From the NCBI GenBank assembly GCA_963851265.1, contig CAWKNZ010000002.1, forward strand, positions 192,001 through 256,000: a stretch of 64,000 nt of DNA, given 5' to 3'. The DNA is from an uncultured Gemmatimonadales bacterium (GTDB taxonomy: Bacteria > Gemmatimonadota > Gemmatimonadetes > Gemmatimonadales > Gemmatimonadaceae). The position numbers and the translations under genes were made by a program. Below the pieces are notes generated by a model. That model worked only from the letters and a program-made list of their open reading frames with translations, was not told where the DNA came from and searched no databases. This document shows positions 1 to 64,000 of this stretch, piece by piece. The number at the start of each line of letters is the position of its first letter. Positions within the stretch are counted from its first letter, which is position 1.

Positions 1-162
1 CAGGCAGTAGGCGGCGGCCCGCGCCGGGAATGCGGCGTCGCCCTTGATCCGTGTGAAGCGCTCCTCCTGCGCCGCGGCGACGATCTCACCGTCGCGGAGC
101 AGGCACGCGGCCGAATCGTGGTAGTAGGCCGAGAGGCCGAGGACGCAGCGCGGGGCGTGCAC
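1..162 (-). CDS. Carbamoyltransferase (CmcH/NodU/TobZ family), N-terminal fragment running off the left edge
   Basis: Manual minus-strand translation from GTG at 162 gives VLGLSAYYHDSAACLLRDGEIVAAAQEERFTRIKGDAAFP, the typical N-terminal HD...QEERF.R.K signature. Not in the ORF track. Confidence 0.9.
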   Translation of the reverse strand, partial: MHAPRCVLGLSAYYHDSAACLLRDGEIVAAAQEERFTRIKGDAAFPARAAAYCL

Positions 163-179
163 GCCGGTGTCGGCCCGCG

Positions 180-2240
180 TCAGGCCGGGGGGACGCGCTG
201 GGCGAGGTCGGCCGCGCGCGGGTCGCCGGGGGCGGCGCGCCGGAGTGCGCCGAGCGCCGCGCGCGCCTTGTCGTACTGCTCCAGCAGCGTGTACGCGACG
301 GCGAGGTTGTAGAGCCGCGTCGCGTCCGCCGTCGCACTCGTGATGCCGGGCGCCCGCCCCGATTCGAGGATCGGGAGCGCGCGGGCGGCGGTGACGGTGA
401 GCGCGGCCTTCCGATCGTCCGGCGCAAGCTGCGCGGCGCGCGCGAGGGCCGCGAGCGCGGCGGTCCGGTCGCCGGCCTGGAGCGCGAGCAGCCCCGCGAG
501 CCGGAACCCTTCGGGGGTCTCGCGCCGCGCGTTCGCGCGCTGCGCGTACGCGAGCGCCTCGGTGGGGCGGTGCGCGGCCGCCGCCAGTTGCGCGGCGTCG
601 AGCCACGGCTGTGGCGAGTACCGGAACTCCTGCGCCATCACGCGCGACACGGCGAGGGCGCGCGTCGTGTCGCCGGCGCGCGCGTATTGCAGGCGCAGCG
701 CGTCCGTGGCCGGCGCCCACTGCGTCTGGCCCAACACGAGCGCGCGCGCGAGCGCCTCGACCTGCGTGCGCGGCCGGAGCGTGTCGACGGCCGGGATCAC
801 GACCGCGCCGCGCGGCTGGAAGGGCCAGCCCGACACCAGGCGGTCGGTGCGGAGTGCGCCCACGGCCGAATCGACCGCCGTCACCGGGACGTCGGCGACG
901 GCCGGCGCGGCCGCCGGCGCACTCGCGGGCAGGCCGCGGGCGCGCAGCGCGTCGTAGAACGCGCGGGCGATGGTCGCGTAGCCGTCGACGTTCGGGTGCA
1001 GGTGTTCGAGGATGAGCGAGTGCCCGGGGATGCCGCCCGGCGAGGCGCGTTCGACGGCGGCCTGCGATTCGACGACCGTGGCGCCGTGCGCGGCGGCCTG
1101 CTCGCGGATCACCGCGTTCAGGGCTTCGGGCGCGCGGAAGCGCAGCTCATCGTCCTCCTTGGCGGCGCGGTACTCCGGGCGTGCGCCCGTCGTGTCGCCT
1201 CGCGCCTCGAGCAGCCGGGCGAGCGCGTAGTGGGCGTCGGCGCGGCCTGCGTCGATGGCGAGCGACGCGCGGACCGCGCGCTCCGACGCCGCCGTGTCGC
1301 CCCGGCGGAGCGCGGCTACGGCGGCGTCGGCGCTGCGCTGCCAGGCCGCCGTGTCGCTGCCGGGGGTGAACCCGCTGACGAACGGCGGCTGGTCGCGTTC
1401 GTTGCTGACGAGCGTGCCGACGAACACCGGGACCCCCGCGGCCTGGTACTTCGCGAGGAGCGCGCCGAGGTTGGCGCGGAACTGCGCGACCCCCGCCGCG
1501 TACCGGGCGGAGCCTAACGCGACGTGCTGGTCGCCCGCCATCAGCGCCATCACCGACCGCGGCGCGTCGGCGGGGCCGCCGGTCGGCCCGTCCGGCGGCC
1601 CGCCCGCCCCGCGCACGCCGCCGAGCGCGTTCTCCACGAGCTGCACGAGCCGCAGGTGGCGCAGGGCGAGGTACGCGCGCACGAGCGCGGGCGAGCGGCC
1701 GAGCGGTCCGGCCGCGCCGGCGCCGAACACGCCGTAGTACTCGTTGTGCCCCGTGTAGATGAGCACCGCGTCGGGGTGCTCGGCGAGGATGGCGTCGGCC
1801 TGGTCGAGCAGGACGTAGGAGCTGACGGCCGTGAAGGCGGTGTTCACCACCTCGACGCCGCGGCCCGGGACGTCGCGCTGCAGCCACGCCTCGAGGATGC
1901 GCGACGGCGCCGCGCCGTGGAGGTAGGGGAACCCTTCCGCGGAGCTCTCTCCCTGGAAGAAGACGCGGAAGGTCCCGGCCGGCTTCGCGGCGCGGAAGAA
2001 GTCGGTGTGGGGCGTGGGGACGAAGGCGCCGCGGAAGTACCGCCGGGCCGCGTCGGGGTTGCTGAAGCGGTAGTCCGGTTGCGGCCCGTACGCGCTGAAG
2101 AGCGGGTAGTCGCCGCCGTACCCGCCGGCGCGCAGCCCGAGCTCGAGCAGCGCCAGGAGCAGCCACGGGAGGGCGAGCGTGAGGACGACGAGGAGCGCGC
2201 GCTGGCGGGGGCTCGGCAGGGCGGCGACGGCCGCGGACAT
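180..2240 (-). CDS. Membrane-anchored SGNH/GDSL-hydrolase-like protein with C-terminal TPR-like repeats
   Basis: ATG at 2240 (MSAAVAAL). N-terminal TM helix, blocks QGESSAEG, YTGHNE and EHLHP, then Ala-rich TPR-like helices. Confidence 0.8.
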   Translation of the reverse strand: MSAAVAALPSPRQRALLVVLTLALPWLLLALLELGLRAGGYGGDYPLFSAYGPQPDYRFSNPDAARRYFRGAFVPTPHTDFFRAAKPAGTFRVFFQGESSAEGFPYLHGAAPSRILEAWLQRDVPGRGVEVVNTAFTAVSSYVLLDQADAILAEHPDAVLIYTGHNEYYGVFGAGAAGPLGRSPALVRAYLALRHLRLVQLVENALGGVRGAGGPPDGPTGGPADAPRSVMALMAGDQHVALGSARYAAGVAQFRANLGALLAKYQAAGVPVFVGTLVSNERDQPPFVSGFTPGSDTAAWQRSADAAVAALRRGDTAASERAVRASLAIDAGRADAHYALARLLEARGDTTGARPEYRAAKEDDELRFRAPEALNAVIREQAAAHGATVVESQAAVERASPGGIPGHSLILEHLHPNVDGYATIARAFYDALRARGLPASAPAAAPAVADVPVTAVDSAVGALRTDRLVSGWPFQPRGAVVIPAVDTLRPRTQVEALARALVLGQTQWAPATDALRLQYARAGDTTRALAVSRVMAQEFRYSPQPWLDAAQLAAAAHRPTEALAYAQRANARRETPEGFRLAGLLALQAGDRTAALAALARAAQLAPDDRKAALTVTAARALPILESGRAPGITSATADATRLYNLAVAYTLLEQYDKARAALGALRRAAPGDPRAADLAQRVPPA

Positions 2241-2443
2241 CGACGAACGGGAGCGGCGTAGCGGAGGGGCGGGACGCCGCGGGCACGCGCCCGCGGGGGA
2301 GCCGCAAGCTAACGCCGCCCCGGGCGTGACGGTCGTCGTGTCGGCGTGTTGATTGGCTGCGGACGGCAGTTCCCGGTTCGGCCACCCCGTGCCGAGCGGG
2401 TGCGGCCGCGCACACCCTCTCGCGCGCACACCATCTCGGGCGA

Positions 2444-5350
2444 ATGCCGAATCGAGCCACGCGCCTCCGCGCCACGCGCGCACGGGCCCTGTCCGCGGCC
2501 TCCGCGCTCCTCGCGACCCTCGCCGGCGCGGCGGCGCCGTCCGCGGCGCGCGCACAGCAGCCGGCCGCCGCGCCCCGCGCCGACACGGTCCCCCTCCCCG
2601 AGCACCCGCGCCCCGACTTCATGCGCGCGGAGTGGGTGAACCTGAACGGCCGCTGGCAGTTCGCGTTCGACCGGGCCGACGCGGGGGTGCGCGACGGCTG
2701 GTACCGGCCTAACGGACCCATGCCCGCGGCGCACCGCGTGCTCGTGCCGTTCTCGTGGGCCGCGCCCGCGTCGGGGGTCGGGGCCGACAGCGCGGACGTG
2801 GGCTGGTACGCGCGGAGCGTGACCGTGCCGGCCGCGTGGCGCGGGCGGCGCGTGTTCCTCGTCGTCGGCGCGTCGGACTGGCGCACGTCGGCGTGGCTCG
2901 ACGGCGAATCGCTCGGCACGCACGAGGGCGGCTACACGCCGTTCTCGATGGAGCTGACGCGCCACGCGCGCGCCGGCGACGCGCAGCGCCTCGTGCTGCG
3001 GGTGGACGACGCGCCGCGCCCCTTCCGGCTCGACGGCAAGCAGGGCTACGGCAACGTGCGCGGGCCGTGGCAGACCGTGTACCTCGAGGCGCGCGGCGAC
3101 GCGCCGCTCGAGTGGGTGCACTTCACCCCCGACGTGGCGAACGGCCGCGTGGCGGTCGAGGCGAAGCTGCTGGAGCCCGCGCCGCGCGCGCTCACCTTCT
3201 CGCTGGCCTTCCGCGACACGAGCGTGCGCGCCGTGTCGCGCCCCGTCGCGCGCGGCGCGACCACGGTGCGCTTCGAGGTCCCGGTCCCCCGCGCGCGGCT
3301 CTGGCGGCCCGAGGACCCGTACCTGTACGAAGCGACGGCCACGTTAGGCGCGCCCGGGGTGGCCGCGGACCGCGTCGAGACGTATTTCGGGATGCGCACC
3401 GTCTCGGTGGTGGACCTGCCGGGGACCAACATCCCCTACGTCGCGCTCAACGGGAAGCCGCTGTACCTGGAACTCGCGCTCGACCAGGCGTACCACCCGA
3501 CCGGGTACTACACCTTCCCCACCGACAGCGTGCTGCGCGACGAGATCCTGCGCGCGCGGCAGATCGGGCTCACGGGGCTGCGCGAGCACATCAAGATCGA
3601 GGCGCCCCGCAAGCTCTACTGGGCCGACCGGCTGGGCGTGCTCATCATGGCCGACGTGCCCAACTGGTGGGGCCCGCCCGACTCGGCCGCCTTCCGCGGG
3701 CACGAGGCGGCGATGCGCGGGATGATCGCCCGCGACTACAACCACCCGAGCGTGTTCGCGTGGATCCCGTTCAACGAGTCGTGGGGGCTCACCACGCAGG
3801 TCGCGGGGAAGGGCGTGTACCTCCCCGAGACGCAGGCCAAGGTGTCGAGCGTGCAGCAGCTCGCGAAGCGCCTCGACCCGACCCGCCTCGTCGAGGACCA
3901 GTCGCCGTGCTGCGGCCGCTGGCACACGACCACCGACCTCAACTCGTGGCACGAGTACCTGCCCGGCTGGAAGTGGGCGTCGTACATGGACCGGGTGAGC
4001 GACAGCACGTTTCGGGGCTCGCCGTGGCACTTCCTCGGCGGCAGGCGACAGGCCGGGCAGCCGATGATGAACTCGGAATTCGGCAACGTCTGGGGCTACG
4101 AGGGGAGTACGGGCGACGTCGACTGGAGCTGGGACTACCACCGCGCGATCGACGCGTTCCGGCGGCACCCGAAGCTCGCGGGGTGGCTCTACACCGAGCA
4201 CTCGGACGTGATCAACGAGTGGAACGGGTACTGGCGTTTCGACCGCTCGCCGAAGGAGACGGGGGTCGGCGACCTCGTGCCGGGGATGACGCTCGCCGAC
4301 TTCCACGCGCCGCTCTACGTGGCGGTGGGCGACTCGGAGCTGGCGCGCACCGCGCGCGCGGGGGAGCGCGTCTCGGTGCCGCTCTACGCCTCGTTCCTGT
4401 CCGGCACCGCGGCGTACGGCGACTCGCTCGTGCTGCGCACCGAGCTGTGGGGGTGGAACGCGTTGGGCGAGCGCAAGGTGTGGGCGACGTCCGCGCGGCG
4501 CGTGCCCTACCGCCCGTGGATGAGCGCCCCGCTCGCGCCGCTCGAGGTGACGATGCCGGACGAGCCCGCGGTGGCGGTGCTCGCCACGCGGCTGGAGGAC
4601 GCGAGCGGCACGGTGCTGCACCACAACTTCGCGACCTACGTGGTCGAGGGGGCGGCCCCGTCGTCCGCGACGCTCGCCGACGGGCGCCGCGTGCGCGTGG
4701 CGAGCGTGCCGGCCGCGCAACTCGCCGGCGGGCGGTGGTCGCAGAAGCAGTGGCCGGTGATGGGCGGGCTCAAGATGGACGGCGCGGGGAGCGGCTACTT
4801 CGAGTACCGCATCCCGTGGCCCGCCGGGCTCGCGGCGGCGGATGTGGCCGGGGCGACGTTCCTCGTCGAGGCGTCGAGCAAGCGGCTGTTGGGCAAGGAC
4901 CGCGACAGCACGGTGCGCGGCGACGGCGACTACATGCGCGGCGGCGGGCTGCAGGACCCGGGCAAGAACCCCAACGCCTACCCGATGACGGGCACCGCGA
5001 AGTGGCCGAGCGCGGTGACGGTGCGCGCGAACGGGGTGGACGCGGGGCGGGTGGAGCTCGCGGACGACCCGGCCGACAGCCGCGGGGTGCTCAGCTGGCA
5101 CGCGCAGCTGCACGACGGGCACCTGCACGAGGCCGGGTCGTACGGGCAGCTCGTGCGCGTGGCGCTGCCGCCCGAGGCGGTGGCGCGGGCGGCCCGGGAG
5201 GGCGCGGTGACCGTGCGGCTGGAGGTGGACGAGGCGCTGCCGGGCGGGCTGGCGATCTACGGCCGGCAGTTCGGTCGGTACCCGGTGGACCCGACGGTGC
5301 TCTTCGTGTTGCGCGACGGCGCGGCGGCGCGGACGGCCGGCGCACGATGA
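2444..5350 (+). CDS. Secreted glycoside hydrolase family 2
   Basis: Signal peptide (ARA-QQ); P.HPRP..R.EW.NLNG.W.F, HEGGYTPF, RDYNHPSV..W.PFNESWG and SEFG motifs. Confidence 0.88.
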   Translation: MPNRATRLRATRARALSAASALLATLAGAAAPSAARAQQPAAAPRADTVPLPEHPRPDFMRAEWVNLNGRWQFAFDRADAGVRDGWYRPNGPMPAAHRVLVPFSWAAPASGVGADSADVGWYARSVTVPAAWRGRRVFLVVGASDWRTSAWLDGESLGTHEGGYTPFSMELTRHARAGDAQRLVLRVDDAPRPFRLDGKQGYGNVRGPWQTVYLEARGDAPLEWVHFTPDVANGRVAVEAKLLEPAPRALTFSLAFRDTSVRAVSRPVARGATTVRFEVPVPRARLWRPEDPYLYEATATLGAPGVAADRVETYFGMRTVSVVDLPGTNIPYVALNGKPLYLELALDQAYHPTGYYTFPTDSVLRDEILRARQIGLTGLREHIKIEAPRKLYWADRLGVLIMADVPNWWGPPDSAAFRGHEAAMRGMIARDYNHPSVFAWIPFNESWGLTTQVAGKGVYLPETQAKVSSVQQLAKRLDPTRLVEDQSPCCGRWHTTTDLNSWHEYLPGWKWASYMDRVSDSTFRGSPWHFLGGRRQAGQPMMNSEFGNVWGYEGSTGDVDWSWDYHRAIDAFRRHPKLAGWLYTEHSDVINEWNGYWRFDRSPKETGVGDLVPGMTLADFHAPLYVAVGDSELARTARAGERVSVPLYASFLSGTAAYGDSLVLRTELWGWNALGERKVWATSARRVPYRPWMSAPLAPLEVTMPDEPAVAVLATRLEDASGTVLHHNFATYVVEGAAPSSATLADGRRVRVASVPAAQLAGGRWSQKQWPVMGGLKMDGAGSGYFEYRIPWPAGLAAADVAGATFLVEASSKRLLGKDRDSTVRGDGDYMRGGGLQDPGKNPNAYPMTGTAKWPSAVTVRANGVDAGRVELADDPADSRGVLSWHAQLHDGHLHEAGSYGQLVRVALPPEAVARAAREGAVTVRLEVDEALPGGLAIYGRQFGRYPVDPTVLFVLRDGAAARTAGAR

Positions 5351-6834
5351 CGCGGCCGGCGCGGGTCGGGGGCGGTGCGGTCGGGGCCGTGCTGGCCGCG
5401 GCGCTCCTCGGTACGCCCGGCCCCGCCCCGGCGCAGGGAGCGCCGCCCGGGGCGGCGCCGCCCGCGCCGCGCTACGCCGCGACCTGGGCCTCGCTCGACG
5501 GCCGCCCGGTGCCGGCGTGGTACGACAGCGCCAAGTTCGGGATCTTCATTCACTGGGGCGTCTACTCGGTCCCCGCGTGGGCCCCGACGGGACCGGACGT
5601 GCCGGTGTACGAGAAATATGCGGAGTGGTACGAACGGCGCGTGCGCGAGGACAGCGCGCGGGGCGGGCCGTTCTGGCGCTTCCACGCGCGCGTGTACGGC
5701 GCGGGCACGCCGTACGCGGCGTTCGCGCCGCAGTTCCGGGCCGAGCTGTGGGACGCGGGCGAGTGGGCCGAGCTGTTCGCACGCAGCGGGGCGCGGTACG
5801 TGGTGCTCACCTCGAAGCACCACGACGGCTTCGCGCTCTGGCCGAGCGCGGAGAGCCCGGGGTGGAACAGCGCGGCCGTGGGGCCGCGGCGCGACGTCGC
5901 CGGCGAGCTCGCGGCCGCCGTGCGCGCGCGCGGCCTGCGGATGGGCTTCTACTACTCGCTCTACGAGTGGTACCACCCGCTCTACACGGCCGACACCACT
6001 GCGGCCGGCGCGGCCCGGCTGCGGCGCTACGTCGACGCGCACATGCTCCCGCAGCTGCGCGACCTCGTGACGCGATACTGCCCCGCGGTGCTCTGGACCG
6101 ACGGCGAGTGGGAGCACCCGAGCGCCGCGTGGCGGAGCCCCGAGTTCCTCGCCTGGCTCTTCAACGAGGGGCCTAACGGCGCCGAGGTCGTCGTGAACGA
6201 CCGCTGGGGCGCGGAGACGCGCGGCCGCCACGGCGGCTTCTACACGAGCGAGTACGCCGTCGAGAAGTTGCCGTCCGGCGACGGCGGCGCGGCGGTGCAC
6301 AAGTGGGAGGAGACGCGCGGCGTCGGGGGCTCGTTCGGCTACAACCGCGCCGAAGCGTTGGGCGACTACCGCACGGGGCGCGAACTCGTGCACCTGCTGG
6401 TCGAGACGGTGGCGCGCGGCGGCAACCTGCTGCTCGACGTGGGCCCGACGGCGGACGGCCGCGTGCCGGTGGTCATGCAGCAGCGGCTGGCCGACGTGGG
6501 CGGCTGGCTGCGGACCAACGGCGAGGCGATCTACGGCACGCGGCGCTGGCGCGTGAGCGCCGACACGGGGGCGGGGGTGGGCGGCGGGGCGCCCGCGGTG
6601 CGCTACACCGCGCGCGGCGACACCGTGTACGCCGTCGCGCTCGAGTACCCGGCGGGGGAGCTGGTGCTCGCGGCACCGCGCGCGGGTCCTGGCGCGGCGG
6701 TGTCGCTCGTCGGGTACGGCGGGCCGCTCCGCTGGCGCGTCGAGGGCGGCCGGCTCCGGGTGGCGGTGCCCGCGCTTTCGCCCGACGGCCCGCTGCGGCA
6801 CGCGTACGTCTTCCGGCTCACGGGGGTCTCGTGA
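5347..6834 (+). CDS. Alpha-L-fucosidase (GH29)
   Basis: ATGA overlap with the GH2 stop; KFGIFIHWG.YSVP, TSKHHDGF.LW, LWTDG, VVNDRW, GGNLLL.VGP and NGEAIYGT motifs. Confidence 0.93.
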   Translation: MTRPARVGGGAVGAVLAAALLGTPGPAPAQGAPPGAAPPAPRYAATWASLDGRPVPAWYDSAKFGIFIHWGVYSVPAWAPTGPDVPVYEKYAEWYERRVREDSARGGPFWRFHARVYGAGTPYAAFAPQFRAELWDAGEWAELFARSGARYVVLTSKHHDGFALWPSAESPGWNSAAVGPRRDVAGELAAAVRARGLRMGFYYSLYEWYHPLYTADTTAAGAARLRRYVDAHMLPQLRDLVTRYCPAVLWTDGEWEHPSAAWRSPEFLAWLFNEGPNGAEVVVNDRWGAETRGRHGGFYTSEYAVEKLPSGDGGAAVHKWEETRGVGGSFGYNRAEALGDYRTGRELVHLLVETVARGGNLLLDVGPTADGRVPVVMQQRLADVGGWLRTNGEAIYGTRRWRVSADTGAGVGGGAPAVRYTARGDTVYAVALEYPAGELVLAAPRAGPGAAVSLVGYGGPLRWRVEGGRLRVAVPALSPDGPLRHAYVFRLTGVS

Positions 6835-6883
6835 GCGCGCCGCGCGCAACGTTGTTTTCCGTCCCACGTCCGGAGTGTGCCTC

Positions 6884-8926
6884 GTGAATCGACGCCGTTT
6901 CGTTCAGTCCGCGGCGGCCGGCCTCGCGGCCGCCGCGCTCCCCGGCGTCGCGGAGGCCGCCGGCACGGCCGGAGCGCCCGGCACCGCCGGGGCGCCCGGC
7001 GTCGCCGGCGTCCACTTCGGCCGCGCCCCGCTCGCCGCGGTACCCTACGCGCCGCTTCCGTTAGGCGCGGTGCGCGCCCGCGGCTGGCTCGCCGAACAGC
7101 TCCGGCTGATGGCCGACGGCCTCGCCGGCCACCTCGACGAGCGCTACCCGCTCGTCGGCCCCGACAACGCCTGGCTGGGCGGCGCGGGCGACACGTGGGA
7201 ACGCGGCCCGTACTGGCTCGACGGGCTCGTCCCCCTCGCGCACACGCTCGGCGACGAGGACGGCGCGCGGCGCGCGGCGCTGGTCGCCAAGGCGCGGCCG
7301 TGGGTCGAGCACGCGCTCGCCTCGCAGCGCGCCGACGGCTACTTCGGCCCGCCGGACGACGCCGGACGCGGGCGCGACGCCGACGGCGTGCAGCGCGCGA
7401 ACTCCGCCGACTGGTGGCCGCGGATGGTGATGCTCAAGGTGCTCCAGCAGCACCACGAGGCCGCCGGCGACCCGCGCGTGCCGCCGTTCATGGCGCGCTA
7501 CTTCGCGTACCAGCGCGCGCGGCTGCCCGAGACGCCGCTGAATCACTGGACGCAGTGGGCGCAGCACCGCGGCGGGGAGAACCAGGCGAGTGCGCTCTGG
7601 CTCTACGACCGCACGGGCGACCCCGCGCTGCTCGACCTCGCGCGGCTGCTGCAGGCGCAGACCTCCGACTGGACGGACGGCTTCGCGCACGAGCAGCCGC
7701 CGTCGACGCACGGCGTGAACGTGGCGATGGGCGTGAAGCAGCCCGCGGTGGCCTACCTGCTCGACGGCGACCCGCACCGGCTGGACGCCGTAGACCGCGG
7801 GCTCGCGTTCCTCCGGCGCGACCACGGGCAGGTGACCGGGATGTTCTCGGGGGACGAGCCGCTGCACGGCACCGACCCGCTGCAGGGCACCGAGCTGTGC
7901 ACGGTCGTCGAGCTGATGTTCTCGCTCGAGACGCTCGTGCGCGTGACGGGGGGCGTGGCGCACGCCGACCACCTGGAGCGCGTCGCCTACAACGCGCTGC
8001 CCGCGCAGGTCATGCGCGACTACACCGCGCGGCAGTACTACCAGCAGCCCAACCAGGTGGTGGTGGACCGCGACGACAGTCACTACGTGCAGCAGCACGA
8101 CGGCACCTCGCAGCTCATGGGGCTGCTCACCGGCTACCCGTGCTGCACGGTGAACATGCACCAGGGGTGGCCGAAGTTCGTGCACGCGCTGTGGCTCGCG
8201 AGCCGCGACGGCGGGCTCGCGGCGATGACGTACGGGCCGAGCGTGGCGCGCGTGACCGTGGGCGGGGTGCCGGTCGAGGTGGAGCAGGCGACGGCCTACC
8301 CGTTCGAGGACGACGTGCGCGTGGTGGTGCGCCCGGCGCGGCCGGTCGCCTTTCCGCTGCACCTGCGGGTGCCGGCGTGGGCGGAGGGGGCGTCGGTGCG
8401 GGTGAACGGCGCGCCGGGGCCGGAGGCGGTGCCGGGGCGCGTGGTGCGGGTGGCGCGCACGTGGCGGGCGGGCGACGTGGTCCAGCTGCGGCTGCCGGCA
8501 CGCGTGCGGACGAGCGCGTGGCACAAGGGGCTCGCCGGCGTGGAGCGCGGGCCGCTCGTCTACGCGCTGCCGGTGGGCGAGGACTGGCGGCGGATCGGCG
8601 AGCAGGGGGGCGTGCCGACCTACGAGGTGCACCCGACGACGCCGTGGAACTACGCGCTGGTCGCGGGCGCGCCGATGCGCGTCGAGCGGCCCGCGCCTAA
8701 CGGGCGGCCGGGTGCGGTGCCGCTGCGGCCGTGGACGGCCGCGGCCGCGCCGCTCGCGGTGGTGGCCGCGGGGCGGCGGGTGCCCGGGTGGCGGCGCTAC
8801 GCGTCCGTGGACGGCACGCTGCCGTACAGCCCCGTCGCGACGGCCGAGCCCGCGGAGGCGTTGCGGCTGGTGCCGTACGGGTGCACGACGCTGCGGCTGT
8901 CGGAGTTCCCGGTGGCCGCGGGCTAG
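6884..8926 (+). CDS. Tat-exported beta-L-arabinofuranosidase-like protein (GH127/GH146)
   Basis: GTG after GGAG; twin-arginine NRRRFV; WERGPYW.DG, HGVN, ELCTVVE, LER.AYNALP and YPCC motifs. Confidence 0.85.
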   Translation: MNRRRFVQSAAAGLAAAALPGVAEAAGTAGAPGTAGAPGVAGVHFGRAPLAAVPYAPLPLGAVRARGWLAEQLRLMADGLAGHLDERYPLVGPDNAWLGGAGDTWERGPYWLDGLVPLAHTLGDEDGARRAALVAKARPWVEHALASQRADGYFGPPDDAGRGRDADGVQRANSADWWPRMVMLKVLQQHHEAAGDPRVPPFMARYFAYQRARLPETPLNHWTQWAQHRGGENQASALWLYDRTGDPALLDLARLLQAQTSDWTDGFAHEQPPSTHGVNVAMGVKQPAVAYLLDGDPHRLDAVDRGLAFLRRDHGQVTGMFSGDEPLHGTDPLQGTELCTVVELMFSLETLVRVTGGVAHADHLERVAYNALPAQVMRDYTARQYYQQPNQVVVDRDDSHYVQQHDGTSQLMGLLTGYPCCTVNMHQGWPKFVHALWLASRDGGLAAMTYGPSVARVTVGGVPVEVEQATAYPFEDDVRVVVRPARPVAFPLHLRVPAWAEGASVRVNGAPGPEAVPGRVVRVARTWRAGDVVQLRLPARVRTSAWHKGLAGVERGPLVYALPVGEDWRRIGEQGGVPTYEVHPTTPWNYALVAGAPMRVERPAPNGRPGAVPLRPWTAAAAPLAVVAAGRRVPGWRRYASVDGTLPYSPVATAEPAEALRLVPYGCTTLRLSEFPVAAG

Positions 8927-8997
8927 CGCCCGCGCCGCGGCGCGCGAACCCTTTACGCGTCCCGGTCCGTCGTGTAGCGTGGCCTCACGCCGTCCGG

Positions 8998-9013
8998 GTG
9001 TAAGCGCTTACAC
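8998..9013. promoter_or_regulatory. Perfect 16-bp palindrome GTGTAAGCGCTTACAC, LacI-family operator
   Basis: AT-richer palindrome with a central AAGCGCTT core, about 80 bp upstream of the ABC/ara operon that ends in a LacI gene. Confidence 0.8.
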
Positions 9014-9090
9014 GCCCGCCCGCCGACACGCGCCCGCGGGCTCGGCGGTACGCCGCGGCGCCCCCTTCCGCCCTCTCACGTGGCCCCCGC

Positions 9091-10095
9091 GTGAACTCGA
9101 CCACCGCCGCGCCGGCCGCCGCGCCCGCGGCCGCGCCCGCGGCCGGCGCGCTCCGCCGCCTCCTGGCCGTGCGCGAGGCCGGCGTGCTCGGCGCGCTGAT
9201 CGTGCTCTGCGTCCTGCTGTCGTTCGCCAGCCCCTATTTCTTCACGTTGCGCAACATATTCAACGTGCTGCAGGGGATGAGCACGATCGGGATCATGGCG
9301 GTCGGGATGACGATGGTGCTCGTGTCGGGCGGGCTCGACCTCTCGGTGGGCTCGGTGCTCGCCGTGGGCGCGGTGGTCACGGCGCGCCTGATGACCTACG
9401 CGGGGCTCGACCCGTGGCTCGCCGTGCTGTGCGGCCTCGGCTCGGGGGTCGCGTTCGGGCTCGTCAACGGGTTGCTCGTCACGCGGCTCGGCATCGTGCC
9501 CTTCATCACGACGCTCGGCACGCTCAGCATCGGCCGCGGGCTCACCTTCCTGCTCGCGAGCGGCGGCGCGGGCACGGTCGCGAGCAACGTGCCGATGCGC
9601 GACGCGGGCGTGGGCTTCCTCGGGGCCGGCTACGTCGGCCCCGTGCCGATGCCGGTGATCATCATGCTCGCCCTCGTCGCCCTCGCCGCGGTGTTCCTCG
9701 CCAACACCGTGCTCGGCCGGCAGATCTACGCGGTGGGCAGCAACCCGCGCGCGGCCCGCCTGTCGGGCGTGGCGGTGGGGCGCGTGCAGCTCTTCACGTA
9801 CGTGCTCACCGGCGGCCTCGCGGCGCTCGCCGGCGTGGTCAGCGCGGGGCTCCTGTCGACCGCGTCGACCAACGCCGGCGAGGGTGTCGAACTCGACGTG
9901 ATCGCGGCCGCGGTGATCGGCGGCACGAGCCTGCAGGGCGGCGAGGGGAGCGTGGTGGGCACGCTGTTCGGCGCCGCGATCATGGCCGTCGTGCGCAACG
10001 CGTTCGTCCTCCTCGGCCTGCCGCTGCACTTCCAGACGATGATCATCGGCGCGGTGATCCTGCTCGCCGTCGGCCTCGACCGGCGCCGCCGCTGA
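9091..10095 (+). CDS. Monosaccharide ABC transporter permease (RbsC/AraH family)
   Basis: GMTMV..SGGLDLSVGS, G.N.RAARLSGV and ELDVIAA.VIGG motifs; multiple TM segments. Confidence 0.93.
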   Translation: MNSTTAAPAAAPAAAPAAGALRRLLAVREAGVLGALIVLCVLLSFASPYFFTLRNIFNVLQGMSTIGIMAVGMTMVLVSGGLDLSVGSVLAVGAVVTARLMTYAGLDPWLAVLCGLGSGVAFGLVNGLLVTRLGIVPFITTLGTLSIGRGLTFLLASGGAGTVASNVPMRDAGVGFLGAGYVGPVPMPVIIMLALVALAAVFLANTVLGRQIYAVGSNPRAARLSGVAVGRVQLFTYVLTGGLAALAGVVSAGLLSTASTNAGEGVELDVIAAAVIGGTSLQGGEGSVVGTLFGAAIMAVVRNAFVLLGLPLHFQTMIIGAVILLAVGLDRRRR

Positions 10096-10147
10096 CCGCC
10101 GGACCGTCGACTCCGCCCCTTCCCACTCCGCCCCGTCTCGCTCGCCG

Positions 10148-11218
10148 ATGCCTGCTCCCGACCGTCCGCTCGTCGCCGTCGTCGCCGCCCTCACCTTCGC
10201 CGCGGCCGCCGCGGGCGCGTGCAGCAAGGGGCCGCCGGGCGGCGCCGGCGCCGCGGCGTCCGGCCGCCCCGCCAACGCGCCCGCGTTCGCGTCGACGGTC
10301 GTGGCCCCCGACGAAGGCACGGTGCGGCCCGTGGCGCAGGCGCCCAAGCGGCCGCTCCGCATCGCGGTGCTCGGGCTCGAGAGCAGCCAGTTCTGGATCC
10401 CGGTGAAGACGGGGCTCGCGCGCGCCAACAAGGAGCTGCAGGGGCGCGCGACGGCGGAGTGGATCGTCCCGGGCAACGTGCACACGGCCGACGTGTTCGG
10501 CCGCGCGATCGACGCCGCCGTCGCCAAGCAGTACGACGCGATCGCGACGATCGCCGGCGACGCGGGCGTGGCGGCGTACATCGACCGCGCCGTGGCCGCC
10601 GGCGTGCCCGTGGCGACGTTCAACTCCGAGACCGACACGCCCAACCAGCGGCTGTTCTTCGTCGGCGCCGACAGCTACGCGCAGGGCAAGGCGGCCGGCG
10701 AGCTGATGTGCAAGGCGGTCGGGCCTAACGGCAAGGTCGGCGTCATCACCGGCTTCTTCTCGGTCGAGGCGCACGCGGCGCGCGTGAAGGGCTTCGAGGA
10801 CGCGCTCAAGGCGGGCTGCCCGAACGCGGCGGTGGTCGGCCGCGTCGAGAACCGGGACAAGGCCGACGTCGCCTACCAGGAGGCGAAGGACTTCATGACC
10901 GCGCACGCGGACCTCGGCGGCATCATCGCGACCGCCGGGTCGCCGTTCGGCGCGGCGCGCGCGATCGAGGAGGCGGGCAAGGCGGGCAAGGTGCACATGA
11001 TCTCGTTCGACGCGGTGGACGAGACGCTGGACTACGTGGACAAGGGCGTGATCGACGCGACGATCGGGCAGGACCCCGACGCGCAGGGGCACGACCCGAC
11101 GGTCCGCCTCTACAACTACATCGTCGCCGGCCAGCTGCCGCCGGCGGGGCGCCTCGCCACGCGCGCCGACGTGATCACGAAGGCCAACGCGTCCAAGTAC
11201 CGCATCCCCAAGGCCTGA
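10148..11218 (+). CDS. Sugar ABC transporter substrate-binding lipoprotein (RbsB-like)
   Basis: Lipobox-like AGAC; periplasmic binding protein motifs (FVGADS, ISFD, TIGQDP). Confidence 0.88.
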   Translation: MPAPDRPLVAVVAALTFAAAAAGACSKGPPGGAGAAASGRPANAPAFASTVVAPDEGTVRPVAQAPKRPLRIAVLGLESSQFWIPVKTGLARANKELQGRATAEWIVPGNVHTADVFGRAIDAAVAKQYDAIATIAGDAGVAAYIDRAVAAGVPVATFNSETDTPNQRLFFVGADSYAQGKAAGELMCKAVGPNGKVGVITGFFSVEAHAARVKGFEDALKAGCPNAAVVGRVENRDKADVAYQEAKDFMTAHADLGGIIATAGSPFGAARAIEEAGKAGKVHMISFDAVDETLDYVDKGVIDATIGQDPDAQGHDPTVRLYNYIVAGQLPPAGRLATRADVITKANASKYRIPKA

Positions 11219-11230
11219 GCGCGCCCCGCG

Positions 11231-12808
11231 ATGTCGAACGCCCCGGCGACGCCGCCGCTCCTCGACGCGGTCGGCGTGCACAAGCGCTACGGCGGGGTGC
11301 ACGCGCTGCGCGGCGTGAACCTCGACGTCCGCGCCGGCGAGGCGCACGCGCTCTGCGGCGAGAACGGCGCGGGCAAGAGCACGCTCATCAACGTGCTCGC
11401 CGGCGCGGTGCGCCGCGACGAGGGGCGCGTGGTGTTCGGCGGGCGCGAGGTCGACTTCCGCACGCCCTCGGAGTCGCAGGCCGCGGGCATCGCGGTCATC
11501 CACCAGGAGCTCGCCACGATTCCCGCGCTCTCGGTGGCGGAGAACCTGTTCATGGGGCGGCTGCCCACGCGGGGCCGCCTGCTCGACCGGCGCACGATGC
11601 ACGAGCGGGCGCGCGCGCTCGTCGCCGACGTCGGCCTCGCGGTGGACCCGCGCACGCCGGTCCGCGACCTGAGCCTGAGCAACCAGCAGCTCGTCGAGAT
11701 CGCCAAGGCGCTCTCGCAGCAGGCGCGGCTCATCATCATGGACGAGCCCTCGGCGTCGCTCACCGAGCACGAGACGCAGCACCTGCTCGACCTCGTGCGG
11801 CGGCTGCGGTCGCAGGGGGTGGCGATCCTCTACGTGTCGCACCGGCTGCACGAGGTGTTCGCCGTGTGCGACCGCATCACCGTGTTTCGCGACGGCGCTT
11901 CCGTGCGCACGGTCGACACCGCCGACGTCACGCCAGCGGCGGTCGTCGGACTGATGGTGGGGCGCGAACTCGCGGCCGCCGCGGCGCACCACGAGGCGCA
12001 CGCGGCGGGCGAGGCGGTGCTCGAGGTGCGCGGTCTCAGCACCCGTCGGGGCGCGGGACGCGGCGGCGCGACGCGAGGCCGCGCGACGCGAGGCGGCACG
12101 ACCGGCGACGGTGGCTCGGTGCCGCTCGACGACGTGAGCCTGACGGTGCGCCGCGGCGAGATCGTCGGCATGGCGGGCCTCGTCGGCGCGGGGCGCTCCG
12201 AGGTGGCGCGCGCGATCTTCGGCGCCGACCCCTTCGAAGCGGGGGAGATCCGCCTCGCGGGCCGGCCCGTGCGCTTCCGGTCGCCGGCGGACGCGATCGC
12301 GGCGGGCGTCGGCATGGTGCCCGAGGACCGCAAGGGGCTCGCCCTCTTCCTCGACAAGCCGGTGCGCTGGAGCGTGTCGATGGCCACCCTCCCCACGTTA
12401 GGCCGGGGCGGCGTCATCGCGCTCGGGCGCGAGCGCGCGCTGGCCGAGGACTACGTGCGGCGGCTGCGCGTGCGGACCCCGGGGATCGAGGCGCCGGTGC
12501 GCTCGCTCTCCGGCGGCAACCAGCAGAAGACGGTGCTCGCGCGCTGGCTCGCGACCGGCCCCAGACTGCTCATCCTCGACGAGCCGACGCACGGGGTGGA
12601 CGTCGGGGCCAAGGCGGAGATCTACGAACTGGTGCGGTCGCTCGCGCGCGAGGGGATCGCGATCCTCCTCATCTCGTCCGAGTTGCCCGAGGTGCTCGAC
12701 CTGAGCGACCGCATCGTCGTGATGCGCGGCGGCCGGGTGGCCGCGACGCTGGGCCGCGCCGAGGCCGACGAGCGGACGGTGATGCTGCACGCCACGGGGA
12801 CCGAATGA
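11231..12808 (+). CDS. Sugar ABC transporter ATP-binding protein with two ABC domains (RbsA/AraG family)
   Basis: GENGAGKST, DEPS, GLVGAGRSE, LSGGNQQK and DEPT.GVDVGAK motifs. Confidence 0.95.
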   Translation: MSNAPATPPLLDAVGVHKRYGGVHALRGVNLDVRAGEAHALCGENGAGKSTLINVLAGAVRRDEGRVVFGGREVDFRTPSESQAAGIAVIHQELATIPALSVAENLFMGRLPTRGRLLDRRTMHERARALVADVGLAVDPRTPVRDLSLSNQQLVEIAKALSQQARLIIMDEPSASLTEHETQHLLDLVRRLRSQGVAILYVSHRLHEVFAVCDRITVFRDGASVRTVDTADVTPAAVVGLMVGRELAAAAAHHEAHAAGEAVLEVRGLSTRRGAGRGGATRGRATRGGTTGDGGSVPLDDVSLTVRRGEIVGMAGLVGAGRSEVARAIFGADPFEAGEIRLAGRPVRFRSPADAIAAGVGMVPEDRKGLALFLDKPVRWSVSMATLPTLGRGGVIALGRERALAEDYVRRLRVRTPGIEAPVRSLSGGNQQKTVLARWLATGPRLLILDEPTHGVDVGAKAEIYELVRSLAREGIAILLISSELPEVLDLSDRIVVMRGGRVAATLGRAEADERTVMLHATGTE

Positions 12809-14643
12809 CGGCGACGCACGACGCCCACGACGCATCCCGCTACGCGGTCGGGGTCGACTACGGCACCAACTCGGTGCGCGCGCTCGTCGTCGACGTGCGG
12901 ACGGGAGAGGAGCTGGGCACGGGGGTGTTCGACTACCCGTCGGGCGCGCGCGGCATCCTGCTCGACCCCGACGACCCCGAGCTCGCGCGGCAGAACCCGC
13001 GGGACTACCTCGACGGGCTGGAGCAGAGCGTGCGCGCGGCGCTCGCCACGGCCGCGCGGCGCGGCGGGTTCGACGCGGCGCGCGTGGTCGGCGTCGGCGT
13101 CGACACCACGGGTTCGACGCCGATCCCGGTCGACGCAAACGGGCGCCCGCTCGGCCTGGACGAGCGCTTCCGCGGCCGCATGGCGGCGCAGGTGTGGCTG
13201 TGGAAGGACCACACGTCGCACGCGGAGGCCGCACGCCTCACGGAGGTCGCGGCCGCCCAACGCCCGCACTACCTCGCCAAGTGCGGCGGCCGCTACAGCT
13301 CGGAGTGGTTCTGGGCGAAGATCCTGCGCTGCGCGCGGACCGACCCCGAGGTGTTCGACGCCGCGCACACGTGGGTCGAGCACGCGGACTGGATCCCGGC
13401 CGTGCTGACGGGCACCGAGCGGCCGGACCAGCTGCGCCGCGGGATCTGCGCCGCCGGGCACAAGGCGATGTACCACGCCGACTGGGGCGGCTACCCGGAC
13501 GAGGCGTTCGTCGCCGCGCTCGACCCGCGGCTGGTGCGCGTGCGGCGCACGCTGCCCGAGCGCACGTACAGCGTGGCCGAGCCCGCGGGGCGCCTCACGG
13601 ACGCGTGGGCGGCGCGGCTCGGGCTGCCCGCGGGGATCCCGGTCGCGGTCGGGGCGTTCGACGCGCACCTCGGCGCGGTGGGCGCGGGCATCCGCGAGGG
13701 AACGCTCGTCAAGATCATCGGGACCTCGACGTGCGACCTCATGATCGCGCCGTTGGGGCGCGGCGTCGCCGACGTCCCGGGGCTCTGCGGCATCGTGCCC
13801 GAGAGCGTGCTCCCGGGCGCGTACGGGCTCGAGGCCGGGCAGAGCGCGGTGGGCGACATCTTCGGCTGGCTCGTCGACACGGTGCGGCCGGCCAACCAGG
13901 GCCACGCGGAGCTGACCGCGGACGCCGCGCGGCTCGCGCCGGGCGAGAGCGGCGTGCTCGCGCTCGACTGGTGGAACGGCAACCGCACGGTGCTCGTCGA
14001 CCAGCGCCTCACGGGTCTCATGCTCGGCCTCACGCTCCACACCACGCCCGCGGAGATGTACCGCGCGCTCGTCGAGGCCACGGCGTTCGGCGCGCGCGTG
14101 ATCATGGAGCGCTACGAGGAGTACGGCGTTCCCGTCGCGCGCATCGTGAACTGCGGCGGCATCGCGGAGAAGAACCCGTTCGTGATGCAGATCTACGCCG
14201 ACGTGATGGGGCGCCCGGTGCAGATCTCGCGCTCCGCGCAGACCTGTGCGTTAGGCTCGGCGGTGGCGGGGGCCGTGGTCGCGGGGGTGGACGCGGGCGG
14301 GCACGCCGACTTTACCCGGGCCGCGGCGGCGATGACCGGCGTGCGCGACGAGGTGTTCACGCCCGTCCCGGCGCACCAGGCGATCTACGACCGCCTGTAC
14401 GCGCTGTACCGCCGGCTGCACGACGCGTTCGGCCTGCCGGACGGCCTGCCGGACGGGGGGGCGTCCGGGGGTGCGGGCGGCGACATGTACGGCGTGATGA
14501 AGGCGCTGCTCGACGTGCGCGACGCCGCCCTGCGCGGCGCCGGCGCGGACGCGCAGCGCGACGCGCGGCTGGCCGACGCCGATCGGTCGCCGACGGACGG
14601 CGCCGAGGCGCCGGCGCACGCCCACGCCGGGACGGAGGGCTGA
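12805..14643 (+). CDS. araB: L-ribulokinase
   Basis: ATGA overlap with the upstream stop; GVDYGTNSVRA, DTTGSTP, WKDHT, YSSEWFWAK, DWWNGNR and EATAFG motifs. Confidence 0.92.
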   Translation: MTATHDAHDASRYAVGVDYGTNSVRALVVDVRTGEELGTGVFDYPSGARGILLDPDDPELARQNPRDYLDGLEQSVRAALATAARRGGFDAARVVGVGVDTTGSTPIPVDANGRPLGLDERFRGRMAAQVWLWKDHTSHAEAARLTEVAAAQRPHYLAKCGGRYSSEWFWAKILRCARTDPEVFDAAHTWVEHADWIPAVLTGTERPDQLRRGICAAGHKAMYHADWGGYPDEAFVAALDPRLVRVRRTLPERTYSVAEPAGRLTDAWAARLGLPAGIPVAVGAFDAHLGAVGAGIREGTLVKIIGTSTCDLMIAPLGRGVADVPGLCGIVPESVLPGAYGLEAGQSAVGDIFGWLVDTVRPANQGHAELTADAARLAPGESGVLALDWWNGNRTVLVDQRLTGLMLGLTLHTTPAEMYRALVEATAFGARVIMERYEEYGVPVARIVNCGGIAEKNPFVMQIYADVMGRPVQISRSAQTCALGSAVAGAVVAGVDAGGHADFTRAAAAMTGVRDEVFTPVPAHQAIYDRLYALYRRLHDAFGLPDGLPDGGASGGAGGDMYGVMKALLDVRDAALRGAGADAQRDARLADADRSPTDGAEAPAHAHAGTEG

Positions 14644-14644
14644 C

Positions 14645-15358
14645 GTGGCGCACGAGGCGCTGAAGGAGGCCGTCTGGCGCGCGAACCTCGACCTCGTCGC
14701 GTCGGGGCTCGTCGTGCTGACGTGGGGCAACGTGAGCGGCGCGGACCGGACCGCCAACGGCGGCGAGGGCGTGATGGCGATCAAGCCGAGCGGCGTGGCG
14801 TACGAGGCGATGCGGCCGGAGGACATGGTCGTGGTCTCGCTCGCGTCGGGCGAGGTCGTGGACGGCGCGCTGCGGCCGTCGTCCGACACGCCGACGCACC
14901 GCCACCTCTACCGGCAGTGGCCAGCGTTAGGCGGCGTGACGCACACGCACAGCCCGCACGCGGTGAGCTGGGCGCAGGCCGAGCGCGACGTGCCGTGCTT
15001 CGGGACGACGCACGCCGACCACTTCTACGGCCCGGTGCCGACCACGCGCCGCCTGCGCGACGACGAGGTGCGCGGCGCGTACGAGCACAACACCGGGGTC
15101 GTGATCGCGGAGTGCTTCCGCGAGCGCGGCCTGGATCCCGTGGCCGTGCCGGGCGTGCTGGTGGCCGGGCACGGGCCGTTCGCGTGGGGCGCGTCGCCGC
15201 GCGACGCGGTGGACAACGCGATCGCGCTCGAGTCGGTCGCGCACATGGCGCTCAACACGCTGCGGCTGAACCCGGACGCGCCGGGGATCGACCAGGTGTT
15301 GCTCGACAAGCACTACCTGCGCAAGCACGGCGCGGGCGCGTACTACGGGCAGGGCTGA
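14645..15358 (+). CDS. araD: L-ribulose-5-phosphate 4-epimerase
   Basis: TWGNVS, IKPSGV.Y, PSSDTPTH, HTHS, GTTHADHF and DKHY.RKHG..AYYGQ motifs. Confidence 0.95.
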   Translation: MAHEALKEAVWRANLDLVASGLVVLTWGNVSGADRTANGGEGVMAIKPSGVAYEAMRPEDMVVVSLASGEVVDGALRPSSDTPTHRHLYRQWPALGGVTHTHSPHAVSWAQAERDVPCFGTTHADHFYGPVPTTRRLRDDEVRGAYEHNTGVVIAECFRERGLDPVAVPGVLVAGHGPFAWGASPRDAVDNAIALESVAHMALNTLRLNPDAPGIDQVLLDKHYLRKHGAGAYYGQG

Positions 15359-15458
15359 CGTCCGGCGCGCCGCGCGGAACGACGGTGGCTCCGCCCGTCG
15401 CTCATCCTCCTCGATCGCTCCCTCGATCGATCCCCCACCGCTCTCTCGACCGCTCCCC

Positions 15459-17015
15459 GTGCTCCGCCGACTCCTCGCCGCCGCCCTCCTCGCCCTCGGC
15501 GTCGCCGCCCGCCCCGCCGCCGCGCAGGCGCCCGCCGCGACCGACACCCGCCTCGTGATCGACGCCGACCTCGGCCGCGACACGATCAGCCGCCACGTGT
15601 ACGGCCAGTTCGCCGAGCACCTCGGCCGCGACATCTACGACGGCGTGTGGACGAAGGCGGGTGGCGGCCCGTGGCACCTGCGAGACGACGTGATCCAGGC
15701 GCTGCGGAAGATCGAGGTGCCCAACGTGCGCTGGCCGGGCGGCTGCTACGCCGACTACTACCACTGGCGCGACGGCGTGGGCCCCGCGGCGCGGCGCCCC
15801 AAGATGGTCAACACCGTGTGGGGCAACGCGGTCGAGGACAACAGCTTCGGCACGCACGAGTACATGGAGCTCGTCCGCCGGCTCGGCGCCGAGCCGTGGG
15901 TGGTGGGGAACGTCGGCACCGGGAGCCCGCGCGAGATGGCCGAGTGGTGGGAGTACGTCAACCACCCCGGCGGCAGCACGGTGAGCGCGGAGCGCGCCGC
16001 GAACGGCCACCCCGCGCCGTTCAACGTGCGGCGCTGGGGCGTGGGCAACGAGAGCTGGGGGTGCGGCGGCGAGATGCGGCCGGAGTTCTACGCCGACCAG
16101 TTCAAGCGGTTCGCGACCTTCCTGCGGCCGTTCAACGACTCGACGCACGTGTTCCGCATCGCGACCGGGCCCAACGTCGACGACTACAACTGGACCGACG
16201 TGGTGATGCGCGACGCCGGGCGCATGATCGACGGGCTCGACATGCACTACTACACGCTGGCCGGCACGTGGGCGCACAAGGGGTCGGCGACGCGGTTCGG
16301 CGAGCGCGAGTACTTCACGACCATGCAGCGCGCGCTGCACATGGACGAACTCGTGACGCGGCACGCGGCGGTCATGGACCGGTACGACCCGCAGAAGCGC
16401 GTGGCGCTCATCGTCGGCGAGTGGGGGATGTGGCACGACGTGGAGCCGGGCACCAACCCCGGCTTCCTCTACCAGCAGAGCACCCTGCGCGACGCGATGG
16501 TCGCGGCGGCCACGCTCGACATCTTCAACCGCCACGCCGACCGCGTGCGCGGGGCGAACATCGCGCAGATGGTGAACGTGCTGCAGGCGATGGTGCTGAC
16601 GCGCGGACCGCAGATGCTGCTCACGCCGACCTACCACGTGTTCGAGATGTACACGGTGCACCACGACGCGGTGTCGCTCCCCATCGCGGTGGGCGACGCG
16701 GGGCACTACGCGTTCGGCGGGGATTCGATCCCGGCCGTGAGCGCGTCGGCGTCGCGCGACCGGCGGGGCGTGGTGCACGTGACGATGAGCAACCTGGACC
16801 CCAACCGCGCGCGCACCGTGAGCGCCGAACTGCGCGGGGTGCGCGTGAGCGCGGCGACCGGGCGGATCCTCACCGCGCCGACGATCGCGGGCTACAACAC
16901 GTTCGAGCAGCCCGACGCGGTGCGTCCGGCGGCGTTCACCGGCGCGCAGGTCGCCGACGGGCGGCTCACCGTGGCGCTGCCGCCGCGGTCGGTGGTCGTG
17001 CTGGAGCTGCGGTGA
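15459..17015 (+). CDS. abfA: Secreted alpha-L-arabinofuranosidase (GH51)
   Basis: Signal peptide; YGQFAEHLG, RWPGGC.AD.YHW, GVGNESWGCGG, EWG.W and NIAQMVNVLQ motifs. Confidence 0.92.
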   Translation: MLRRLLAAALLALGVAARPAAAQAPAATDTRLVIDADLGRDTISRHVYGQFAEHLGRDIYDGVWTKAGGGPWHLRDDVIQALRKIEVPNVRWPGGCYADYYHWRDGVGPAARRPKMVNTVWGNAVEDNSFGTHEYMELVRRLGAEPWVVGNVGTGSPREMAEWWEYVNHPGGSTVSAERAANGHPAPFNVRRWGVGNESWGCGGEMRPEFYADQFKRFATFLRPFNDSTHVFRIATGPNVDDYNWTDVVMRDAGRMIDGLDMHYYTLAGTWAHKGSATRFGEREYFTTMQRALHMDELVTRHAAVMDRYDPQKRVALIVGEWGMWHDVEPGTNPGFLYQQSTLRDAMVAAATLDIFNRHADRVRGANIAQMVNVLQAMVLTRGPQMLLTPTYHVFEMYTVHHDAVSLPIAVGDAGHYAFGGDSIPAVSASASRDRRGVVHVTMSNLDPNRARTVSAELRGVRVSAATGRILTAPTIAGYNTFEQPDAVRPAAFTGAQVADGRLTVALPPRSVVVLELR

Positions 17016-17053
17016 CGCGCGGCACCCGTTAGACGCACGCGGCGCGCGCCGGC

Positions 17054-18031
17054 GTGACGCTCGACGCGGTGGCGAGGCGGGCCGGCGTCTCGACGGCGAC
17101 GGCCTCGCGCGTGCTCAACGGCGCGGGCGGCGTCCGGCCGGGCACGCGCGAGGCCGTGCTGCGCGCGGCCGAGGCGCTCAATTACACGCCCAACCTCAAC
17201 GCGCGCGCCCTCGCCGGGGCGCAGCCGCGCACGCTCGGCGTGGTGGTGTCCAACATCGCCAACCCGTTCTTCCTGGACATCTTCCGCGGCGTCGAGGCCG
17301 GCGCGCGCGCGCGCGGCTACGACGTGATCGTCGCGAACACGGACTACGAGCCCGACCGGCTCGCGTCGAGCGTCGCCGCGATGCTCGGCCGCCGCGTGGC
17401 GGGACTCGCGCTCGTCGTCTCCGAGACGGTCCCGCCGGTGGTCGGCGCGCTCGCCGCCAAGGGCAGCCCGGTGGTGCTCTACGACGGCGGGTCACACCGC
17501 ATGCGCGGCGTGCCCAACATCCGCGCCGACTACCGTGGCGGCATGGCGCGCATCGTCGAATACCTGCACGGGCTGGGGCACCGGCGCATGGCGTTCATCG
17601 GGCACCATTCGCGCCTGGGGCCGCTGCACGACCGCCGGCGGGCGTTCGTGGCCGCGGCCGCGGAGTACGCGCCGCGCGTGCGCGTGATGACGGTCGACAG
17701 CACGGACGGGATGGCCGGCGGGCGCGACGGCATCCGGCACGTGCTCGACGTGGGCTTCCGGCCGACGGCGGTGGCGTGCGTCAACGACCTCATGGCGTTG
17801 GGCGTGCTGCACGAGCTGCACGCGAGGCGGATCGCGGTGCCCGGCGAGGTGGCGGTGACGGGGTTCGACAACATCGCGCTCGCGGAGTTCGCGTATCCGC
17901 CGTTGACGACGGCGGACGTGCCGCGAGGGGTGATCGGCGAGTTGATCTGCGACGCGCTGCTGGACGGCGAGGGCGGAGAGGTGGTGGTCGAGACGCCGCT
18001 GGTGGTGAGGGAGTCGACGCGTCCGTCGTAG
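17054..18031 (+). CDS. LacI-family transcriptional regulator
   Basis: HTH TLDAVARRAGVSTATASRVLN, Y.PN..ARAL hinge, ND.MA.G, GFDNI and PLTT motifs. Confidence 0.93.
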   Translation: MTLDAVARRAGVSTATASRVLNGAGGVRPGTREAVLRAAEALNYTPNLNARALAGAQPRTLGVVVSNIANPFFLDIFRGVEAGARARGYDVIVANTDYEPDRLASSVAAMLGRRVAGLALVVSETVPPVVGALAAKGSPVVLYDGGSHRMRGVPNIRADYRGGMARIVEYLHGLGHRRMAFIGHHSRLGPLHDRRRAFVAAAAEYAPRVRVMTVDSTDGMAGGRDGIRHVLDVGFRPTAVACVNDLMALGVLHELHARRIAVPGEVAVTGFDNIALAEFAYPPLTTADVPRGVIGELICDALLDGEGGEVVVETPLVVRESTRPS

Positions 18032-18052
18032 CGTTCGCCGCGCCGCGGCCCT

Positions 18053-18571
18053 TTACCGCAACAGCCCTTCTGCACACGCCTCCCGTACCGCGACCACCGT
18101 CGCCCGGGGAGGGAGCTGCGCCCCGATGGCGTTCGTCGTGAACGCCGAGACGATCCCGCTCAGCGTGTCCCGCCCCGCGGGCGAGGCGAGCAGACGGTAC
18201 CCGCCGCCGCCCGTGGACCAGATCACGCTCACCGCCTGCCGGCCGTCGGCCGTCCAGGCAGACGGGAAGACCGGCGACGACGAGGAGGACTCGCGGGCGA
18301 GGTTGGGTCGCACCGGGTAGATCGGCGTCCCGCTGGTGCTATCGGGCTCGCCCACGAGGCGGATGTGCAGCGGCAGGCCCGCCGGGAACCCTCCTCCGCC
18401 GAACGGCCCGCGCGACCAGCGGCCGAGCGTGAGCGCGTAGCAGCCCGCGAGACGGCCGATCGCGCCGCGCGACACCGCACCGCCCGACGGCAGCCCCACC
18501 GTCCGCCCCGCGCATGCGCCGGCCGCCGCGCCGGCGCCCGCGCACGCGACCGCCAGGAGCGCTGCCTCCAT
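18053..18571 (-). CDS. Hypothetical exported/lipoprotein
   Basis: ATG after GAGG, 9 bp from the tsaC stop; hydrophobic N-terminus ending AGAC. No family recognised. Confidence 0.55.
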   Translation of the reverse strand: MEAALLAVACAGAGAAAGACAGRTVGLPSGGAVSRGAIGRLAGCYALTLGRWSRGPFGGGGFPAGLPLHIRLVGEPDSTSGTPIYPVRPNLARESSSSSPVFPSAWTADGRQAVSVIWSTGGGGYRLLASPAGRDTLSGIVSAFTTNAIGAQLPPRATVVAVREACAEGLLR

Positions 18572-18579
18572 GCGGGCCC

Positions 18580-19638
18580 TCACGCCGCCGCCCGCGCGAT
18601 TCGGTCGCGCACCCCCGCCCACGCCGGCGTGTCGGGCGGGCGCTCGACCAGCGCCACGTCGCAGCCCGCGGCGTCGAGCGCGTGGAGCGCCGCGTAGAGC
18701 CGGCTCGCGTAGCCCGCCGGGTCCGCGGGGAGCACGTCGACGAGGTCGGGCGGGGCGCCCGACGCGTCACTCCACGGCGCGAGCAGCAGTGCGCCCGCGC
18801 GCGCGCCCGGGTGGCCGGGCCGCCACGCGGCGAGCCGTGCGGCCGCGTCGCGCCGCCGCCCCTGGTCGAACGCCCAGACCGCCGCGCGCGGCGCGTAGTG
18901 GCGCGCGACCATCCCCGGCGCGAGGCGGGGCGCGTCGGGCGCCGCGTCGTCGGCGGCCGGCGCCGGCGCGAGCGTGGTGCCTAACGCAGCCTCCAGGCGC
19001 GCGGGGTCGAGCGTGCCCGGCCGCAGCAGGCGCGGCGGCCCGTCGCCGCGCGCGACGCCGGTGAGGTCGACCACCGTGCTCTCGATGCCCACCGCCGTCG
19101 GGCCGCCGTCGAGCACGAGGTCGACGCGCGAGCCGAGCGCGCGGACGACGTGCGCGGCGGTGGTCGGCGACAGCTCCGTGTAGCGGTTGGCGCTCGGCGC
19201 CGCCACCGGGACGCCGGCGGCGCGCACGAGCGCGAGCGCCACCGGGTGCGCCGGCACGCGCACGGCGACCGCCGGGAGGCCGGCGGTGAGGGCGTCGGGC
19301 ACGTGGGCGCGCTTGGGCAGCACGAGCGTGAGGGGGCCGGGCCAGAACGCGGCGGCGAGGCGGTCGGCGGCGTCGGGCCAGCGGGTGACCAGGGCGCGGG
19401 CGTCGGCCGCGTCGGCGACGTGGGCGATCACCGGGTTGAAGCTCGGGCGCCCCTTGGCGGCGAAGATCCCGCGCACCGCGTCGGCGTCGAGCGCGTTGGC
19501 GCCGAGTCCGTAGACGGTCTCGGTGGGGAAGGCGACGAGCCGGCCGGCACGGAGGAGGGCCGCGGCGCGCGCCAGGGCGGCGGTCGCGGCGGGCGCGTCG
19601 AGGGCGGTGGGATCGACGGCGAGGACGGGCGGCGACAT
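18580..19638 (-). CDS. tsaC: L-threonylcarbamoyladenylate synthase (Sua5-type)
   Basis: VAFPTETVYGLGA, KGRP..NP, FWPGPLT, APSAN, GIESTV, PGM...HYAP and a C-terminal SUA5 domain. Confidence 0.95.
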   Translation of the reverse strand: MSPPVLAVDPTALDAPAATAALARAAALLRAGRLVAFPTETVYGLGANALDADAVRGIFAAKGRPSFNPVIAHVADAADARALVTRWPDAADRLAAAFWPGPLTLVLPKRAHVPDALTAGLPAVAVRVPAHPVALALVRAAGVPVAAPSANRYTELSPTTAAHVVRALGSRVDLVLDGGPTAVGIESTVVDLTGVARGDGPPRLLRPGTLDPARLEAALGTTLAPAPAADDAAPDAPRLAPGMVARHYAPRAAVWAFDQGRRRDAAARLAAWRPGHPGARAGALLLAPWSDASGAPPDLVDVLPADPAGYASRLYAALHALDAAGCDVALVERPPDTPAWAGVRDRIARAAA

Positions 19639-19682
19639 GGTGGGGAAGGTAGGGCGACTGCGGGGCGCGGGGCGCCTCACCC

Positions 19683-19740
19683 TTGACACCCGCCGGTCCC
19701 GGCGGGACGTTCCGCGCGCCGCTCCCCCGTACCCCAGGAG
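19683..19740 (+). promoter_or_regulatory. Candidate promoter and RBS of the TonB-receptor operon
   Basis: TTGACA at 19683-19688, perfect inverted repeat CCCGCCGG-TC-CCGGCGGG at 19689-19706, AGGAG at 19736-19740. The -10 element is weak. Confidence 0.4.
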
Positions 19741-19746
19741 CAACAA

Positions 19747-22738
19747 ATGACACAGAGCTTTCTTCGTCGGCGGGCGCCGCAGGCTGCCTACGCCATCCTC
19801 ACCGCCGCGCTGCTGCCCGGGGTCGCAGCTGCGCAGACGGCCACCGGAAACGTGCGCGGGTACGTCACCGCCGCCGCCGGCGCGCCCGTCCCCGACGCGC
19901 AGGTGGTCGCGCGCGAGCTCACGACCAACGCGCGCCGCACCACGACGACCAACGCGAGCGGGTTCTACTTCCTCGGCGGCCTCAGACCGGGCCGCTACGA
20001 GATCGCGGTCCGCCGCATCGGCCTCGCGCCGCAGCTCCGGCAGGTCTCGGTCGGCATCGCCGAGACGAGCGACATCAACGTGTCGACGGCGGAGACCGCC
20101 GTGCAGCTGACGTCGGTGCAGGTGACGGCGAACGCGACCGCGACGCAGACGACGCGCACGTCCGAGGTCGGCGCGAGCATCACGCGCGACCAGGTCGCCA
20201 ACCTGCCCAACTTCGAGCGCAACATCCTCGACCTGGCCAAGCTGGTGCCGGGCGTGACGGCGACGGCCGTCAACAGCACCGACAAGACGTTCGCCGCGGG
20301 CGGGCAGCCCCCCGACGCGGTCAACGTGTACGTCGACGGCGCCTCGTACAAGAGCGACGTGCTCTCGGGCGGCACGGCGGGGCAGAACTCGAGCAAGGGC
20401 AACCCGTTCCCGCAGGGCGCGATCCAGGAGCTTCGGGTCCTCACGCAGAACTACAAGGCGGAGTACCAGAAGGCGTCGAGCGCGATCATCCTCGCCAACA
20501 CGCGCAGCGGGACCAACGAGACCACGTTCGACGGCTTCGCGAACGGCATCGGCTACGGCTACGCGGCGCGCGACGCCTACGGGGCGCAGCAGAACTTCGG
20601 CAAGCCGCAGTTCCGGCGGCTGCAGGCCGGCGGCGCGCTCGGCGGCCCGATCGTGCGCGACAAGCTGTTCTACTTCCTCGACTACGAGGGCAACTTCCGC
20701 GACGACCCGGCGTACGTGACGCTCGGCGGCGTCAAGCCGCCGGCCTCGCTCGCCTCGGTGCTCACGCCGTACATCGGGCAGTACCAGCAGTCGTTCCGCG
20801 AGCACCTCGGCGTCGCCAAGCTCACGTACGTGCAGAGCGAGAAGAGCACGATCGACGCCTCGTTCAACCTGCGCCACGACAAGGATTTCCGGGACTTCGG
20901 CGGGCCGGGGCAGGGCGCCTACTCGCGCGCGACCAACCTGCCGATCCAGGTCTACACGGGCATCCTCAACTGGAAGTACGCGGGCAACCATTACGTCAAC
21001 GAGGCGCAGTTCAGCCCCCAGCAGTACCTCTGGCAGGCGGGCGCGGTGAACCTGACGACGCCCGGGCAGATCTTCAACGGCGTGCTGGACATCGGCGGCG
21101 AGGGCGGCCTACCAGCGCTTCACGCAGAACCGGTTCTCGTTCCGCGACGACCTCACGCGCTCGGGCGTGCAGGCCGCGGGCGACCACGTCTTCAAGTTCG
21201 GCGCGAACGTCGACCTGCTCGGCTACCACGCCGACAAGGACCTCGCCCACAACCCGCTGTTCATCTACGACAACAGCAACAACTTCGCGAACCCGATCTC
21301 GGTGACGTTCGGCGGCGGCAACCCGACGATCAAGACCACCAACCAGCAGTTCGGGGCGTACGCGCAGGACGACTGGTCGGTGAGCAAGCGCCTCACGCTC
21401 AACCTCGGGCTGCGCTGGGACACCGAGACGAACCCGATCAACAACAGCTACGCCGCGCCCGCGGCGCTGGCCGACTCGCTCCGCGGCCCGCTCACCTCGA
21501 AGCTCTACGTGCTGCGCCCGAACGCGAGGAGCACCAGCACGACCACGGTCTTCGACACCGTCAACGTCGCGCAGGAACTCGGCGGCATCAACCGCTTCAT
21601 CGGCGGGGGGCGGAGCAGCCGGCCGATCTACCTCAAGGCCGTGCAGCCGCGCGTCGGCTTCTCGTACGACGCCAGCGCGCGCGGCGACAACAGCACGGTG
21701 TTCTTCGGCGGCGGCGGCATCTACTACGACCGCCAGAACTGGAACACCTTCTACGACGAGCAGTACCGCCGGCAGTACGGGCAGTACACGGTGCAGTTCA
21801 AGAACGCCTGCACGACGTCCGTCGGCTGCACCGCCTGGAACCCGCAGTACCTCTCGAACCCCGCGACGCTCCGGAACCTCGTCGGCACCACGGGCGTCCC
21901 CGAGGTGTTCCTCGTCGCCAACGACCTCAAGCCACCGCGCACGACGCAGGCGAGCTTCGGCATCCGCCAGGCGGTCGGCGCGACGCAGGTGTCGGTGTCG
22001 TACAACGGGGTCTTCGGAAGCAACATCACCAACTACGTCCGAGCCAGCGAATTCGGAGCACTCGGCCCCAATTACGCCACGGCCTTCCTCACGGACGACC
22101 GCGTCAAGACGCGCTACAACGCGCTGCAGGTGCAGATCGACCGCCCGCTGCGCGCGACCGCGCGCTTCGGCGGGAGCATCGCCTACACGCTCTCCAAGTC
22201 CGAGGAGCAGGGGAACGCGAGCGACATCTTCTGGTTCTTCGACAACCGCTACCCGACCGTCGCGGACCTGCCGTGGTACCCGGCCAACGGCGACCAGCGG
22301 CACCAGATCGTCGCCAACGGGATCGCGCGCGTGCCGGGCGGCTTCCTCCTCAGCGCGATCGTCACGCTCGGGACCGGGATCACCACCTTCGCCACCGACG
22401 CGAGCCAGGGGAGCGGGCCGTACCAGCAGCGCACGTACGTCTTCTCGCCCCCGACGCGCGCGTTCTTCGGCCTCGGCCGCGTGTTCGCGAACCAGAACCT
22501 GGACCTGCGCGGGGAGAAAGACCTGCCCCTCCGCAGCGGACAGCGCGTCGGCGTGCTCCTCGACCTCTACAACGCGTTCAACTCGGCGAACTTCGGCTGC
22601 TACAACACGTACATCGCCCCGCTGAGCGGGTCCCCGAACACCGGCTACGGCACCCCGGGATGCGCCGCCCCGGGCCGCCGCCTCCAGATCGGCCTGCGCT
22701 ACGGCTTCAACACGAACACCGCGGGCGACCCGCGGTGA
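19747..22738 (+). pseudogene. TonB-dependent receptor (CarboxypepD_reg N-terminus, Oar-like) split by a frameshift near 21109
   Basis: Frame 1 encodes the signal peptide, plug and barrel start up to ...DIGGEGG. After one extra base (GGC GGC C TAC CAG CGC TTC) frame 2 continues YQRFTQNRFSFRDD...YAQDDW...LNLGLRWD...QIGLRYGF. This could be an assembly error rather than a true pseudogene. Confidence 0.8.
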
Positions 22739-24213
22739 GGCGTTGGATGGCGGCGGCGTGCCTGTTCGGGTGCGCCGCCGGGCGGGTCGCCGCCCAACCG
22801 GCGGTGGCCCAGCCGGCCGCCGCCCAGCCCACCGCCGCCCAGCCCACCGCCGAACGCGCCTTCGCCGACACCCTCGCCCGCCGCACCTTCGACTGGTTCT
22901 GGGAGACCACCGACCCCGTCCGGGGGCTCACCCCGGACCGCTGGCCCACCCGGACCTTCTCCAGCATCGCCGCCGTCGGGTTCGCCCTCACGGCCTACCC
23001 GATCGGCGTCGAGCGCGGCTGGATCTCGCGCGACTCGGCGCGCGCGCGCACCCTCACCACGCTGCGGTTCTTCTGGACCGCCCCGCAGGGCCCCGACGCG
23101 CAGGGGACTGCGGGCTACCGCGGCTTCTTCTACCACTTCCTCGACGTGCGGACCGGCCGCCGCTTCGGCCGCGTCGAGCTGTCGACCATCGACACCGCGC
23201 TGCTGTTAGGCGGCGTCCTGTTCTGCCGCGAGTACTTCGACCGCGCCGGCGACCCCGGCGAGCGCGAGATCCGCGCGCTCGCCGACTCGATCTACCGCCG
23301 CGTCGACTGGCGCTGGGCGCAGGACGCCCGCCCGCTCGTCGCGATGGGGTGGCGCCCCGACTCCGCGCGGGGCCAGAACGCGCGCGGCTTCATCACGAGC
23401 AGCTGGTTCGGCTACACCGAGGCGATGCTCCTCTACGCCCTCGCCCTCGGCTCGCCCACGCACCCGGTCGACCCCGCGGCGTGGGGCGCGTGGACCCGCA
23501 CGTACCAGTGGAACACCTTCCGCGGCCAGCGCTACGTGCAGTTCGCGCCGCTCTTCGGTCACCAGTACTCGCACGTCTGGATCGACTTCCGCGGCGTCCG
23601 CGACGCGTACATGCGCGGGCGCGCGGCGGACGACCCGGGGCTCGACTACTTCGAGAACTCGCGCCGCGCGACGCTCGCGCAGCGCGCCTACGCGACGGCC
23701 GACCCGTCGGGGTGGACGGGCTACGGGCCCGACGCGTGGGGGCTCACCGCGAGCGACGGACCGCTGGACTCCACGTTCGCCGTCGGTGGCCGCGTGCGCA
23801 CCTTCCACACGTACTGGGCCCGCGGCGCGGGCACCGACGAACTGAACGACGACGGCACGCTCGCCCCCACCGCGGTCGGCGGCAGCGTGCCGTTCGCCCC
23901 CGAGGTCGCACTCCCCACGCTCCTCGCCATGCGGCGCACGTACGGCGATCCCCTGTTCGGGCGGTACGGCTTCGTCGACGCGTTCAACCCGACGCTCCGC
24001 GACGCCGCGCTCCCCGTCCGGCAGGGCCGCGTCGTGCCCGGCGTGGGGTGGTTCGACACCGACTACCTCGGCATCGACCAGGGGCCCATCGTGGCCATGC
24101 TCGAGAACCATCGCTCGGGCCTCGTGTGGCGGCTGATGCGCAAGAGCCCGTACGTTGTGCGCGGGCTGTGTCGGGCGGGATTCACGGGCGGCTGGCTGGA
24201 GGGGAAGTGCTGA
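22735..24213 (+). CDS. Glucoamylase-like/GH144 endo-beta-1,2-glucanase
   Basis: GTGA overlap with the receptor stop; SIAAVGFALT, GFFYHF, ELSTIDTA, PLFGHQYSH.W.DFR, WGLTASDGP and LGIDQGP motifs. Confidence 0.85.
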   Translation: MRRWMAAACLFGCAAGRVAAQPAVAQPAAAQPTAAQPTAERAFADTLARRTFDWFWETTDPVRGLTPDRWPTRTFSSIAAVGFALTAYPIGVERGWISRDSARARTLTTLRFFWTAPQGPDAQGTAGYRGFFYHFLDVRTGRRFGRVELSTIDTALLLGGVLFCREYFDRAGDPGEREIRALADSIYRRVDWRWAQDARPLVAMGWRPDSARGQNARGFITSSWFGYTEAMLLYALALGSPTHPVDPAAWGAWTRTYQWNTFRGQRYVQFAPLFGHQYSHVWIDFRGVRDAYMRGRAADDPGLDYFENSRRATLAQRAYATADPSGWTGYGPDAWGLTASDGPLDSTFAVGGRVRTFHTYWARGAGTDELNDDGTLAPTAVGGSVPFAPEVALPTLLAMRRTYGDPLFGRYGFVDAFNPTLRDAALPVRQGRVVPGVGWFDTDYLGIDQGPIVAMLENHRSGLVWRLMRKSPYVVRGLCRAGFTGGWLEGKC

Positions 24214-24242
24214 GCGTCTACCCTGAGCGGACAACACATCGC

Positions 24243-26585
24243 ATGACGAACGGACGGTGGCGTGCCATCTCGAGCGCCGCCGCGCTCACGCTCGGTCTCG
24301 TGGCCCTGGCCGCGCCCCGAGCACACGCCCAACGCCGCACGGTCTCGCCCGCCCGCGCGTCGCGTATCGCCGACTCCGTGCTCGCGCTGCTCTCGCTCGA
24401 CGAGAAGGTCGGCCAGCTCGTGCAGTCGCCGGGCGGCCGCGACCAGACCGGCCCCACCGCCCCGACGGGCGGCGAGGACGCGGTGCGCGCGGGGCGCGTG
24501 GGCTCGTTCCTCAGCTTCTGGGGCGCGGACGCCACGCGGCGCGTGCAGCGCGTGGCCGTCGAACAATCGCCGCACCACGTCCCGCTGCTCTTCGCGATGG
24601 ACGTGATCCACGGCTTCCGCACGATCTTCCCGCAGCCGCTGGCCGAGGCGGCGGCGTTCGACCCCGCGGTCGCCCAGCGCGCCGCGCGCGCCGCGGCCGT
24701 CGAGGCCAGCGCGGCCGGCATCCACTGGACGTTCGCGCCGATGGTCGACATCGCGCGCGACCCGCGCTGGGGGCGCGTGGTCGAGGGCGCGGGCGAGGAC
24801 CCGTACCTCGGCGCGCGCCTGGCGGAGGCGCGCGTCCGCGGCTTCCAGGGCGACAGCGGGTTCACGGCCCCCACCGCGCTGATGGCCACCGCCAAGCACT
24901 TCGTCGGCTACGGCACCACCGAAGGGGGCCGCGACTACAACACCGGCGAGATCGGCGAGCGCACGCTGTGGGACGTGTACCTGCCGCCCTTCGAGGCCGC
25001 GGCGCGCGCGGGCGTGGCGACCTTCATGGCCGGCTTCAGCGCCGTCGACGGCACGCCGCCGCACGCGAGCCACTGGCTGCTCACCGACGTGCTGCGCGAC
25101 CGCTGGCGCTTCGGCGGGCTCGTCGTGAGCGACTGGGACGGCGTCGGCGAGCTGATCCCCCACGGCGTCGCGGCCACGCGCGCCGACGCGGCCACGCGCG
25201 CCATCACCGCCGGCGTCGACGTCGACATGTCGGACAACGTCTACGCCACCGACCTCGCCGCGCTCGTGCGCGCCGGGCGCGTGCCGCAGGCGAGCGTCGA
25301 TTCGGCCGTGCACCGCGTGCTGCGCGCCAAGGCGCTGCTCGGCCTCTTCGACGACCCGTACCGCGGCGTGACCGCCGAGCGCGAGCGGCGTGACGTGCTC
25401 GCCCCCGCGCACCGCGCGCTCGCCCGGCAGGGCGGGCGCGAGTCGGTCGTGCTGCTCGAGAACCGCCCGGTCTCCGCTGGCGGCGCCCCCACGCTGCCGC
25501 TGTCGAAGGCGGTCCGCTCGCTCGCCGTGATCGGCCCGCTCGCCGACGACCGGCGCTCGTCGTTAGGCAACTGGCTGCTGGCCGCGGAAGACGCCGACGC
25601 GGTGACCGTGCTCGCCGGGCTCCGCGCCGCGCTCCCGGGCGCGCGCGTGTCGTACCTCCGCGCCATGTCGGCCGACACCGTCGACGGGCGCGTCGGGCCG
25701 GGGATCGACAGCGCCGTCGCGCTCGTGCGCGCCGCCGACGCCACCGTGCTCGTGATCGGCGAGCGCGAGAACATGAGCGGCGAGGCGTCCAGCCGCACCA
25801 CGCTCGACCTGCCCGGCGCGCAGCTCGCGCTCGCGCAGGCCGTGGTGCGCGCGGCGCGCGCGGCGGGCAAGCCGGCCGCGGTGGTGCTCATGAACGGGCG
25901 CCCGCTCTCGACGCCCTGGCTCGCCGACAGCGCGGGCGCGGTGGTCGAGTCGTGGTTCCTCGGCGTGGAGCACGGCAACGCGGTCGCCGACGTGCTCCTG
26001 GGCGAGTACAACCCCGCGGGGCGGCTGCCGATCACGGTGCCGCGCGCCGTGGGGCAGGTGCCCATCTACTACAACCACTTCAACACCGGCCGCCCCGAGA
26101 ACCTCGCCGACCATTTCACGAGCCGGTACCTCGACCTGGCGTCGACGCCGCTCTACCCGTTCGGGTACGGGCTCAGCTACACGACGTTCGCCTACCGCGC
26201 GCTGCGCCCGTCGGCAGCGTCGGTGCGCTTCACCGGGCCGCGCGACACGCTGGGCGTGTCGTTCGAGGTGACCAACACCGGCGCGCGCGCGGGCGACGAG
26301 GTCGTGCAGCTCTACGTGCGCGACGACGTGGCGAGCGTGGTGCGCCCGGTGCGCGAGCTGAAGCGGTTCGCGCGCGTGTCGCTGCGGCCGGGCGAGACGC
26401 GCCTCGTGCGCTTCACCCTGACCGCCGACGACCTCGCGTTCTACGGCCTCGACCTGCGGCGCGTGGTCGAGCCGGGCACGTTCACGCTCTGGGCGGGCGG
26501 AAGCTCGGCCGCCGCGCTCGAAGCGAAGTTCGCGGTCACGGGCGACACGCTCGTCCTCGCGCCCGCGCCGCCGCGGTATCGATGA
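24243..26585 (+). CDS. bglX: Periplasmic GH3 beta-glucosidase (BglX-like)
   Basis: DVIHG, APMVDIARDPRWGR..EG.GEDP, KHF, VSDW, SGEA.SR, PLYPFGYGLSYT and a C-terminal Fn3-like domain. Confidence 0.9.
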   Translation: MTNGRWRAISSAAALTLGLVALAAPRAHAQRRTVSPARASRIADSVLALLSLDEKVGQLVQSPGGRDQTGPTAPTGGEDAVRAGRVGSFLSFWGADATRRVQRVAVEQSPHHVPLLFAMDVIHGFRTIFPQPLAEAAAFDPAVAQRAARAAAVEASAAGIHWTFAPMVDIARDPRWGRVVEGAGEDPYLGARLAEARVRGFQGDSGFTAPTALMATAKHFVGYGTTEGGRDYNTGEIGERTLWDVYLPPFEAAARAGVATFMAGFSAVDGTPPHASHWLLTDVLRDRWRFGGLVVSDWDGVGELIPHGVAATRADAATRAITAGVDVDMSDNVYATDLAALVRAGRVPQASVDSAVHRVLRAKALLGLFDDPYRGVTAERERRDVLAPAHRALARQGGRESVVLLENRPVSAGGAPTLPLSKAVRSLAVIGPLADDRRSSLGNWLLAAEDADAVTVLAGLRAALPGARVSYLRAMSADTVDGRVGPGIDSAVALVRAADATVLVIGERENMSGEASSRTTLDLPGAQLALAQAVVRAARAAGKPAAVVLMNGRPLSTPWLADSAGAVVESWFLGVEHGNAVADVLLGEYNPAGRLPITVPRAVGQVPIYYNHFNTGRPENLADHFTSRYLDLASTPLYPFGYGLSYTTFAYRALRPSAASVRFTGPRDTLGVSFEVTNTGARAGDEVVQLYVRDDVASVVRPVRELKRFARVSLRPGETRLVRFTLTADDLAFYGLDLRRVVEPGTFTLWAGGSSAAALEAKFAVTGDTLVLAPAPPRYR

Positions 26586-27907
26586 CCGCGCGGCAGGGCG
26601 CGACGCCGGCCGCGTGCCGCGCGCGCGTCGCGCGCCTCGCGCCGGCCGCCCTCCTCGCACTGCTCGCCTGCGCCGGGCCGGACGCCCCGCCCGTCGAGGT
26701 CCGCTTCTGGGCGTTGGGCACCGAAGGCGAGAGCGTCGGGCCGCTCGTCCGCGAGTTCGAGCGCGCCCACCCGGGCGCGCGCGTCCGCCTGCAGCAGCTC
26801 CCGTTTTCCGCGGCGCACGAGAAGCTCGTCACCGCCGTCGTCGGTGACGCCACGCCCGACGTCGCGCAGCTCGGCAACACCTGGGTCTCCGAGTTCGTCG
26901 CCCTCCGCGCGCTCGCGCCGCTCGACACCCCCCTCGCCCGGTCGGCCGTGGTCGACCGCGCCGACTACTTCGCCGGCGAGTGGACGCCCAACGTCGTCGA
27001 CGGGCGCACGTACGGCGTGCCGTGGTACGTCGACACCCGCCTGCTCTTCTACCGCTCCGACCTGCTCGCGCGCGCCGGCGTGGCGCGCGCGCCCGAGAGT
27101 TGGGCGGAGTGGCGGGACGCCATGCGCCGCGTGCGCCGCGTGCAGCCGGCGGGCGGATCGCCCGCGCTCCTGCCGACCAACGAGATCGAGACGCCCGTGA
27201 TCGTCCTGCAGCAGAGCGGCGCGCCGCTGCTGCGCGACGGCGACACGCGCGGCAACTTCCGCGACCCGCGCGTGCGCGCCGCGTTCGCCTGGTACGTCGG
27301 CCTGTTCCGCGAAGGGTTGGCCCCGCCCATCTCGACCACGCAGGTCAGCAACATCACGCAGGAGGTCGCGGCCGGGCGGTACGCGATGTACGTCACCGGG
27401 CCGTGGAACGTCGCCGACTTCCGCCACTGGATGCCCGACACCGTGCCCGGCGCCGTCGCGCGCTGGGCCACCGCCGCGATGCCCGGCCCGACGGGCGCGG
27501 CGAGCGGCACGTCGCTCCCCGGCGGGTCGAGCCTCGTGCTCTTTCGCGGGCCCGGGCACGATGACCCCGCGCGGCAGGCGCTCGCCTGGCAGTTCGTCGA
27601 GTTCCTCAGCACGCGCGCGGCGCAGGCGAGCTTCGCCCGGCTGAGCGGCGACCTGCCCGCGCGCGCGAGTGCGTGGGCCGACGCCGGGGTCGCCGGCGAC
27701 GCGAAGTTCGCGCCCTTCGCCACGCAGCTCCGGCGCCTCACCCCCGTGCCGCGCGTCCCCGAGTGGGAGGCGATCGCGGAGCGCGTCGCGCAGTCCGTCG
27801 AGCGCGCCGGGCGCGGCGACGCGACCGTCGACGACGCGCTCCGCGCGCTCGACGCCGACGTCGACGCGATCCTCGAGAAGCGGCGTTGGCTGCGCACGCG
27901 CCAGTGA
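26582..27907 (+). CDS. Oligosaccharide ABC transporter substrate-binding lipoprotein
   Basis: Lipobox LLAC; PDVAQLGNTW, PWYVDTR.LFYR.D and GGSSL motifs. Confidence 0.9.
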   Translation: MTARQGATPAACRARVARLAPAALLALLACAGPDAPPVEVRFWALGTEGESVGPLVREFERAHPGARVRLQQLPFSAAHEKLVTAVVGDATPDVAQLGNTWVSEFVALRALAPLDTPLARSAVVDRADYFAGEWTPNVVDGRTYGVPWYVDTRLLFYRSDLLARAGVARAPESWAEWRDAMRRVRRVQPAGGSPALLPTNEIETPVIVLQQSGAPLLRDGDTRGNFRDPRVRAAFAWYVGLFREGLAPPISTTQVSNITQEVAAGRYAMYVTGPWNVADFRHWMPDTVPGAVARWATAAMPGPTGAASGTSLPGGSSLVLFRGPGHDDPARQALAWQFVEFLSTRAAQASFARLSGDLPARASAWADAGVAGDAKFAPFATQLRRLTPVPRVPEWEAIAERVAQSVERAGRGDATVDDALRALDADVDAILEKRRWLRTRQ

Positions 27908-28839
27908 GCGTGGGCGCGGGAGCGCCGGTCGGCGCGCGCGCGGGCGCGGGCTGGTGGTTCGTCGCCCCGGCGCTCCTGCTGCTGGCCGTGTTCTTCGTGC
28001 TGCCGGTGCTCGCCGGACTCGCGCTCAGCCTCACCGACTTCGACCTGTACGCCATCGCCGACCCCGCGGCCGTGCGCTTCGTGGGGCTGCGCAACTACGC
28101 GCGCCTGCTCGCCGACCCGCTCTTCCGCACCGCGCTCGGCAACACGCTCTACTTCGCGGCCGTGGGCGGGCCACTCACCGTCGCCGCGTCGCTCGGCGCC
28201 GCGCTGCTCGTCAACGGGCGGCTCGTGCGGTGGAAGACGTTCTGGCGGACGGTGTTCTTCACGCCCTTCGTGACCACGCTCGTCGCCGTCGCCATCGTCT
28301 GGCGCTACCTCTACCACCCGCAGTACGGGCTGCTCAACTATGCGTTGGGCGCGGTCGGGATCCCGCCCGTCGACTGGCTCGGCGATCCACGCTGGGCGAT
28401 GCCGGCGATCATCCTGCTCGCGGTGTGGAAGAACTTCGGCTACAACATGCTGATCTTCGTCGCGGGGCTGCAGGCGATCCCGGCGGAGTTGTACGAGGCG
28501 GCCGCGCTCGACGGCGCCACGGCGTGGCAGCGCTTCCGCCACGTCACCCTCCCCGGGCTCGCGCCGACGACGCTGCTCGTCGCGGTCGTGACCATGATCG
28601 GCTACTTCCAGCTCTTCGCGGAGCCCTACGCGATGACGGCGGGCGGGCCGCTGCGGAGCACGACGAGCGTCGTGCTGCTGATGTACGAGGAGGGCTTCCG
28701 CTGGTGGCGCATGGGGAACGCGGCCGCGATCGCGTTCCTGCTGTTCGCGCTCGTCGTCGCGTGCGCGCTCGCGCAGCACGGGTTGCAGCGCGCCTTCCAG
28801 CGCGCGTCGTCCCGCCCGCCCGAACGTCCGGCGGCGTGA
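27904..28839 (+). CDS. Carbohydrate ABC transporter permease 1
   Basis: [22 protein letters not shown] and the EAA motif YEAA.LDGA. Confidence 0.93.
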
Positions 28840-29674
28840 CGCCGGCCCCGCCGCCGTTCGCCCGCGTGCGGTTCGCCCGCGTGCTGCTCGCCGGCGCGCT
28901 CGCCGCCTGCGGCGCGGCCGCGCTCCTCCCGATGCTCTGGATGCTGGCCGCGTCGTTCATGCGGCCCGGCGAGGCCACCACCTACCCGCCGCACCTCCTG
29001 CCCCGCGCGCCCACGCTCGAGCACTACCGCGCGCTCTTCACCCGCCTGTCGTTAGGCCGCTACGCCCTCAACGGCTTCGTCGTCGCGGCGCTCGTCACCG
29101 GGCTCTCGCTGTTCGTCAACGCGGCCGCGGGGTACGCCTTCGCCAAGCTGCGCTTCCGCGGGCGCGACGGGCTGTTCGGCCTGCTCGGCACGGCGCTCGT
29201 CGTGCCGGCGCAGGTCGCGATGCTGCCGCTCTTCCTGGAGCTCAAGGCGCTGCACCTCGTCAACACGTACGCGGGCGTGGTCGTCCCCGCGCTCGCGAGC
29301 ATCTTCGGCATCTTCCTCGTGCGGCAGTACGCGCTCGCGCTCCCCGACGACCTGCTCGACGCGGCGCGCATCGACGGCGCGGGGGAGGGGCGCGTGTTCT
29401 GGAGCATCGTGCTGCCGGCCATCCGCCCGGTGCTCGCGACGCTCAGCATCTGGACCTTCCTCTCGACCTGGAACGACTTCCTCTGGCCGCTCGTCGTGCT
29501 CACCGACGACCGCCGCTACACGCTCCCGGTCGCCCTCGCGGGCCTGCTCGGCGAGCACGCCCAACAGACGGAGCTGATGATGGCCGGCTCCGTGCTCACG
29601 CTGCTGCCGGTGCTGGTGGTCTTCCTCGCGCTGCAGCGTTACTACATCGAAGGCGTGACCGCGGGGAGCGTGAA

Positions 29675-29678
<4 letters not shown>
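28836..29678 (+). CDS. Carbohydrate ABC transporter permease 2
   Basis: [26 protein letters not shown] and G...GSVK motifs. Confidence 0.93.
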
Positions 29679-30852
<1,174 letters not shown>

Positions 30853-30856
<4 letters not shown>

Positions 30857-32349
30857 GCGCCGGCCGCGCCGCGCCGGGGCGCCCCGTCGTAGACCCGCGG
30901 CAGGTCGACCACGAACGTACTCCCCTCGCCGAGGGTGCTCGTGACGCTCACGTCGCCGCCGAGCAGCCACGTCAGCTGCCGCACGATGCTGAGGCCGAGC
31001 CCCGTGCCCGCGGCCGGGCGCGTGGTCGGCTGCAGGCTGGCCCCGCCCGACACCTGGACGAACGGTTCGAACACCCGCGCCAGCTGCTCCGGCGGGATCC
31101 CGATGCCGGTGTCGCGCACGGTGATCCGCAGCCACTCGCCGGCCGGCGAGTCGGCCACGCACGTCTCGACCACCACCCGCCCGTGGTCGGTGAACTTGAC
31201 CGCGTTGCCGACGAGGTTGGTGACGATCTGGCGCACCTTGCGCTCGTCGCTCACGACGTCGACGCCGGCGGCCGGCCCCTCCTGCGCGAGCGCGAGCTGC
31301 TTGCGGGCGGCGAGCGGCGCGGTGATGTCGAGCACCTGCGCGACCGTGGCGGCCGCGTCGAAGGGCGCGGGCACGACCACCTCCTTGCCCGACTGCGCCC
31401 GCGCGAAGCCGAGCAGGTTCTCGATGGTGTCGAGCAGGTGTCCGCCGGCCGTCTGCACGCGGCGCACGTACTCGTGCTGCCGCGGCGCGAGCGGGCCCGC
31501 GATCTCCGCGCCTAACAGGTCGGAGAAGCCGAGGATCGCCTGGAGCGGCGTGCGCAGCTCGTGCGAGACCACGGCGAGGAAGTCGTCCTTCGCGCGGTTC
31601 GCGTCCTCGGCGAGCCGCCGCGACTCCTCGGCGTCCGCGCGCGCCCGCTCGGCCTCGCGCCGCGCCTCGGCCTCGGCCGCGCGCGCGCGTTCGGCGGCGG
31701 CGTGCGCCGCACGCTCGCCGTAGTACAGCCGGGCCTGGGCCAGCGCCCGAGCGAGCCGCCCCGCCGCCGCCCGCAGCATCACCTGCTCGCTCGGCACCAG
31801 GCGGCGCGGCTCCGTCCACCCCACGAGCAGCATTCCGTGCACGCGCCCCATGTACCGCGCCGGTACGGCCGCGAGCGCCTGGACCCCCAGTGCATCGACC
31901 GTGGGGCGGAGCGCCGGGTAGCGCTCGACCAGACTCGCGCGGCTTCCGAAATGGAGCACGCGTTCGGTACGGGCTGCCTCGCTCACCGGACACGCCGCGG
32001 CGAGCGCGATCCGCGAGTACCGGGCGACCACCTCGGTCGCGAGCGGCGTCGCGCCGGTCACCTCCAACGCGCTCTCCTCGTCGATGAGCCGCCACGCGAC
32101 CACTACCGACGCGTTCAACTCGCGCAACGTCAGCTCGACGAGCGACACGGCGCGCTCCTCGGCCGTCGGATAGCTCGCCGCCATGCGCCGCAGCCTGCCT
32201 TGCAGGGCGCGCGCGGTCGCCATCGCCCGCGTCGCCGCGTCGCGCACCTCGTCGTGGCGCGACGCCGACTCCGCCGCGTCCCCCTCGGGGTCGGGCGGCG
32301 CGGTGGAGTGACCGGCGGGGTGGGGGACGGCATCCACGCCATGCATCAT
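30853..32349 (-). CDS. GAF-domain sensor histidine kinase (cytoplasmic)
   Basis: GAF-like N-terminus, coiled coil, H-box SHELRTPL, N-box [16 protein letters not shown] and GTGLGL. Start codon uncertain. Confidence 0.9.
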
Positions 32350-32383
32350 GGCAAGAATCGGACGCCGAACAACGTCAGCGCTG

Positions 32384-32818
32384 CTACGAGAAATCCATGT
32401 GCCGGCGCGCACACGCCGGGCACGCGCCGTGAGAGAAGACGACGCGAAACTTCGGGTCGGCGATCCGGCCGCGTACCCACGGGGGCACGGCGCGCCACGC
32501 CTCGTCCGCCTCGGCGAGGCCGCGCGCGAGCGGCAGCGCCACGTACACCCGCTCGCAGAACATGCAGACGCGGAGGACCGCCGGCAGCCGCGGACGCGCG
32601 GCGCCCGCGTCGCACACGGCCGCGCGCGACGGATGCAGCACGACGCGCCGCCACAGCCGGTGCCAGCCGCGCCATGACCGGGCCTGGGCCGACAGGAGGG
32701 ACTGCAACTCGCGCGAACGGGTCGCCTCGGTGGTCGCGCGCGCGCAGAGCCGCTCGCTCGCCTGGCAGGCGAGCGTTGCGCGTGCGCGCGACTCGCGAAG
32801 CCGTGCGCTGACCGGCAC
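32384..32818 (-). CDS. Small protein with C-terminal CxxC...HGxCxxC putative metal-binding motif
   Basis: RVCMFCERV...FSHGACPACAR preceded by a predicted coiled coil. Confidence 0.6.
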   Translation of the reverse strand: MPVSARLRESRARATLACQASERLCARATTEATRSRELQSLLSAQARSWRGWHRLWRRVVLHPSRAAVCDAGAARPRLPAVLRVCMFCERVYVALPLARGLAEADEAWRAVPPWVRGRIADPKFRVVFSHGACPACARRHMDFS

Positions 32819-32858
32819 GGCGGCGCCCGCTGTCGTGTACGGAGCTGTTACGCCGCTG

Positions 32859-33443
32859 TTATACGGGGCCGTCCAGCTCGCCCGCCGTGCCCGGGTCGCC
32901 GCCGACCTCGGCCTGCAGCGGCGACCCGTCTGCGGTCATTCCGTCGCGGTCGAGCGCGAGACGCCCGGCCACCTCGGCGAGCTGGCGCGCGAGATCGTGC
33001 AGCGCGGCGGCGTCGAGGGGCCCCGCCGCGCGCGCCACGCGCGCGTGCGCCGGCTCGGGCGCACGTCGCAGCAGCTGGCGGCCGGCCGGGGTGATCGCGA
33101 TCGGCGTGCGGCGGCGGTCGTCCGGGGCGACGCTCCGCGTGACGAGGTCGCGCTCGACCAGCCCGCGCACGACCACGCTCGCGGTGCTCGGATCGGTCTG
33201 CGTGCGGACGGCCAACTCGGCGAGCGACGCGCAGGGCGCGTCGACCAGCTTGCGCAGGACGAGCAGCTCGGCGCCGTGCACACCGATCTCCTGCTCGGCG
33301 GCGCGCGACGCGCCGCGCAGGGCGTGAACGACGGCGCGCACCGCGTCGACGAGGGCAGCAGCGCCCACCTCGACGTCGGGCGCGGGGGCGGGAGGGGCCG
33401 CGAGGGCGGTCCGCGCGCGGGCGAAGGCAGGCGTGGTAGTCAA
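32859..33443 (-). CDS. MarR-family transcriptional regulator
   Basis: TTG start overlapping the upstream TGA; winged HTH S..ELA...DPSTAS.VV..LV..DLV.R....DDRR....ITPAG. Confidence 0.85.
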   Translation of the reverse strand: MTTTPAFARARTALAAPPAPAPDVEVGAAALVDAVRAVVHALRGASRAAEQEIGVHGAELLVLRKLVDAPCASLAELAVRTQTDPSTASVVVRGLVERDLVTRSVAPDDRRRTPIAITPAGRQLLRRAPEPAHARVARAAGPLDAAALHDLARQLAEVAGRLALDRDGMTADGSPLQAEVGGDPGTAGELDGPV

Positions 33444-34084
33444 ACCAGGTCGTCGCTGGAGTGGGGGAGTTCTTCGGTGATCACCCAGTGTAGTACGGCA
33501 TCGGCGCAGGGCGCCGAACCGCTGCAGACTGAGCGCAGCGCGCGCGTGCGCACCCGGCACTCGATCGGGTCACCGTACTTGGGGGTCAACCGGACCGGCC
33601 ACGTCTCGACGCGCGAGCTCTGCTTCGAACGATAGAGCGCGATGCGGAACGCGGCGCGGTCGGCGATCGCGACGTACGCCGCGAGCGGCTTGCCGACCAC
33701 GGCGTTGGCCGGGCGAATCAGCAATTCGAGCGCCGCCTGATTGATCCGCACGATCTGCCCGACGCCGTTGGTCACCAGCGACGCCGTCGGCGCGAGGTCG
33801 AACAGGTCGCGAAACACCTGCTGCTCGAGTTCGAGCTCGGTCTGCGCCGCGAACAGCGCCTCGTTCTGCGCGCGCAATTCCTCCTCGGCCCGGCCAAGAT
33901 CGGCCAGGGCGTCGGCGATCAGGTCGGAGGTCGCGTGGACGGTCGCGATCGACGCCCCCGACTCGCCCCCGGTCCGAGCGACGGCGCCGAGTGCTCGCAG
34001 CAGCGGCGAGCTGATCTCCTGCGCGCGCCGCCGGCGCTCTCCGAACTCGTCCGTGAATTCCGCGAAATCCGGATGCATGACCAT
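33440..34084 (-). CDS. Stand-alone coiled-coil + PAS domain protein
   Basis: AAGGAG RBS 6 nt upstream; AEEELRAQNEAL coil, then FRDLFDLAP...VT...G.I..IN.AA PAS start. No output domain. Confidence 0.8.
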   Translation of the reverse strand: MVMHPDFAEFTDEFGERRRRAQEISSPLLRALGAVARTGGESGASIATVHATSDLIADALADLGRAEEELRAQNEALFAAQTELELEQQVFRDLFDLAPTASLVTNGVGQIVRINQAALELLIRPANAVVGKPLAAYVAIADRAAFRIALYRSKQSSRVETWPVRLTPKYGDPIECRVRTRALRSVCSGSAPCADAVLHWVITEELPHSSDDLV

Positions 34085-34162
34085 TCGCCGCTCCTTGGTA
34101 CCAACGACCGTGGGAACAACGGCCGTGCGCGTGCGTCTGCCGGGCAATACTGTTACTGCCAT

Positions 34163-35401
34163 ATGGATGCCACAACAACCTCGGATGCGACACCGCAATC
34201 CGCCACCCCACAGACTCGGCACCTACGGCGCGACATCGTCGTGATCGGTGCTTCGGCCGGCGGGGTCGAGGCCCTCAAGGCTGTCGTCGCCGCACTCCCG
34301 GCGGACTACCCCGGGTCCGTTTTTGTGGTCCTGCACATCCCGCCGAGCGTGCCGAGCGTGCTCGCCGGCATCCTCGGCCGGGCGGCATCCCTTCCGTGCG
34401 TCAACGCCACGGACGGAGCGCCCGTGCAGCCGGGCAGGATCTACGTCGCGCCTTCCGACCGCCACCTGTTGCTCGAGCCGGGCCGCATGCGCCTGGTGCC
34501 CGGCCCGCGCGAGAACGGCCACCGCCCCGCGGTCGATCCGCTCTTCCGTTCCGCGAGCGCCGCGTACGGCCCGCGCGTGGTCGGGGTGGTGCTCACCGGC
34601 AACCTCGACGACGGCACGCGCGGGCTGTTGGCCATCACCCAACAGGGCGGGCTCGCCGTGGTGCAGAGTCCGGACGAGGCCAACTTCCCCGGCATGCCGT
34701 TGAGCGCGATCGCGAACGTGCCCGTGGACTACGTGCTGCCGATGACGGACATCGCCCCGCTCCTCACGGCCGAGGCCGATCCCGCGCGCGACGCGATCGC
34801 CGCCGACGGGGCGCCATCGGATTCGAACGACACGGCGCCTCACGCGACGACGCCCAACGGGACGGCCCCGAATGGCCGGAGTGAGACGAGACCCAGTGTG
34901 CCGCCTCCGATGCGGACGACCCCCAACGGCGCCATACCGAACGGACTTCCGGTCGCGCCCGCGCCCACGCCCGCGCCCGCGCCCACGCCCGAGCGCGTCG
35001 CGGAGCTCGAAACGGGCATCGGCGTCGTCAACGGCGGCAGCCTGATGAACAAGGCACTCGGCGGGACGGTGTCGGAGTTCACCTGCCCCGACTGCCACGG
35101 CGCCTTGTGGGAGTTGCGCGACGGGGCGCTCGTGCGCTACCGCTGCCGCGTCGGCCACTCGTACACCGACCAGGGCCTCGTCGACAACAAGGCGCGATCG
35201 GTCGAGGACGCGCTCTGGACCGCGCTCACGGCCCTCGAAGAGAGCGCCGCGATCGCCGCCCGGGTGGCCGAACGGGCCGCCGAGCAGGGGCGCTCGCGCA
35301 GCGCCGCGGTGTTCCGGCTTCGCGCCGAGTACCTCGAACAGCGCGGCGCCCTGCTGCGCGACGTGCTGAACGACCTCCCCGCCCACGTGGACGGCATTTG
35401 A
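34163..35401 (+). CDS. cheB: CheB-type methylesterase (no receiver domain) with C-terminal CPxCxG...CxxGH extension
   Basis: GASAGG (Ser), VLHI (His), RPAVDPLF.S, LTGNLDDG (Asp), Pro-rich linker, FTCPDCHG.LW...YRCRVGH. Confidence 0.88.
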   Translation: MDATTTSDATPQSATPQTRHLRRDIVVIGASAGGVEALKAVVAALPADYPGSVFVVLHIPPSVPSVLAGILGRAASLPCVNATDGAPVQPGRIYVAPSDRHLLLEPGRMRLVPGPRENGHRPAVDPLFRSASAAYGPRVVGVVLTGNLDDGTRGLLAITQQGGLAVVQSPDEANFPGMPLSAIANVPVDYVLPMTDIAPLLTAEADPARDAIAADGAPSDSNDTAPHATTPNGTAPNGRSETRPSVPPPMRTTPNGAIPNGLPVAPAPTPAPAPTPERVAELETGIGVVNGGSLMNKALGGTVSEFTCPDCHGALWELRDGALVRYRCRVGHSYTDQGLVDNKARSVEDALWTALTALEESAAIAARVAERAAEQGRSRSAAVFRLRAEYLEQRGALLRDVLNDLPAHVDGI

Positions 35402-37422
35402 GCGACCCCGATCCGCCGCGCGCCGTGACGTTTCCGCCCGATCCCGGGCTCGATTTCGACCTGCTGCTGGCCTATTTGCGGGCGACCCGCAGTTTCGAGT
35501 TCAGCGGCTACAAACGTGTGGGACTCGCGCGCCGGATCGGCAAGCGGATGCGGGCCACCGGCTCCGCGACGTACGCCGCGTACCAGGAGTACCTCGACGC
35601 GCATCCGTCCGAGTTCGCCGAACTGTTCGACACGATCCTCATCAACGTGACCGCCTTCTTCCGCGACGAGTCGCTCTGGGAGCACCTCCGCGCCGAGGTC
35701 GTGCCGCAGCTGCTCGCGGCGCGCGGCGGGTCCGACCCGATTCGCGTGTGGTGCGCCGGATGCGCGACGGGGCAGGAGGCATACACGCTCGCCATCGTGC
35801 TCGCCGAGGCGATGGGCGACGACAAGTTCCGCGAGCGCGTGAAGCTCTACGCGACCGACCTCGACGAGGACGCGCTCGCCACGGCGCGGCAGGGCGTCTA
35901 CCAGGAGCGGGACGTCGCCGCGCTGCCGCCCGACCTCGTCGAGCGCTACTTCGAGCGTGACGGGCAGCGCTACGTCTTCCGCAAGGACCTGCGGCGCCTG
36001 CTGATTTTCGGGCGGAACGACCTCATGCAGGACGCGCCGATCTCGCGCATCGACCTGCTGACGTGTCGCAACACGCTGATGTACTTCGACGCGCCCACGC
36101 AGGCGCGCGTGCTGGCGCGCTTCCAGTTCGCGCTCAACGACGGCGGCGTCCTCGTGCTCGGGCGCGCCGAGACGCTGCTCACCCACACCAACCTGTTCGT
36201 CCCCGTCGACCTCAAGCGACGCGTGTTCGTCAAGGTGCCGCGCTACAACGCGGTGTCCGGGGCGTCCGGCGTGGTCGCCAGCCCATTCCGGTGGCGCGAC
36301 CGGTCCTCGGGCGCGACATACGGTCCCGGCGAGGGGCCCGACCGTGGGCTCGACGGCGAACTGCGCGACGCGGCGTTCGACGCGGGGCCGATCGCGCAGC
36401 TCGCGATTGACCGCACCGGGCGCCTCCTCGCCATAAACGAGCGCGCCCGCGCCCTCTTCCAGCTGGGCCAGCCCGACCTCGGTCGCCCGCTGCAGGACCT
36501 CGAAGTCTCGTACCGCCCGTTCGAGCTGCGTTCGCTCATCGACCAGGCGTTGAGCGAGGGGCGCCCCATCGTGAACGGCGAGGTGCCGTGGCGTGCGCCC
36601 GGCGGCGAGATGCGCTGGTTCGACATCCGCGTCGTGCCGCTCATCGCGCCCGCCGAATTCGGCGCCACCCCAGCGCCGGCCGGCGCGGGGGTGAGTGCGA
36701 CGTTCATCGAGGTCACGCGCTACAAGCAGCTGCAGCATCAGGTGCAGGAGGCGCAGGCGGAGCTGGAGGCCGCGTACCAGGAGCTGCAGAGCACGAACGA
36801 GGAGCTCGAGACCACGAACGAGGAGCTGCACTCGACCGTCGAGGAGTTGGAGACGACGAACGAGGAGCTGCAGAGCACGAACGAGGAGCTCGAGACGATG
36901 AACGAGGAGCTCCAGAGCACGAACGAGGAGCTGCAGACCATCAACGACGAGTTGCGCCAGCGGAGCGAGGACCTCAACCGGGCCAACGCGTTCCTCGAGT
37001 CGGTGTTCGCGAGCATGCGCGCGGGGGTGGCCGTGATCGACCGCGACCTGCGCGTGCTGTCGTGGAGCAACCTCGCCGAAGATCAGTGGGGCGTGCGGGC
37101 CGGCGAGGTGGTCGGCACGAGCTTCTTCAACCTCGACATCGGCCTGCCGGTCGAGCGGCTGGCCGAGGCGATCCGCGCGTGCCTGGCCGGCACCGCCGAC
37201 GCGCAGGAGCTGGTCCTCGGCGCGACCAACCGGCGCGGCCGCGCCACGCAGTGTCGCGTCAGCGTCCGGGCGCTCGCCGACCCGGGCGAGAAGCGCCCGC
37301 GCGGCGCGCTGATCCTCATGGAAGAGCTGCCTAACGAAGTGGGGGCGGGCGCCGCACCGCGGGGGGAGCCGGCCGCCGCGGCCCCGGCGGGCGCGGACGG
37401 GGCCGCGGCCCCCGAGGGCTGA
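35398..37422 (+). CDS. cheR: CheR-type methyltransferase fused to PAS, heptad coiled coil and PAS
   Basis: TTGA overlap; INVT.FFRD, W.AGCATG.EAY, ATDLD, CRNTLMYF, LG.AE; PAS; (STNEELE/Q)n; second PAS. No kinase domain. Confidence 0.9.
   Translation: MSDPDPPRAVTFPPDPGLDFDLLLAYLRATRSFEFSGYKRVGLARRIGKRMRATGSATYAAYQEYLDAHPSEFAELFDTILINVTAFFRDESLWEHLRAEVVPQLLAARGGSDPIRVWCAGCATGQEAYTLAIVLAEAMGDDKFRERVKLYATDLDEDALATARQGVYQERDVAALPPDLVERYFERDGQRYVFRKDLRRLLIFGRNDLMQDAPISRIDLLTCRNTLMYFDAPTQARVLARFQFALNDGGVLVLGRAETLLTHTNLFVPVDLKRRVFVKVPRYNAVSGASGVVASPFRWRDRSSGATYGPGEGPDRGLDGELRDAAFDAGPIAQLAIDRTGRLLAINERARALFQLGQPDLGRPLQDLEVSYRPFELRSLIDQALSEGRPIVNGEVPWRAPGGEMRWFDIRVVPLIAPAEFGATPAPAGAGVSATFIEVTRYKQLQHQVQEAQAELEAAYQELQSTNEELETTNEELHSTVEELETTNEELQSTNEELETMNEELQSTNEELQTINDELRQRSEDLNRANAFLESVFASMRAGVAVIDRDLRVLSWSNLAEDQWGVRAGEVVGTSFFNLDIGLPVERLAEAIRACLAGTADAQELVLGATNRRGRATQCRVSVRALADPGEKRPRGALILMEELPNEVGAGAAPRGEPAAAAPAGADGAAAPEG
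36760..36960 (+). repeat. 21-nt-period coding repeat (about 8 heptads, ELQSTNE/ELETTNE)
   Basis: Recurrent acgaacgaggagct units inside cheR. Confidence 0.85.
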
Positions 37423-37490
37423 CGCCTAACGGTACGCGTCGTGAGGGCGCCCGACGTCAGGCCGTCCCCGCGGTCGGCCGGTCCCCGCGG

Positions 37491-37922
37491 TCAGGCCGTC
37501 GCGTAGTACGCGTCGATTCCCCAGCGCACGGCGTCGCTCATCACGACGCGGGAGTCGGCCGCGTCGGCCGCGGTCGGGGCCGCGGCGCCGCGCACGGCGT
37601 CCTTCACGACCACGAGCATGCGCTCCGGCGGGACGCCGCCGCGGCGGAGGTGGGCGGCGAGGACGCTCACGGCGTCGCACAACTGCGTGCGGGACGCGTC
37701 GAACTCCGCGAACGTCGCGTCCGCCACGTCGAGCGCGGGGTGCACGCGCGCGGACGTGTGCCAGCGGCCGGCCGCGACGACCGCGCGCGCCGCCGTATCG
37801 CGCACGCGGCCGGTCAGGGCTCCGAGCACGTCGCCCGGAGCGGCGCCGCCGGCTGCCGCGAGGATGTCGGCCGCCGCGGCGTCGCGCGCGACCGACGGCG
37901 GAACCTGCGAGACGTCGCTCAT
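37491..37922 (-). CDS. Small helical hypothetical protein
   Basis: ATG at 37922 after a purine-poor leader; ends LRRGGVPPERMLVVVK...VRWGIDAYY; host-like codon usage. Confidence 0.65.
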   Translation of the reverse strand: MSDVSQVPPSVARDAAAADILAAAGGAAPGDVLGALTGRVRDTAARAVVAAGRWHTSARVHPALDVADATFAEFDASRTQLCDAVSVLAAHLRRGGVPPERMLVVVKDAVRGAAAPTAADAADSRVVMSDAVRWGIDAYYATA

Positions 37923-38031
37923 GGCCAGAGAGGCTGGCAAGGTGGGGGAGCGGCGGAAACCAGGACCAGAGCACCGCGAAACAATCTGTGCTACCAACTG
38001 TTTCGCAGCGTAGGTTCGGGTACCTCGGGAG

Positions 38032-39168
38032 TCAAGGTCGCAACGGCGGAGCGGCGGTTCGCGTTCCCCGCGCCGGTTCGGCCGGCGTGCTCACGATGCT
38101 GAATACGCCACCCACGCCGCGCGGCGTGGTGGGATCGAGCACTGCACTGTACGACGAAACCGTCATGAATTCGTCGCCCTGCGCGTCGAGGTCGGTGCCG
38201 TCATGGTGTTCGGCCCACACGGTTTGGCGCGTCCGCGCGACGCGCTCGCACGTCGCCACCGCGACCCGCCCCGCACGCGAGCGCGTCTGCCGTGCCGAGC
38301 GCCCGAGATGTGTTTGACGCGCGGTCCCACCGCGTCGGGAGAACGCCGCGTCGTTGGAGATCTCGACGAGTTGGGCGCCCCAGTAGATCGACATCGGCAC
38401 GTGCGACGTGAGCGCGACGCGCACCACCGTCTGCAGCGCGACCGACCACCCCAGCACGGGGCCGAGGGGTGTGGCCGCCCAGTCGACGTCGGCCAGCAGC
38501 GGGCCGACCCGTGCCGCCCCCGGGCCGGTGAACAGGGCCGCGCCCGCGGCGAGCTCCGCCCCTGACCGGGGCAGCCGCCCGCCGCCCGCGACGAGCACGA
38601 GCACCGCACCGATCTGCGCGAGCGGCAACACGAGATCGATCGCGCCCGTCGCCGTCGCCGCGAGCGGCATCGACGGGTAGCGCGACGACTCGGCCGATTG
38701 CGCGAGGACCGTCGCCCCGGCGCGGCTGAGGGCCTGTACGCCCGCCGCGCCGTCGCGCCCCATCCCCGTGAGCACCACGGCGAGCGCCCGCGCGCCGAAC
38801 GCGGCGGCGAGACTCTCGAACAGCAGGTCGATCGGCAGGTCCGTTGCGCGCCGCACGCCCTCGCGCACCGCGCACGTGCCGTCGCGGCGCACCTCGACCT
38901 GGCGCTGCGGCGGGCACACGAACACGCACCCCGGCGTCAGCTTGGTCCCGTCGGCGACCCACGTCACCGACAGCCGGCTGTGCGCGGCGAGCATCTCGAC
39001 GAGCGCACTTCCGTAGCGCCCCAGATGCTGCATGACGACCACCGCCGCGGGGAAATCGGCAGGAAGCGCCTCCAGCACGGCGCGCAGCGCCTCGAGGCCG
39101 CCGGCGGAGGTGCCCACGGCGACGACGTCGTACCGAGAGGAGGGTCGCGTTGCCGTCACGGTAGGCAC
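38032..39168 (-). CDS. cheB: Second CheB-type methylesterase with C-terminal PAS-like domain
   Basis: GTSAGG, QHL, PIDLLF.SLA, LTGMGRDG, SMP; then DW.ATPLGP..W...L...V......PM..YWG.....NDA. AGGAG precedes the GTG start. Confidence 0.82.
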   Translation of the reverse strand: MPTVTATRPSSRYDVVAVGTSAGGLEALRAVLEALPADFPAAVVVMQHLGRYGSALVEMLAAHSRLSVTWVADGTKLTPGCVFVCPPQRQVEVRRDGTCAVREGVRRATDLPIDLLFESLAAAFGARALAVVLTGMGRDGAAGVQALSRAGATVLAQSAESSRYPSMPLAATATGAIDLVLPLAQIGAVLVLVAGGGRLPRSGAELAAGAALFTGPGAARVGPLLADVDWAATPLGPVLGWSVALQTVVRVALTSHVPMSIYWGAQLVEISNDAAFSRRGGTARQTHLGRSARQTRSRAGRVAVATCERVARTRQTVWAEHHDGTDLDAQGDEFMTVSSYSAVLDPTTPRGVGGVFSIVSTPAEPARGTRTAAPPLRP

Positions 39169-39220
39169 TCCTGCAATGTCGGGCCCGCTACGCGAGCGCG
39201 CCCCGGCGAGCTGCCGCGTC

Positions 39221-39268
39221 GGGCGCGAGAGGCCGGGCGCGAGAGGCCGGGCGCGAGAGGCCGGGCGC
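39221..39268. repeat. Intergenic tandem repeat, 14-bp unit GGGCGCGAGAGGCC x3.4
   Basis: Exact copies at 39221, 39235 and 39249 plus a partial copy. Confidence 0.9.
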
Positions 39269-40404
39269 TAGCGCCCGGTCAACTCGGCGAGCGCGTCGTC
39301 GCACGCGGCCAGACAGCCGGCGAGCGTGTCGGGCGTGTGGTCCCCCATGTGGCCGACGCGGAACGTGGTAGCCCGAAGGCGCCCGTATCCCGCGCCGATC
39401 GTGTAGCCGCGCGCGGCGACCGCGCGCACGACGGGGCCGCTCTCGAGCCCCGTCGGAAGCGTCACGGCGGTGACCGTGGGCGATCGCGAGCCGGCCGGCG
39501 CGAGCAGGCCCACGCCGAAGCGTTCGGCGCGGGCCTCCACCCACGCCCACATGCGCGCCGCCATCGCGCCGTGCCGCGCCCAGCGCGCCTCGATCGGCTC
39601 GCACGTCGCCATGGCGGCGAGCTGGGCGTCCAGCGCGTAGAACAACGACAGGGCCGGCGTGTTGGGCGTCTGGTGCTTGGTCGCGTACGCCTCGAACTCG
39701 GCCAGGTCGAGGTAGCGCCCGCGCGCCGCCTCGCCCGCCGGCCGGGCGGCCGCGCCCGCGATGAAGTCGGCCGACGCGACGCCGAAGGCCAGTCCCGGCG
39801 GCAGGGCGAGCGCCTTCTGCGAACCCGTGAGCACGAAGTCGAGCCCCCAGGCGTCCGCGTGCAGCTCCGCACCGCCAATTCCGGTCACGCTGTCGACGAG
39901 GCAGGCCGCCCCGTCCGCGCGTGCCGCGGCGGCCACCGCCCGCACGTCGGTGAGCGCGCCCGTCGAGGTTTCGGAGTGCACGACGGTGACCGCGGCGAAG
40001 CGCCCGCCCGTCGATGGCCCGGCCCGCAGCGCGCGCGCGACGTCGTCCGGGTCGGCCGGGCATCCCCAGACCACGTCGAGCGTCTGCACCTCGCGCCCGC
40101 AGGCCCGGGCGATGTCGGCAAAGCGCTCCGAAAACGCGCCGTTGACCACCGCGAGGATCGGCCCCGGAGCCGCGGCGCGCACCGCGCCTTCCATCAGCCC
40201 GGTGGCCGACGACGACGAGAGATAGACCGGCCGCTCGGTGCGGAACACCTGTCGGAGTCCCGCGTCGCACCGCGCATGGAGCGCCTCGAATTCCGCACCG
40301 CGGTGCGGGATCATGGGGCGCACCATCGCCGCGAGCACCGCGGGTCGCACCTCGGTGGGACCCGGAAGAAAGAACGTGCCGAAACCCGCGTCAGGAGTCG
40401 TCAT
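39268..40404 (-). CDS. Class V PLP aminotransferase (serine-pyruvate/alanine-glyoxylate family)
   Basis: FLPGPT, HSETSTG, DSVT, GSQKAL.LPPG, TP.TP and FRVGHMG motifs. Confidence 0.9.
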   Translation of the reverse strand: MTTPDAGFGTFFLPGPTEVRPAVLAAMVRPMIPHRGAEFEALHARCDAGLRQVFRTERPVYLSSSSATGLMEGAVRAAAPGPILAVVNGAFSERFADIARACGREVQTLDVVWGCPADPDDVARALRAGPSTGGRFAAVTVVHSETSTGALTDVRAVAAAARADGAACLVDSVTGIGGAELHADAWGLDFVLTGSQKALALPPGLAFGVASADFIAGAAARPAGEAARGRYLDLAEFEAYATKHQTPNTPALSLFYALDAQLAAMATCEPIEARWARHGAMAARMWAWVEARAERFGVGLLAPAGSRSPTVTAVTLPTGLESGPVVRAVAARGYTIGAGYGRLRATTFRVGHMGDHTPDTLAGCLAACDDALAELTGR

Positions 40405-40430
40405 ACCGTGTAAGCTGCCGTGACCGGCGG

Positions 40431-41105
40431 TCACGCGACAGCGCCCAGCACGAGCCCGGCGAGCGCGTCGAAGTTGTCGACCACGTGGTCGGCCGCGGCG
40501 ACCACCGCGTCGCGTCGTGCGAAGCCGGTGAACGCGGCGAGCGCGTCGCACGCGCCGGCCCCGCGCAGCGCGAGGTCGGTACTGCCGTCGCCGCAGCCGA
40601 GCGCCGGACGGGCCGCCACGCCCCAGGCGGCGAGCACGCCGCGCGCGACGTCGCCCTTGCCGCCCTGCGTCGCGAGCAGCGACCCGGCGTCGTAGGCGAA
40701 GTACGCGCCGCCCATGTCGAACACCACGTCCACCGCGTACACGTCGGCCGGGGCGAAGCCGAGGCTGCGGGCGAGTGGAAGGATGGCCTGGCGGAGCCCG
40801 CCGCTGACGAGGGCGATGCGCACTCCCCCCGCGCGCATGCGCTCGAGCGCGTCGGCCGCACCGGGCGCGAGCGCCGCCTGGTACGCGGCGGCCAGCGCCT
40901 CGCAGTCGCCGCGGTCGGGGCGAACGCGCGCGAGCCGCTCGCCGTACACGGCGTCGAGGGCGAGATCGCCGCGCATCGCGCGCTCGGTCGCCTCCGCGAC
41001 CGCGGCGGCCGTCGCGGCGCCGCGCCGTGCGGCAAGCCAGTCGATCCCTTCGACGCCGGCGAGGGTCGAGTCGACGTCGAGCAGGAGCGAGGGGTAGCGC
41101 GGCAT
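40431..41105 (-). CDS. serB: HAD-IB phosphatase (phosphoserine phosphatase-like)
   Basis: DVDSTL...EGID, T.RAM.G, VSGG, K and GDG.TD motifs. Confidence 0.8.
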   Translation of the reverse strand: MPRYPSLLLDVDSTLAGVEGIDWLAARRGAATAAAVAEATERAMRGDLALDAVYGERLARVRPDRGDCEALAAAYQAALAPGAADALERMRAGGVRIALVSGGLRQAILPLARSLGFAPADVYAVDVVFDMGGAYFAYDAGSLLATQGGKGDVARGVLAAWGVAARPALGCGDGSTDLALRGAGACDALAAFTGFARRDAVVAAADHVVDNFDALAGLVLGAVA

Positions 41106-41229
41106 GCGGTCGGGAGGCGGTGGGGAGGAGCGTCGGAACGAACCGTCCCCGGGACGGCCGCGCAACGCCGACGCGGGCGACCCCGCCGCGCGCCCCGCGC
41201 CGGAGCAACACTTTCGGGAACTCGCGCGT

Positions 41230-41243
41230 TTACTGGCGAGTAA
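41230..41243. promoter_or_regulatory. Inverted repeat TTACT-GGCG-AGTAA, candidate TetR operator
   Basis: AT-rich dyad in the divergent intergenic region, about 115 bp upstream of the TetR-TolC start. Confidence 0.5.
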
Positions 41244-41356
41244 GCCTGCGTAACGATGGCGCAAACTCCGGCCACTCGCGGGTTGGATGCCGTTTTCATA
41301 CCGACTGGCCGCCGCGCCTCGACCGGCCGCTCTTCTCGAGTCCGACTATTCGACCG

Positions 41357-43954
41357 ATGGACCTTTCCCGCCCGGACGGGCGATCCGACGCGCTGCCCTG
41401 GCAGGAACGGCAGCGCCGGATGCGCGAGACGGCGATCCTCGATGCCGCCGCCACCCTGCTCGCCGAACGCGGGTACGCGGCCACGAGCATGGACGAGATC
41501 GCCGCGCACGTCGGCATTTCGAAGCCGACGCTCTACCAGCACTTCCCGAGCAAGGACGCGGTCGCGGTGGCCGTGATGCTGCACCGGCTCGGCCACACGG
41601 CGGCGGACATCGCGTCCGCCGAGCAGGCCGTGGCCGAGGGCGAGCGCGCCCGCCCCCAACTGGAGCGGGTGCTGCGCGACGCGCTCGCGCGCCGGGCGGG
41701 CGCGTGGTCCACGCGTGTGGAGCTGCCACGCTCCGTGGTCGACTCGGCGCCCGAGGTGGGCATCGCGCGTCGCGACGTGTGGGCCCGCATCGGCGCCCTC
41801 GTCGACCGTGCCAAGGCCGAAGGGGACTGCCGCGCCGACGCACCCACGCCGGTGATCGCGCGGCACCTCGCGGGGCTGTTCCGTGGTGATTACTCCGATC
41901 TCGTCGATCAGGGCGCACCGTCCGAAGCGCTCGCGGCGACGCTCGTCTCGCTCGTCTTCGACGGCCTCGCGCCGCGCCAGCCCGCGGCCGATCCGCACGG
42001 CGCCGACCCGCACCTTGCCGAGGCGTCGGCCGCGGGCGCGCGCCTCGGCGTGCGGCGGGTCGCCCGGCGCGCGTCGGTGCTGTTCGGAATCGTCGCCGGC
42101 GCGTACGCGCTGACGCCCGGCGCGGTGCGCGCCCAGCAGGCGCCGGTGCTCCCCGCCAGCGTTCCGGCGTCCGCCGGGGCACCCACGCCGGCGCCGCTGC
42201 CCGTTCCCGGGGCGACCCGCTCGGCTGACGATCCGCCGGCGTCGGGCCCGCTCCCCGTGCCGCCGCTCGACAGCAGGGCGCCCATCGGCGCGCCGAGCAC
42301 CGCCGCGCGCGTGATCGGGCCGCAGCCGTTGTTCCCGCAACAGGTGCCGAGTCAGACCGAGATCGTGCCCGGCGTCCCGACGCAGGCCGGCGGCCGTGCG
42401 CCGGGCGCACCGGCCACGCCCGCGGGACTCGCCGGCCGTGCGCTGACGCTGGCCGACGTGCTCGATGCCGCCCTGCGCGCCAACCCGTCGACGTTCGCCG
42501 CGTTCGCCAGCGCACAATCGTCGCGCGCGCAGTTCCTGTCGGCGCGGGCGGCCTCGTTCCCGGTGCTCTCGTTCAACCCGGGCATCACGCGCTCCCAGTC
42601 GCTCGGCATCGCGGGTGGCGGGATCTCCACGGGGACGCTTCCCGGGAACGGCACCGGCTCCGGCACCACCGGGACCGGCACGACCGGGACGGGCGGCGCG
42701 GGCACGGGCACGACCGGCACCGGCACCGGGGGCAGCGGGACGGGCACCACCGGCACCGGCACGGGCACGACCACGGCGACCACCGTGGTCGGTTCGGCGG
42801 TGACGCAGCGGACGTCGTTCACGCCCGCCATCGGGCTCACCTTCCTCGCCTTCGATTTCGGGGGGCGCGCCGGACAGATCGGCAGTGCGCGTGAGACGGC
42901 CAACGCCGCGGGCGCGACGCTCGACGCGACCATCGTCAACACGCTGCTGCAGGCCGAACAGGCGTACTTCGGCTATCAGAGCGCGCGGGACGTCGTGGTC
43001 GCGTCGGAGCAGAACGTGCGCACGGCGACGTCCAGCCGCGACGCGTCGGTCGCGCTCTTTCGGGCCGGCCTCGCCACCGTGGGTGACACCCTTCAGGCCG
43101 CGACGGCGCTCGCCCAGGCGCGCGTCAACCTGCTCAACGCCCGCCAGAGCCTCTCGCAGTCGCGCGACACGCTGGCCACGGTGATCAACGCCCGGGCGGA
43201 CGTGCCGTTCGCGGTGGCCGCCGAGCGTGCGCCCACGGGCACCGCGGCGACGTCGGTGACCTCGCTGCTCACGGCCCGCGTCGACACCCTCGTCGCGCAC
43301 GCCGTGCGCACGCGCCCCGACGTGGACGCGATGCGCGACCAGGCGCTCGCGGCGCAGCAGCAGGTGCGCACGGCGCGCTCGGCGCTGCTGCCCGCCGTCA
43401 CCGTCACCGGCACCGCCGGCTACAACCAGATCTACGGCGGCGTGGCGCCCATCAACGGGATGACCTACAACATCCAGCTCGGCCTCTCGGTCCCCGTGTT
43501 CGACGGCGGGGCGCGGCGCGCGTCGCTGCAGGCGGCCAACGCCACCGCCGACGCCGCGCGCGCGCGGGCCGACGCGATGACGACGCAGGCCGTCAACCAG
43601 GTGGTCGCGTCGGCGGAGGTGCTCAAGGAGAGCGCGGACCGCCTCGCGGCCAACGAGACGCTGCTCGCGACGGCCGAACGCAACGCCGAGGTGGCCGCGG
43701 GCCGGTACCAGGAGGGCGTCGGCACGATCGTCGACCTCCTGAACGCGCAGACCACGCTCGCCACCGCGCGTTCGCAGCTCGCCCAGGCGCGCTGGGCGTG
43801 GACCACGTCGCTGGCCCAGCTCGCGCGCAACGCCGGCATCCTCGGCCTCCGCGGGGAGCTCCCGGCGGTCGTGGCTCCGGCCGTCCCGACCTCGACCCCG
43901 CTCTCGGCCCCGCCCGCGGCCGCGCGCGCCTCCAATTCCGATCCGTCCCGGTAA
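41357..43954 (+). CDS. Single ORF: TetR regulator fused via an internal signal-peptide-like segment to a TolC-family outer membrane efflux protein
   Basis: ILDAA..L.AERGY..TSMDEIA..VGISKPTLY.HF.SK (TetR); RRVARRASVLFGIVAGAYALTPGAVRA-QQ; then LTL.DV...AL.ANP, FDFGGR, RPD, LS.PVFDGG and RY..GVG...DLL.AQ (OEP). No stop codon in between. Confidence 0.85.
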   Translation: MDLSRPDGRSDALPWQERQRRMRETAILDAAATLLAERGYAATSMDEIAAHVGISKPTLYQHFPSKDAVAVAVMLHRLGHTAADIASAEQAVAEGERARPQLERVLRDALARRAGAWSTRVELPRSVVDSAPEVGIARRDVWARIGALVDRAKAEGDCRADAPTPVIARHLAGLFRGDYSDLVDQGAPSEALAATLVSLVFDGLAPRQPAADPHGADPHLAEASAAGARLGVRRVARRASVLFGIVAGAYALTPGAVRAQQAPVLPASVPASAGAPTPAPLPVPGATRSADDPPASGPLPVPPLDSRAPIGAPSTAARVIGPQPLFPQQVPSQTEIVPGVPTQAGGRAPGAPATPAGLAGRALTLADVLDAALRANPSTFAAFASAQSSRAQFLSARAASFPVLSFNPGITRSQSLGIAGGGISTGTLPGNGTGSGTTGTGTTGTGGAGTGTTGTGTGGSGTGTTGTGTGTTTATTVVGSAVTQRTSFTPAIGLTFLAFDFGGRAGQIGSARETANAAGATLDATIVNTLLQAEQAYFGYQSARDVVVASEQNVRTATSSRDASVALFRAGLATVGDTLQAATALAQARVNLLNARQSLSQSRDTLATVINARADVPFAVAAERAPTGTAATSVTSLLTARVDTLVAHAVRTRPDVDAMRDQALAAQQQVRTARSALLPAVTVTGTAGYNQIYGGVAPINGMTYNIQLGLSVPVFDGGARRASLQAANATADAARARADAMTTQAVNQVVASAEVLKESADRLAANETLLATAERNAEVAAGRYQEGVGTIVDLLNAQTTLATARSQLAQARWAWTTSLAQLARNAGILGLRGELPAVVAPAVPTSTPLSAPPAAARASNSDPSR
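42644..42784 (+). repeat. Gly/Thr low-complexity coding repeat inside the TolC domain
   Basis: GNGTGSGTTGTGTTGTGGAGTGTTGTGTGGSGTGTTGTGTGTTTATT. Confidence 0.85.
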
Positions 43955-45222
43955 TGCGCCCGTTCGATCGTTCGTTTCGTCGTACCACGTTCGCGGCCCT
44001 GCTCGCCGCGGTCGCCGCGAGCGGCTGCCGCAAGGAACCGCCGCCGCGGCCCAAACCCGCCGTGCCGGTGACCATCGCCCAGGCGATCAGCGGGAGCCTG
44101 CCGATCACCTTCGCCACCAACGGCACCGTCGAGCCGACGCAGACCGTGGCCATCCAGCCGCAGGTCGCGGGGCCGATCACCGAGGTGCGCTTCCAGGAAG
44201 GCGACGAGGTGCGCGCGGGACAGGTGCTCTTCGTCATCGACCCCCGGCCGTATCAGGCGGCGCTCGCGCAGGCCCAGGCGGTGCTCGCCCGCGACCGCGC
44301 GACCGCCACGGCCACCCGCGCCGACTCGGCGCGGTACGCGTCCCTCGTCAGCAAGGGGTTCGTGACGCAGTCGCAGGCCGGACAGTTCGCCGCCAACGCG
44401 ACGGCCGCCGGCGCGACCATCGCCTCCGACCAGGCGCAGGTCGACGCGGCACGCCTCAACTTGAGCTACGCGACCATCCGCGCGCCGATCAGCGGGAAGA
44501 CCGGTAACCTCAACGTGCGGCTCGGGAATCAGGTGCGCGTGCCCAACACCGTGCCGCTCGTGACGATCAACGCGGTCGCGCCGGTGCTCGTCCGCTTCCC
44601 GGTGCCCGACCGCGTGCTGCCCCAGGTGCGCGCGGCCCAGCGCGAGAAGCGCCAGCTCGACGTGACCATCGCCGGCGCGGTCGTGAACGGCGCCGTGGAG
44701 CGCGGCACCGTCGACTTCATCGACAACGCCGTCGACACCACCACCGGTTCGGTCACGCTCAAGGCGCGCTTCCCGAACACCGACCGCCGGCTGTGGCCGG
44801 GCGCCTTCCTCCCGCTTACCCTCGGGCTCGGCCAGACCCCGACGGGCGTGCTCGTCCCGACCGTGGCCGTGCAGGCCGGGCCGCAGGGCGATTACGTGTT
44901 CATGCCCGACTCGGCCGGGAAGACGCGGCAGGTGTCCGTTGTCACCGCGCAGTCGGCAGGAAGCGTCACCCTCGTGACGAAAGGCGTGGCGGTAGGCGAG
45001 CGCGTCGTCGTCGACGGGCAGTCGCGCCTCACGCCGGGCGCCGTCATGAAGATTGCGCGCACGGTGGCCACGCAGCCGCCGGGCAGCGCGCCCACACCGA
45101 ATGCCGTGCCCGGAAGCGCCGGGCAGGGCCCGTCCGGGCAGCCGACCGGTGCCGCGCCCGAGCGCGTCGCGGCCAATGGCGCCAACGGCACGGGCACGTC
45201 GAGCAGCACCGGCACCCCCTGA
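43954..45222 (+). CDS. RND efflux periplasmic adaptor (MdtA-like) lipoprotein
   Basis: TAATG overlap; lipobox ASGC; V.G.I..V.F.EG..V..GQ.LF.IDPRPY, IRAPISG and IDNAVD..TG motifs. Confidence 0.92.
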   Translation: MRPFDRSFRRTTFAALLAAVAASGCRKEPPPRPKPAVPVTIAQAISGSLPITFATNGTVEPTQTVAIQPQVAGPITEVRFQEGDEVRAGQVLFVIDPRPYQAALAQAQAVLARDRATATATRADSARYASLVSKGFVTQSQAGQFAANATAAGATIASDQAQVDAARLNLSYATIRAPISGKTGNLNVRLGNQVRVPNTVPLVTINAVAPVLVRFPVPDRVLPQVRAAQREKRQLDVTIAGAVVNGAVERGTVDFIDNAVDTTTGSVTLKARFPNTDRRLWPGAFLPLTLGLGQTPTGVLVPTVAVQAGPQGDYVFMPDSAGKTRQVSVVTAQSAGSVTLVTKGVAVGERVVVDGQSRLTPGAVMKIARTVATQPPGSAPTPNAVPGSAGQGPSGQPTGAAPERVAANGANGTGTSSSTGTP

Positions 45223-45232
45223 GGACTTCGCC

Positions 45233-48200
45233 ATGAATTTCGTCGCGCCGTTCATCAAGCGGCCCGTGATGACCACGCTGTTCCTGCTGTCGCTGCTCGT
45301 GGCAGGGTTCTTCGCGTGGCAGTCGCTGCCGGTGAGCGACCTGCCCAACGTCGACTATCCGACGGTCACCGTGAACGCGTCGCTCCCCGGCGCCAGCCCC
45401 GAGACGATGGCCGCCTCGGTGGCCACGGTGCTCGAGAAGCAGTTCTCGACCATCGCGGGCATCGACAACATGACCTCGTCGAGCACGCTCGGGTCGACCA
45501 GCATCACCCTGCAGTTCTCACTCGACCGCGACGTGGACGCGGCCGCGCAGGACGTGCAGGCGGCCATCAGCGCCACGCTCCGCACGCTGCCCCAAGGGAT
45601 CATCCCGCCGAGCTACCAGAAGGTGAACCCGGCGAACAGTCCCATCCTCTACGTCGCGCTGACGTCGACGACCAACCCGCTGGCCGACGTCGACGAGATC
45701 GCCGAGACGAACCTGGCGCAGCAGATCTCGACGATCAACGGCGTCGCCCAGGTGCAGGTGTACGGCGCCCAGAAGCGCGCGGTGCGCGTGCAGATGGACC
45801 CGCGCAAGCTCGCCCAGCTGCAGCTCGGCACGAGCGACGTCGCCACCGCGGTCGCGTCGCAGAGCCCCAACCTGCCGAGCGGCACGCTCTGGGGAACGAG
45901 CCGCGCGTACGTGGTGCAGGCGAACGGGCAGCTGCAGCAGGCCACCGAGTTCTCCAACCTCGTCGTCACGTACCGCAACGGCGCCCCCGTGCGCCTCGGT
46001 GACCTCGCGACCGTCGTCGAGGGCGTCCAGAACGACAAGACGGCCGCCTGGTTCGGCTCGCCCGAGCTCAACCAGCCGATGCGCCGCTCGATCACGCTCG
46101 CCATCCAGCGGCAGCCCGGGACCAACACCGTCGAGGTGGCCGACAACGTCAAGGCCATCCTGCCCAAGCTCACGGCCAACATCCCGGCCGGGATCAGCAT
46201 GAACATCATGTACGACCGCTCGCAGACCATCCGCGAGAGCGTGCGCGACGTCGAGCTGACCCTGCTGCTGACGCTCGTACTCGTCGTCGGCGTGGTGTTC
46301 CTGTTCCTCCGCTCGCCGCGCGCGACGGCCATCCCGTCGCTCGCGCTGCCGCTCTCGGTGGCCGGCACCTTCGCCATCATGAAGGTGCTCGGCTACTCGC
46401 TCGACAACCTCTCGCTGATGGCGCTCACGCTCGCCGTGGGCTTCGTCGTCGACGACGCGATCGTGGTGCTCGAGAACATCGTGCGCCACCGCGAGATGGG
46501 GAAGACGGCCATGCAGGCGTCGTTCGACGGGGCCCAGGAGGTCGCGTTCACGGTGCTCTCGATGACGCTCTCGCTCTCGGCGGTGTTCCTGCCGCTGCTC
46601 TTCATGAGCGGGATCATCGGGCGCCTGTTCCGCGAGTTCTCGGTGACGATCGCGGTCTCGATCCTCGTGTCGGGCGTCGTCTCGCTCACGATCACGCCGA
46701 TGCTCGCTTCGCGCTTCCTCAGGGACGCGCCCCCCGACGCGGCCGGCGCCGAAGGCGTGCGCACCACGGACCCCAAGACCGGCGAGCAGGCCGGCAATCT
46801 CGCGGCACCGCAGCTCGCCTCGCAGCAGCACGCGCCACAGCCGGAGCCGACGGCGACGCTCGCGCACGCGTCCAACCCGCACGCGTCGGCCGAGCACAAG
46901 GACTCGCTGCACGACGAGGCGCCGCGCCTGCTCCGCCCCATCCTCGACCTGTTCGAGCGCGGCTACGAGGCGGTGCACCGGCTCTACGAGACGACGCTCC
47001 GCTGGACGATGTTCCACCGCCCGGTGGTGCTCCTCGGCTCGGTCGGCGTGCTCGTCGGCACGTATTTCCTCTTCAAGGCAGTGCCGACGAGCTTCATCCC
47101 GAGCGACGACACGAGCTTCCTCGTCACGAGCACGCTCGCGGCGCAGGGCACCAGCTTCGAGGACATGGTGCGCCACCAGCAGCAGGCGGCGGAGCTCGTG
47201 CAGAAGGACCCCAACGTCGCGGCCTTTTCCAGCTCCGTGGGCAACGGGGGCGGCGGCAGCAACCAGGGGCGCATCACGATCCGCCTGAAGTCGCCGGCCA
47301 ACCGCGCCCTCGACGCGGACGCGGTCGCGCGCGAGTTGACGCAGAAGCTCAACCGCATCCCCGGGCTGCAGAGCTTCGTGCAGAACCCGCCGACCATCCA
47401 GATCGGCGGCCGGCAGAGCGCGGCGCTCTACCAGTTCACGCTGCAGGGCACCAACCTGTCCACGCTCTACAGCGTGTCCAACCAGCTCCAGCTGCAGCTG
47501 CAGAAGTCGCCGCTCCTGAGCGACGTGACGAGCGACCTCTTCCTGTCGAACCCGACGGCCGCCCTGGTCATCGACCGCGACCGCGCCGGAGCGTTGGGCG
47601 TCAGCGCGCAGGCCATCGAGCAGACGCTCTACGACGCGTACGGCTCGCGGCAGGTCGGCACCATCTACACGCCCACCAACCAGTACTGGGTCGTCCTCGA
47701 GCTGCAGCCGGGCGCGCAACGCGACCCGAGCGCCCTCGGCCTGCTGTACGTCAAGAGCAGCCGCGGGACGTCGGTCCCGCTCTCGTCGGTGACGACCGTC
47801 CAGGACACGGTGAGCCCGCTCTCCGTGAACCACTCGGGCCAGGTGCCGTCGGTGACCATCTCGTTCAACCTGCCCGCGGGCGTCGCGCTCGGCACGGCGA
47901 CGCAGTTCGTCCAGCGGCAGGCGGACGCGCTCATCCCCGCGTCGTCGAGCATCATCACGAGCTTCGGCGGCACGGCGCAGGCGTTCCAGTCGAGCCAGGC
48001 CGGGCTGCTCGGGCTGCTCGTGCTCGCGATCCTGGTCATCTACCTGATCCTGGGCGTGCTCTACGAGAGCTTCATCCACCCGATCACGATTCTGTCGGGG
48101 CTGCCGTTCGCCGTGTTCGGCGCTCTCCTCGCGCTCTGGATCTTCAACCAGGAGCTGTCGGTGTACGCGTTCATCGGCCTCGTGCTCCTCATCGGCCTGG

Positions 48201-48652
48201 TGAAGAAGAACGCGATCATGATGGTCGACTTCGCGGTCGAGGCCGAGCGCACGCGAAACCTCGACCCCAAGGAGTCGATCTTCGAAGCGTGTCTGGTGCG
48301 CTTCCGCCCGATCACGATGACGACGCTCGCCGCGCTCGTCGGCACGCTGCCCATCGCGCTCGGCCTCGGCGCCGGCGCGAAGAGCCGCCAGCCGTTAGGC
48401 ATCGCGGTCGTCGGCGGCCTTCTCTTCTCGCAGGTCGTCACCCTCTACGTCACGCCGGTGCTCTACACCTACTTCGACGGGCTGCAGCAGCGCTTCGCAC
48501 ACCGCAAGGCCAAGGGCACGGTCGCCCGGCCGGGCACGGAACGCGCGGACGACGACGAGCAGGGCGGGCGTGGGACGCCGACGCCGGCCCCGGCGCCGCG
48601 TCCGCAGGCTCCCAAGCAGCCGCTCCCCGCGGCGGCGGCGGTGCGCGCATGA
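45233..48652 (+). CDS. RND efflux permease (MdtB/MdtC-like)
   Basis: FI.RPV.T, LP.VDYPT, GFVVDDAIVVLENI, LYESF.HP.TIL, GLVKKNAIMMVDFA and RFRPI.MTT motifs. Confidence 0.95.
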   Translation: MNFVAPFIKRPVMTTLFLLSLLVAGFFAWQSLPVSDLPNVDYPTVTVNASLPGASPETMAASVATVLEKQFSTIAGIDNMTSSSTLGSTSITLQFSLDRDVDAAAQDVQAAISATLRTLPQGIIPPSYQKVNPANSPILYVALTSTTNPLADVDEIAETNLAQQISTINGVAQVQVYGAQKRAVRVQMDPRKLAQLQLGTSDVATAVASQSPNLPSGTLWGTSRAYVVQANGQLQQATEFSNLVVTYRNGAPVRLGDLATVVEGVQNDKTAAWFGSPELNQPMRRSITLAIQRQPGTNTVEVADNVKAILPKLTANIPAGISMNIMYDRSQTIRESVRDVELTLLLTLVLVVGVVFLFLRSPRATAIPSLALPLSVAGTFAIMKVLGYSLDNLSLMALTLAVGFVVDDAIVVLENIVRHREMGKTAMQASFDGAQEVAFTVLSMTLSLSAVFLPLLFMSGIIGRLFREFSVTIAVSILVSGVVSLTITPMLASRFLRDAPPDAAGAEGVRTTDPKTGEQAGNLAAPQLASQQHAPQPEPTATLAHASNPHASAEHKDSLHDEAPRLLRPILDLFERGYEAVHRLYETTLRWTMFHRPVVLLGSVGVLVGTYFLFKAVPTSFIPSDDTSFLVTSTLAAQGTSFEDMVRHQQQAAELVQKDPNVAAFSSSVGNGGGGSNQGRITIRLKSPANRALDADAVARELTQKLNRIPGLQSFVQNPPTIQIGGRQSAALYQFTLQGTNLSTLYSVSNQLQLQLQKSPLLSDVTSDLFLSNPTAALVIDRDRAGALGVSAQAIEQTLYDAYGSRQVGTIYTPTNQYWVVLELQPGAQRDPSALGLLYVKSSRGTSVPLSSVTTVQDTVSPLSVNHSGQVPSVTISFNLPAGVALGTATQFVQRQADALIPASSSIITSFGGTAQAFQSSQAGLLGLLVLAILVIYLILGVLYESFIHPITILSGLPFAVFGALLALWIFNQELSVYAFIGLVLLIGLVKKNAIMMVDFAVEAERTRNLDPKESIFEACLVRFRPITMTTLAALVGTLPIALGLGAGAKSRQPLGIAVVGGLLFSQVVTLYVTPVLYTYFDGLQQRFAHRKAKGTVARPGTERADDDEQGGRGTPTPAPAPRPQAPKQPLPAAAAVRA

Positions 48653-49404
48653 GCGGCTACCCGCCCATCCCGCAGCAGGTCACCCCGACGCCGGTCGTCC
48701 CCGGCGTCTGGGACCTGCCGCTCGGCATCGTCCACGCGTACCTCGTCGCCGACGGCGAGGCGCCGGACGCGCCACTCGCGCTCGTCGACACGGGCCTCCC
48801 CGGCAGCGCACCGGCCATCCTCGGCGCGGTCGCGGCCCTCGGGCGGCGTCCCGCGGACGTGCGCTGGATCGTCGCGACGCACCTGCACGTGGACCACACG
48901 GGCACCCTGGCCGAGCTGAAGCGGGCGAGCGGCGCGGAGGTGCTGATGCACCCGACCGACGCGGCGATGGTGGCCGAGGGCGCCGCGGGGCGCACGATGC
49001 ACGAATCGCCGGCGCCCGGGTCGGCGGCGTTCGTCGCGGGGTTCGACCCGCGCACGCGGCGCGTGGAGCCGTGCGCGACCGACCGCCTCCTCGCCGACGG
49101 CGACGAGTTGCCCTTCGCCGGGGGCGCGCGCGTGGTGCACGCGCCGGGGCACGCCGCCGGGCAGGTGGTGCTGCTGCTGCCGGGCCACGGCGGCGTGCTC
49201 GTCGCCGCCGACGCGTTAGGCAATCCCGGCGGCCGGCTCGGCTGGAGCGTCGGCTACGAGGACCTCGCGCTCGGTGCCGACACGGTCGAGCGTCTCGCGG
49301 GGCTCACGTTCGAGCACGCGGTGTTCGGCCACGGCGACCCGATCGTCGGCGGGGCGGACGCGCGGTTCCGACGGGCGGTGGACGAGGTGTTCCGGGCCGC
49401 GTAG
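48649..49404 (+). CDS. MBL-fold metallo-hydrolase
   Basis: ATGA overlap with the RND stop; LVDTG, THLHVDH.G, PGH, D and GHG motifs. Confidence 0.9.
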   Translation: MSGYPPIPQQVTPTPVVPGVWDLPLGIVHAYLVADGEAPDAPLALVDTGLPGSAPAILGAVAALGRRPADVRWIVATHLHVDHTGTLAELKRASGAEVLMHPTDAAMVAEGAAGRTMHESPAPGSAAFVAGFDPRTRRVEPCATDRLLADGDELPFAGGARVVHAPGHAAGQVVLLLPGHGGVLVAADALGNPGGRLGWSVGYEDLALGADTVERLAGLTFEHAVFGHGDPIVGGADARFRRAVDEVFRAA

Positions 49405-49548
49405 CGCCGTCGCTGCGCGCGCGCCGTAGCACCAGCGCCCGCCCGACCGGCGTCGCGCCGGGCGGCATCACTGTTGCCCCTCCGTCCGGGCCCGCGCTCG
49501 TCGTCGCGGACGCGACGACGCATGCGCGGGCCAGACCCGGAGTGTCAG

Positions 49549-50022
49549 ATGCCCGTCCTCACGTTAGGCCGCCGCGCGCTCGGGGCCGCGGCCGCCCTGT
49601 CCACCGCGGCCGCGGCGCTGCCCGGCGCCGCCGCGACCGCCCACGCCCAGCCGCGCGGCGCGCAGCTGCTCTACGAGTGGCAGGGGCGCGTCGACCACGA
49701 GGTGCAGATCTTTCCGGGGCGCGGCGGCTTCGACGTGCGCGGCATCGGCGGCGCCGAGAACCCGGGCCGATTCCGAAACACCGGCGGCCCGCCGCGCGGG
49801 TCGGGGCAGATCAGCGTCCAGCGCCTCAGCGGCCGCGGCCCCGTCGACGTGCTCGGCAGCAACGTCGTGCGCATCCGCGACCCGCAAGGCGGGGCGGACT
49901 TCTACCGCATCCGCGTGTACTGGCAGCCCAGCGGCGGGCAGTACGGGCGCGGCGACGGCGACGGCCGGAACGACCGCGGCCGCGACGACCGCCGCGGGCG
50001 CGACGACCGCCGGCCGTTCTGA
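49549..50022 (+). CDS. Secreted hypothetical protein
   Basis: GGAG RBS; signal peptide AHA-Q; EWQGRVD...IRDPQGGADFY...W domain; RD-rich tail. Confidence 0.7.
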   Translation: MPVLTLGRRALGAAAALSTAAAALPGAAATAHAQPRGAQLLYEWQGRVDHEVQIFPGRGGFDVRGIGGAENPGRFRNTGGPPRGSGQISVQRLSGRGPVDVLGSNVVRIRDPQGGADFYRIRVYWQPSGGQYGRGDGDGRNDRGRDDRRGRDDRRPF

Positions 50023-50099
50023 AGCCGGCCCGCGGCGCCGCGCGCACTCACGGGTGCGTGCGGAACGCCCGCACCGCCGCGACCGAGAGCGCGACCGCG

Positions 50100-50132
50100 T
50101 ACGCCATCGCCTACGCCATCGCCTACGCCATC
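50100..50132. repeat. 12-bp tandem repeat TACGCCATCGCC, about x2.8, duplicating the stop-codon region of the oxidoreductase
   Basis: Copies at 50100, 50112 and 50124 (partial). Confidence 0.8.
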
Positions 50133-51484
50133 TCGTCCTGCGGCGGCGGCCCCCGGAACGCGTCCTTGCCGGCCGTCGGCGCGAACGTGACCGGCCGCCC
50201 CGTGCGCGCCGCCTCGTAGATCGCCGCCTGGATGCGGTGATCCTGGACGCCCTCCTCGCCGGGCGTGTACGGCTGACGGTTCTCCCGCACGCACTGCGAG
50301 AAGTGGTCGGCCTCGCGCGCGAACTGGCTCTTCTGCGCCATCGGCAGCTCGGCGATCCGCTCCTGCCCGTTCTCCGCGCGCGCCGCGCGCATCCGCAGCC
50401 CCTCGTAGCTGAACGCCGGGTCGAGCTCGACCCAGCCGTCTTCGCCGGTCACGCGGTAGCGCCGCGACTGGTGCGTGCCGTAGCTCGACCCGCAGTTGGC
50501 GAGCGTCCCCGACGGGAAGCGCATCGACCAGAGCACCGTCTCCTCGACCTCGCGGAAGCGCGGGTCGTCCTTGGGGTCCAGCAGCTGCGCGCGGATCTCG
50601 ACGGGCTCCTCGCCGGTGAGGAAGCGGGCGGTGTTGAAGCAGTAGATCCCCACGTCCGGCAGCGAGCCGCCGCCCGAGAGCGCCAGCCGCTGGCGCCACT
50701 GCGTCGGGTCGCCCTGCGCCTGGCCGTTGAACATCTCGACCACGGTGACCTTGCCTAACGGACCGCGCCCCGGGCCCGAATCGCGCACCATCTTCATCGC
50801 CGCGCGGTTGTGCGGCTCGTACTGGATGCGGTAGGCGACCATCAACTTGCGCCCCGCCGCCGCGCACGCGCGCACCATCCGCTCCGCGTCGGCGACGTTG
50901 GTCGCCATCGGCTTCTCGCACAGCACGTGCTTCCCGGCGCCCGCCGCGCGCACCACCTGCTCGGCGTGCAGCGCGTTGGGCGTGGCGACGTACACGGCCT
51001 CGACCGCGCGGTCGTCGCGCAGGCGGTCCCACTCGTTGTAGCCGTACACCCGCCGCGGGTCGAGCCCGAACTGCTGCGCGATCGCCCGCCCCTTGTTGGG
51101 GTCGCCCGTCATCACCGCGACGAGCTTCGAGCGCTTGCTCTGCTGCATCCCCGGAATCATCTCGGTGAGCGCGATGCGCCCGAGCCCGATGACGCAGTAG
51201 CCGACCCGCATCTCGGGCGGCTCCGGGTTGGGCGGCTGGCCCTCCTGGCGCTCCGTCGACTTCTCGGTGGGCGGAAAGTGCACCGCGGGCGGCTGCGCGC
51301 CCGGGCCGGTGCCGCTCCCCGGCGTGGTCTGCCCGCGGTCGACCGGCGCCTGCGCGCGCGCGACGTCGCCGTCCAGCAACGAGACCACCCCACCGGCGAG
51401 CGACAGGGCGCCGAGCCCGGCGCCCGCGCGGGCGAGGAAATCGCGGCGGGTCGGGCCCGCCTGGTCGAGCGCATTCTTCGTCAT
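50123..51484 (-). CDS. Tat-exported Gfo/Idh/MocA oxidoreductase (glucose-fructose oxidoreductase-like)
   Basis: TRRDFL Tat motif; IGLG.IA, YVATPN..H, HVLCEKPMA and GGGSL.DVGIY motifs. Confidence 0.9.
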   Translation of the reverse strand: MTKNALDQAGPTRRDFLARAGAGLGALSLAGGVVSLLDGDVARAQAPVDRGQTTPGSGTGPGAQPPAVHFPPTEKSTERQEGQPPNPEPPEMRVGYCVIGLGRIALTEMIPGMQQSKRSKLVAVMTGDPNKGRAIAQQFGLDPRRVYGYNEWDRLRDDRAVEAVYVATPNALHAEQVVRAAGAGKHVLCEKPMATNVADAERMVRACAAAGRKLMVAYRIQYEPHNRAAMKMVRDSGPGRGPLGKVTVVEMFNGQAQGDPTQWRQRLALSGGGSLPDVGIYCFNTARFLTGEEPVEIRAQLLDPKDDPRFREVEETVLWSMRFPSGTLANCGSSYGTHQSRRYRVTGEDGWVELDPAFSYEGLRMRAARAENGQERIAELPMAQKSQFAREADHFSQCVRENRQPYTPGEEGVQDHRIQAAIYEAARTGRPVTFAPTAGKDAFRGPPPQDEMA

Positions 51485-51648
51485 CCGTCCCATCCCCCCG
51501 TCCGCCAACCCGGCGGCGCCTCGCGTTAGACCCCCGACGCCGGCCCCGGCCCGGGTGACGGCGGCGGTCGCACCCGCGGCCGCCGCGCGCGCCCACGTGC
51601 GCAGGGCGTGCGCCATCAGCCCCGCGCGACGTCGGGGCGCACGCCCGG

Positions 51649-51664
51649 CGTGAACCGTTTCACG
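51649..51664. promoter_or_regulatory. Near-perfect palindrome CGTGAACCGTTTCACG, LacI-like operator candidate
   Basis: Central AAnCGnTT dyad between the divergent oxidoreductase and GDSL genes. Confidence 0.45.
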
Positions 51665-51772
51665 GTCCTTGCGTGCGGTCGGGTGTGTCGACCTGGACAG
51701 TGGCGTGACCTCCACGCTACCGTGCCGCGTCGTCGCGCCCCATACCCAACCCCTCCAGAGGAGACCATCGGT

Positions 51773-52849
51773 ATGCCCACCGCCCGTGTCGCCGTCCGCG
51801 GCGCCTACCTCGGCCTCGCGCTGTGCGCCGCACTCGCGCCGGCCGCGGCCATCGCGCAGAGCCCGATGCAGAGCGCCTTCACGTCGCTCACCGTCTTTGG
51901 CGACAGCTACTCCGACACGGGCAACGTCTTCCGGTTCACGACGTCCCTCGGGATTCCGACGCCACCGTCGCCGCCGTACTACAACGGGCGTTTCTCCAAC
52001 GGCCCCGTCTGGGTGGACTACTTCGCGCAGGCGATCGGACGGCCGAACGACGCCATTGCGGTGTACCTCACGCCGCAGGCGCCGAACGCCGCCGCGGGCA
52101 ACTACGCCATCGGCGGGGCGCGCACGTACGACACCCAGGTGACCATCGGCACCAACACGATCACGCTGCCGGGCACGGGCTCGCAGATCGCCGACTACTT
52201 CTCCCGCGCCGGCGTCGGGCGCGCGGACCCGACCGGTTTGTACGCGCTCTTCGTCGGCGGCGACGACCTGCGGGACATCGCCGCGCTCACCGACCCGGCG
52301 GCGCGTCAGGCCCAGGCCGCCGCGACGGCGAACAACGTGATCACGCAGGCCAGCGCCCTCGCCGCGAACGGTGCGCGCAACGTCCTGCTCTTCACCCTGC
52401 CGAGCATCGGCGTCCTCCCGGAGCAGCAGGCGATCCCCGGGCGCGGCGCCATCGACGACGCGATCACGAGCACGTTCAACAGCACGCTCGCGGCCGGCAT
52501 CCTCGGCCTGCAGGCCAACCTGCCCGGCAGCACGTTCTTCGACCTGCGGCTCGACAACCTCTTCGGCAATATCGAGAGCGACGCGCTGGCCGGCGGCGCG
52601 CGCTACGGGATCACCAACCTCGGCACGCCCTGCTTCTTCCCGGGCGCGCCGTCGTGCGCCTCGAGCCTGTTCACCGACGACATGCACCCCACCACGCAGG
52701 CGCAGCAGCTCATCGCGCAGGCCGCGTACACGTACGTGACCACCGGCGCGAACGTCGCGGCCGTCCCCGAGCCGGCGACGGTCGCGCTCGTCGGCGGCGG
52801 GCTCGGCGTCGTCGCGGTGCTGCGGACGCGCAGGCGGCGCGCCGCCTGA
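51773..52849 (+). CDS. SGNH/GDSL esterase with PEP-CTERM sorting signal
   Basis: GGAG RBS; signal peptide; FGDSYSD.GN, GRFSNGPVW, NYA.GGA, DDMHPT; VPEP + TM + RRRR. Confidence 0.9.
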   Translation: MPTARVAVRGAYLGLALCAALAPAAAIAQSPMQSAFTSLTVFGDSYSDTGNVFRFTTSLGIPTPPSPPYYNGRFSNGPVWVDYFAQAIGRPNDAIAVYLTPQAPNAAAGNYAIGGARTYDTQVTIGTNTITLPGTGSQIADYFSRAGVGRADPTGLYALFVGGDDLRDIAALTDPAARQAQAAATANNVITQASALAANGARNVLLFTLPSIGVLPEQQAIPGRGAIDDAITSTFNSTLAAGILGLQANLPGSTFFDLRLDNLFGNIESDALAGGARYGITNLGTPCFFPGAPSCASSLFTDDMHPTTQAQQLIAQAAYTYVTTGANVAAVPEPATVALVGGGLGVVAVLRTRRRRAA

Positions 52850-52855
52850 CGCGGC

Positions 52856-54307
52856 CTAACGCGTCGCCGGCACCGCGTCCGCCGCGTCGGGCCCGGCCGG
52901 GGCGAACACGTTCCCCCGGCCGAGGATCCCCTGCGGGTCGAGCGCCCGCTTGAGCGCACCCATCGCGGCGAGTTGCGCCGGTGTCAGCTGCAACGGCAGC
53001 CACCGGCGCTTCAGCTTGCCGACGCCGTGCTCCGCGGCCACCGTGCCCCCCATCGCGAGCACGCGCCGCAACGTCGCGTCCACCACCGCCTCGATCCGCT
53101 CCAGCTCCGCCGCGTCGCGCGCGACGAAGTGCTGGTGCGGGTGGCCGTTGCCGGCGTGACCGAACACCGCCGCCACCTCGACCCCGTGCGCGGCCGCGAT
53201 CGACGCCGACTCGCCTAACGCCTCGGCGAGCCGCGGGTAGGGCACCGCCCAGTCGGTCGACACCTTGCGCCCGCCGGCCGGCCGGTAGCGCGCCGCGCGC
53301 TCGTTGAGCGTGGCCGGCACGGCGTGCCGCATGCCGCGCGCGTTGCGCAGCGGCCCCTCGCCCTCGAACACCTGCACGTCGTCGGCGAGCACGCCGTGCC
53401 GCTCGGCCAGCTCCAGCCACGCGTCGAGCGCGGCCTCGCCCGCGTGCTCCTCCTCGAGGTACACGTACGCCGCCGCGCCCTCCCCCCACGAACCACCGAA
53501 CAGGCCGCGCGCATGGTCGCGGGCGATCGTGAACGCCCGCGCGTCGAGGTACTCCAGACAGCGCGGGTTGAGCCGCCCCGCGTCACGCAGCGCCCGCGCC
53601 TCCGCGACGAAGGCGAGCGCGCCGGACTCGGTGCGGAACGGGACGCCGAGGCCCGTCACGGCGTCGGGGAGCGGCAGGAGTGAGAACTCGACGTCGAGCA
53701 CCACGCCCAGCGTCCCCTCGCTCCCGACGAACCAGTCCACCGGGTCGTGTGCCATCGCGTAGCCCGCGGTGTTCTTTTCGAGCCGCGGCCGGCGGAACTC
53801 GTGCACCGAGCCGTCGGCGAGGGCGACCCGGAGCGCCGCGACGTGCTCGCGCGTGGCGCCGTACTTGAGCGACCGCCCGCCGCTCGCGTTCGCCGCCACC
53901 GCGCCCCCCACGGAGCATTCCTCCTCGCTCGTCGGGTCGGGGGCGAGGAGGAAGCCCGCCGCGGCGGCGGCACGCTTCACGTCGCCGAGCAGCGCGCCCG
54001 GCTCCGCGCGGATCGTGCGGCGCGCGGGGTCCAGGTCGAGAATCCGGTCCATCGCCCGCAGCGAGAGCACCGCTCCGCGGTCCGTCACCGCCCCGCCCGA
54101 GTACCCCGTGAGCGCCCCCGCCGGCGTCACCGCGGTCCCCGTCGCTGAGGCGGCGCGCAGCACCTCGACCACCTCCGCGGCCGACGTCGGCCGTGCCACC
54201 GCTTCGGGGGTGAGCACGAGGCCCGACGCGTCGGCGGCGAACGCGGTGCGCACGCCGAGGTCGTCGGTGGAGTAGGGGAGGGCGGGCGCTGGCGCGAGGA
54301 GGGACAT
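52856..54307 (-). CDS. FAD-linked oxidase (GlcD/D-lactate dehydrogenase family)
   Basis: PDPTS...SVGG.VA.NASG, GSEGTLG, GHAGNG.PH, AEHGVG..K and K.ALDP.GIL motifs. Confidence 0.9.
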   Translation of the reverse strand: MSLLAPAPALPYSTDDLGVRTAFAADASGLVLTPEAVARPTSAAEVVEVLRAASATGTAVTPAGALTGYSGGAVTDRGAVLSLRAMDRILDLDPARRTIRAEPGALLGDVKRAAAAAGFLLAPDPTSEEECSVGGAVAANASGGRSLKYGATREHVAALRVALADGSVHEFRRPRLEKNTAGYAMAHDPVDWFVGSEGTLGVVLDVEFSLLPLPDAVTGLGVPFRTESGALAFVAEARALRDAGRLNPRCLEYLDARAFTIARDHARGLFGGSWGEGAAAYVYLEEEHAGEAALDAWLELAERHGVLADDVQVFEGEGPLRNARGMRHAVPATLNERAARYRPAGGRKVSTDWAVPYPRLAEALGESASIAAAHGVEVAAVFGHAGNGHPHQHFVARDAAELERIEAVVDATLRRVLAMGGTVAAEHGVGKLKRRWLPLQLTPAQLAAMGALKRALDPQGILGRGNVFAPAGPDAADAVPATR

Positions 54308-54408
54308 GGGAACGGAAGATAGATTCGGCCGCGGCAACCGACGCGAGTCGGAACTCGCGTCCGTACCCCACTTCCTCCGCGTCGTCCCGCTCGCATGGTG
54401 TCGTTCGC

Positions 54409-55749
54409 ATGACCGTCCTCGACCCCGCCGCCACGCCGGCCGGCTCGCCAGCCGGTGCCCCGGTCGGCGGCCGGTCCGGCGACCCGATCCCGCCCGCCGT
54501 CTCGCAGATGGCCGCGGCCCTCGTCGGCTCCGAGATCCTCAAGATCGCCGGCGAGATCCGCGCGATGCGCGCCGCGGGCGCGACCGTCTGCAACCTCACG
54601 GTCGGCGACTTCGACCCCGCGCAGTTCCGCATTCCGCAACCGCTCGAGGACGGGATCGTCGCCGCGCTCCGCGCCGGCGAGACCAACTACCCGCCGTCGA
54701 GCGGGATCGACCCGCTCCGCGCCGCGATCTCGGGGTTCTGGCAGCGCCGGCTCGGGCTCGACTACCCGGCGAGTGCGATCCTCGTCACCGGCGGCTCGCG
54801 CCCGGGCATCTACGGCACCTACCGCACGCTCGTCGACGCGGGCGACCGGGTCGTCTACCCGGTGCCGTCGTGGAACAACAACCACTACGTCCACATCGTC
54901 GACGCGGTGGGCGTCCCGCTCGTCTGCGGCCCCGAGAGCGGGTTCCTCCCCACCGCCGACGCGCTCGCCCCGCTCGTCCGCGACGCCCGCGTGCGGCTGG
55001 TCACGGTCAACTCCCCGCTGAACCCGGCGGGTACGTGCTTCACGGCGGAGCAGCTGGGTGCGCTCTGCGACGTGATCCTCGAGGAGAACCGCCGCCGCGG
55101 CGCGCACGATCGGCCGCTCTACTTGCTCTACGACCAGGTCTACTGGACGCTGACCTTCGGCGGCACGCGCCACGTCGACCCGGTCTCGCTGCGCCCCGCC
55201 ATGCGCGACTACACGGTCTACGTCGACGGCATCTCGAAGGCGTTCGCCGCGACGGGGGTGCGCGTCGGGTGGGTCGGCGGGCCGGAACGCGTGGTGCGCG
55301 CGATGAGCGACGTGTTGGGGCACGTCGGCGCGTGGGCGCCGCGGGCCGAGCAGGCCGCCACCGCGCGGTTCATCGCGGACGACGCGGCGGTGGACGCCTA
55401 CCAGACCGAGTTCGTCGCCGGGGTGCGCGCGCGACTCGACGCCCTCTACGACGGACTCGACGCGATGCGACGCGACGGACTGCCGGTCGAAGCGTTCGCG
55501 CCGGCGGGGGCGATCTATCTCTCGGTCCGCTTCGACCTCGTCGGCCGCCGCACGCCCACCGGGCAGGTGCTCGACACGAACGAGGCCATCCGCCGCTGGC
55601 TGCTCGATGCCGCGGGGCTGGCGCTCGTCCCGTTCCAGGCCTTCGGGACCCGCACCGAAGACGGGTGGTTCCGCGCGTCGGTCGGCGCGACGTCGGTCGA
55701 GGAGATCGCGGGGGTGCTCCCGCGGGTGAGGGACGCGGTGTCGCTGTGA
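54409..55749 (+). CDS. Class I/II PLP aminotransferase (aspartate aminotransferase-like)
   Basis: NSP.NP.G, DQVY and GISK.FAATG.RVGW motifs. Confidence 0.9.
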   Translation: MTVLDPAATPAGSPAGAPVGGRSGDPIPPAVSQMAAALVGSEILKIAGEIRAMRAAGATVCNLTVGDFDPAQFRIPQPLEDGIVAALRAGETNYPPSSGIDPLRAAISGFWQRRLGLDYPASAILVTGGSRPGIYGTYRTLVDAGDRVVYPVPSWNNNHYVHIVDAVGVPLVCGPESGFLPTADALAPLVRDARVRLVTVNSPLNPAGTCFTAEQLGALCDVILEENRRRGAHDRPLYLLYDQVYWTLTFGGTRHVDPVSLRPAMRDYTVYVDGISKAFAATGVRVGWVGGPERVVRAMSDVLGHVGAWAPRAEQAATARFIADDAAVDAYQTEFVAGVRARLDALYDGLDAMRRDGLPVEAFAPAGAIYLSVRFDLVGRRTPTGQVLDTNEAIRRWLLDAAGLALVPFQAFGTRTEDGWFRASVGATSVEEIAGVLPRVRDAVSL

Positions 55750-55772
55750 GGCGGTCGCCGTGCGGCGGGGCG

Positions 55773-56684
55773 CTAGATGCTGAAGTCCTCCACCCCGTCC
55801 CACCCCCCCGCCCGCGGCGCCACCTGACTCTGGTGCGTCACCACACTGCCCGCCGGCACGCTCCGCGTCAGCCAGACGTTCCCCCCGATCACGCTCCCCT
55901 CCCCCACCACCGTCTCCCCCCCGAGGATCGTCGCGTTCGCGTACACCACGACGTCGTCCCCCAACGTCGGGTGCCGCTTGACCCTCGCCAGATGCTTCGC
56001 CACCGCGAGCGCGCCTAACGTCACGCCCTGGTACAGCCGCACGCGGTCGCCCAGCACGGCCGTCTCGCCGATCACCACCCCCGTCCCGTGGTCGATCGCG
56101 AACGCGCGCCCGATCTGCGCCCCCGGGTGAATGTCGATTCCCGTCTCGCGGTGCGCGAACTCCGTGACGAGCCGCGGCACGAGGGGAACCTCGTGGCGGT
56201 GGAGGACGTGGGCGATCCGGTAGCACGCCGTCGCGTAGAACCCGGGGTACGCCGCGATCACCTCGTCCACGCTCGCCGCCGCCGGGTCGCCGTCGTGCGT
56301 GGCGCGCGCGTCGGCGAGGAGCGCGTCGTACACGGCCGGCAGTTCCGACACCGCGGCCGCCTCGAGCGACTCCGCCGGACGGCCGAGGATCGCGGCGACC
56401 GGCTCGAGCACCACCCGAAGCGCGCGGCGCACCGCCGCGAGTTCGTCGCCCATCTCGCGCGCCGCGCAGGGCGCCCCGCACGCGGGGCCCATCTCGCGGT
56501 CCGGCAGCTCGTTGGCGAGCGGCGGAAAGAGGAGGGCGAGCAGCGCGCGCACCGCGTGCTCCGTGTTCGCCCGCAGGCGCGGCGGGAGCGCGAACGCCTC
56601 CCGAGCGGCCGCGAGCCGCGTCAGGAATGCGAGTTGGGACGGGGCCGCGTCGGGCGGCGCGAGGTCGGGCGCGTGGTGGGACAC
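55773..56684 (-). CDS. cysE: Serine O-acetyltransferase (EpsC-type)
   Basis: [42 protein letters not shown] and KRHPT motifs. Start approximate. Confidence 0.92.
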
Positions 56685-56742
56685 GCCCGACAAGCTCGCC
56701 CGCGCCGTTCCGCGCCGCTACGCCCGGCGCCCGGTTCGCTCG

Positions 56743-58593
56743 TCAGGCCGCGAGCGCGCTTCTCGGCGGACGGTGCGCCGGCGGCAGCGCGACGTCCCGC
56801 GCCAACCACGGTCGCGGCAGCCCGACGTCCGCGCGCAGCAGTTCGATCGCCGCGTCCGCCGCCATCGGCCGCCCGAACAGGAAGCCCTGCACCACGTCGC
56901 ACGCGCGCTCGGAGAGGTAGGCCAGCTGTTCCGGCGTCTCCACCCCTTCGGCCACCACTTCGAGCCCGAGCGAGTGGCCGAGCGCGATGATCGCCTCGGT
57001 GATCGCGCCGCTCTGCCGGTCGGTGACCGCGTCGCGCACGAAGCTCTTGTCGAGCTTGATGCAGTCGATCGGGAAGCGCTTCAGGTAGCCGAGCGAGGAG
57101 TAGCCGGTGCCGAAGTCGTCGAGCGCGATGCCGACGCCGGCGCCGCGGAGCCCCTGCAGCACCGCGACCGTGTGCGCGGTGTCGTCCATGAGCAGCGACT
57201 CGGTGACTTCGAGTTCGAGCAGTGCGGGGTCGACGTCGTGGTCGGCGAGCGCGGCGTGCACCACCGAGACGAGGTCGGCGTGCTTGAACTGGCGCGCGGA
57301 GAGGTTGACCGCCACCGCCGCGAGCGGCAGCCCCTCCGCGCGCCACGCGGCGAGCTGCGCGCACGCGGTGCGCAGCACCCACTCGCCGATCGGCACGATG
57401 AGCCCCGTCGACTCCGCCACCGGGATGAAGTCGACCGGCGAGACGAGTCCGCGGTCGGGGTGCTGCCAGCGGAGGAGTGCCTCGAAGCCGCGCACGCGCC
57501 CCGTCGCGACGTCCATCTTCGGCTGGTAGTGCAGGAACAGCTGTCCGCGGTCGAGCGCGTGGCGCAGGTCGGCCTCGATCGCCATGCGCAGGTGCAGCCG
57601 CGCGTTGAGGTCGGACGAGTAGAAGCGGTGCGCGTTGCCGCCCGCGCCCTGCACGGCGTAGAGCGCCGTGGTCGCGTTGCCGATCAGCTCGTCGACGCCG
57701 CCGGGGTCGTTGGGCGAGGTGGTCACGCCGACGCTCGCGCCGACGGTGACCTCGCGCCCGTGGACGACGAACGGGCGGCGGAGCGCGTCGACCACGCGGC
57801 GCGCGAGCGCGTCGAGTCCCTCGACGGTCGCGCCGTCGGCGCAGAGGATGGCGTACTCGTCCCCGTCGAACCGCGCGAGCACGTCGGTGCCGCGGACCAC
57901 GCCCTGCAGGCGCTGCGCGGCCGCGGCGAGCAGCGCGTCGCCGCCCGCGTGGCCTAACGACAGGTTGATCGCCTGGAAGCCGTCGAGGTCGAGCACGAGC
58001 ACGCCGACCGCGCGGCCGTCGCGGCGCGACTGGGCGAGGGCGTGCCGCAGCTGGTCGCGGAAGAGCGCGCGGTTGGGCAGCCCGGTGACGCGGTCGTACG
58101 TCGACACGTGGCCGACGATCTCCTCGAGGCGCTCGACCGCGTGCTGCGCGTCGGCCATGAGCGCGCCGGCCTCGTCGACCTCGGCGAACTCGGCGGGGAG
58201 TGCGGGCGCGGTGCGGCGCGCCAGGTAGGCGCGCAGCGCGGCCGCCGTGAGCGTCACCGGCGCGAGCAGGGCGCCGACCAGCCAGGCCGCCCCGGCGGCG
58301 CCGACGAGGCCGCCCACCGCGGCAGCGGCGAGTGCGGCGCGTGCCACCACGCTCGCCGCGTGCGGCGCGGGAGTGCCGATCCACCCCGGCGCCGCGCCGC
58401 CCACCAGGCGGACGACGCACGCGACCGCGACCGCCGGAACGACCGCGCCGAGCGCGGCGGCGGTCATCAGCTTGGCGCGGTAGCTCGCGCGGCCCGCGGC
58501 GCGCACCCACGACGGCCCGGACGTGCTGCGCGGCGCGCAGATCCGGCGCGCCGCGCGGGCGAGCGTGACGTAGGCGTGCAAGGAGGGAGGCAT
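56743..58593 (-). CDS. Membrane-anchored GGDEF(degenerate)-EAL protein
   Basis: Two TM helices; [50 protein letters not shown] and QGFL motifs. Confidence 0.92.
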
Positions 58594-58724
58594 TGCGGGG
58601 GGGCGGGCGGGGAGATCGGGGGTGAGTCTCGTCTCGGCCGGAACGCCACTTGAGCCGCGGCGCGACGGCGTCGGGGCGCGGGCGGGCCTTGTTCCCCGCC
58701 GCGTCGGGCGTTCCTTTCGCCGCC

Positions 58725-58937
58725 ATGACCGACTCCATGCCCGGACCCACCGCCGGCGGACGCCCGCCCGAGCGCCGCCGCAACGCCGCCCTCCGCGAAC
58801 TCATCGACGAGATGCTCGCCTCGATCCGCACGGCCGTGAACCGCGAGCTGTGGACGCCGGGCGAGCGCGAGCAGTACGAGCGCGAGCTGGCCGCGATCAT
58901 GGCGCGGGTGCGCAGCGAGGCCGTGCAGCGTTCGTAG
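58725..58937 (+). CDS. Small helical hypothetical protein (70 aa)
   Basis: Fills an intergenic gap with host codon usage; [16 protein letters not shown]...WT..ER..YE.EL. Confidence 0.7.
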
Positions 58938-59005
58938 GCGGGCGCGGCCGCGGCCGCACCCGCGCGCCGCCCGCCGCGGCTGCGCGGTCCGACGTCCGAG
59001 GCTGA

Positions 59006-60583
59006 CTAACGTTCCAGCTTGAAGCCCGCGTCGACGGCCGGCCGCGCGTCGCGCTCGGCGACGGCCCAGCCGGTCGCGTACATCCAGCGCGCCATCCGCG
59101 TGAGCTTGGCGTAGTCGATGCGCGACGGTTCGTCCCGGACCGTGTGATAGTCCGGGTGCAGGAGCGTGGTGAACATCACCGCGGGCACGCCGAGGCGCGC
59201 GTAAGGCAGGTGGTCGCTGCGGAAGTACCAGCCTTCGGGGTGCGACGGGCGGTCCCAGGCGGAGTCGAGCGCGAAGTGGCCGACCATCCGGTTCGCGGCG
59301 AGCGCGATCGCGACGAGGTCGGAGGAGTTGCGGTGCGGCGGTTGCGCGCCGAGGAGCGCCGCCGAGTCGGGGCTGTTGCGGCCGATCATGTCGCCGTTGA
59401 GCACGGCGACCATCGACGCGCGCGGTACCGTGGGGTGTGCCGAGAACCAGCGCGAGCCTAACAGGCCGCGCTCCTCCGCGCCGTGCCAGACGAAGAGCGC
59501 CGAGCGGCGCCCGGGGTGCTGCACGAAGGCGCGCCCCGCGGCGAGGATCGCGACGTCGACGCTCGCGTTGTCGTCGGCGCCGTTGCTGATGCTGTCGAGG
59601 CGCCCGCCGCCCACGTCGATGGGCGTGCGCACGCCGTCGTGGTCGTGGTGCCCGCTGAACACGACGTACTCGTGGCGAAGGCGCGGGTCGCGCCCGGGCG
59701 CGACCGCGACGACGTTCGCGCTCGGGTACACGAAGCTCTCGGCGACGAGCGACAGCGCGAGCCGGCCGCCCGCGGCCGCCGCGCCGCGGAGCCCCGGCCC
59801 CGCCGCCGCGCGCACCCAGAGCACCGGCGCGCCCGTCGGGATCGCGGCCGCGCCGGTCGTGTCGACGTTGTACCGCCCGCGGAGCAGCCCGGCGCCGCCG
59901 AAGGCCCACCCGGCCTCAGCGGTCGAGTCCCCGACGAGCACGATCGCGGCCGCGCCGCGGCGCACGAGGGCGGTGCTCTGCTCGCGGATCGCGGCGAGCA
60001 CGTAGCGGAACGGCCGCAGGCTCACGCCCTCGGGAGGGAGCGCGCGCGGCGCGTGCATCTCGACGACCACGGCGCGGCCGCGCACGTCGCTCGTGCTGTC
60101 GCCCGCGGCGAGTGCGACGAGCGGCAGCTCGCCGCGAAACTCGACGGGAGCGGCGGGCACGACGTCGCGGTCCCACGCGAGCGGGGCGCCGCCGGCGACG
60201 CCGACGGTGCTCCGCTCCGGGACGAGGCGCACGCGCCGCATGGGCCACCACTGGAAGTAGGTGCCGTCGTCACCGGCGGGTTTGAGGCCGGCTTCGCGGG
60301 CGCGCTCGGCAGTCCACACGGCGGCGCGCAGCTCGTCGAGGGTCCCGGCCTCGCGGCCGCGCATCGAGTCCCCGGCCATCGCGTAGAGGTCGCGCCGGAG
60401 GTCCGATTCGCGGATCGCGCCGAGCGCGGGGGGGAGGGCGGCAGCGGACTGCGCCGCAGAGACTGCGGGGCGCGAGGCGACCAGCGACACGGCGGCGAGC
60501 GTCGCGACGGCGAGCCGCGCGACGGCGCGTGTCGCGACGGCGCGGGTCGCGACCGAGGCGCGGGGGAGGGCGGAGCGGAACAT
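59006..60583 (-). CDS. Secreted M28 family peptidase
   Basis: Signal peptide; M.GR.AGT, SGHHDH.G, NGADDNAS, AEE.GLLGS, N.DMIG, RSDH and DYH motifs. Confidence 0.92.
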   Translation of the reverse strand: MFRSALPRASVATRAVATRAVARLAVATLAAVSLVASRPAVSAAQSAAALPPALGAIRESDLRRDLYAMAGDSMRGREAGTLDELRAAVWTAERAREAGLKPAGDDGTYFQWWPMRRVRLVPERSTVGVAGGAPLAWDRDVVPAAPVEFRGELPLVALAAGDSTSDVRGRAVVVEMHAPRALPPEGVSLRPFRYVLAAIREQSTALVRRGAAAIVLVGDSTAEAGWAFGGAGLLRGRYNVDTTGAAAIPTGAPVLWVRAAAGPGLRGAAAAGGRLALSLVAESFVYPSANVVAVAPGRDPRLRHEYVVFSGHHDHDGVRTPIDVGGGRLDSISNGADDNASVDVAILAAGRAFVQHPGRRSALFVWHGAEERGLLGSRWFSAHPTVPRASMVAVLNGDMIGRNSPDSAALLGAQPPHRNSSDLVAIALAANRMVGHFALDSAWDRPSHPEGWYFRSDHLPYARLGVPAVMFTTLLHPDYHTVRDEPSRIDYAKLTRMARWMYATGWAVAERDARPAVDAGFKLER

Positions 60584-61003
60584 GATCGATGACGGAGGGG
60601 ACGCGTGCGGCCGTCGCGCGGGACGTGCTCGCGGGCCGGACCTACGGGAGATAACGGGAGATGCAACGAAGGGGAGGGCGGGGCGCTACGCGCGACCATC
60701 CCGGTCGTCGCGCCCGCGTCGTCCGCCCCGCACGTCCCGCCGCGACTCGTTAGGCACTCGGCGGGCGTCGGGAGAGGCGGCCCGGTCCGCGTCCGCGGCG
60801 CCCGCACGCGCGATCGTGCGGCGCCGTCGCGTTCCCCGACTGTGCAACACCGAATCTGCCAGCGTCCAGCCCCGCCGGCCCGGCCCTGGGGTGTCTTCCG
60901 GTCCCGCGCGTTTCTCCAGAATGAAGACACGAGCCCGGTCGCGCGGGTCGCAGCTCCCAGACAACTCGGCACGAGTCCGTCGCGCCTCCACTACCTTCCG
61001 ACC

Positions 61004-61767
61004 GTGCCCGCCCCCCTCGTCTGCTTCTCGATCGACTACGAGCCCGACTGCCCTCCGTACCTCTCGAGCACCTTCCGCGGAGTCGAGGAGGCCACCACTC
61101 CCCTGCTCGCCATGCTCGCCGACCTCGGCGTCCCCGCGACCTGGTTCTCGACCGGTGACGTGGCAGAGCGCTACCCCGACGCCGTGCGCGCCATCGTCTC
61201 CGCCCCGGAGGGGCACGAACTCGGCTCCCACGGACACACGCACCGGCGGTTCGACGCACTCGGCGCCGACGACGCCCGCGACGAGATCGACCGCTCGAGC
61301 GCCGTCCTGCGTCGTTTCGCGCCGGTCGACTCGTTTCGCGCGCCCAACCTGACGTTCCCCGACGCATACCTGCCGCTGCTGGAGCGGGCCGGATATGCGC
61401 TCGACTCGTCGCACGCCAAGTACAAGGCGCCGTACTGGCGTGACCGCCGCCACCCCGCGCCGACCCGGCTGCGTCGGATCGCGGCGTCGGTGACGTCGAG
61501 CGTGCTGCGCCTGCCGCGCCCGGTGCGTGCCGCCTACTTCGCCGCGCTCGGCTCGCCGGTGGTGCTGTTCGTGCACCCGTGGGAGTTCGTGGACCTCACC
61601 CACACGGACCTGCGGCTCGATTGTCGGTTCAATACCGGCCCGGTCGCGTTCGCCCGGGTGCGGCAGGTGCTCGAGAGCTTCGCGCGGCGGGGCGCGCGCT
61701 TCGTGACCATGCGCGACGCGGCCCGCCTCACGGCGGGCGGCCGCACCGCACCGGCCCGAGGGCGTGA
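61004..61767 (+). CDS. Polysaccharide deacetylase family protein; expected stop is out of frame, so the ORF reads on to 62548
   Basis: FSIDYE, ATWF, HELGSHG.TH, FRAP, DSS and HPWE motifs. The domain ends near 61730. Confidence 0.75.
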
Positions 61768-61798
61768 GCTCCGCGGACAGGGGCGGGCGCGTGGCCGC

Positions 61799-61834
61799 GG
61801 CGACCCCGAGCGCGGGCGACCCCGAGCGCGGGCG
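61799..61834. repeat. 16-bp tandem duplication GGCGACCCCGAGCGCG x2
   Basis: Exact copies at 61799 and 61815. Confidence 0.85.
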
Positions 61835-61893
61835 CCCCGGGCGCCGCCGTACCGGGCGCGGAGGCCCGCCGGGGGAGGCGACTCTCGCCTCGC

Positions 61894-62958
61894 GTGCGGT
61901 TCGCGCTCTCCGCGGCCGCGTGGCTCGCCGGCACGGCGCTCGTCGTCCTCGCGCTCCGCGCCGTCGGATGGTCGGCGGCGATCGCCGCGGTCCGCCGCGC
62001 CCACCCACTCTGGCTCGCGCTGGCCGTGTGTTGCCACGGCTCGATCGTCTTCCTGTGGGCGTGGCAGACGTATGTGCTCCTGCCGCGCGGCGCCGACGGG
62101 CGCGCCGCGCCCGCGGCCGACGGCAGCCGCGTCACGTACGCGCGCTGCGCCGAGGTGCAGGCCCTCACTGCGACCGCGTCCAACACCGTGCCCGCCTTCC
62201 TCGGGCAGGCGACCGGCGTGGCGCTCCTCTCCGAGCGCGCCGGGATCGGCACCGCGGGCGCGCTCTCGGTGTTCGCGCAGCACAACCTCGTCGAGGGCTT
62301 CGCGAAGATCGGCGTGCTGTTCGCGGCGGCGCAGGTCGCCCCGCTGCCGCACTGGATGCGGGAGGCGCTCGTCGCGCTCGCGGGCGGGATGGTGCTGCTC
62401 ACCGCCGCGCTCGGCACCGCCGCCTGGTACGCGCGGCAGCACACGGCGCGGGCGGCCGCCTCGGGCGGCGCGCCCGTGCCTAACATCCCGCCCGAGGCCG
62501 ACCGGCGGCGCCGCGACCCGCTCGCCCGCTTCCGCGCCTTCGTGGTGAGTTGGGCGGCCACGCTCGACGCGCTCCGGCACCCGGGGCAGCTCGCGGCCGC
62601 GTTGGCGCTCGCCGCGTCCATGAAGCTCGCCGAGGCGGGCGGGTGGTGGGCCATCGAGCGCGCGTTCGACGTCGCGCCGCGGCGCGGCAGTCCGATCCTC
62701 GCGCTCGCGGCGACCAACCTCGCCTCCGCGATTCCGGCCTCCCCCGGCAACCTCGGCGTGTACGAAGGGGCCGCGTTCTCCGCGTACCACCTCCTGCTCG
62801 GGGTGCCGCGCGAGACGGCGATCGCGCTCGCCCTGCTGGGGCACGTGTGCTACCTCATTCCGCTCGTCGGGATCGGGTGGGCCATTCTGTCGGTGCGCCA
62901 GCTTGTCGCGTTCCGCGCCCGGCGCCACGGCCGCGCAGGCGCGCGGCCCACGCCTTGA
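61894..62958 (+). CDS. Lysylphosphatidylglycerol synthase TM / flippase-like membrane protein
   Basis: Multiple TM segments; N.VP..LG and IP.SPG.LG.YE motifs. Confidence 0.8.
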   Translation: MRFALSAAAWLAGTALVVLALRAVGWSAAIAAVRRAHPLWLALAVCCHGSIVFLWAWQTYVLLPRGADGRAAPAADGSRVTYARCAEVQALTATASNTVPAFLGQATGVALLSERAGIGTAGALSVFAQHNLVEGFAKIGVLFAAAQVAPLPHWMREALVALAGGMVLLTAALGTAAWYARQHTARAAASGGAPVPNIPPEADRRRRDPLARFRAFVVSWAATLDALRHPGQLAAALALAASMKLAEAGGWWAIERAFDVAPRRGSPILALAATNLASAIPASPGNLGVYEGAAFSAYHLLLGVPRETAIALALLGHVCYLIPLVGIGWAILSVRQLVAFRARRHGRAGARPTP

Positions 62959-63102
62959 GCGCACCCTAGGGCGCGTACGGCCGTAAGGCGCCCGGGTATG
63001 CGTAGGGCACCCGACCGCGGAGGTGCAGGTGCGGGGTCGGCTTCGGTATATATTCGGGTGACAGCGCGTAGCAACCGCGACGCGTCCTCACCCCGCCGTC
63101 CC

Positions 63103-63708
63103 ATGTCTGACGCCACTGTTGCCGCCGTCGCCTCGGTAGCCGTCGCCATCATCACGGCGGTCGTGGGTCCCGCCGTCCTCGCCCGGTACAAGGCGCGCCG
63201 CGCGGCCGCGCTGGGGCACGGGCGCCGCGGGCGGCCGCTCATTCCGGCGCGCCCGGGCGCGGCGGCCGCGACGGCGCGGCCGCCGCTGCACGCGCGCGGG
63301 ATGGGTCTAACGTTGCGCGCCGACGCGGGCGCGCTGCGCGGCGCGCCGCGCAGCGTCCTCCGCGAGGGTGGGCCGCGTGCGGTGCTGGCGCGGCTGGCCG
63401 AGATCCCGCCGCTGAGCCGGCGCGCGGTCGCACACGAACTGTTCGTCGGCCGTTGGGCCGACGAGTGGATGGGCGTCGTGCGCGACGTCCGCGAGAGCGA
63501 CTCGGGCTACTCCGTGCACGTGGTCGACCCGGACGACGGCGGCGCGGCGCTCCTCGACTTCGGCGCCGACGAGCGGCCGATGCTCGAATCGCTGCGCGAG
63601 GGCGACCGCGTGCGCTACGTGGGGCGGGTGACCGGGGCCGAGGACGGTTTCGTTATCCTCGACTCGCCCACCATCACGCGGGCGGGGTGGGTGTCGGGGG
63701 AGTGGTGA
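63103..63708 (+). CDS. Hypothetical protein with N-terminal TM helix and possible OB-fold C-terminus
   Basis: Hydrophobic N-terminus; W.G.VRDV...L.EGDRV.Y.GRV beta pattern. Confidence 0.55.
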   Translation: MSDATVAAVASVAVAIITAVVGPAVLARYKARRAAALGHGRRGRPLIPARPGAAAATARPPLHARGMGLTLRADAGALRGAPRSVLREGGPRAVLARLAEIPPLSRRAVAHELFVGRWADEWMGVVRDVRESDSGYSVHVVDPDDGGAALLDFGADERPMLESLREGDRVRYVGRVTGAEDGFVILDSPTITRAGWVSGEW

Positions 63709-64000
63709 GCGCCCCGCCGTTCGCGGCCGCGCGCCGCGCGATCACGCCGTACAGCGGATCGCCGCGGCGCGGCGCGTGCGCGCGCACCTCGGCCGCGTCG
63801 AATCCTCCCGCGGCGCGTGCGTACTCGGCGACGAGCTGCGTGTGCCCGCGGTCGTCGAGCGCCTGCCACGCGGCCACGGCCTTGGTCGGAAAGCAGCGGT
63901 TGGAGAACGTGACGACGAACGGCGCGCCCGGGCGGAGCACGCGTGCCACCTCCCGAAACACATCGACCGGGCGCACGAGGTACTGCACCGACACGCAGCA
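63674..64000 (-). CDS. Class I SAM-dependent methyltransferase (type 11), C-terminal part; start lies beyond the right edge
   Basis: VSVQYL.RP..VF.EV.RVLRPG...V.FSNRCFPTKAV..W motif. Confidence 0.85.
   Translation of the reverse strand, partial: CCVSVQYLVRPVDVFREVARVLRPGAPFVVTFSNRCFPTKAVAAWQALDDRGHTQLVAEYARAAGGFDAAEVRAHAPRRGDPLYGVIARRAAANGGALTTPPTPTPPA

What the first reader, a model, noticed from the sequence alone, without database searches (positions are those of the whole stretch)
1512..62485. Highly iterated non-palindromic octamer GCCTAAC(G/A) written into genes on both strands
Seen: 29 copies counted by eye. GCCTAACR on + begins at 1512, 2707, 6171, 8695, 10723, 18979, 31510, 37329, 37424, 50753, 52854, 53213, 56013, 57952, 59456 and 62478. 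The complement YGTTAGGC begins at 3342, 7059, 12396, 14249, 14925, 23204, 25561, 29050, 30851, 48393, 49214, 49562 and 60748. Five more near-matches keep the CTAACG core (about 2309, 17027, 51524, 59006, 63307). Every CTAA/TTAG I noticed lies in this core. A zero-order estimate at about 75% GC gives only about 2-3 copies. In genes the motif is accommodated as xxG TTA GGC (Leu-Gly, using the rarest Leu codon), as CCT AAC (Pro-Asn), or as a stop codon, so the constraint acts on DNA rather than protein. Strands are balanced (16 vs 13), unlike the polarised Chi and KOPS motifs. Inference: a genome-wide DNA signal analogous to uptake sequences or cyanobacterial HIP1, a nucleoid-protein site, or a methyltransferase-linked mutational product. 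I do not know of a description of this motif.
Basis: partly seen in the sequence, partly recalled or inferred. Interest (0 to 1): 0.88.

Follow-up and report, generated by a model that had tools for sequence, protein, structure and literature searches.

The report
Hyper-abundant genome word matching integron core
A soil bacterium of the Gemmatimonadaceae has written the eight-letter DNA word GCCTAACG about once every three kilobases through its ordinary genes against its own codon habits, much like the DNA "self tags" of Neisseria and Haemophilus, and the word is spelled exactly like the core recombination site of integron gene cassettes.

Summary
All 29 listed copies are present, against 1.3 expected. 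Genome-wide, GCCTAACG occurs 1396 times in 4.6 Mb. It is the most over-represented 8-mer, 28x over an order-2 Markov model and 26x over a codon-preserving shuffle.

It acts on DNA, not on protein or RNA. 993 of 1276 in-frame TTA codons lie in G-TTA-GGC. Both orientations are written at similar rates (16.7% and 21.1% of compatible sites). Stop codons and intergenic DNA also carry it.

It is actively maintained: the TTA is kept in 28 of 51 orthologous sites, against 11.5% for rare codons in general. It shows no replication polarity.

Its distribution is patchy and confined to Gemmatimonadales.

New here: the word and its flanking preferences equal the integron attC core, RYYYAAC/GTTRRRY. Richness tracks none of IntI, RecC, C5 or N4/N6 methylases, or ComEA.

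Best reading, at about 0.37: an uptake-sequence-like tag spread by transfer bias. The reader protein is unknown.

This scan noted the same word before in four other Gemmatimonadaceae genomes. I found no published description.

The parts
1512..1519 (+). GCCTAACG; the gene at 180-2240 (-) reads GCG TTA GGC (Ala-Leu-Gly)
2707..2714 (+). GCCTAACG; the GH2-like gene at 2444-5350 (+) reads CGG CCT AAC G (Arg-Pro-Asn)
3342..3349 (-). GCCTAACG on the - strand; the gene at 2444-5350 (+) reads ACG TTA GGC
6171..6178 (+). GCCTAACG; the fucosidase gene at 5389-6834 (+) reads GGG CCT AAC G
7059..7066 (-). copy read CCG TTA GGC in the gene at 6875-8926 (+)
8695..8702 (+). copy read GCG CCT AAC G in the gene at 6875-8926 (+)
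10723..10730 (+). copy read GGG CCT AAC G in the gene at 10148-11218 (+)
12396..12403 (-). copy read ACG TTA GGC in the ABC ATPase gene at 11231-12808 (+)
14249..14256 (-). copy read GCG TTA GGC in the FGGY kinase gene at 12805-14643 (+)
14925..14932 (-). copy read GCG TTA GGC in the aldolase gene at 14645-15358 (+)
18979..18986 (+). copy read GCG TTA GGC in the Sua5/TsaC gene at 18580-19638 (-)
23204..23211 (-). GCCTAACA variant, read CTG TTA GGC in the gene at 22804-24213 (+)
25561..25568 (-). copy read TCG TTA GGC in the GH3 gene at 24243-26585 (+)
29050..29057 (-). copy read TCG TTA GGC in the permease gene at 28836-29678 (+)
30851..30858 (-). copy supplying the GCC-TAA stop of the histidine kinase gene at 30853-32337 (-); it lies at the junction of two convergent genes
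31510..31517 (+). GCCTAACA variant, read CTG TTA GGC in the gene at 30853-32337 (-)
37329..37336 (+). copy read CTG CCT AAC G in the CheR-PAS gene at 35425-37422 (+)
37424..37431 (+). intergenic copy just after the stop of the gene at 35425-37422
48393..48400 (-). copy read CCG TTA GGC in the AcrB-family gene at 45233-48652 (+)
49214..49221 (-). copy read GCG TTA GGC in the gene at 48649-49404 (+)
49562..49569 (-). copy read ACG TTA GGC in the gene at 49549-50022 (+)
50753..50760 (+). copy read CCG TTA GGC in the gene at 50123-51484 (-)
52854..52861 (+). copy supplying the CGT-TAG stop of the gene at 52856-54307 (-)
53213..53220 (+). copy read GCG TTA GGC in the gene at 52856-54307 (-)
56013..56020 (+). 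copy read ACG TTA GGC in the gene at 55773-56684 (-)
57952..57959 (+). copy read TCG TTA GGC in the GGDEF-EAL gene at 56743-58581 (-)
59456..59463 (+). GCCTAACA variant, read CTG TTA GGC in the gene at 59006-60583 (-)
60748..60755 (-). intergenic copy by my gene calls
62478..62485 (+). GCCTAACA variant, read GTG CCT AAC A in the gene at 61894-62958 (+)
2307..2314 (+). near-variant AGCTAACG (one mismatch)
17027..17034 (-). near-variant GTCTAACG (CGTTAGAC on the + strand)
51524..51531 (-). near-variant GTCTAACG (CGTTAGAC on the + strand)
59004..59011 (+). near-variant GACTAACG
63305..63312 (+). near-variant GTCTAACG

Best explanation
GCCTAACG, more exactly B-GCCTAAC-R, is a DNA-level recognition word kept at about 1400 copies per genome by a positive force. 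That force overrides codon preference and works equally on both strands. I think the most likely mechanism is the one that builds DNA uptake sequences in Neisseriaceae and Pasteurellaceae. A component of a DNA-transfer route, most simply the DNA-uptake machinery of natural transformation, prefers fragments that carry the word. Alleles with the word are therefore imported and recombined more often, and the word accumulates wherever the protein sequence allows it (Leu-Gly, Pro-Asn, stop codons, 3' intergenic DNA).

Shown here: the enrichment, its DNA-level nature, strand symmetry, maintenance at orthologous sites, absence of replication polarity, patchy lineage distribution, and presence of ComEC and ComEA genes.

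Inferred, not shown: any uptake bias, competence itself, and the reader protein.

The word and its flanking preferences match the integron attC core. If the uptake reading is right, these bacteria would also preferentially import integron cassettes.
For: 1. Scale. There are 1396 copies in 4.6 Mb and it is the top 8-mer: 27.8x over an order-2 Markov model and 26x over a codon-preserving shuffle.
2. DNA level and strand symmetry.
- 993 of 1762 7-mers are read xxG-TTA-GGC, 195 xxG-CCT-AAC, 111 GCC-TAA stop and 77 xGT-TAG stop; 292 are intergenic.
- 780 of 4676 [SPTA]-L-G sites (16.7%) and 166 of 786 x-P-N-[VADEG] sites (21.1%) carry the full word.
- Intergenic copies show the same flank preferences and no orientation bias. 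They are about three times denser between convergent genes than between divergent genes.
3. Maintenance. Against congener G004 (197 kb aligned, 84% identity), the motif TTA is kept at 28 of 51 sites. This compares with 341 of 2974 for A/T-ending codons, 15 of 169 for TTG and 2 of 40 for non-motif CCT.
4. No replication polarity. About a dif-like site, 254 copies lie on the leading strand and 331 on the lagging strand. Gene orientation alone predicts that split.
5. Spacing. Short spacings are in deficit: 46 observed against 130 expected below 200 bp in G000. In G012 there are 7 against 20.7 below 100 bp, with CV 0.88. This suggests diminishing returns per region.
6. A 45-kb word-free stretch is tolerated, which argues against an essential structural role.
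7. Uptake genes exist. ComEC is present in G000, and ComEA-type HHH_3 is present in 41 of 41 genomes searched.
8. The density continuum (0.1-1.25 per kb) and the interleaving of rich and poor lineages fit a driver that is gained and lost.
Against: - No uptake or competence data exist for this phylum as far as I could find (one search returned 0 papers).
- The only known receptor family, ComP_DUS, matches only weakly (E 0.07).
- ComEA is present in rich and poor genomes alike, so no gene content distinguishes them; ComEC was searched in G000 only.
- Word-poor relatives, including G288 in the same genus as two very rich genomes, show no alternative dialect word. This is unlike Neisseriaceae.
- Inverted pairs that act as terminators are rare.
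- The frame xGC-CTA-ACG is used five times less than the two main frames (61 of 1853), although CTA is no rarer than TTA outside the word. A purely DNA-level drive does not explain this.
- The match to the integron core is unexplained by uptake alone.
Confidence: 0.37

Rival explanations
1. HIP1-like in-cell signal. The word is the recognition site of a resident chromosomal protein, such as a modification, repair or nucleoid protein, and is kept by selection on what that protein does along the chromosome. One concrete candidate is the about 1100-aa Eco57I/MmeI-type adenine methyltransferase that every genome of the family carries.
For: - The word is hyper-abundant, conserved beyond codon expectation and patchy among related genera, as described for HIP1 (abstract of PMC5861425 in the listing).
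- Spacing is more even than random in the densest genomes.
- The word lies on the megaplasmids of strain KBS708 as densely as on chromosomes.
- An Eco57I/MmeI-type methylase with DPACGSGAFL and NPPW motifs is present. Enzymes of this type read short asymmetric words; that statement is from established knowledge, recalled.
Against: - The methylase is present in 41 of 41 genomes, rich and poor, at similar identity, so its presence does not explain richness.
- A 45-kb stretch without any copy is tolerated.
- No protein is known to need such a word.
Confidence: 0.25
2. Integron-linked. The solitary words are read by the integron integrase or a relative, for example as genome-wide landing or binding sites. 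Their spread would then be a consequence of integron activity.
For: - The word fits RYYYAAC/GTTRRRY (passages of PMC3053210 and PMC8061329).
- In word-poor relatives most clustered copies are attC arms. 22 attC sites of 72-136 nt in G021:C95 fold with GCCTAAC paired to GTTAGGC.
- The flank after GTTAGGC is G .55, A .21, C .20, T .04 in 56 pooled attC arms. In the 1762 G000 copies it is G .54, A .22, C .19, T .05. The base before is Y in both.
- Integron integrases are common in the order.
Against: - IntI over the curated cut-off occurs in 14 of 22 rich genomes and 24 of 38 other genomes, so there is no association.
- The densest genome, G012, has only a frameshifted intI. G000's copy is split and G001's carries a stop.
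- Only 9 attC-like pairs, at most 18 of 1762 copies, exist in G000.
- Published genomic insertion sites need only GWT (passages of bioRxiv 10.1101/2022.09.11.507474).
- No mechanism is known by which IntI would create or favour solitary cores inside genes.
- Indel boundaries between G000 and G004 are not clearly tied to the word: about 5 of 29 have a copy within about 40 nt.
Confidence: 0.15
3. Chi-like recombination signal for an AddAB/AdnAB-type helicase-nuclease. It would be non-polar because two-ended breaks dominate in a desiccation-exposed soil bacterium.
For: - Copy number per Mb is similar to E. coli Chi (recalled).
- Two adjacent PD-(D/E)XK helicase-nuclease genes lie at G000 C3:244574-251614.
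- Leu-Gly sites in genes of the locally dominant orientation are converted slightly more often (138 of 792 against 39 of 332).
Against: - There is no replication skew beyond what gene orientation gives: 254 against 331.
- RecC is absent from G000 and from 19 of 21 rich genomes. No alpha-type AddB was found in G000.
- Known Chi words are built from common codons. This one is built from the rarest codons, which is a high cost for a signal that could be spelled otherwise.
Confidence: 0.07
4. By-product of a sequence-biased mutation or very-short-patch repair process linked to a methyltransferase.
For: - The one-step neighbour GCCCAACG (TTG codon) is 2.2x enriched, and GCCTAACA is the commonest variant. 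Both could be read as mutational neighbours.
Against: - No C5 methylase was found in G000 or in 19 of 21 rich genomes.
- Other one-mismatch neighbours are not depleted in a consistent way.
- Building TTA from CTC or CTG needs two or three directed changes.
- The deficit of close pairs is not expected from independent per-site mutation.
Confidence: 0.03
5. Translational device: rare TTA codons placed before GGC to slow ribosomes or to put genes under control of tRNA-Leu(UAA).
For: - 78% of TTA codons lie in this one context.
- A tRNA-Leu(UAA) gene is present.
Against: - The opposite orientation (CCT-AAC) is written at a similar rate.
- Copies occur as stop codons and in intergenic DNA with the same flanks and no orientation bias.
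Confidence: 0.02

Closest known systems
DNA uptake sequences: USS of Pasteurellaceae and DUS of Neisseriaceae
   Same: A short exact word with more than 1000 copies and about one copy per 1-3 kb. It lies on both strands without replication polarity. It sits mostly inside genes in the frames that cost least, with some excess in 3' intergenic DNA. It is kept against codon bias, turns over between related species, and is spaced somewhat more evenly than chance.
   Different: Uptake bias is untested and no receptor is identified. The distribution is patchy even within a genus, and poor lineages have no replacement dialect. Terminator-forming inverted pairs are rare. The phylum is different.
HIP1 (GCGATCGC) of cyanobacteria
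   Same: A hyper-abundant octamer that is conserved beyond expectation, patchy among lineages and of unknown function (abstract of PMC5861425, seen in the listing).
   Different: HIP1 is a palindrome containing methylase sites. This word is asymmetric, and I found no methylase that tracks it.
Integron attC core and inverse core sites (GTTRRRY / RYYYAAC)
   Same: The spelling is identical and the flank preferences are nearly identical. The same word forms the paired arms of attC hairpins in relatives.
   Different: About 99% of the copies in G000 are solitary, lie inside housekeeping genes, have no partner arm or hairpin, and are not next to intI. IntI presence does not track richness.
Chi and KOPS/AIMS (polar chromosomal octamers)
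   Same: An 8-mer with a similar copy number per genome.
   Different: There is no strand polarity relative to replication. RecC is absent.

Membership tests
DNA uptake sequence (USS/DUS) | Short exact word, hundreds to thousands of copies, far above compositional expectation | tested here: met
   1396 copies against 50 expected (order-2 Markov) or 40 (codon shuffle, coding sequence only)
DNA uptake sequence (USS/DUS) | Both orientations, no replication polarity | tested here: met
   688 on + and 708 on - genome-wide; 254 leading against 331 lagging about the dif-like site, explained by gene orientation
DNA uptake sequence (USS/DUS) | Preferential uptake of DNA carrying the word by competent cells | not testable with these tools
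   Needs uptake or transformation assays, for example in G. kalamazoonensis KBS708
DNA uptake sequence (USS/DUS) | DNA-uptake machinery encoded | tested here: met
   ComEC is present in G000 and ComEA-type HHH_3 in 41 of 41 genomes. These genes are also present in word-poor genomes and in many non-competent bacteria.
DNA uptake sequence (USS/DUS) | Dedicated receptor (ComP-type minor pilin in Neisseria) | tested here: inconclusive
   PF16732 gives best E 0.07, below the cut-off. The USS receptor is itself unknown (recalled).
DNA uptake sequence (USS/DUS) | Shared by the whole family, with dialects in sister lineages | tested here: not met
   Only 12 of 301 and 10 of 31 genomes have at least twice the control count. 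There is no dispersed replacement word in G005, G010 or G288.
HIP1-type hyper-abundant word | Palindromic octamer containing methylase sites | tested here: not met
   The word is asymmetric. No C5 methylase was found in G000 and no PF01555 methylase.
HIP1-type hyper-abundant word | Conserved at orthologous sites beyond codon expectation | tested here: met
   28 of 51 against 341 of 2974
Integron attC site | RYYYAAC inverse core and GTTRRRY core | tested here: met
   GCCTAAC/GTTAGGC fit the consensus quoted in PMC3053210 and PMC8061329
Integron attC site | Two cores paired across an imperfect palindrome of 57-141 bp | tested here: not met
   Only 9 such pairs exist in G000, 7 of them folding with the ends paired. 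There is no flanking conservation around the other copies.
Integron attC site | Arrayed next to an intI gene | tested here: not met
   Copies are dispersed in housekeeping genes. intI status is unrelated to richness.
Chi | Orientation skew with replication; read by RecBCD or AddAB | tested here: not met
   No skew beyond gene orientation. RecC is absent in G000. An AddAB/AdnAB-like pair is present, so a reader cannot be excluded.
VSP repair footprint (Dcm/Vsr type) | Cognate C5 methyltransferase | tested here: not met
   PF00145 is absent from G000 and from 19 of 21 rich genomes; it is present in 7 of 20 poor genomes

The most novel reading that the evidence does not exclude
The word is a third, independently evolved DNA uptake or self tag, in a new phylum, and its specificity is the integron attC core. 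Word-rich Gemmatimonadaceae would then preferentially import both their own DNA and integron gene cassettes from the community. That would physically couple natural transformation to cassette capture.
Probability: 0.12. Interest if true: 0.93.

Novelty: new variant of a known kind. Interest (0 to 1): 0.8.

Why it matters
Sequence-specific DNA uptake is documented in only two proteobacterial families, and the function of HIP1 is still unknown after decades. Here a comparable word exists in a different phylum, and a cultured strain carries it (Gemmatirosa kalamazoonensis KBS708). Natural rich/poor contrasts occur inside one genus. The spelling unexpectedly equals the integron recombination core. 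Together these make the question of what writes and reads such words directly testable. If uptake is involved, the finding links transformation to integron cassette traffic in soil. On the practical side, the word distorts codon statistics (78% of TTA codons). It is also a sharp marker for binning these genomes and for spotting imported DNA in them.

Tried and rejected
- **Origin exclusion.** The largest word-free stretch (45 kb, C1:182876-227962) holds mnmG, parA and mnmE. The same region carries copies in G004, G001, G299, G235 and G012, so this is specific to G000. It aligns to G004 at 78% identity against 84% elsewhere, so it may be imported DNA.
- **XerD arm.** The dif-like site at C2:1368947 has no GTTAGGC.
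- **Dialects.** The top words of G005 are a 13-bp tandem repeat, and those of G288 are (GAAAGCA)n arrays. Neither is a dispersed word. G010 has none.
- **Reader by presence/absence.** IntI, RecC, C5 methylase, PF01555 methylase, ComEA and the Eco57I-like methylase are each either universal or unrelated to richness.
- **Prophage test.** No HK97-type capsid was found in G000, so phage copies could not be compared.
- **Amino-acid drive.** The Pro-Asn dipeptide is 1.17x expected, but so is Pro-Asp at 1.21x. I make no claim from this.
- **Cassette insertion at solitary words.** 29 indels between G000 and G004 gave only about 5 with a copy near a boundary. One case is suggestive.
- **Sequencing runs.** Only assembled contigs with small shares (0.15, 0.07) were found. 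No raw reads were available to look for modification signals, and I did not use read laying.
- **Literature.** Searches for the word itself, for Gemmatimonad with uptake sequence, and for methylome tables found nothing relevant.

Full report
**1. The observation**

The pattern GCCTAACR occurs 29 times in the window, at exactly the listed coordinates: 16 on + and 13 on -. One hundred dinucleotide-preserving shuffles give a mean of 1.30 and a largest value of 5. The window is 71-76% G+C.

Of 34 CTAA/TTAG tetramers in the window, 29 lie in the 7-mer. The other five all keep CTAACG.

**2. Genome scale**

The window is C2:192001-256000 of a 4.60-Mb, 12-contig assembly with 73-74% G+C.
- GCCTAACG occurs 688 + 708 = 1396 times.
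- The variants GCCTAACA, GCCTAACC and GCCTAACT occur 243, 69 and 54 times.
- The 7-mer occurs 1762 times, out of 2470 CTAA tetramers in all.
- It is the top-ranked 8-mer against an order-2 Markov model: 1396 observed against 50.2 expected.
- Base frequencies ±20 nt show no further conservation except the two flanks. The base before GCCTAAC is C .54, T .22, G .19, A .05. The base after is G .79, A .14. The same preferences hold in the 292 intergenic copies.

**3. The constraint is on DNA**

I called genes with a simple codon-score caller of my own: 3703 genes, 87% coding. It is crude, especially at gene starts. The 1762 7-mers are read as follows.

| Reading | Copies |
|---|---|
| xxG-TTA-GGC (Leu-Gly) | 993 |
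| xxG-CCT-AAC (Pro-Asn) | 195 |
| GCC-TAA stop | 111 |
| xGT-TAG, i.e. stops | 77 |
| xGC-CTA-ACx | 71 |
| GTT-AGG-C | 23 |
| intergenic | 292 |

- 993 of 1276 in-frame TTA codons lie in G|TTA|GGC.
- In the context xCG-Leu-GGC, TTA is 780 of 2867 Leu codons (27%). In the control context xCG-Leu-G.. it is 47 of 14154 (0.3%). TTG rises from 1.9% to 8.9%, and CTG falls from 13.7% to 5.6%.
- The full word is written at 780 of 4676 [SPTA]-L-G sites (16.7%). On the other strand it is written at 166 of 786 x-P-N-[VADEG] sites (21.1%).
- Shuffling synonymous codons within each gene leaves a mean of 40.1 copies, against 1028 observed in coding sequence.
- One result against a purely frame-blind signal: xGC-CTA-ACG is used at only 61 of 1853 compatible sites and GTT-AGG-C at 23 of 3440. 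Yet CTA is commoner than TTA outside the word. I cannot explain this.
- All five tRNA-Leu species are encoded.

**4. It is maintained**

I fetched 400 kb of congener G004. About 197 kb aligns to G000 at 84% identity.
- 25 copies are shared, out of 54 in G000 and 72 in G004. All 8-mers taken together are identical 31.8% of the time. There is therefore turnover. The alternative states are mostly synonymous Leu codons (CGTTGGGC, CGCTCGGC).
- By codon class, the TTA of the word is kept at 28 of 51 sites. That compares with 341 of 2974 (11.5%) for A/T-ending codons, 15 of 169 for TTG, 2 of 40 for CCT outside the word, and 36363 of 55143 (66%) for G/C-ending codons.
- A force therefore holds these rare codons in place.

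**5. Polarity and spacing**

A dif-like site lies at C2:1368947, where gene orientation switches. About it, GCCTAACR lies 254 times on the leading strand and 331 times on the lagging strand. Gene co-orientation (690/429 and 298/94) combined with the Leu-Gly excess predicts about this split. This excludes Chi/KOPS-type polarity.

Gaps between copies are close to exponential (CV 1.07), with a deficit below 200 bp of 46 observed against 130 expected. In the densest genome sampled, G012 (132 kb), CV is 0.88 and gaps below 100 bp number 7 against 20.7 expected. G004 is near random.

Intergenic copies run at 1.07 per kb between convergent genes and 0.35 per kb between divergent genes. They have no orientation preference.

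**6. Who has it**

The nearest named relatives of a window gene are Gemmatimonadaceae/Gemmatimonadales MAGs.
- Among 31 relatives, 10 (including G000) have at least twice the count of the reversed control word. These are all five genomes of the genus (727-2415 copies), G012 (6360 in 5.1 Mb, at only 63% G+C), G008, G017, G018 and G030. The rest are depleted (G+C).
- Among 301 genomes of the phylum, 12 reach that level, all in families f1 and f2. None of the 102 genomes of the nine other families does.
- One genus holds G235 (3896 copies), G292 (4141) and G288 (66).
- A quick single-gene (MnmG) tree of 26 rows interleaves rich and poor genomes in at least three subclades. The careful search did not finish and 13 of 23 forks are unresolved. 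The trait has therefore been gained or lost repeatedly.
- The cultured G. kalamazoonensis KBS708 carries 39 and 25 copies of the 7-mer in the first 50 kb of its two megaplasmids.
- These tallies include the unpublished genome G011. One search also includes G078, G117 and G198.

**7. The integron connection (new here)**

In word-poor relatives the few copies cluster. G021:C95 has about 27 same-strand CGTTAGGC at about 600-bp spacing. 22 of them pair with an upstream GCCTAAC across 72-136 nt and fold as hairpins whose ends are the two words. Contig C80 of the same genome has such an array next to an intI fragment. These are integron attC sites.

The literature defines attC by an RYYYAAC inverse core and a GTTRRRY core (passages read in PMC3053210 and PMC8061329). 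The hyper-abundant word is therefore spelled as an attC core.

The flanks agree as well. After GTTAGGC, 56 pooled attC arms show G .55, A .21, C .20, T .04, and the 1762 G000 copies show G .54, A .22, C .19, T .05. The base before is C or T in both, at different ratios. That GTTAGGC is the usual spelled-out example of the consensus is my recollection; I did not verify it.

Against a direct integron mechanism:
- Only 9 attC-like pairs exist in G000.
- IntI over its curated cut-off is found in 14 of 22 rich genomes and 24 of 38 other genomes.
- The richest genome has only a frameshifted intI.
- Published genomic insertion sites need only GWT (passages of bioRxiv 10.1101/2022.09.11.507474).

**8. 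Search for a reader**

| Candidate | Result |
|---|---|
| RecC | 7 of 41 genomes; absent from G000 |
| C5 methylase (PF00145) | 2 partial matches in 21 rich genomes, 7 of 20 poor |
| PF01555 methylase | 11 of 21 rich, 11 of 20 poor; none in G000 |
| D12-class methylase | 1 of 5 rich genomes searched |
| ComEA-type HHH_3 | 41 of 41 |
| ComEC | present in G000 |
| ComP_DUS | E 0.07 only |

G000 has only fragmented PF02384 genes, plus one intact 1141-aa Eco57I/MmeI-type adenine methylase. That gene is present in 41 of 41 genomes at 40-58% identity outside the genus. It is a family-wide core gene, so its presence cannot explain richness, though it remains a candidate reader. No gene that I tested tracks the trait.

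**9. Interpretation**

The word is a positively maintained, strand-symmetric DNA signal; I am confident of this. For the mechanism I rank the readings as follows.
- Transfer-biased drive of the uptake-sequence kind comes first, at about 0.37. It accounts for strand symmetry, placement in cheap frames and 3' regions, turnover with maintenance, the deficit of close pairs, tolerance of a 45-kb gap, and a driver that can be lost.
- An in-cell HIP1-like reader (0.25) and an integron-linked reader (0.15) follow.
- Chi-like, mutational and translational readings are weak, for the reasons given under rivals.

**10. Prior knowledge**

I found no paper describing the word. One search returned 478 papers holding the string; the 20 listed are primer or construct uses. 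One search returned 0 papers. Searches returned nothing relevant.

Earlier notes of this scan report the same word in four other Gemmatimonadaceae genomes and read it as uptake-like. I confirm that independently on this genome. I add the integron identity, the phylum survey, the conservation test, the polarity test and the negative reader screens.

Noticed in passing
L111:94-195, 665-767, 1310-1399 and onwards (G021:C95:1-24000): A sedentary integron cassette array in a word-poor relative. It has 22 attC hairpins of 72-136 nt with GCCTAAC/GTTAGGC ends. Similar clusters occur on G021:C43 and C80, G019:C3 and G029:C1.
   Followed up: partly
L142:3005-3166 and 5244-6044 (- strand), with L142:3558 onwards (+) between them (G000:C6): G000's integron integrase is split. 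Profile positions 2-265 and 260-313 lie about 2.1 kb apart, and a large serine recombinase gene (Resolvase, Recombinase and Zn_ribbon domains) sits in the gap. An attC-like hairpin lies at C6:1592-1708.
   Followed up: partly
L143 (G000:C10:186001-206000), pairs at C10:188936-189056, 194558-194654, 202950-203046 and 203674-203792: Four attC-like hairpins within 15 kb, far from intI. This is probably a small cassette cluster without an integrase.
   Followed up: no
L139-L141 (G000:C1:182876-227962): A 45-kb stretch of normal G+C with no copy of the word. It holds mnmG, parA and mnmE. It is specific to G000 and is more diverged from its congeners (78% against 84%), so it may be DNA imported from a word-poor lineage.
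   Followed up: partly
G000:C2:1368947-1368976 (outside the window): A dif-like site (ACATAA-CATATA-TTATAA core) lies where gene orientation switches, with a Xer-like gene about 20 kb away at C2:1346667-1347503. This is the probable replication terminus.
   Followed up: partly
L216:1498-4923 (- strand; G000:C7:582086-585511): A 1141-aa Eco57I/MmeI-type adenine methyltransferase. It is conserved as a single-copy gene in all 41 Gemmatimonadales genomes searched, which is unusual for this normally mobile enzyme type. Its target is unknown.
   Followed up: partly
L172:612-691 and 5693-5807; L174:12644-13274; L177:14060-14184 (G288): Short inverted pairs of (GAAAGCA)n heptad arrays flanking GTGAAC-type cores. 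They recur on several contigs of G288 and look like a small dispersed repeat element.
   Followed up: no
L119, about 8117-8222 (G005:C1): Tandem 13-bp repeats (GCGTAACTGARGA), with a second array in inverted orientation about 4 kb away.
   Followed up: no
L096, about 496-531 (G004:C1:1000496-1000531); empty site at G000:C2:279866 (outside the window): G004 has a 0.75-kb insert whose translation shows a PIN/VapC-like N-terminal motif (not searched against Pfam). The insert ends in a perfect 14-bp-stem hairpin made of the word and its complement, directly abutting the solitary copy that G000 has at the same place.
   Followed up: partly
whole genome G000: 7-mers of the form AGNGCT, AGCGNCT and AAGCGCT are the most over-represented against a maximal-order Markov model. 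This hints at avoidance of AGCGCT itself.
   Followed up: no
window 33440-39117: Two CheB-methylesterase genes and a CheR-PAS gene sit in a stretch where the word is sparse (no copy between 31517 and 37329, none between 37431 and 48393) and G+C is lower (0.71-0.74).
   Followed up: no

Follow-up and report, generated by a model that had tools for sequence, protein, structure and literature searches.

Pumps of the AcrAB-TolC type come with a local TetR repressor such as AcrR, a palindromic operator and genes for a membrane-fusion protein (MFP), an RND transporter and an outer-membrane factor (OMF), and the local regulator gene of a tripartite RND pump is usually transcribed divergently (PMC8277102, section 4.1). 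The parts of that paper used here mention neither a polyprotein nor an internal signal. The locus described below lies in a 64,000-nucleotide stretch of DNA (the window) from an uncultured Gemmatimonadales bacterium. It has the same protein components and a predicted operator, but while AcrR-type regulators are always separate soluble proteins, the TetR repressor of the window makes up the N-terminus of the channel precursor.

The layout we propose for this protein has a parallel in the anti-sigma factors RsiV and RsiP. In the parts of the papers drawn on here, these proteins are oriented N-in and are cut at site 1 by signal peptidase, which removes the extracytoplasmic part and leaves a stub, and then by a site-2 protease (PMC4183432, PMC8844934); RseP also clears remnant signal peptides (PMC8144685). 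The likeness is one of layout, as there is no homology. RsiV and RsiP are anti-sigma factors whose cleavage is regulated, whereas the window protein would consist of a DNA-binding repressor and a structural channel that is released, presumably by constitutive cleavage. A literature search for a TetR-OMF fusion, or for a bacterial polyprotein of outer-membrane proteins with an internal signal, found no paper, only analogues.

The fused ORF translates into 865 residues and its sole stop is the terminal one. Translation and Pfam agree with the first-pass annotation, made from the letters alone, that a single uninterrupted frame holds a complete TetR and a full OEP domain. From its N-terminus, the protein consists of a whole TetR, a linker of variable length, the Arg-rich n-region and short hydrophobic stretch of a signal-like segment, a spacer rich in Pro and a complete TolC-type channel (Table 1). 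GC3 is 0.73-1.0 across the whole frame and 0.93-0.97 at the junction. The open frame reaches upstream as far as a GTG at 41027, but upstream of 41357 GC3 drops to 0.67-0.77 from 0.87-1.0. Because of this fall, and because the start MD(L/V)(S/P)RP(D/E)G is common to five genomes of the same genus (G000-G004), 41357 is the likely true start.

Table 1. Features of the fused gene and its neighbours, in window coordinates.
Feature	Coordinates	Strand	Basis
Palindrome TTACT-N4-AGTAA, probable TetR operator	41230..41243		14 bp, 114-127 nt upstream of start codon
Fused ORF, 865 codons: TetR, signal peptide, outer-membrane factor	41357..43954	+	stop-free frame, GC3, fused relatives
TetR-family repressor domain, complete (residues 1-207, with invariant G-x-APR at its end)	41357..41977	+	Pfam, PDB matches, AF2, stand-alone relatives
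Variable linker and Arg-rich n-region, residues 208-238, including candidate internal GTG 42050	41978..42070	+	linker lengths, alignment, AF2
h and c regions of signal peptide (residues 239-259), VRA-QQ after 42133 being the predicted site for signal peptidase I	42071..42133	+	composition, AF2, homology
Pro/Ala-rich disordered spacer, residues 260-360	42134..42436	+	AF2 pLDDT about 30
Complete TolC/OprM-type outer-membrane factor, residues 361-865	42437..43954	+	two Pfam OEP matches, PDB, AF2
Gly/Thr-rich insert between barrel strands 1 and 2, residues 416-482	42602..42802	+	alignment A1, AF2
Membrane-fusion protein gene, lipoprotein signal AASGC	43954..45222	+	Pfam HlyD_D23, Biotin_lipoyl_2, HlyD_3
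RND transporter gene, AcrB family	45233..48652	+	Pfam ACR_tran, E 3.1e-299
Metallo-beta-lactamase-fold gene, last of cluster	48289..49404	+	Pfam Lactamase_B, E 8e-20, residues 145-320 of listed ORF

Both halves look intact. Pfam TetR_N (PF00440) matches residues 27-73 with an E value of 5.3e-19 (68.2 bits against a cut-off of 24), PDB TetR chains align to residues 20-209 at most, and AF2 places nine helices in residues 15-200 (pLDDT 40-80). Stand-alone TetR relatives end 2-28 residues past the point matching residue 207. Here, as had been noticed at first pass, the domain end is followed by a CAG codon, directly after R207, and the frame runs on without a stop for 658 codons; the TetR half is thus not encoded as a soluble stand-alone cytoplasmic protein.

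The channel half matches Pfam OEP in two stretches (E 2.6e-43, 148 bits), NCBIfam TolC/NodT-type models at residues 465-829, and OprM, MtrE, CusC and TolC in the PDB. AF2 predicts barrel strands at 404-415, 483-496, 680-693 and 703-711 and long, paired helices of up to 69 residues (pLDDT 80-94), giving the two tandem OEP repeats with four strands and helical hairpins of an OMF. The Gly/Thr-rich insert between the first two of these strands is disordered in the AF2 model; within alignment A1 it occurs only in P0001-P0003, and G002 shifts frame within the repeat. HlyD-type and ACR_tran genes lie directly downstream, as befits an OMF. The ATG of the MFP gene overlaps the TAA of the fused ORF as TAATG, and the metallo-beta-lactamase-fold gene probably starts later than its listed position. 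Pfam and the sequence of the downstream genes agree with the early description of the fused gene as the head of this cluster.

The TetR half is probably still autoregulatory, acting through a predicted operator, because a palindrome unique in the genome recurs in fused relatives. Upstream of the gene, TTACT-N4-AGTAA is the sole match in the window at up to one mismatch (0.02 expected), and the exact sequence occurs only once in the 4.6-Mb genome. In G003, G004 and G059 the fused gene is preceded by the same palindrome, and in G001 and G002 by one-mismatch variants of it. A scan of 41100-42200 for promoters and terminators found none, either upstream or internal.

The junction is the unusual part of the protein. 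The channel has no N-terminal signal peptide; the signal-like segment lies inside the protein (residues 232-259), where 231 residues belonging to TetR and the linker precede it. It had been described at 42050-42133, and this proved accurate: GTG 42050 is V232, VRA ends at residue 259 and QQ follows, ahead of the Pro-rich spacer that had also been reported. The equivalent of residues 208-238 measures 15-34 residues in 20 fused sequences and has 12 distinct lengths by hand count, all in frame, which requires at least 11 indels, every one of them frame-keeping. Its final 12 residues contain 4-6 R/K in all 20, with R234 and R238 invariant in alignment A2. In each sequence 11-25 uncharged residues come next, followed by a site of the A-x-A type before Q, as simple inspection shows. 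By inspection, too, all 20 have the basic n-region, the h-region (for which our yardstick is about 10-15 residues) and the small residues at -3 and -1 of a signal peptidase I substrate. AF2 models a lone helix at residues 235-249 in a linker and junction with pLDDT below 50. The length of the uncharged stretch and the site after it give the segment the geometry of a signal that can be cleaved, not of an anchor. The genome codes for two S26 signal peptidases and one M50 site-2 protease.

The VRA-QQ site lacks a lipobox Cys, whereas unfused OMFs of other genera that are 40-49% identical (five loci and three database proteins) carry lipoboxes such as LAGC and VGAC. Export through Tat was considered and rejected: the Tat consensus has a hydrophobic pair after RR, but here the RR motif is followed by A-S-A, and OMFs need to remain unfolded for barrel assembly.

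Once cut, the Pro/Ala-rich spacer would be an N-terminal extension of the mature channel. From the predicted cut site to the first channel helix there are 93-146 residues in this genus and 45-52 in a second subclade, and the spacer motif VPGVPxxAGGRAPGxPATPA is kept in two subclades. The third subclade has only 12-16 residues (G059, P0014, P0052, P0055). From what is known of OMF architecture, this is too short for an uncut chain to span the periplasm, so these members would have to be cut for the channel to reach the outer membrane.

Two loci of the sister clade, L231 and L232 (Longimicrobiaceae/Gemmatimonadetes MAGs), reveal how the junction arose. They have tetR, OMF, MFP and RND genes in the same order and on the same strand as the window, with both halves orthologous, but a stop splits the first two genes. 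In L232, whose OMF is 48% identical to the window channel, tetR overlaps the OMF start by ATGA, and the MFP and RND genes follow. In L231, tetR, a single in-frame TAG, an ATG and an Arg-rich signal peptide follow one another in one frame. In both, tetR abuts a channel gene that begins with a signal peptide of the signal peptidase I type, with AAAQ at its end, whereas the window has no stop and a 31-residue linker and n-region. Since the channel genes of the split relatives begin with the homologous hydrophobic segment, the internal segment is derived from a signal peptide. Simple loss of the TetR stop, raised at first pass as an alternative, is correct as the evolutionary origin. In the ancestor the tetR and channel genes lay directly next to each other and were probably translationally coupled. 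P0210, a stand-alone TetR of the sister clade, is 73-74% identical to the TetRs of L231 and L232 and 45% identical to that of the window.

Searching for other proteins with TetR_N and OEP domains, as the first-pass annotation had proposed, yielded 14 database proteins with 52-88% identity, and the next channel match was 34% identical and unfused. The TetR region alone, searched among long proteins, recovered the same 14 and nothing more. Among genomes, G001, G004 and G059 (a second genus) have both halves in one open frame; in G002 the junction is in frame, and G003 is in frame to the end of its contig. A search of genome contigs with alignment A1 gave G002 and G003 as the only fused loci. Two further candidates, G254 and G051, were rejected, as their apparent TetR coverage is a high-GC ORF extension with no match to a TetR HMM; the G254 channel has a lipobox signal peptide. 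In 401 genomes sampled from the phylum, no additional member, fused or split, reached E 1e-20 or better, and metagenome contigs searched with alignment A2 returned generic TetR loci but no fused locus. A search of sequencing runs for this stretch matched one soil DNA run, with a word share of 0.07, and no RNA run.

The in-frame fusion was found in 20 sequences, all within one clade of the TetR-domain tree (34 rows; support 100/99), next to a sister clade of seven stand-alone TetRs (support 98/94). Independent assemblies that come from several sources (ena, jgi, lgn, ncbi) and represent two genera carry the same junction, and neither the channels of at least 475 aa nor 401 family genomes yielded a close relative that is out of frame or has a stop. 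A stop between the domains, which the first-pass annotation had considered, ends just one of the 21 rows of the clade, P0208. By our own arithmetic, a random codon at 75% GC is a stop with a probability of about 0.014 and a random 24-codon linker is open about 70% of the time, so a stop-free in-frame junction in a single 75%-GC genome is not very improbable. That it recurs in 20 sequences whose linkers have 12 different lengths goes well beyond chance. These comparisons indicate that the fusion is real and inherited, and that it arose in an ancestor of the Gemmatirosa-like Gemmatimonadaceae clade. As P0208 nests inside the fused clade, the fusion is dispensable; instead of bringing an advantage, it may be close to neutral. 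In ESM Atlas this pair of Pfam domains also occurs in other phyla, in three large clusters whose commonest phyla are Verrucomicrobiota, Gemmatimonadota and Elusimicrobiota; they are a lead only, but suggest that the TetR-channel design may be recurrent.

We favour a cleaved polyprotein, to which we give a probability of about 0.6. The tetR and channel genes became one frame through loss of the tetR stop, and as tetR has no stop, each ribosome making TetR continues into the signal peptide and channel. TetR would fold in the cytoplasm. The inherited signal peptide, with its Arg-rich n-region and its short hydrophobic segment, would then engage Sec as an internal N-in signal. The channel part would be translocated and signal peptidase I would cut at VRA-QQ, freeing the channel to move on to the outer membrane and leaving TetR in the inner membrane, held by a stub of the signal peptide at its C-terminus. 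TetR may eventually be freed from the stub by a site-2 protease or a signal-peptide peptidase, and would repress the operon at the unique upstream palindrome. The first-pass annotation had also proposed a polyprotein in which repression is linked to export. The clade-wide in-frame fusion, the descent of the signal peptide and the 12-16-residue spacers support the polyprotein, while we infer translocation, cleavage, the tether, operator binding and the link between repression and export.

TetR functions as a dimer; the channel is a trimer. Synthesis of repressor and channel at 1:1 is an odd ratio for a repressor, and counts against a polyprotein.

The alternative that survives best, though we think it rather unlikely, is that the channel is made mainly by internal initiation at a GTG or ATG just upstream of the signal peptide, as an ordinary pre-protein, with the full-length product minor. 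The C-terminal extension of TetR would then serve no purpose, and would be degraded or still be removed by cleavage. The ancestral split arrangement had its own ATG there, and all six genomes with DNA (G000-G004 and G059) have an in-frame GTG or ATG within the linker or n-region, so a separate pre-channel might also be made. Most of these candidates sit a few codons from the basic n-region, but the only one in G004 is about 15 codons upstream of it. GTG 42050 had been reported as having no evident ribosome-binding site, and indeed the 21 bases before it contain no GGAG, GAGG or AGGA. The six genomes show no SD-like motif before any internal candidate save a weak GGAAG in G059, whereas the RND gene has GAGGA 7 nt before its ATG. 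Val or Met occurs in the last 8-9 n-region residues of about 13 of the 20 fused proteins by hand count, but this is close to the roughly 11 that we estimate from composition, and the alignment has no conserved start column. Four of the 20 (P0010, P0012, P0014, P0055) have no Met or Val from the end of TetR to the hydrophobic segment. Internal initiation is further disfavoured because, with no stop in tetR, elongating ribosomes traverse the site, and it leaves the at least 11 frame-keeping indels unexplained.

We consider it very improbable that the protein stays uncleaved, either as a one-component regulator anchored in the membrane or as a chain across the envelope with TetR in the cytoplasm and the channel in the outer membrane; such a protein would relay envelope status directly to DNA. 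Membrane-anchored DNA-binding regulators exist (ToxR, CadC), and the long Pro-rich spacer of this genus could span the periplasm, but the members with the shortest spacers could not. The hydrophobic segment is short, is followed by the conserved A-x-A-type site and descends from an N-terminal signal peptide of the cleaved type, and the split relatives work as separate proteins.

A neutral accident, with the stop lost in a stop-poor genome, or an artefact of assembly or sequencing is just as implausible: open linkers are common at this GC, some relatives have spurious in-frame upstream extensions (P0058, for example), the family includes frameshifted entries (P0013, P0015, P0064) and P0208 is a viable split state within the clade, but the junction recurs in independent assemblies of two genera, close relatives with a stop or out of frame were not found among channels of at least 475 aa or in 401 family genomes, all indels keep the frame and n-region residues are invariant.

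Within the cleaved polyprotein, a more specific role for the fusion is speculative, and we think it improbable. Autoregulation could be coupled to export: TetR would be born tethered and become free or active, or be degraded, only after the channel has been translocated and signal peptidase has cut, with the leftover stub cleared by a site-2 protease or signal-peptide peptidase. Otherwise, the stub might keep TetR at the membrane, near the hydrophobic substrates of the pump and the co-translationally inserted operon. If export-coupled autoregulation is correct, a classical repressor would be subject to regulated intramembrane proteolysis, and the exported cargo would itself serve as the site-1 switch.

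One would not expect a DNA-binding repressor of the cytoplasm to be on the same polypeptide as a channel of the outer membrane. If it is cut as proposed, the protein would be a natural example of a bacterial polyprotein that the general signal peptidase matures by cutting at an internal signal, and its repressor would have an obligatory membrane-bound birth and 1:1 synthesis with the product it regulates. The system allows one to ask how Sec and signal peptidase treat signals behind a folded domain, and if signal-peptide clearance can release a transcription factor. L231 and the window offer a ready-made comparison, because in nature one stop codon is all that separates the split state from the fused one. 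The lineage with the fusion belongs to the soil Gemmatimonadota, in which the repressor of a drug-efflux operon has become joined to the pump's own channel.

The first-pass annotation described one uninterrupted reading frame in which a TetR repressor runs into an outer-membrane factor (OMF, a TolC/OprM-type channel), heading genes for a membrane-fusion protein (MFP), an RND pump and a metallo-beta-lactamase-fold (MBL) protein. Translation confirms the single frame, and all three genes lie downstream. The MBL-fold gene may belong to the efflux operon.

Fused gene, its parts and its neighbours (residues are those of the fused protein)
Feature	Window position	Strand	Residues	Remarks
CheR methyltransferase fused to PAS domains	35107-37422	+		Upstream of efflux cluster
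CheB methylesterase ORF	38032-39168	-		Upstream of efflux cluster
HAD-hydrolase ORF				Upstream of fused gene; divergent
Palindrome TTACTGGCGAGTAA	41230-41243			Candidate operator
Fused tetR-channel ORF	41357-43954	+		865 residues; no internal stop
Nine predicted TetR helices			15-200	AlphaFold2
TetR_N			27-73	Pfam, E 5.3e-19
Lone predicted helix			235-249	AlphaFold2
Predicted disorder			250-360	AlphaFold2
Predicted signal peptidase I site			after 259	VRA/QQ
Pro-rich N-terminal extension of predicted mature channel	42134-42436		260-360	
Gly/Thr-rich low-complexity insert	42602-42802		416-482	About 60 residues
TolC/NodT-type matches			465-829	NCBIfam
OEP				Two stretches; Pfam, E 2.6e-43
MFP gene start	43952-43956			ATG overlaps fusion TAA as TAATG; lipoprotein signal encoded
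RND gene	starts 45233			GAGGA upstream of start
MBL-fold gene	48289-49404			Same strand as RND gene, directly 3' of it

Solved TetR chains match the TetR part nearly end to end (residues 20-209 against a 194-residue chain, for example), and OprM, MtrE, CusC and TolC are structural matches of the C-terminal 506 residues. An AlphaFold2 model of the whole fused protein, based on an alignment of 13 sequences and with a mean pLDDT of 60.8, predicts a canonical channel topology whose four strands and long helical hairpins have pLDDT 80-94. The Gly/Thr-rich insert is presumably surface-exposed, given its position between barrel strands one and two, and is confined to the closest relatives of the window protein. 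In the Pro-rich extension the conserved motif VPGVPxxAGGRAPGxPATPA is common to two of the three subclades and missing in the short-spacer one.

The first-pass annotation had looked to other TetR_N + OEP proteins as a check, and 14 were found among 5.8 billion clustered proteins, from four sources and at 52-88% identity; the next-best channel match is unfused, at 34%. One open frame spans both halves in the same-genus genomes G001 and G004. In G002 the junction is in frame and the frame changes only inside the channel's Gly/Thr repeat, which may reflect misassembly or a genuinely variable tract; G003 is in frame as far as its contig break. In G059, a complete genome belonging to a second genus, an open frame of 699 codons covers both halves. 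Of 401 family genomes sampled, only G000-G004 and G059 encode a TetR above 50% identity or a channel of 60% identity or more. Scanning 59 loci with HMMs of each half found both in one frame at eight, from four genomes (G000, G001, G004 and G059); two more are from G002 and one from G003. The other 48, from other genera, have the channel only, although one of them, L019, shows a weak TetR match of 25 bits in an ORF of its own; L020 and L206, also among the 48, belong to genomes marked as unpublished, and no result rests on them. Profile searching of 1.84 billion representative proteins recovered the fused family as P0007 and P0052, along with the fragments P0015, P0055 and P0064; the remaining matches were ordinary channels about 490 residues long. 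Four database entries from this and neighbouring families illustrate high-GC pitfalls: P0015 and P0064 represent fused genes with a frameshift, P0058 is a channel whose in-frame upstream extension is spurious, and P0013 reads through its stop region.

Stand-alone TetRs, 36-54% identical, turned up in a search of short proteins, and one of them led to two MAG loci. In L232 a 218-codon tetR overlaps the start of the channel gene by ATGA, and MFP and RND genes follow; this channel is 48% identical to the window's and has an N-terminal signal peptidase I-type signal peptide (...LGAAAQG). In L231 the tetR TAG is followed immediately, in the same frame, by the ATG of an Arg-rich signal peptide, where the contig ends. 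In a maximum-likelihood tree of 34 TetR domains, midpoint-rooted for drawing only and leaving out P0015, P0064 and G003 (frameshifted or partial) as well as G068 and G122, all 20 fused rows form one clade (support 100/99). Its sister (98/94) comprises seven split rows, L231 and L232 among them. One stand-alone TetR, P0208, is nested among the fused rows; it shares 69% identity with the fused protein P0052 and stops 11 residues past GLAPR. The minimum on this tree is two state changes, and the simplest history is a single loss of the tetR stop and a later single regain. Unfused channels from the family's other genera are only 40-49% identical, with lipoprotein signals wherever the signal peptide was read, and are paralogue-like relatives, not the ancestral state. 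Such signals (LAGC or VGAC, for example) occur at loci L207, L210, L213, L219 and L197 and in the proteins P0056 and P0060. In the fused lineage, and likewise in the split Longimicrobiaceae clade that is its sister, the site is of signal peptidase I type and lacks Cys.

Even with one mismatch allowed, the palindrome upstream of the fused gene has a single match in the window (0.02 expected), and the 4.6-Mb genome holds no second exact copy. G003, G004 and G059 also carry TTACT-N4-AGTAA upstream of their fused gene, G001 and G002 carry one-mismatch versions there, and L231 has TTACTCGCGAGT immediately upstream of tetR. At L232 3700-4000, repeated AGTAA elements in an AT-rich stretch and a CTACT-N4-AGTCA element near the tetR start resemble the fused clade's palindrome.

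We compared the junction in 20 fused sequences, 16 database proteins (the window's own included) and four read from genomes. In all 20, TetR ends in G-(L/M)-(A/T)-P-(R/P), GLAPR in the window; 4-6 of the 12 residues just ahead of the hydrophobic stretch are Arg or Lys; and an uncharged stretch of 11-25 residues leads to an AxA/Q-type site. R234 and R238 do not vary across the 13-sequence alignment. By hand count the linker and n-region span 15-34 residues in 12 distinct lengths, and therefore at least 11 indels have occurred with the frame kept in all. From the predicted site to the first channel helix there are 93-146 residues in the window genus, 45-52 in a second subclade and 12-16 in the third.

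By descent the internal segment is a signal peptide, and its geometry is that expected of a cleavable signal, not of a membrane anchor. In short-spacer members the channel would reach the outer membrane only if cut. For these reasons we favour, at a probability of roughly 0.6, Sec-dependent insertion with TetR kept inside, after which signal peptidase I would cut and leave TetR on a signal-peptide stub. The stub might persist as a tether or be cleared. The genome has two genes of the signal peptidase family S26 and an M50 site-2 protease. RseP removes remnant signal peptides, according to PMC8144685. The nearest mechanistic precedents are the anti-sigma factors RsiV and RsiP, where signal peptidase makes the site-1 cut (PMC4183432, PMC8844934).

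The channel might instead be initiated internally, from a GTG or ATG in the linker or n-region. An in-frame candidate exists in all six genomes with DNA, the sole one in G004 lying about 15 codons upstream of the basic n-region. However, no start column is conserved in the alignment, the linker lacks Met and Val in 4 of the 20 fused proteins, Val and Met are about as frequent there as we estimate from composition, and no SD-like motif precedes the candidates bar a weak GGAAG in G059. We consider internal initiation unlikely. An uncleaved tether, which would keep both halves joined at a segment with the geometry of a cleavable signal, is very improbable. Long accidental ORFs are common in this region because its GC is about 75%; GC3 in the fused frame is 0.73-1.0 throughout and 0.93-0.97 over the junction, dropping to 0.67-0.77 upstream of ATG 41357, and we give a neutral accident or artefact equally little credence.

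A literature search, with supplementary files outside its scope, found no study of the TetR-OMF fusion architecture, and the terms 'polyprotein' and 'internal signal' do not occur in the accessible part of a large tripartite-pump review. Some members are already auto-annotated 'outer membrane protein TolC/AcrR family transcriptional regulator'. Three ESM Atlas clusters of 54, 98 and 170 members, about 100% with both Pfam domains and most commonly from Verrucomicrobiota, Gemmatimonadota and Elusimicrobiota, are leads only, since their scores are 0.76-0.78.

The fusion is an ordinary tetR-OMF-MFP-RND operon with its first two genes merged into one. As this tetR has no stop, every TetR chain is made with the signal peptide and channel attached, which follows directly from the sequence.
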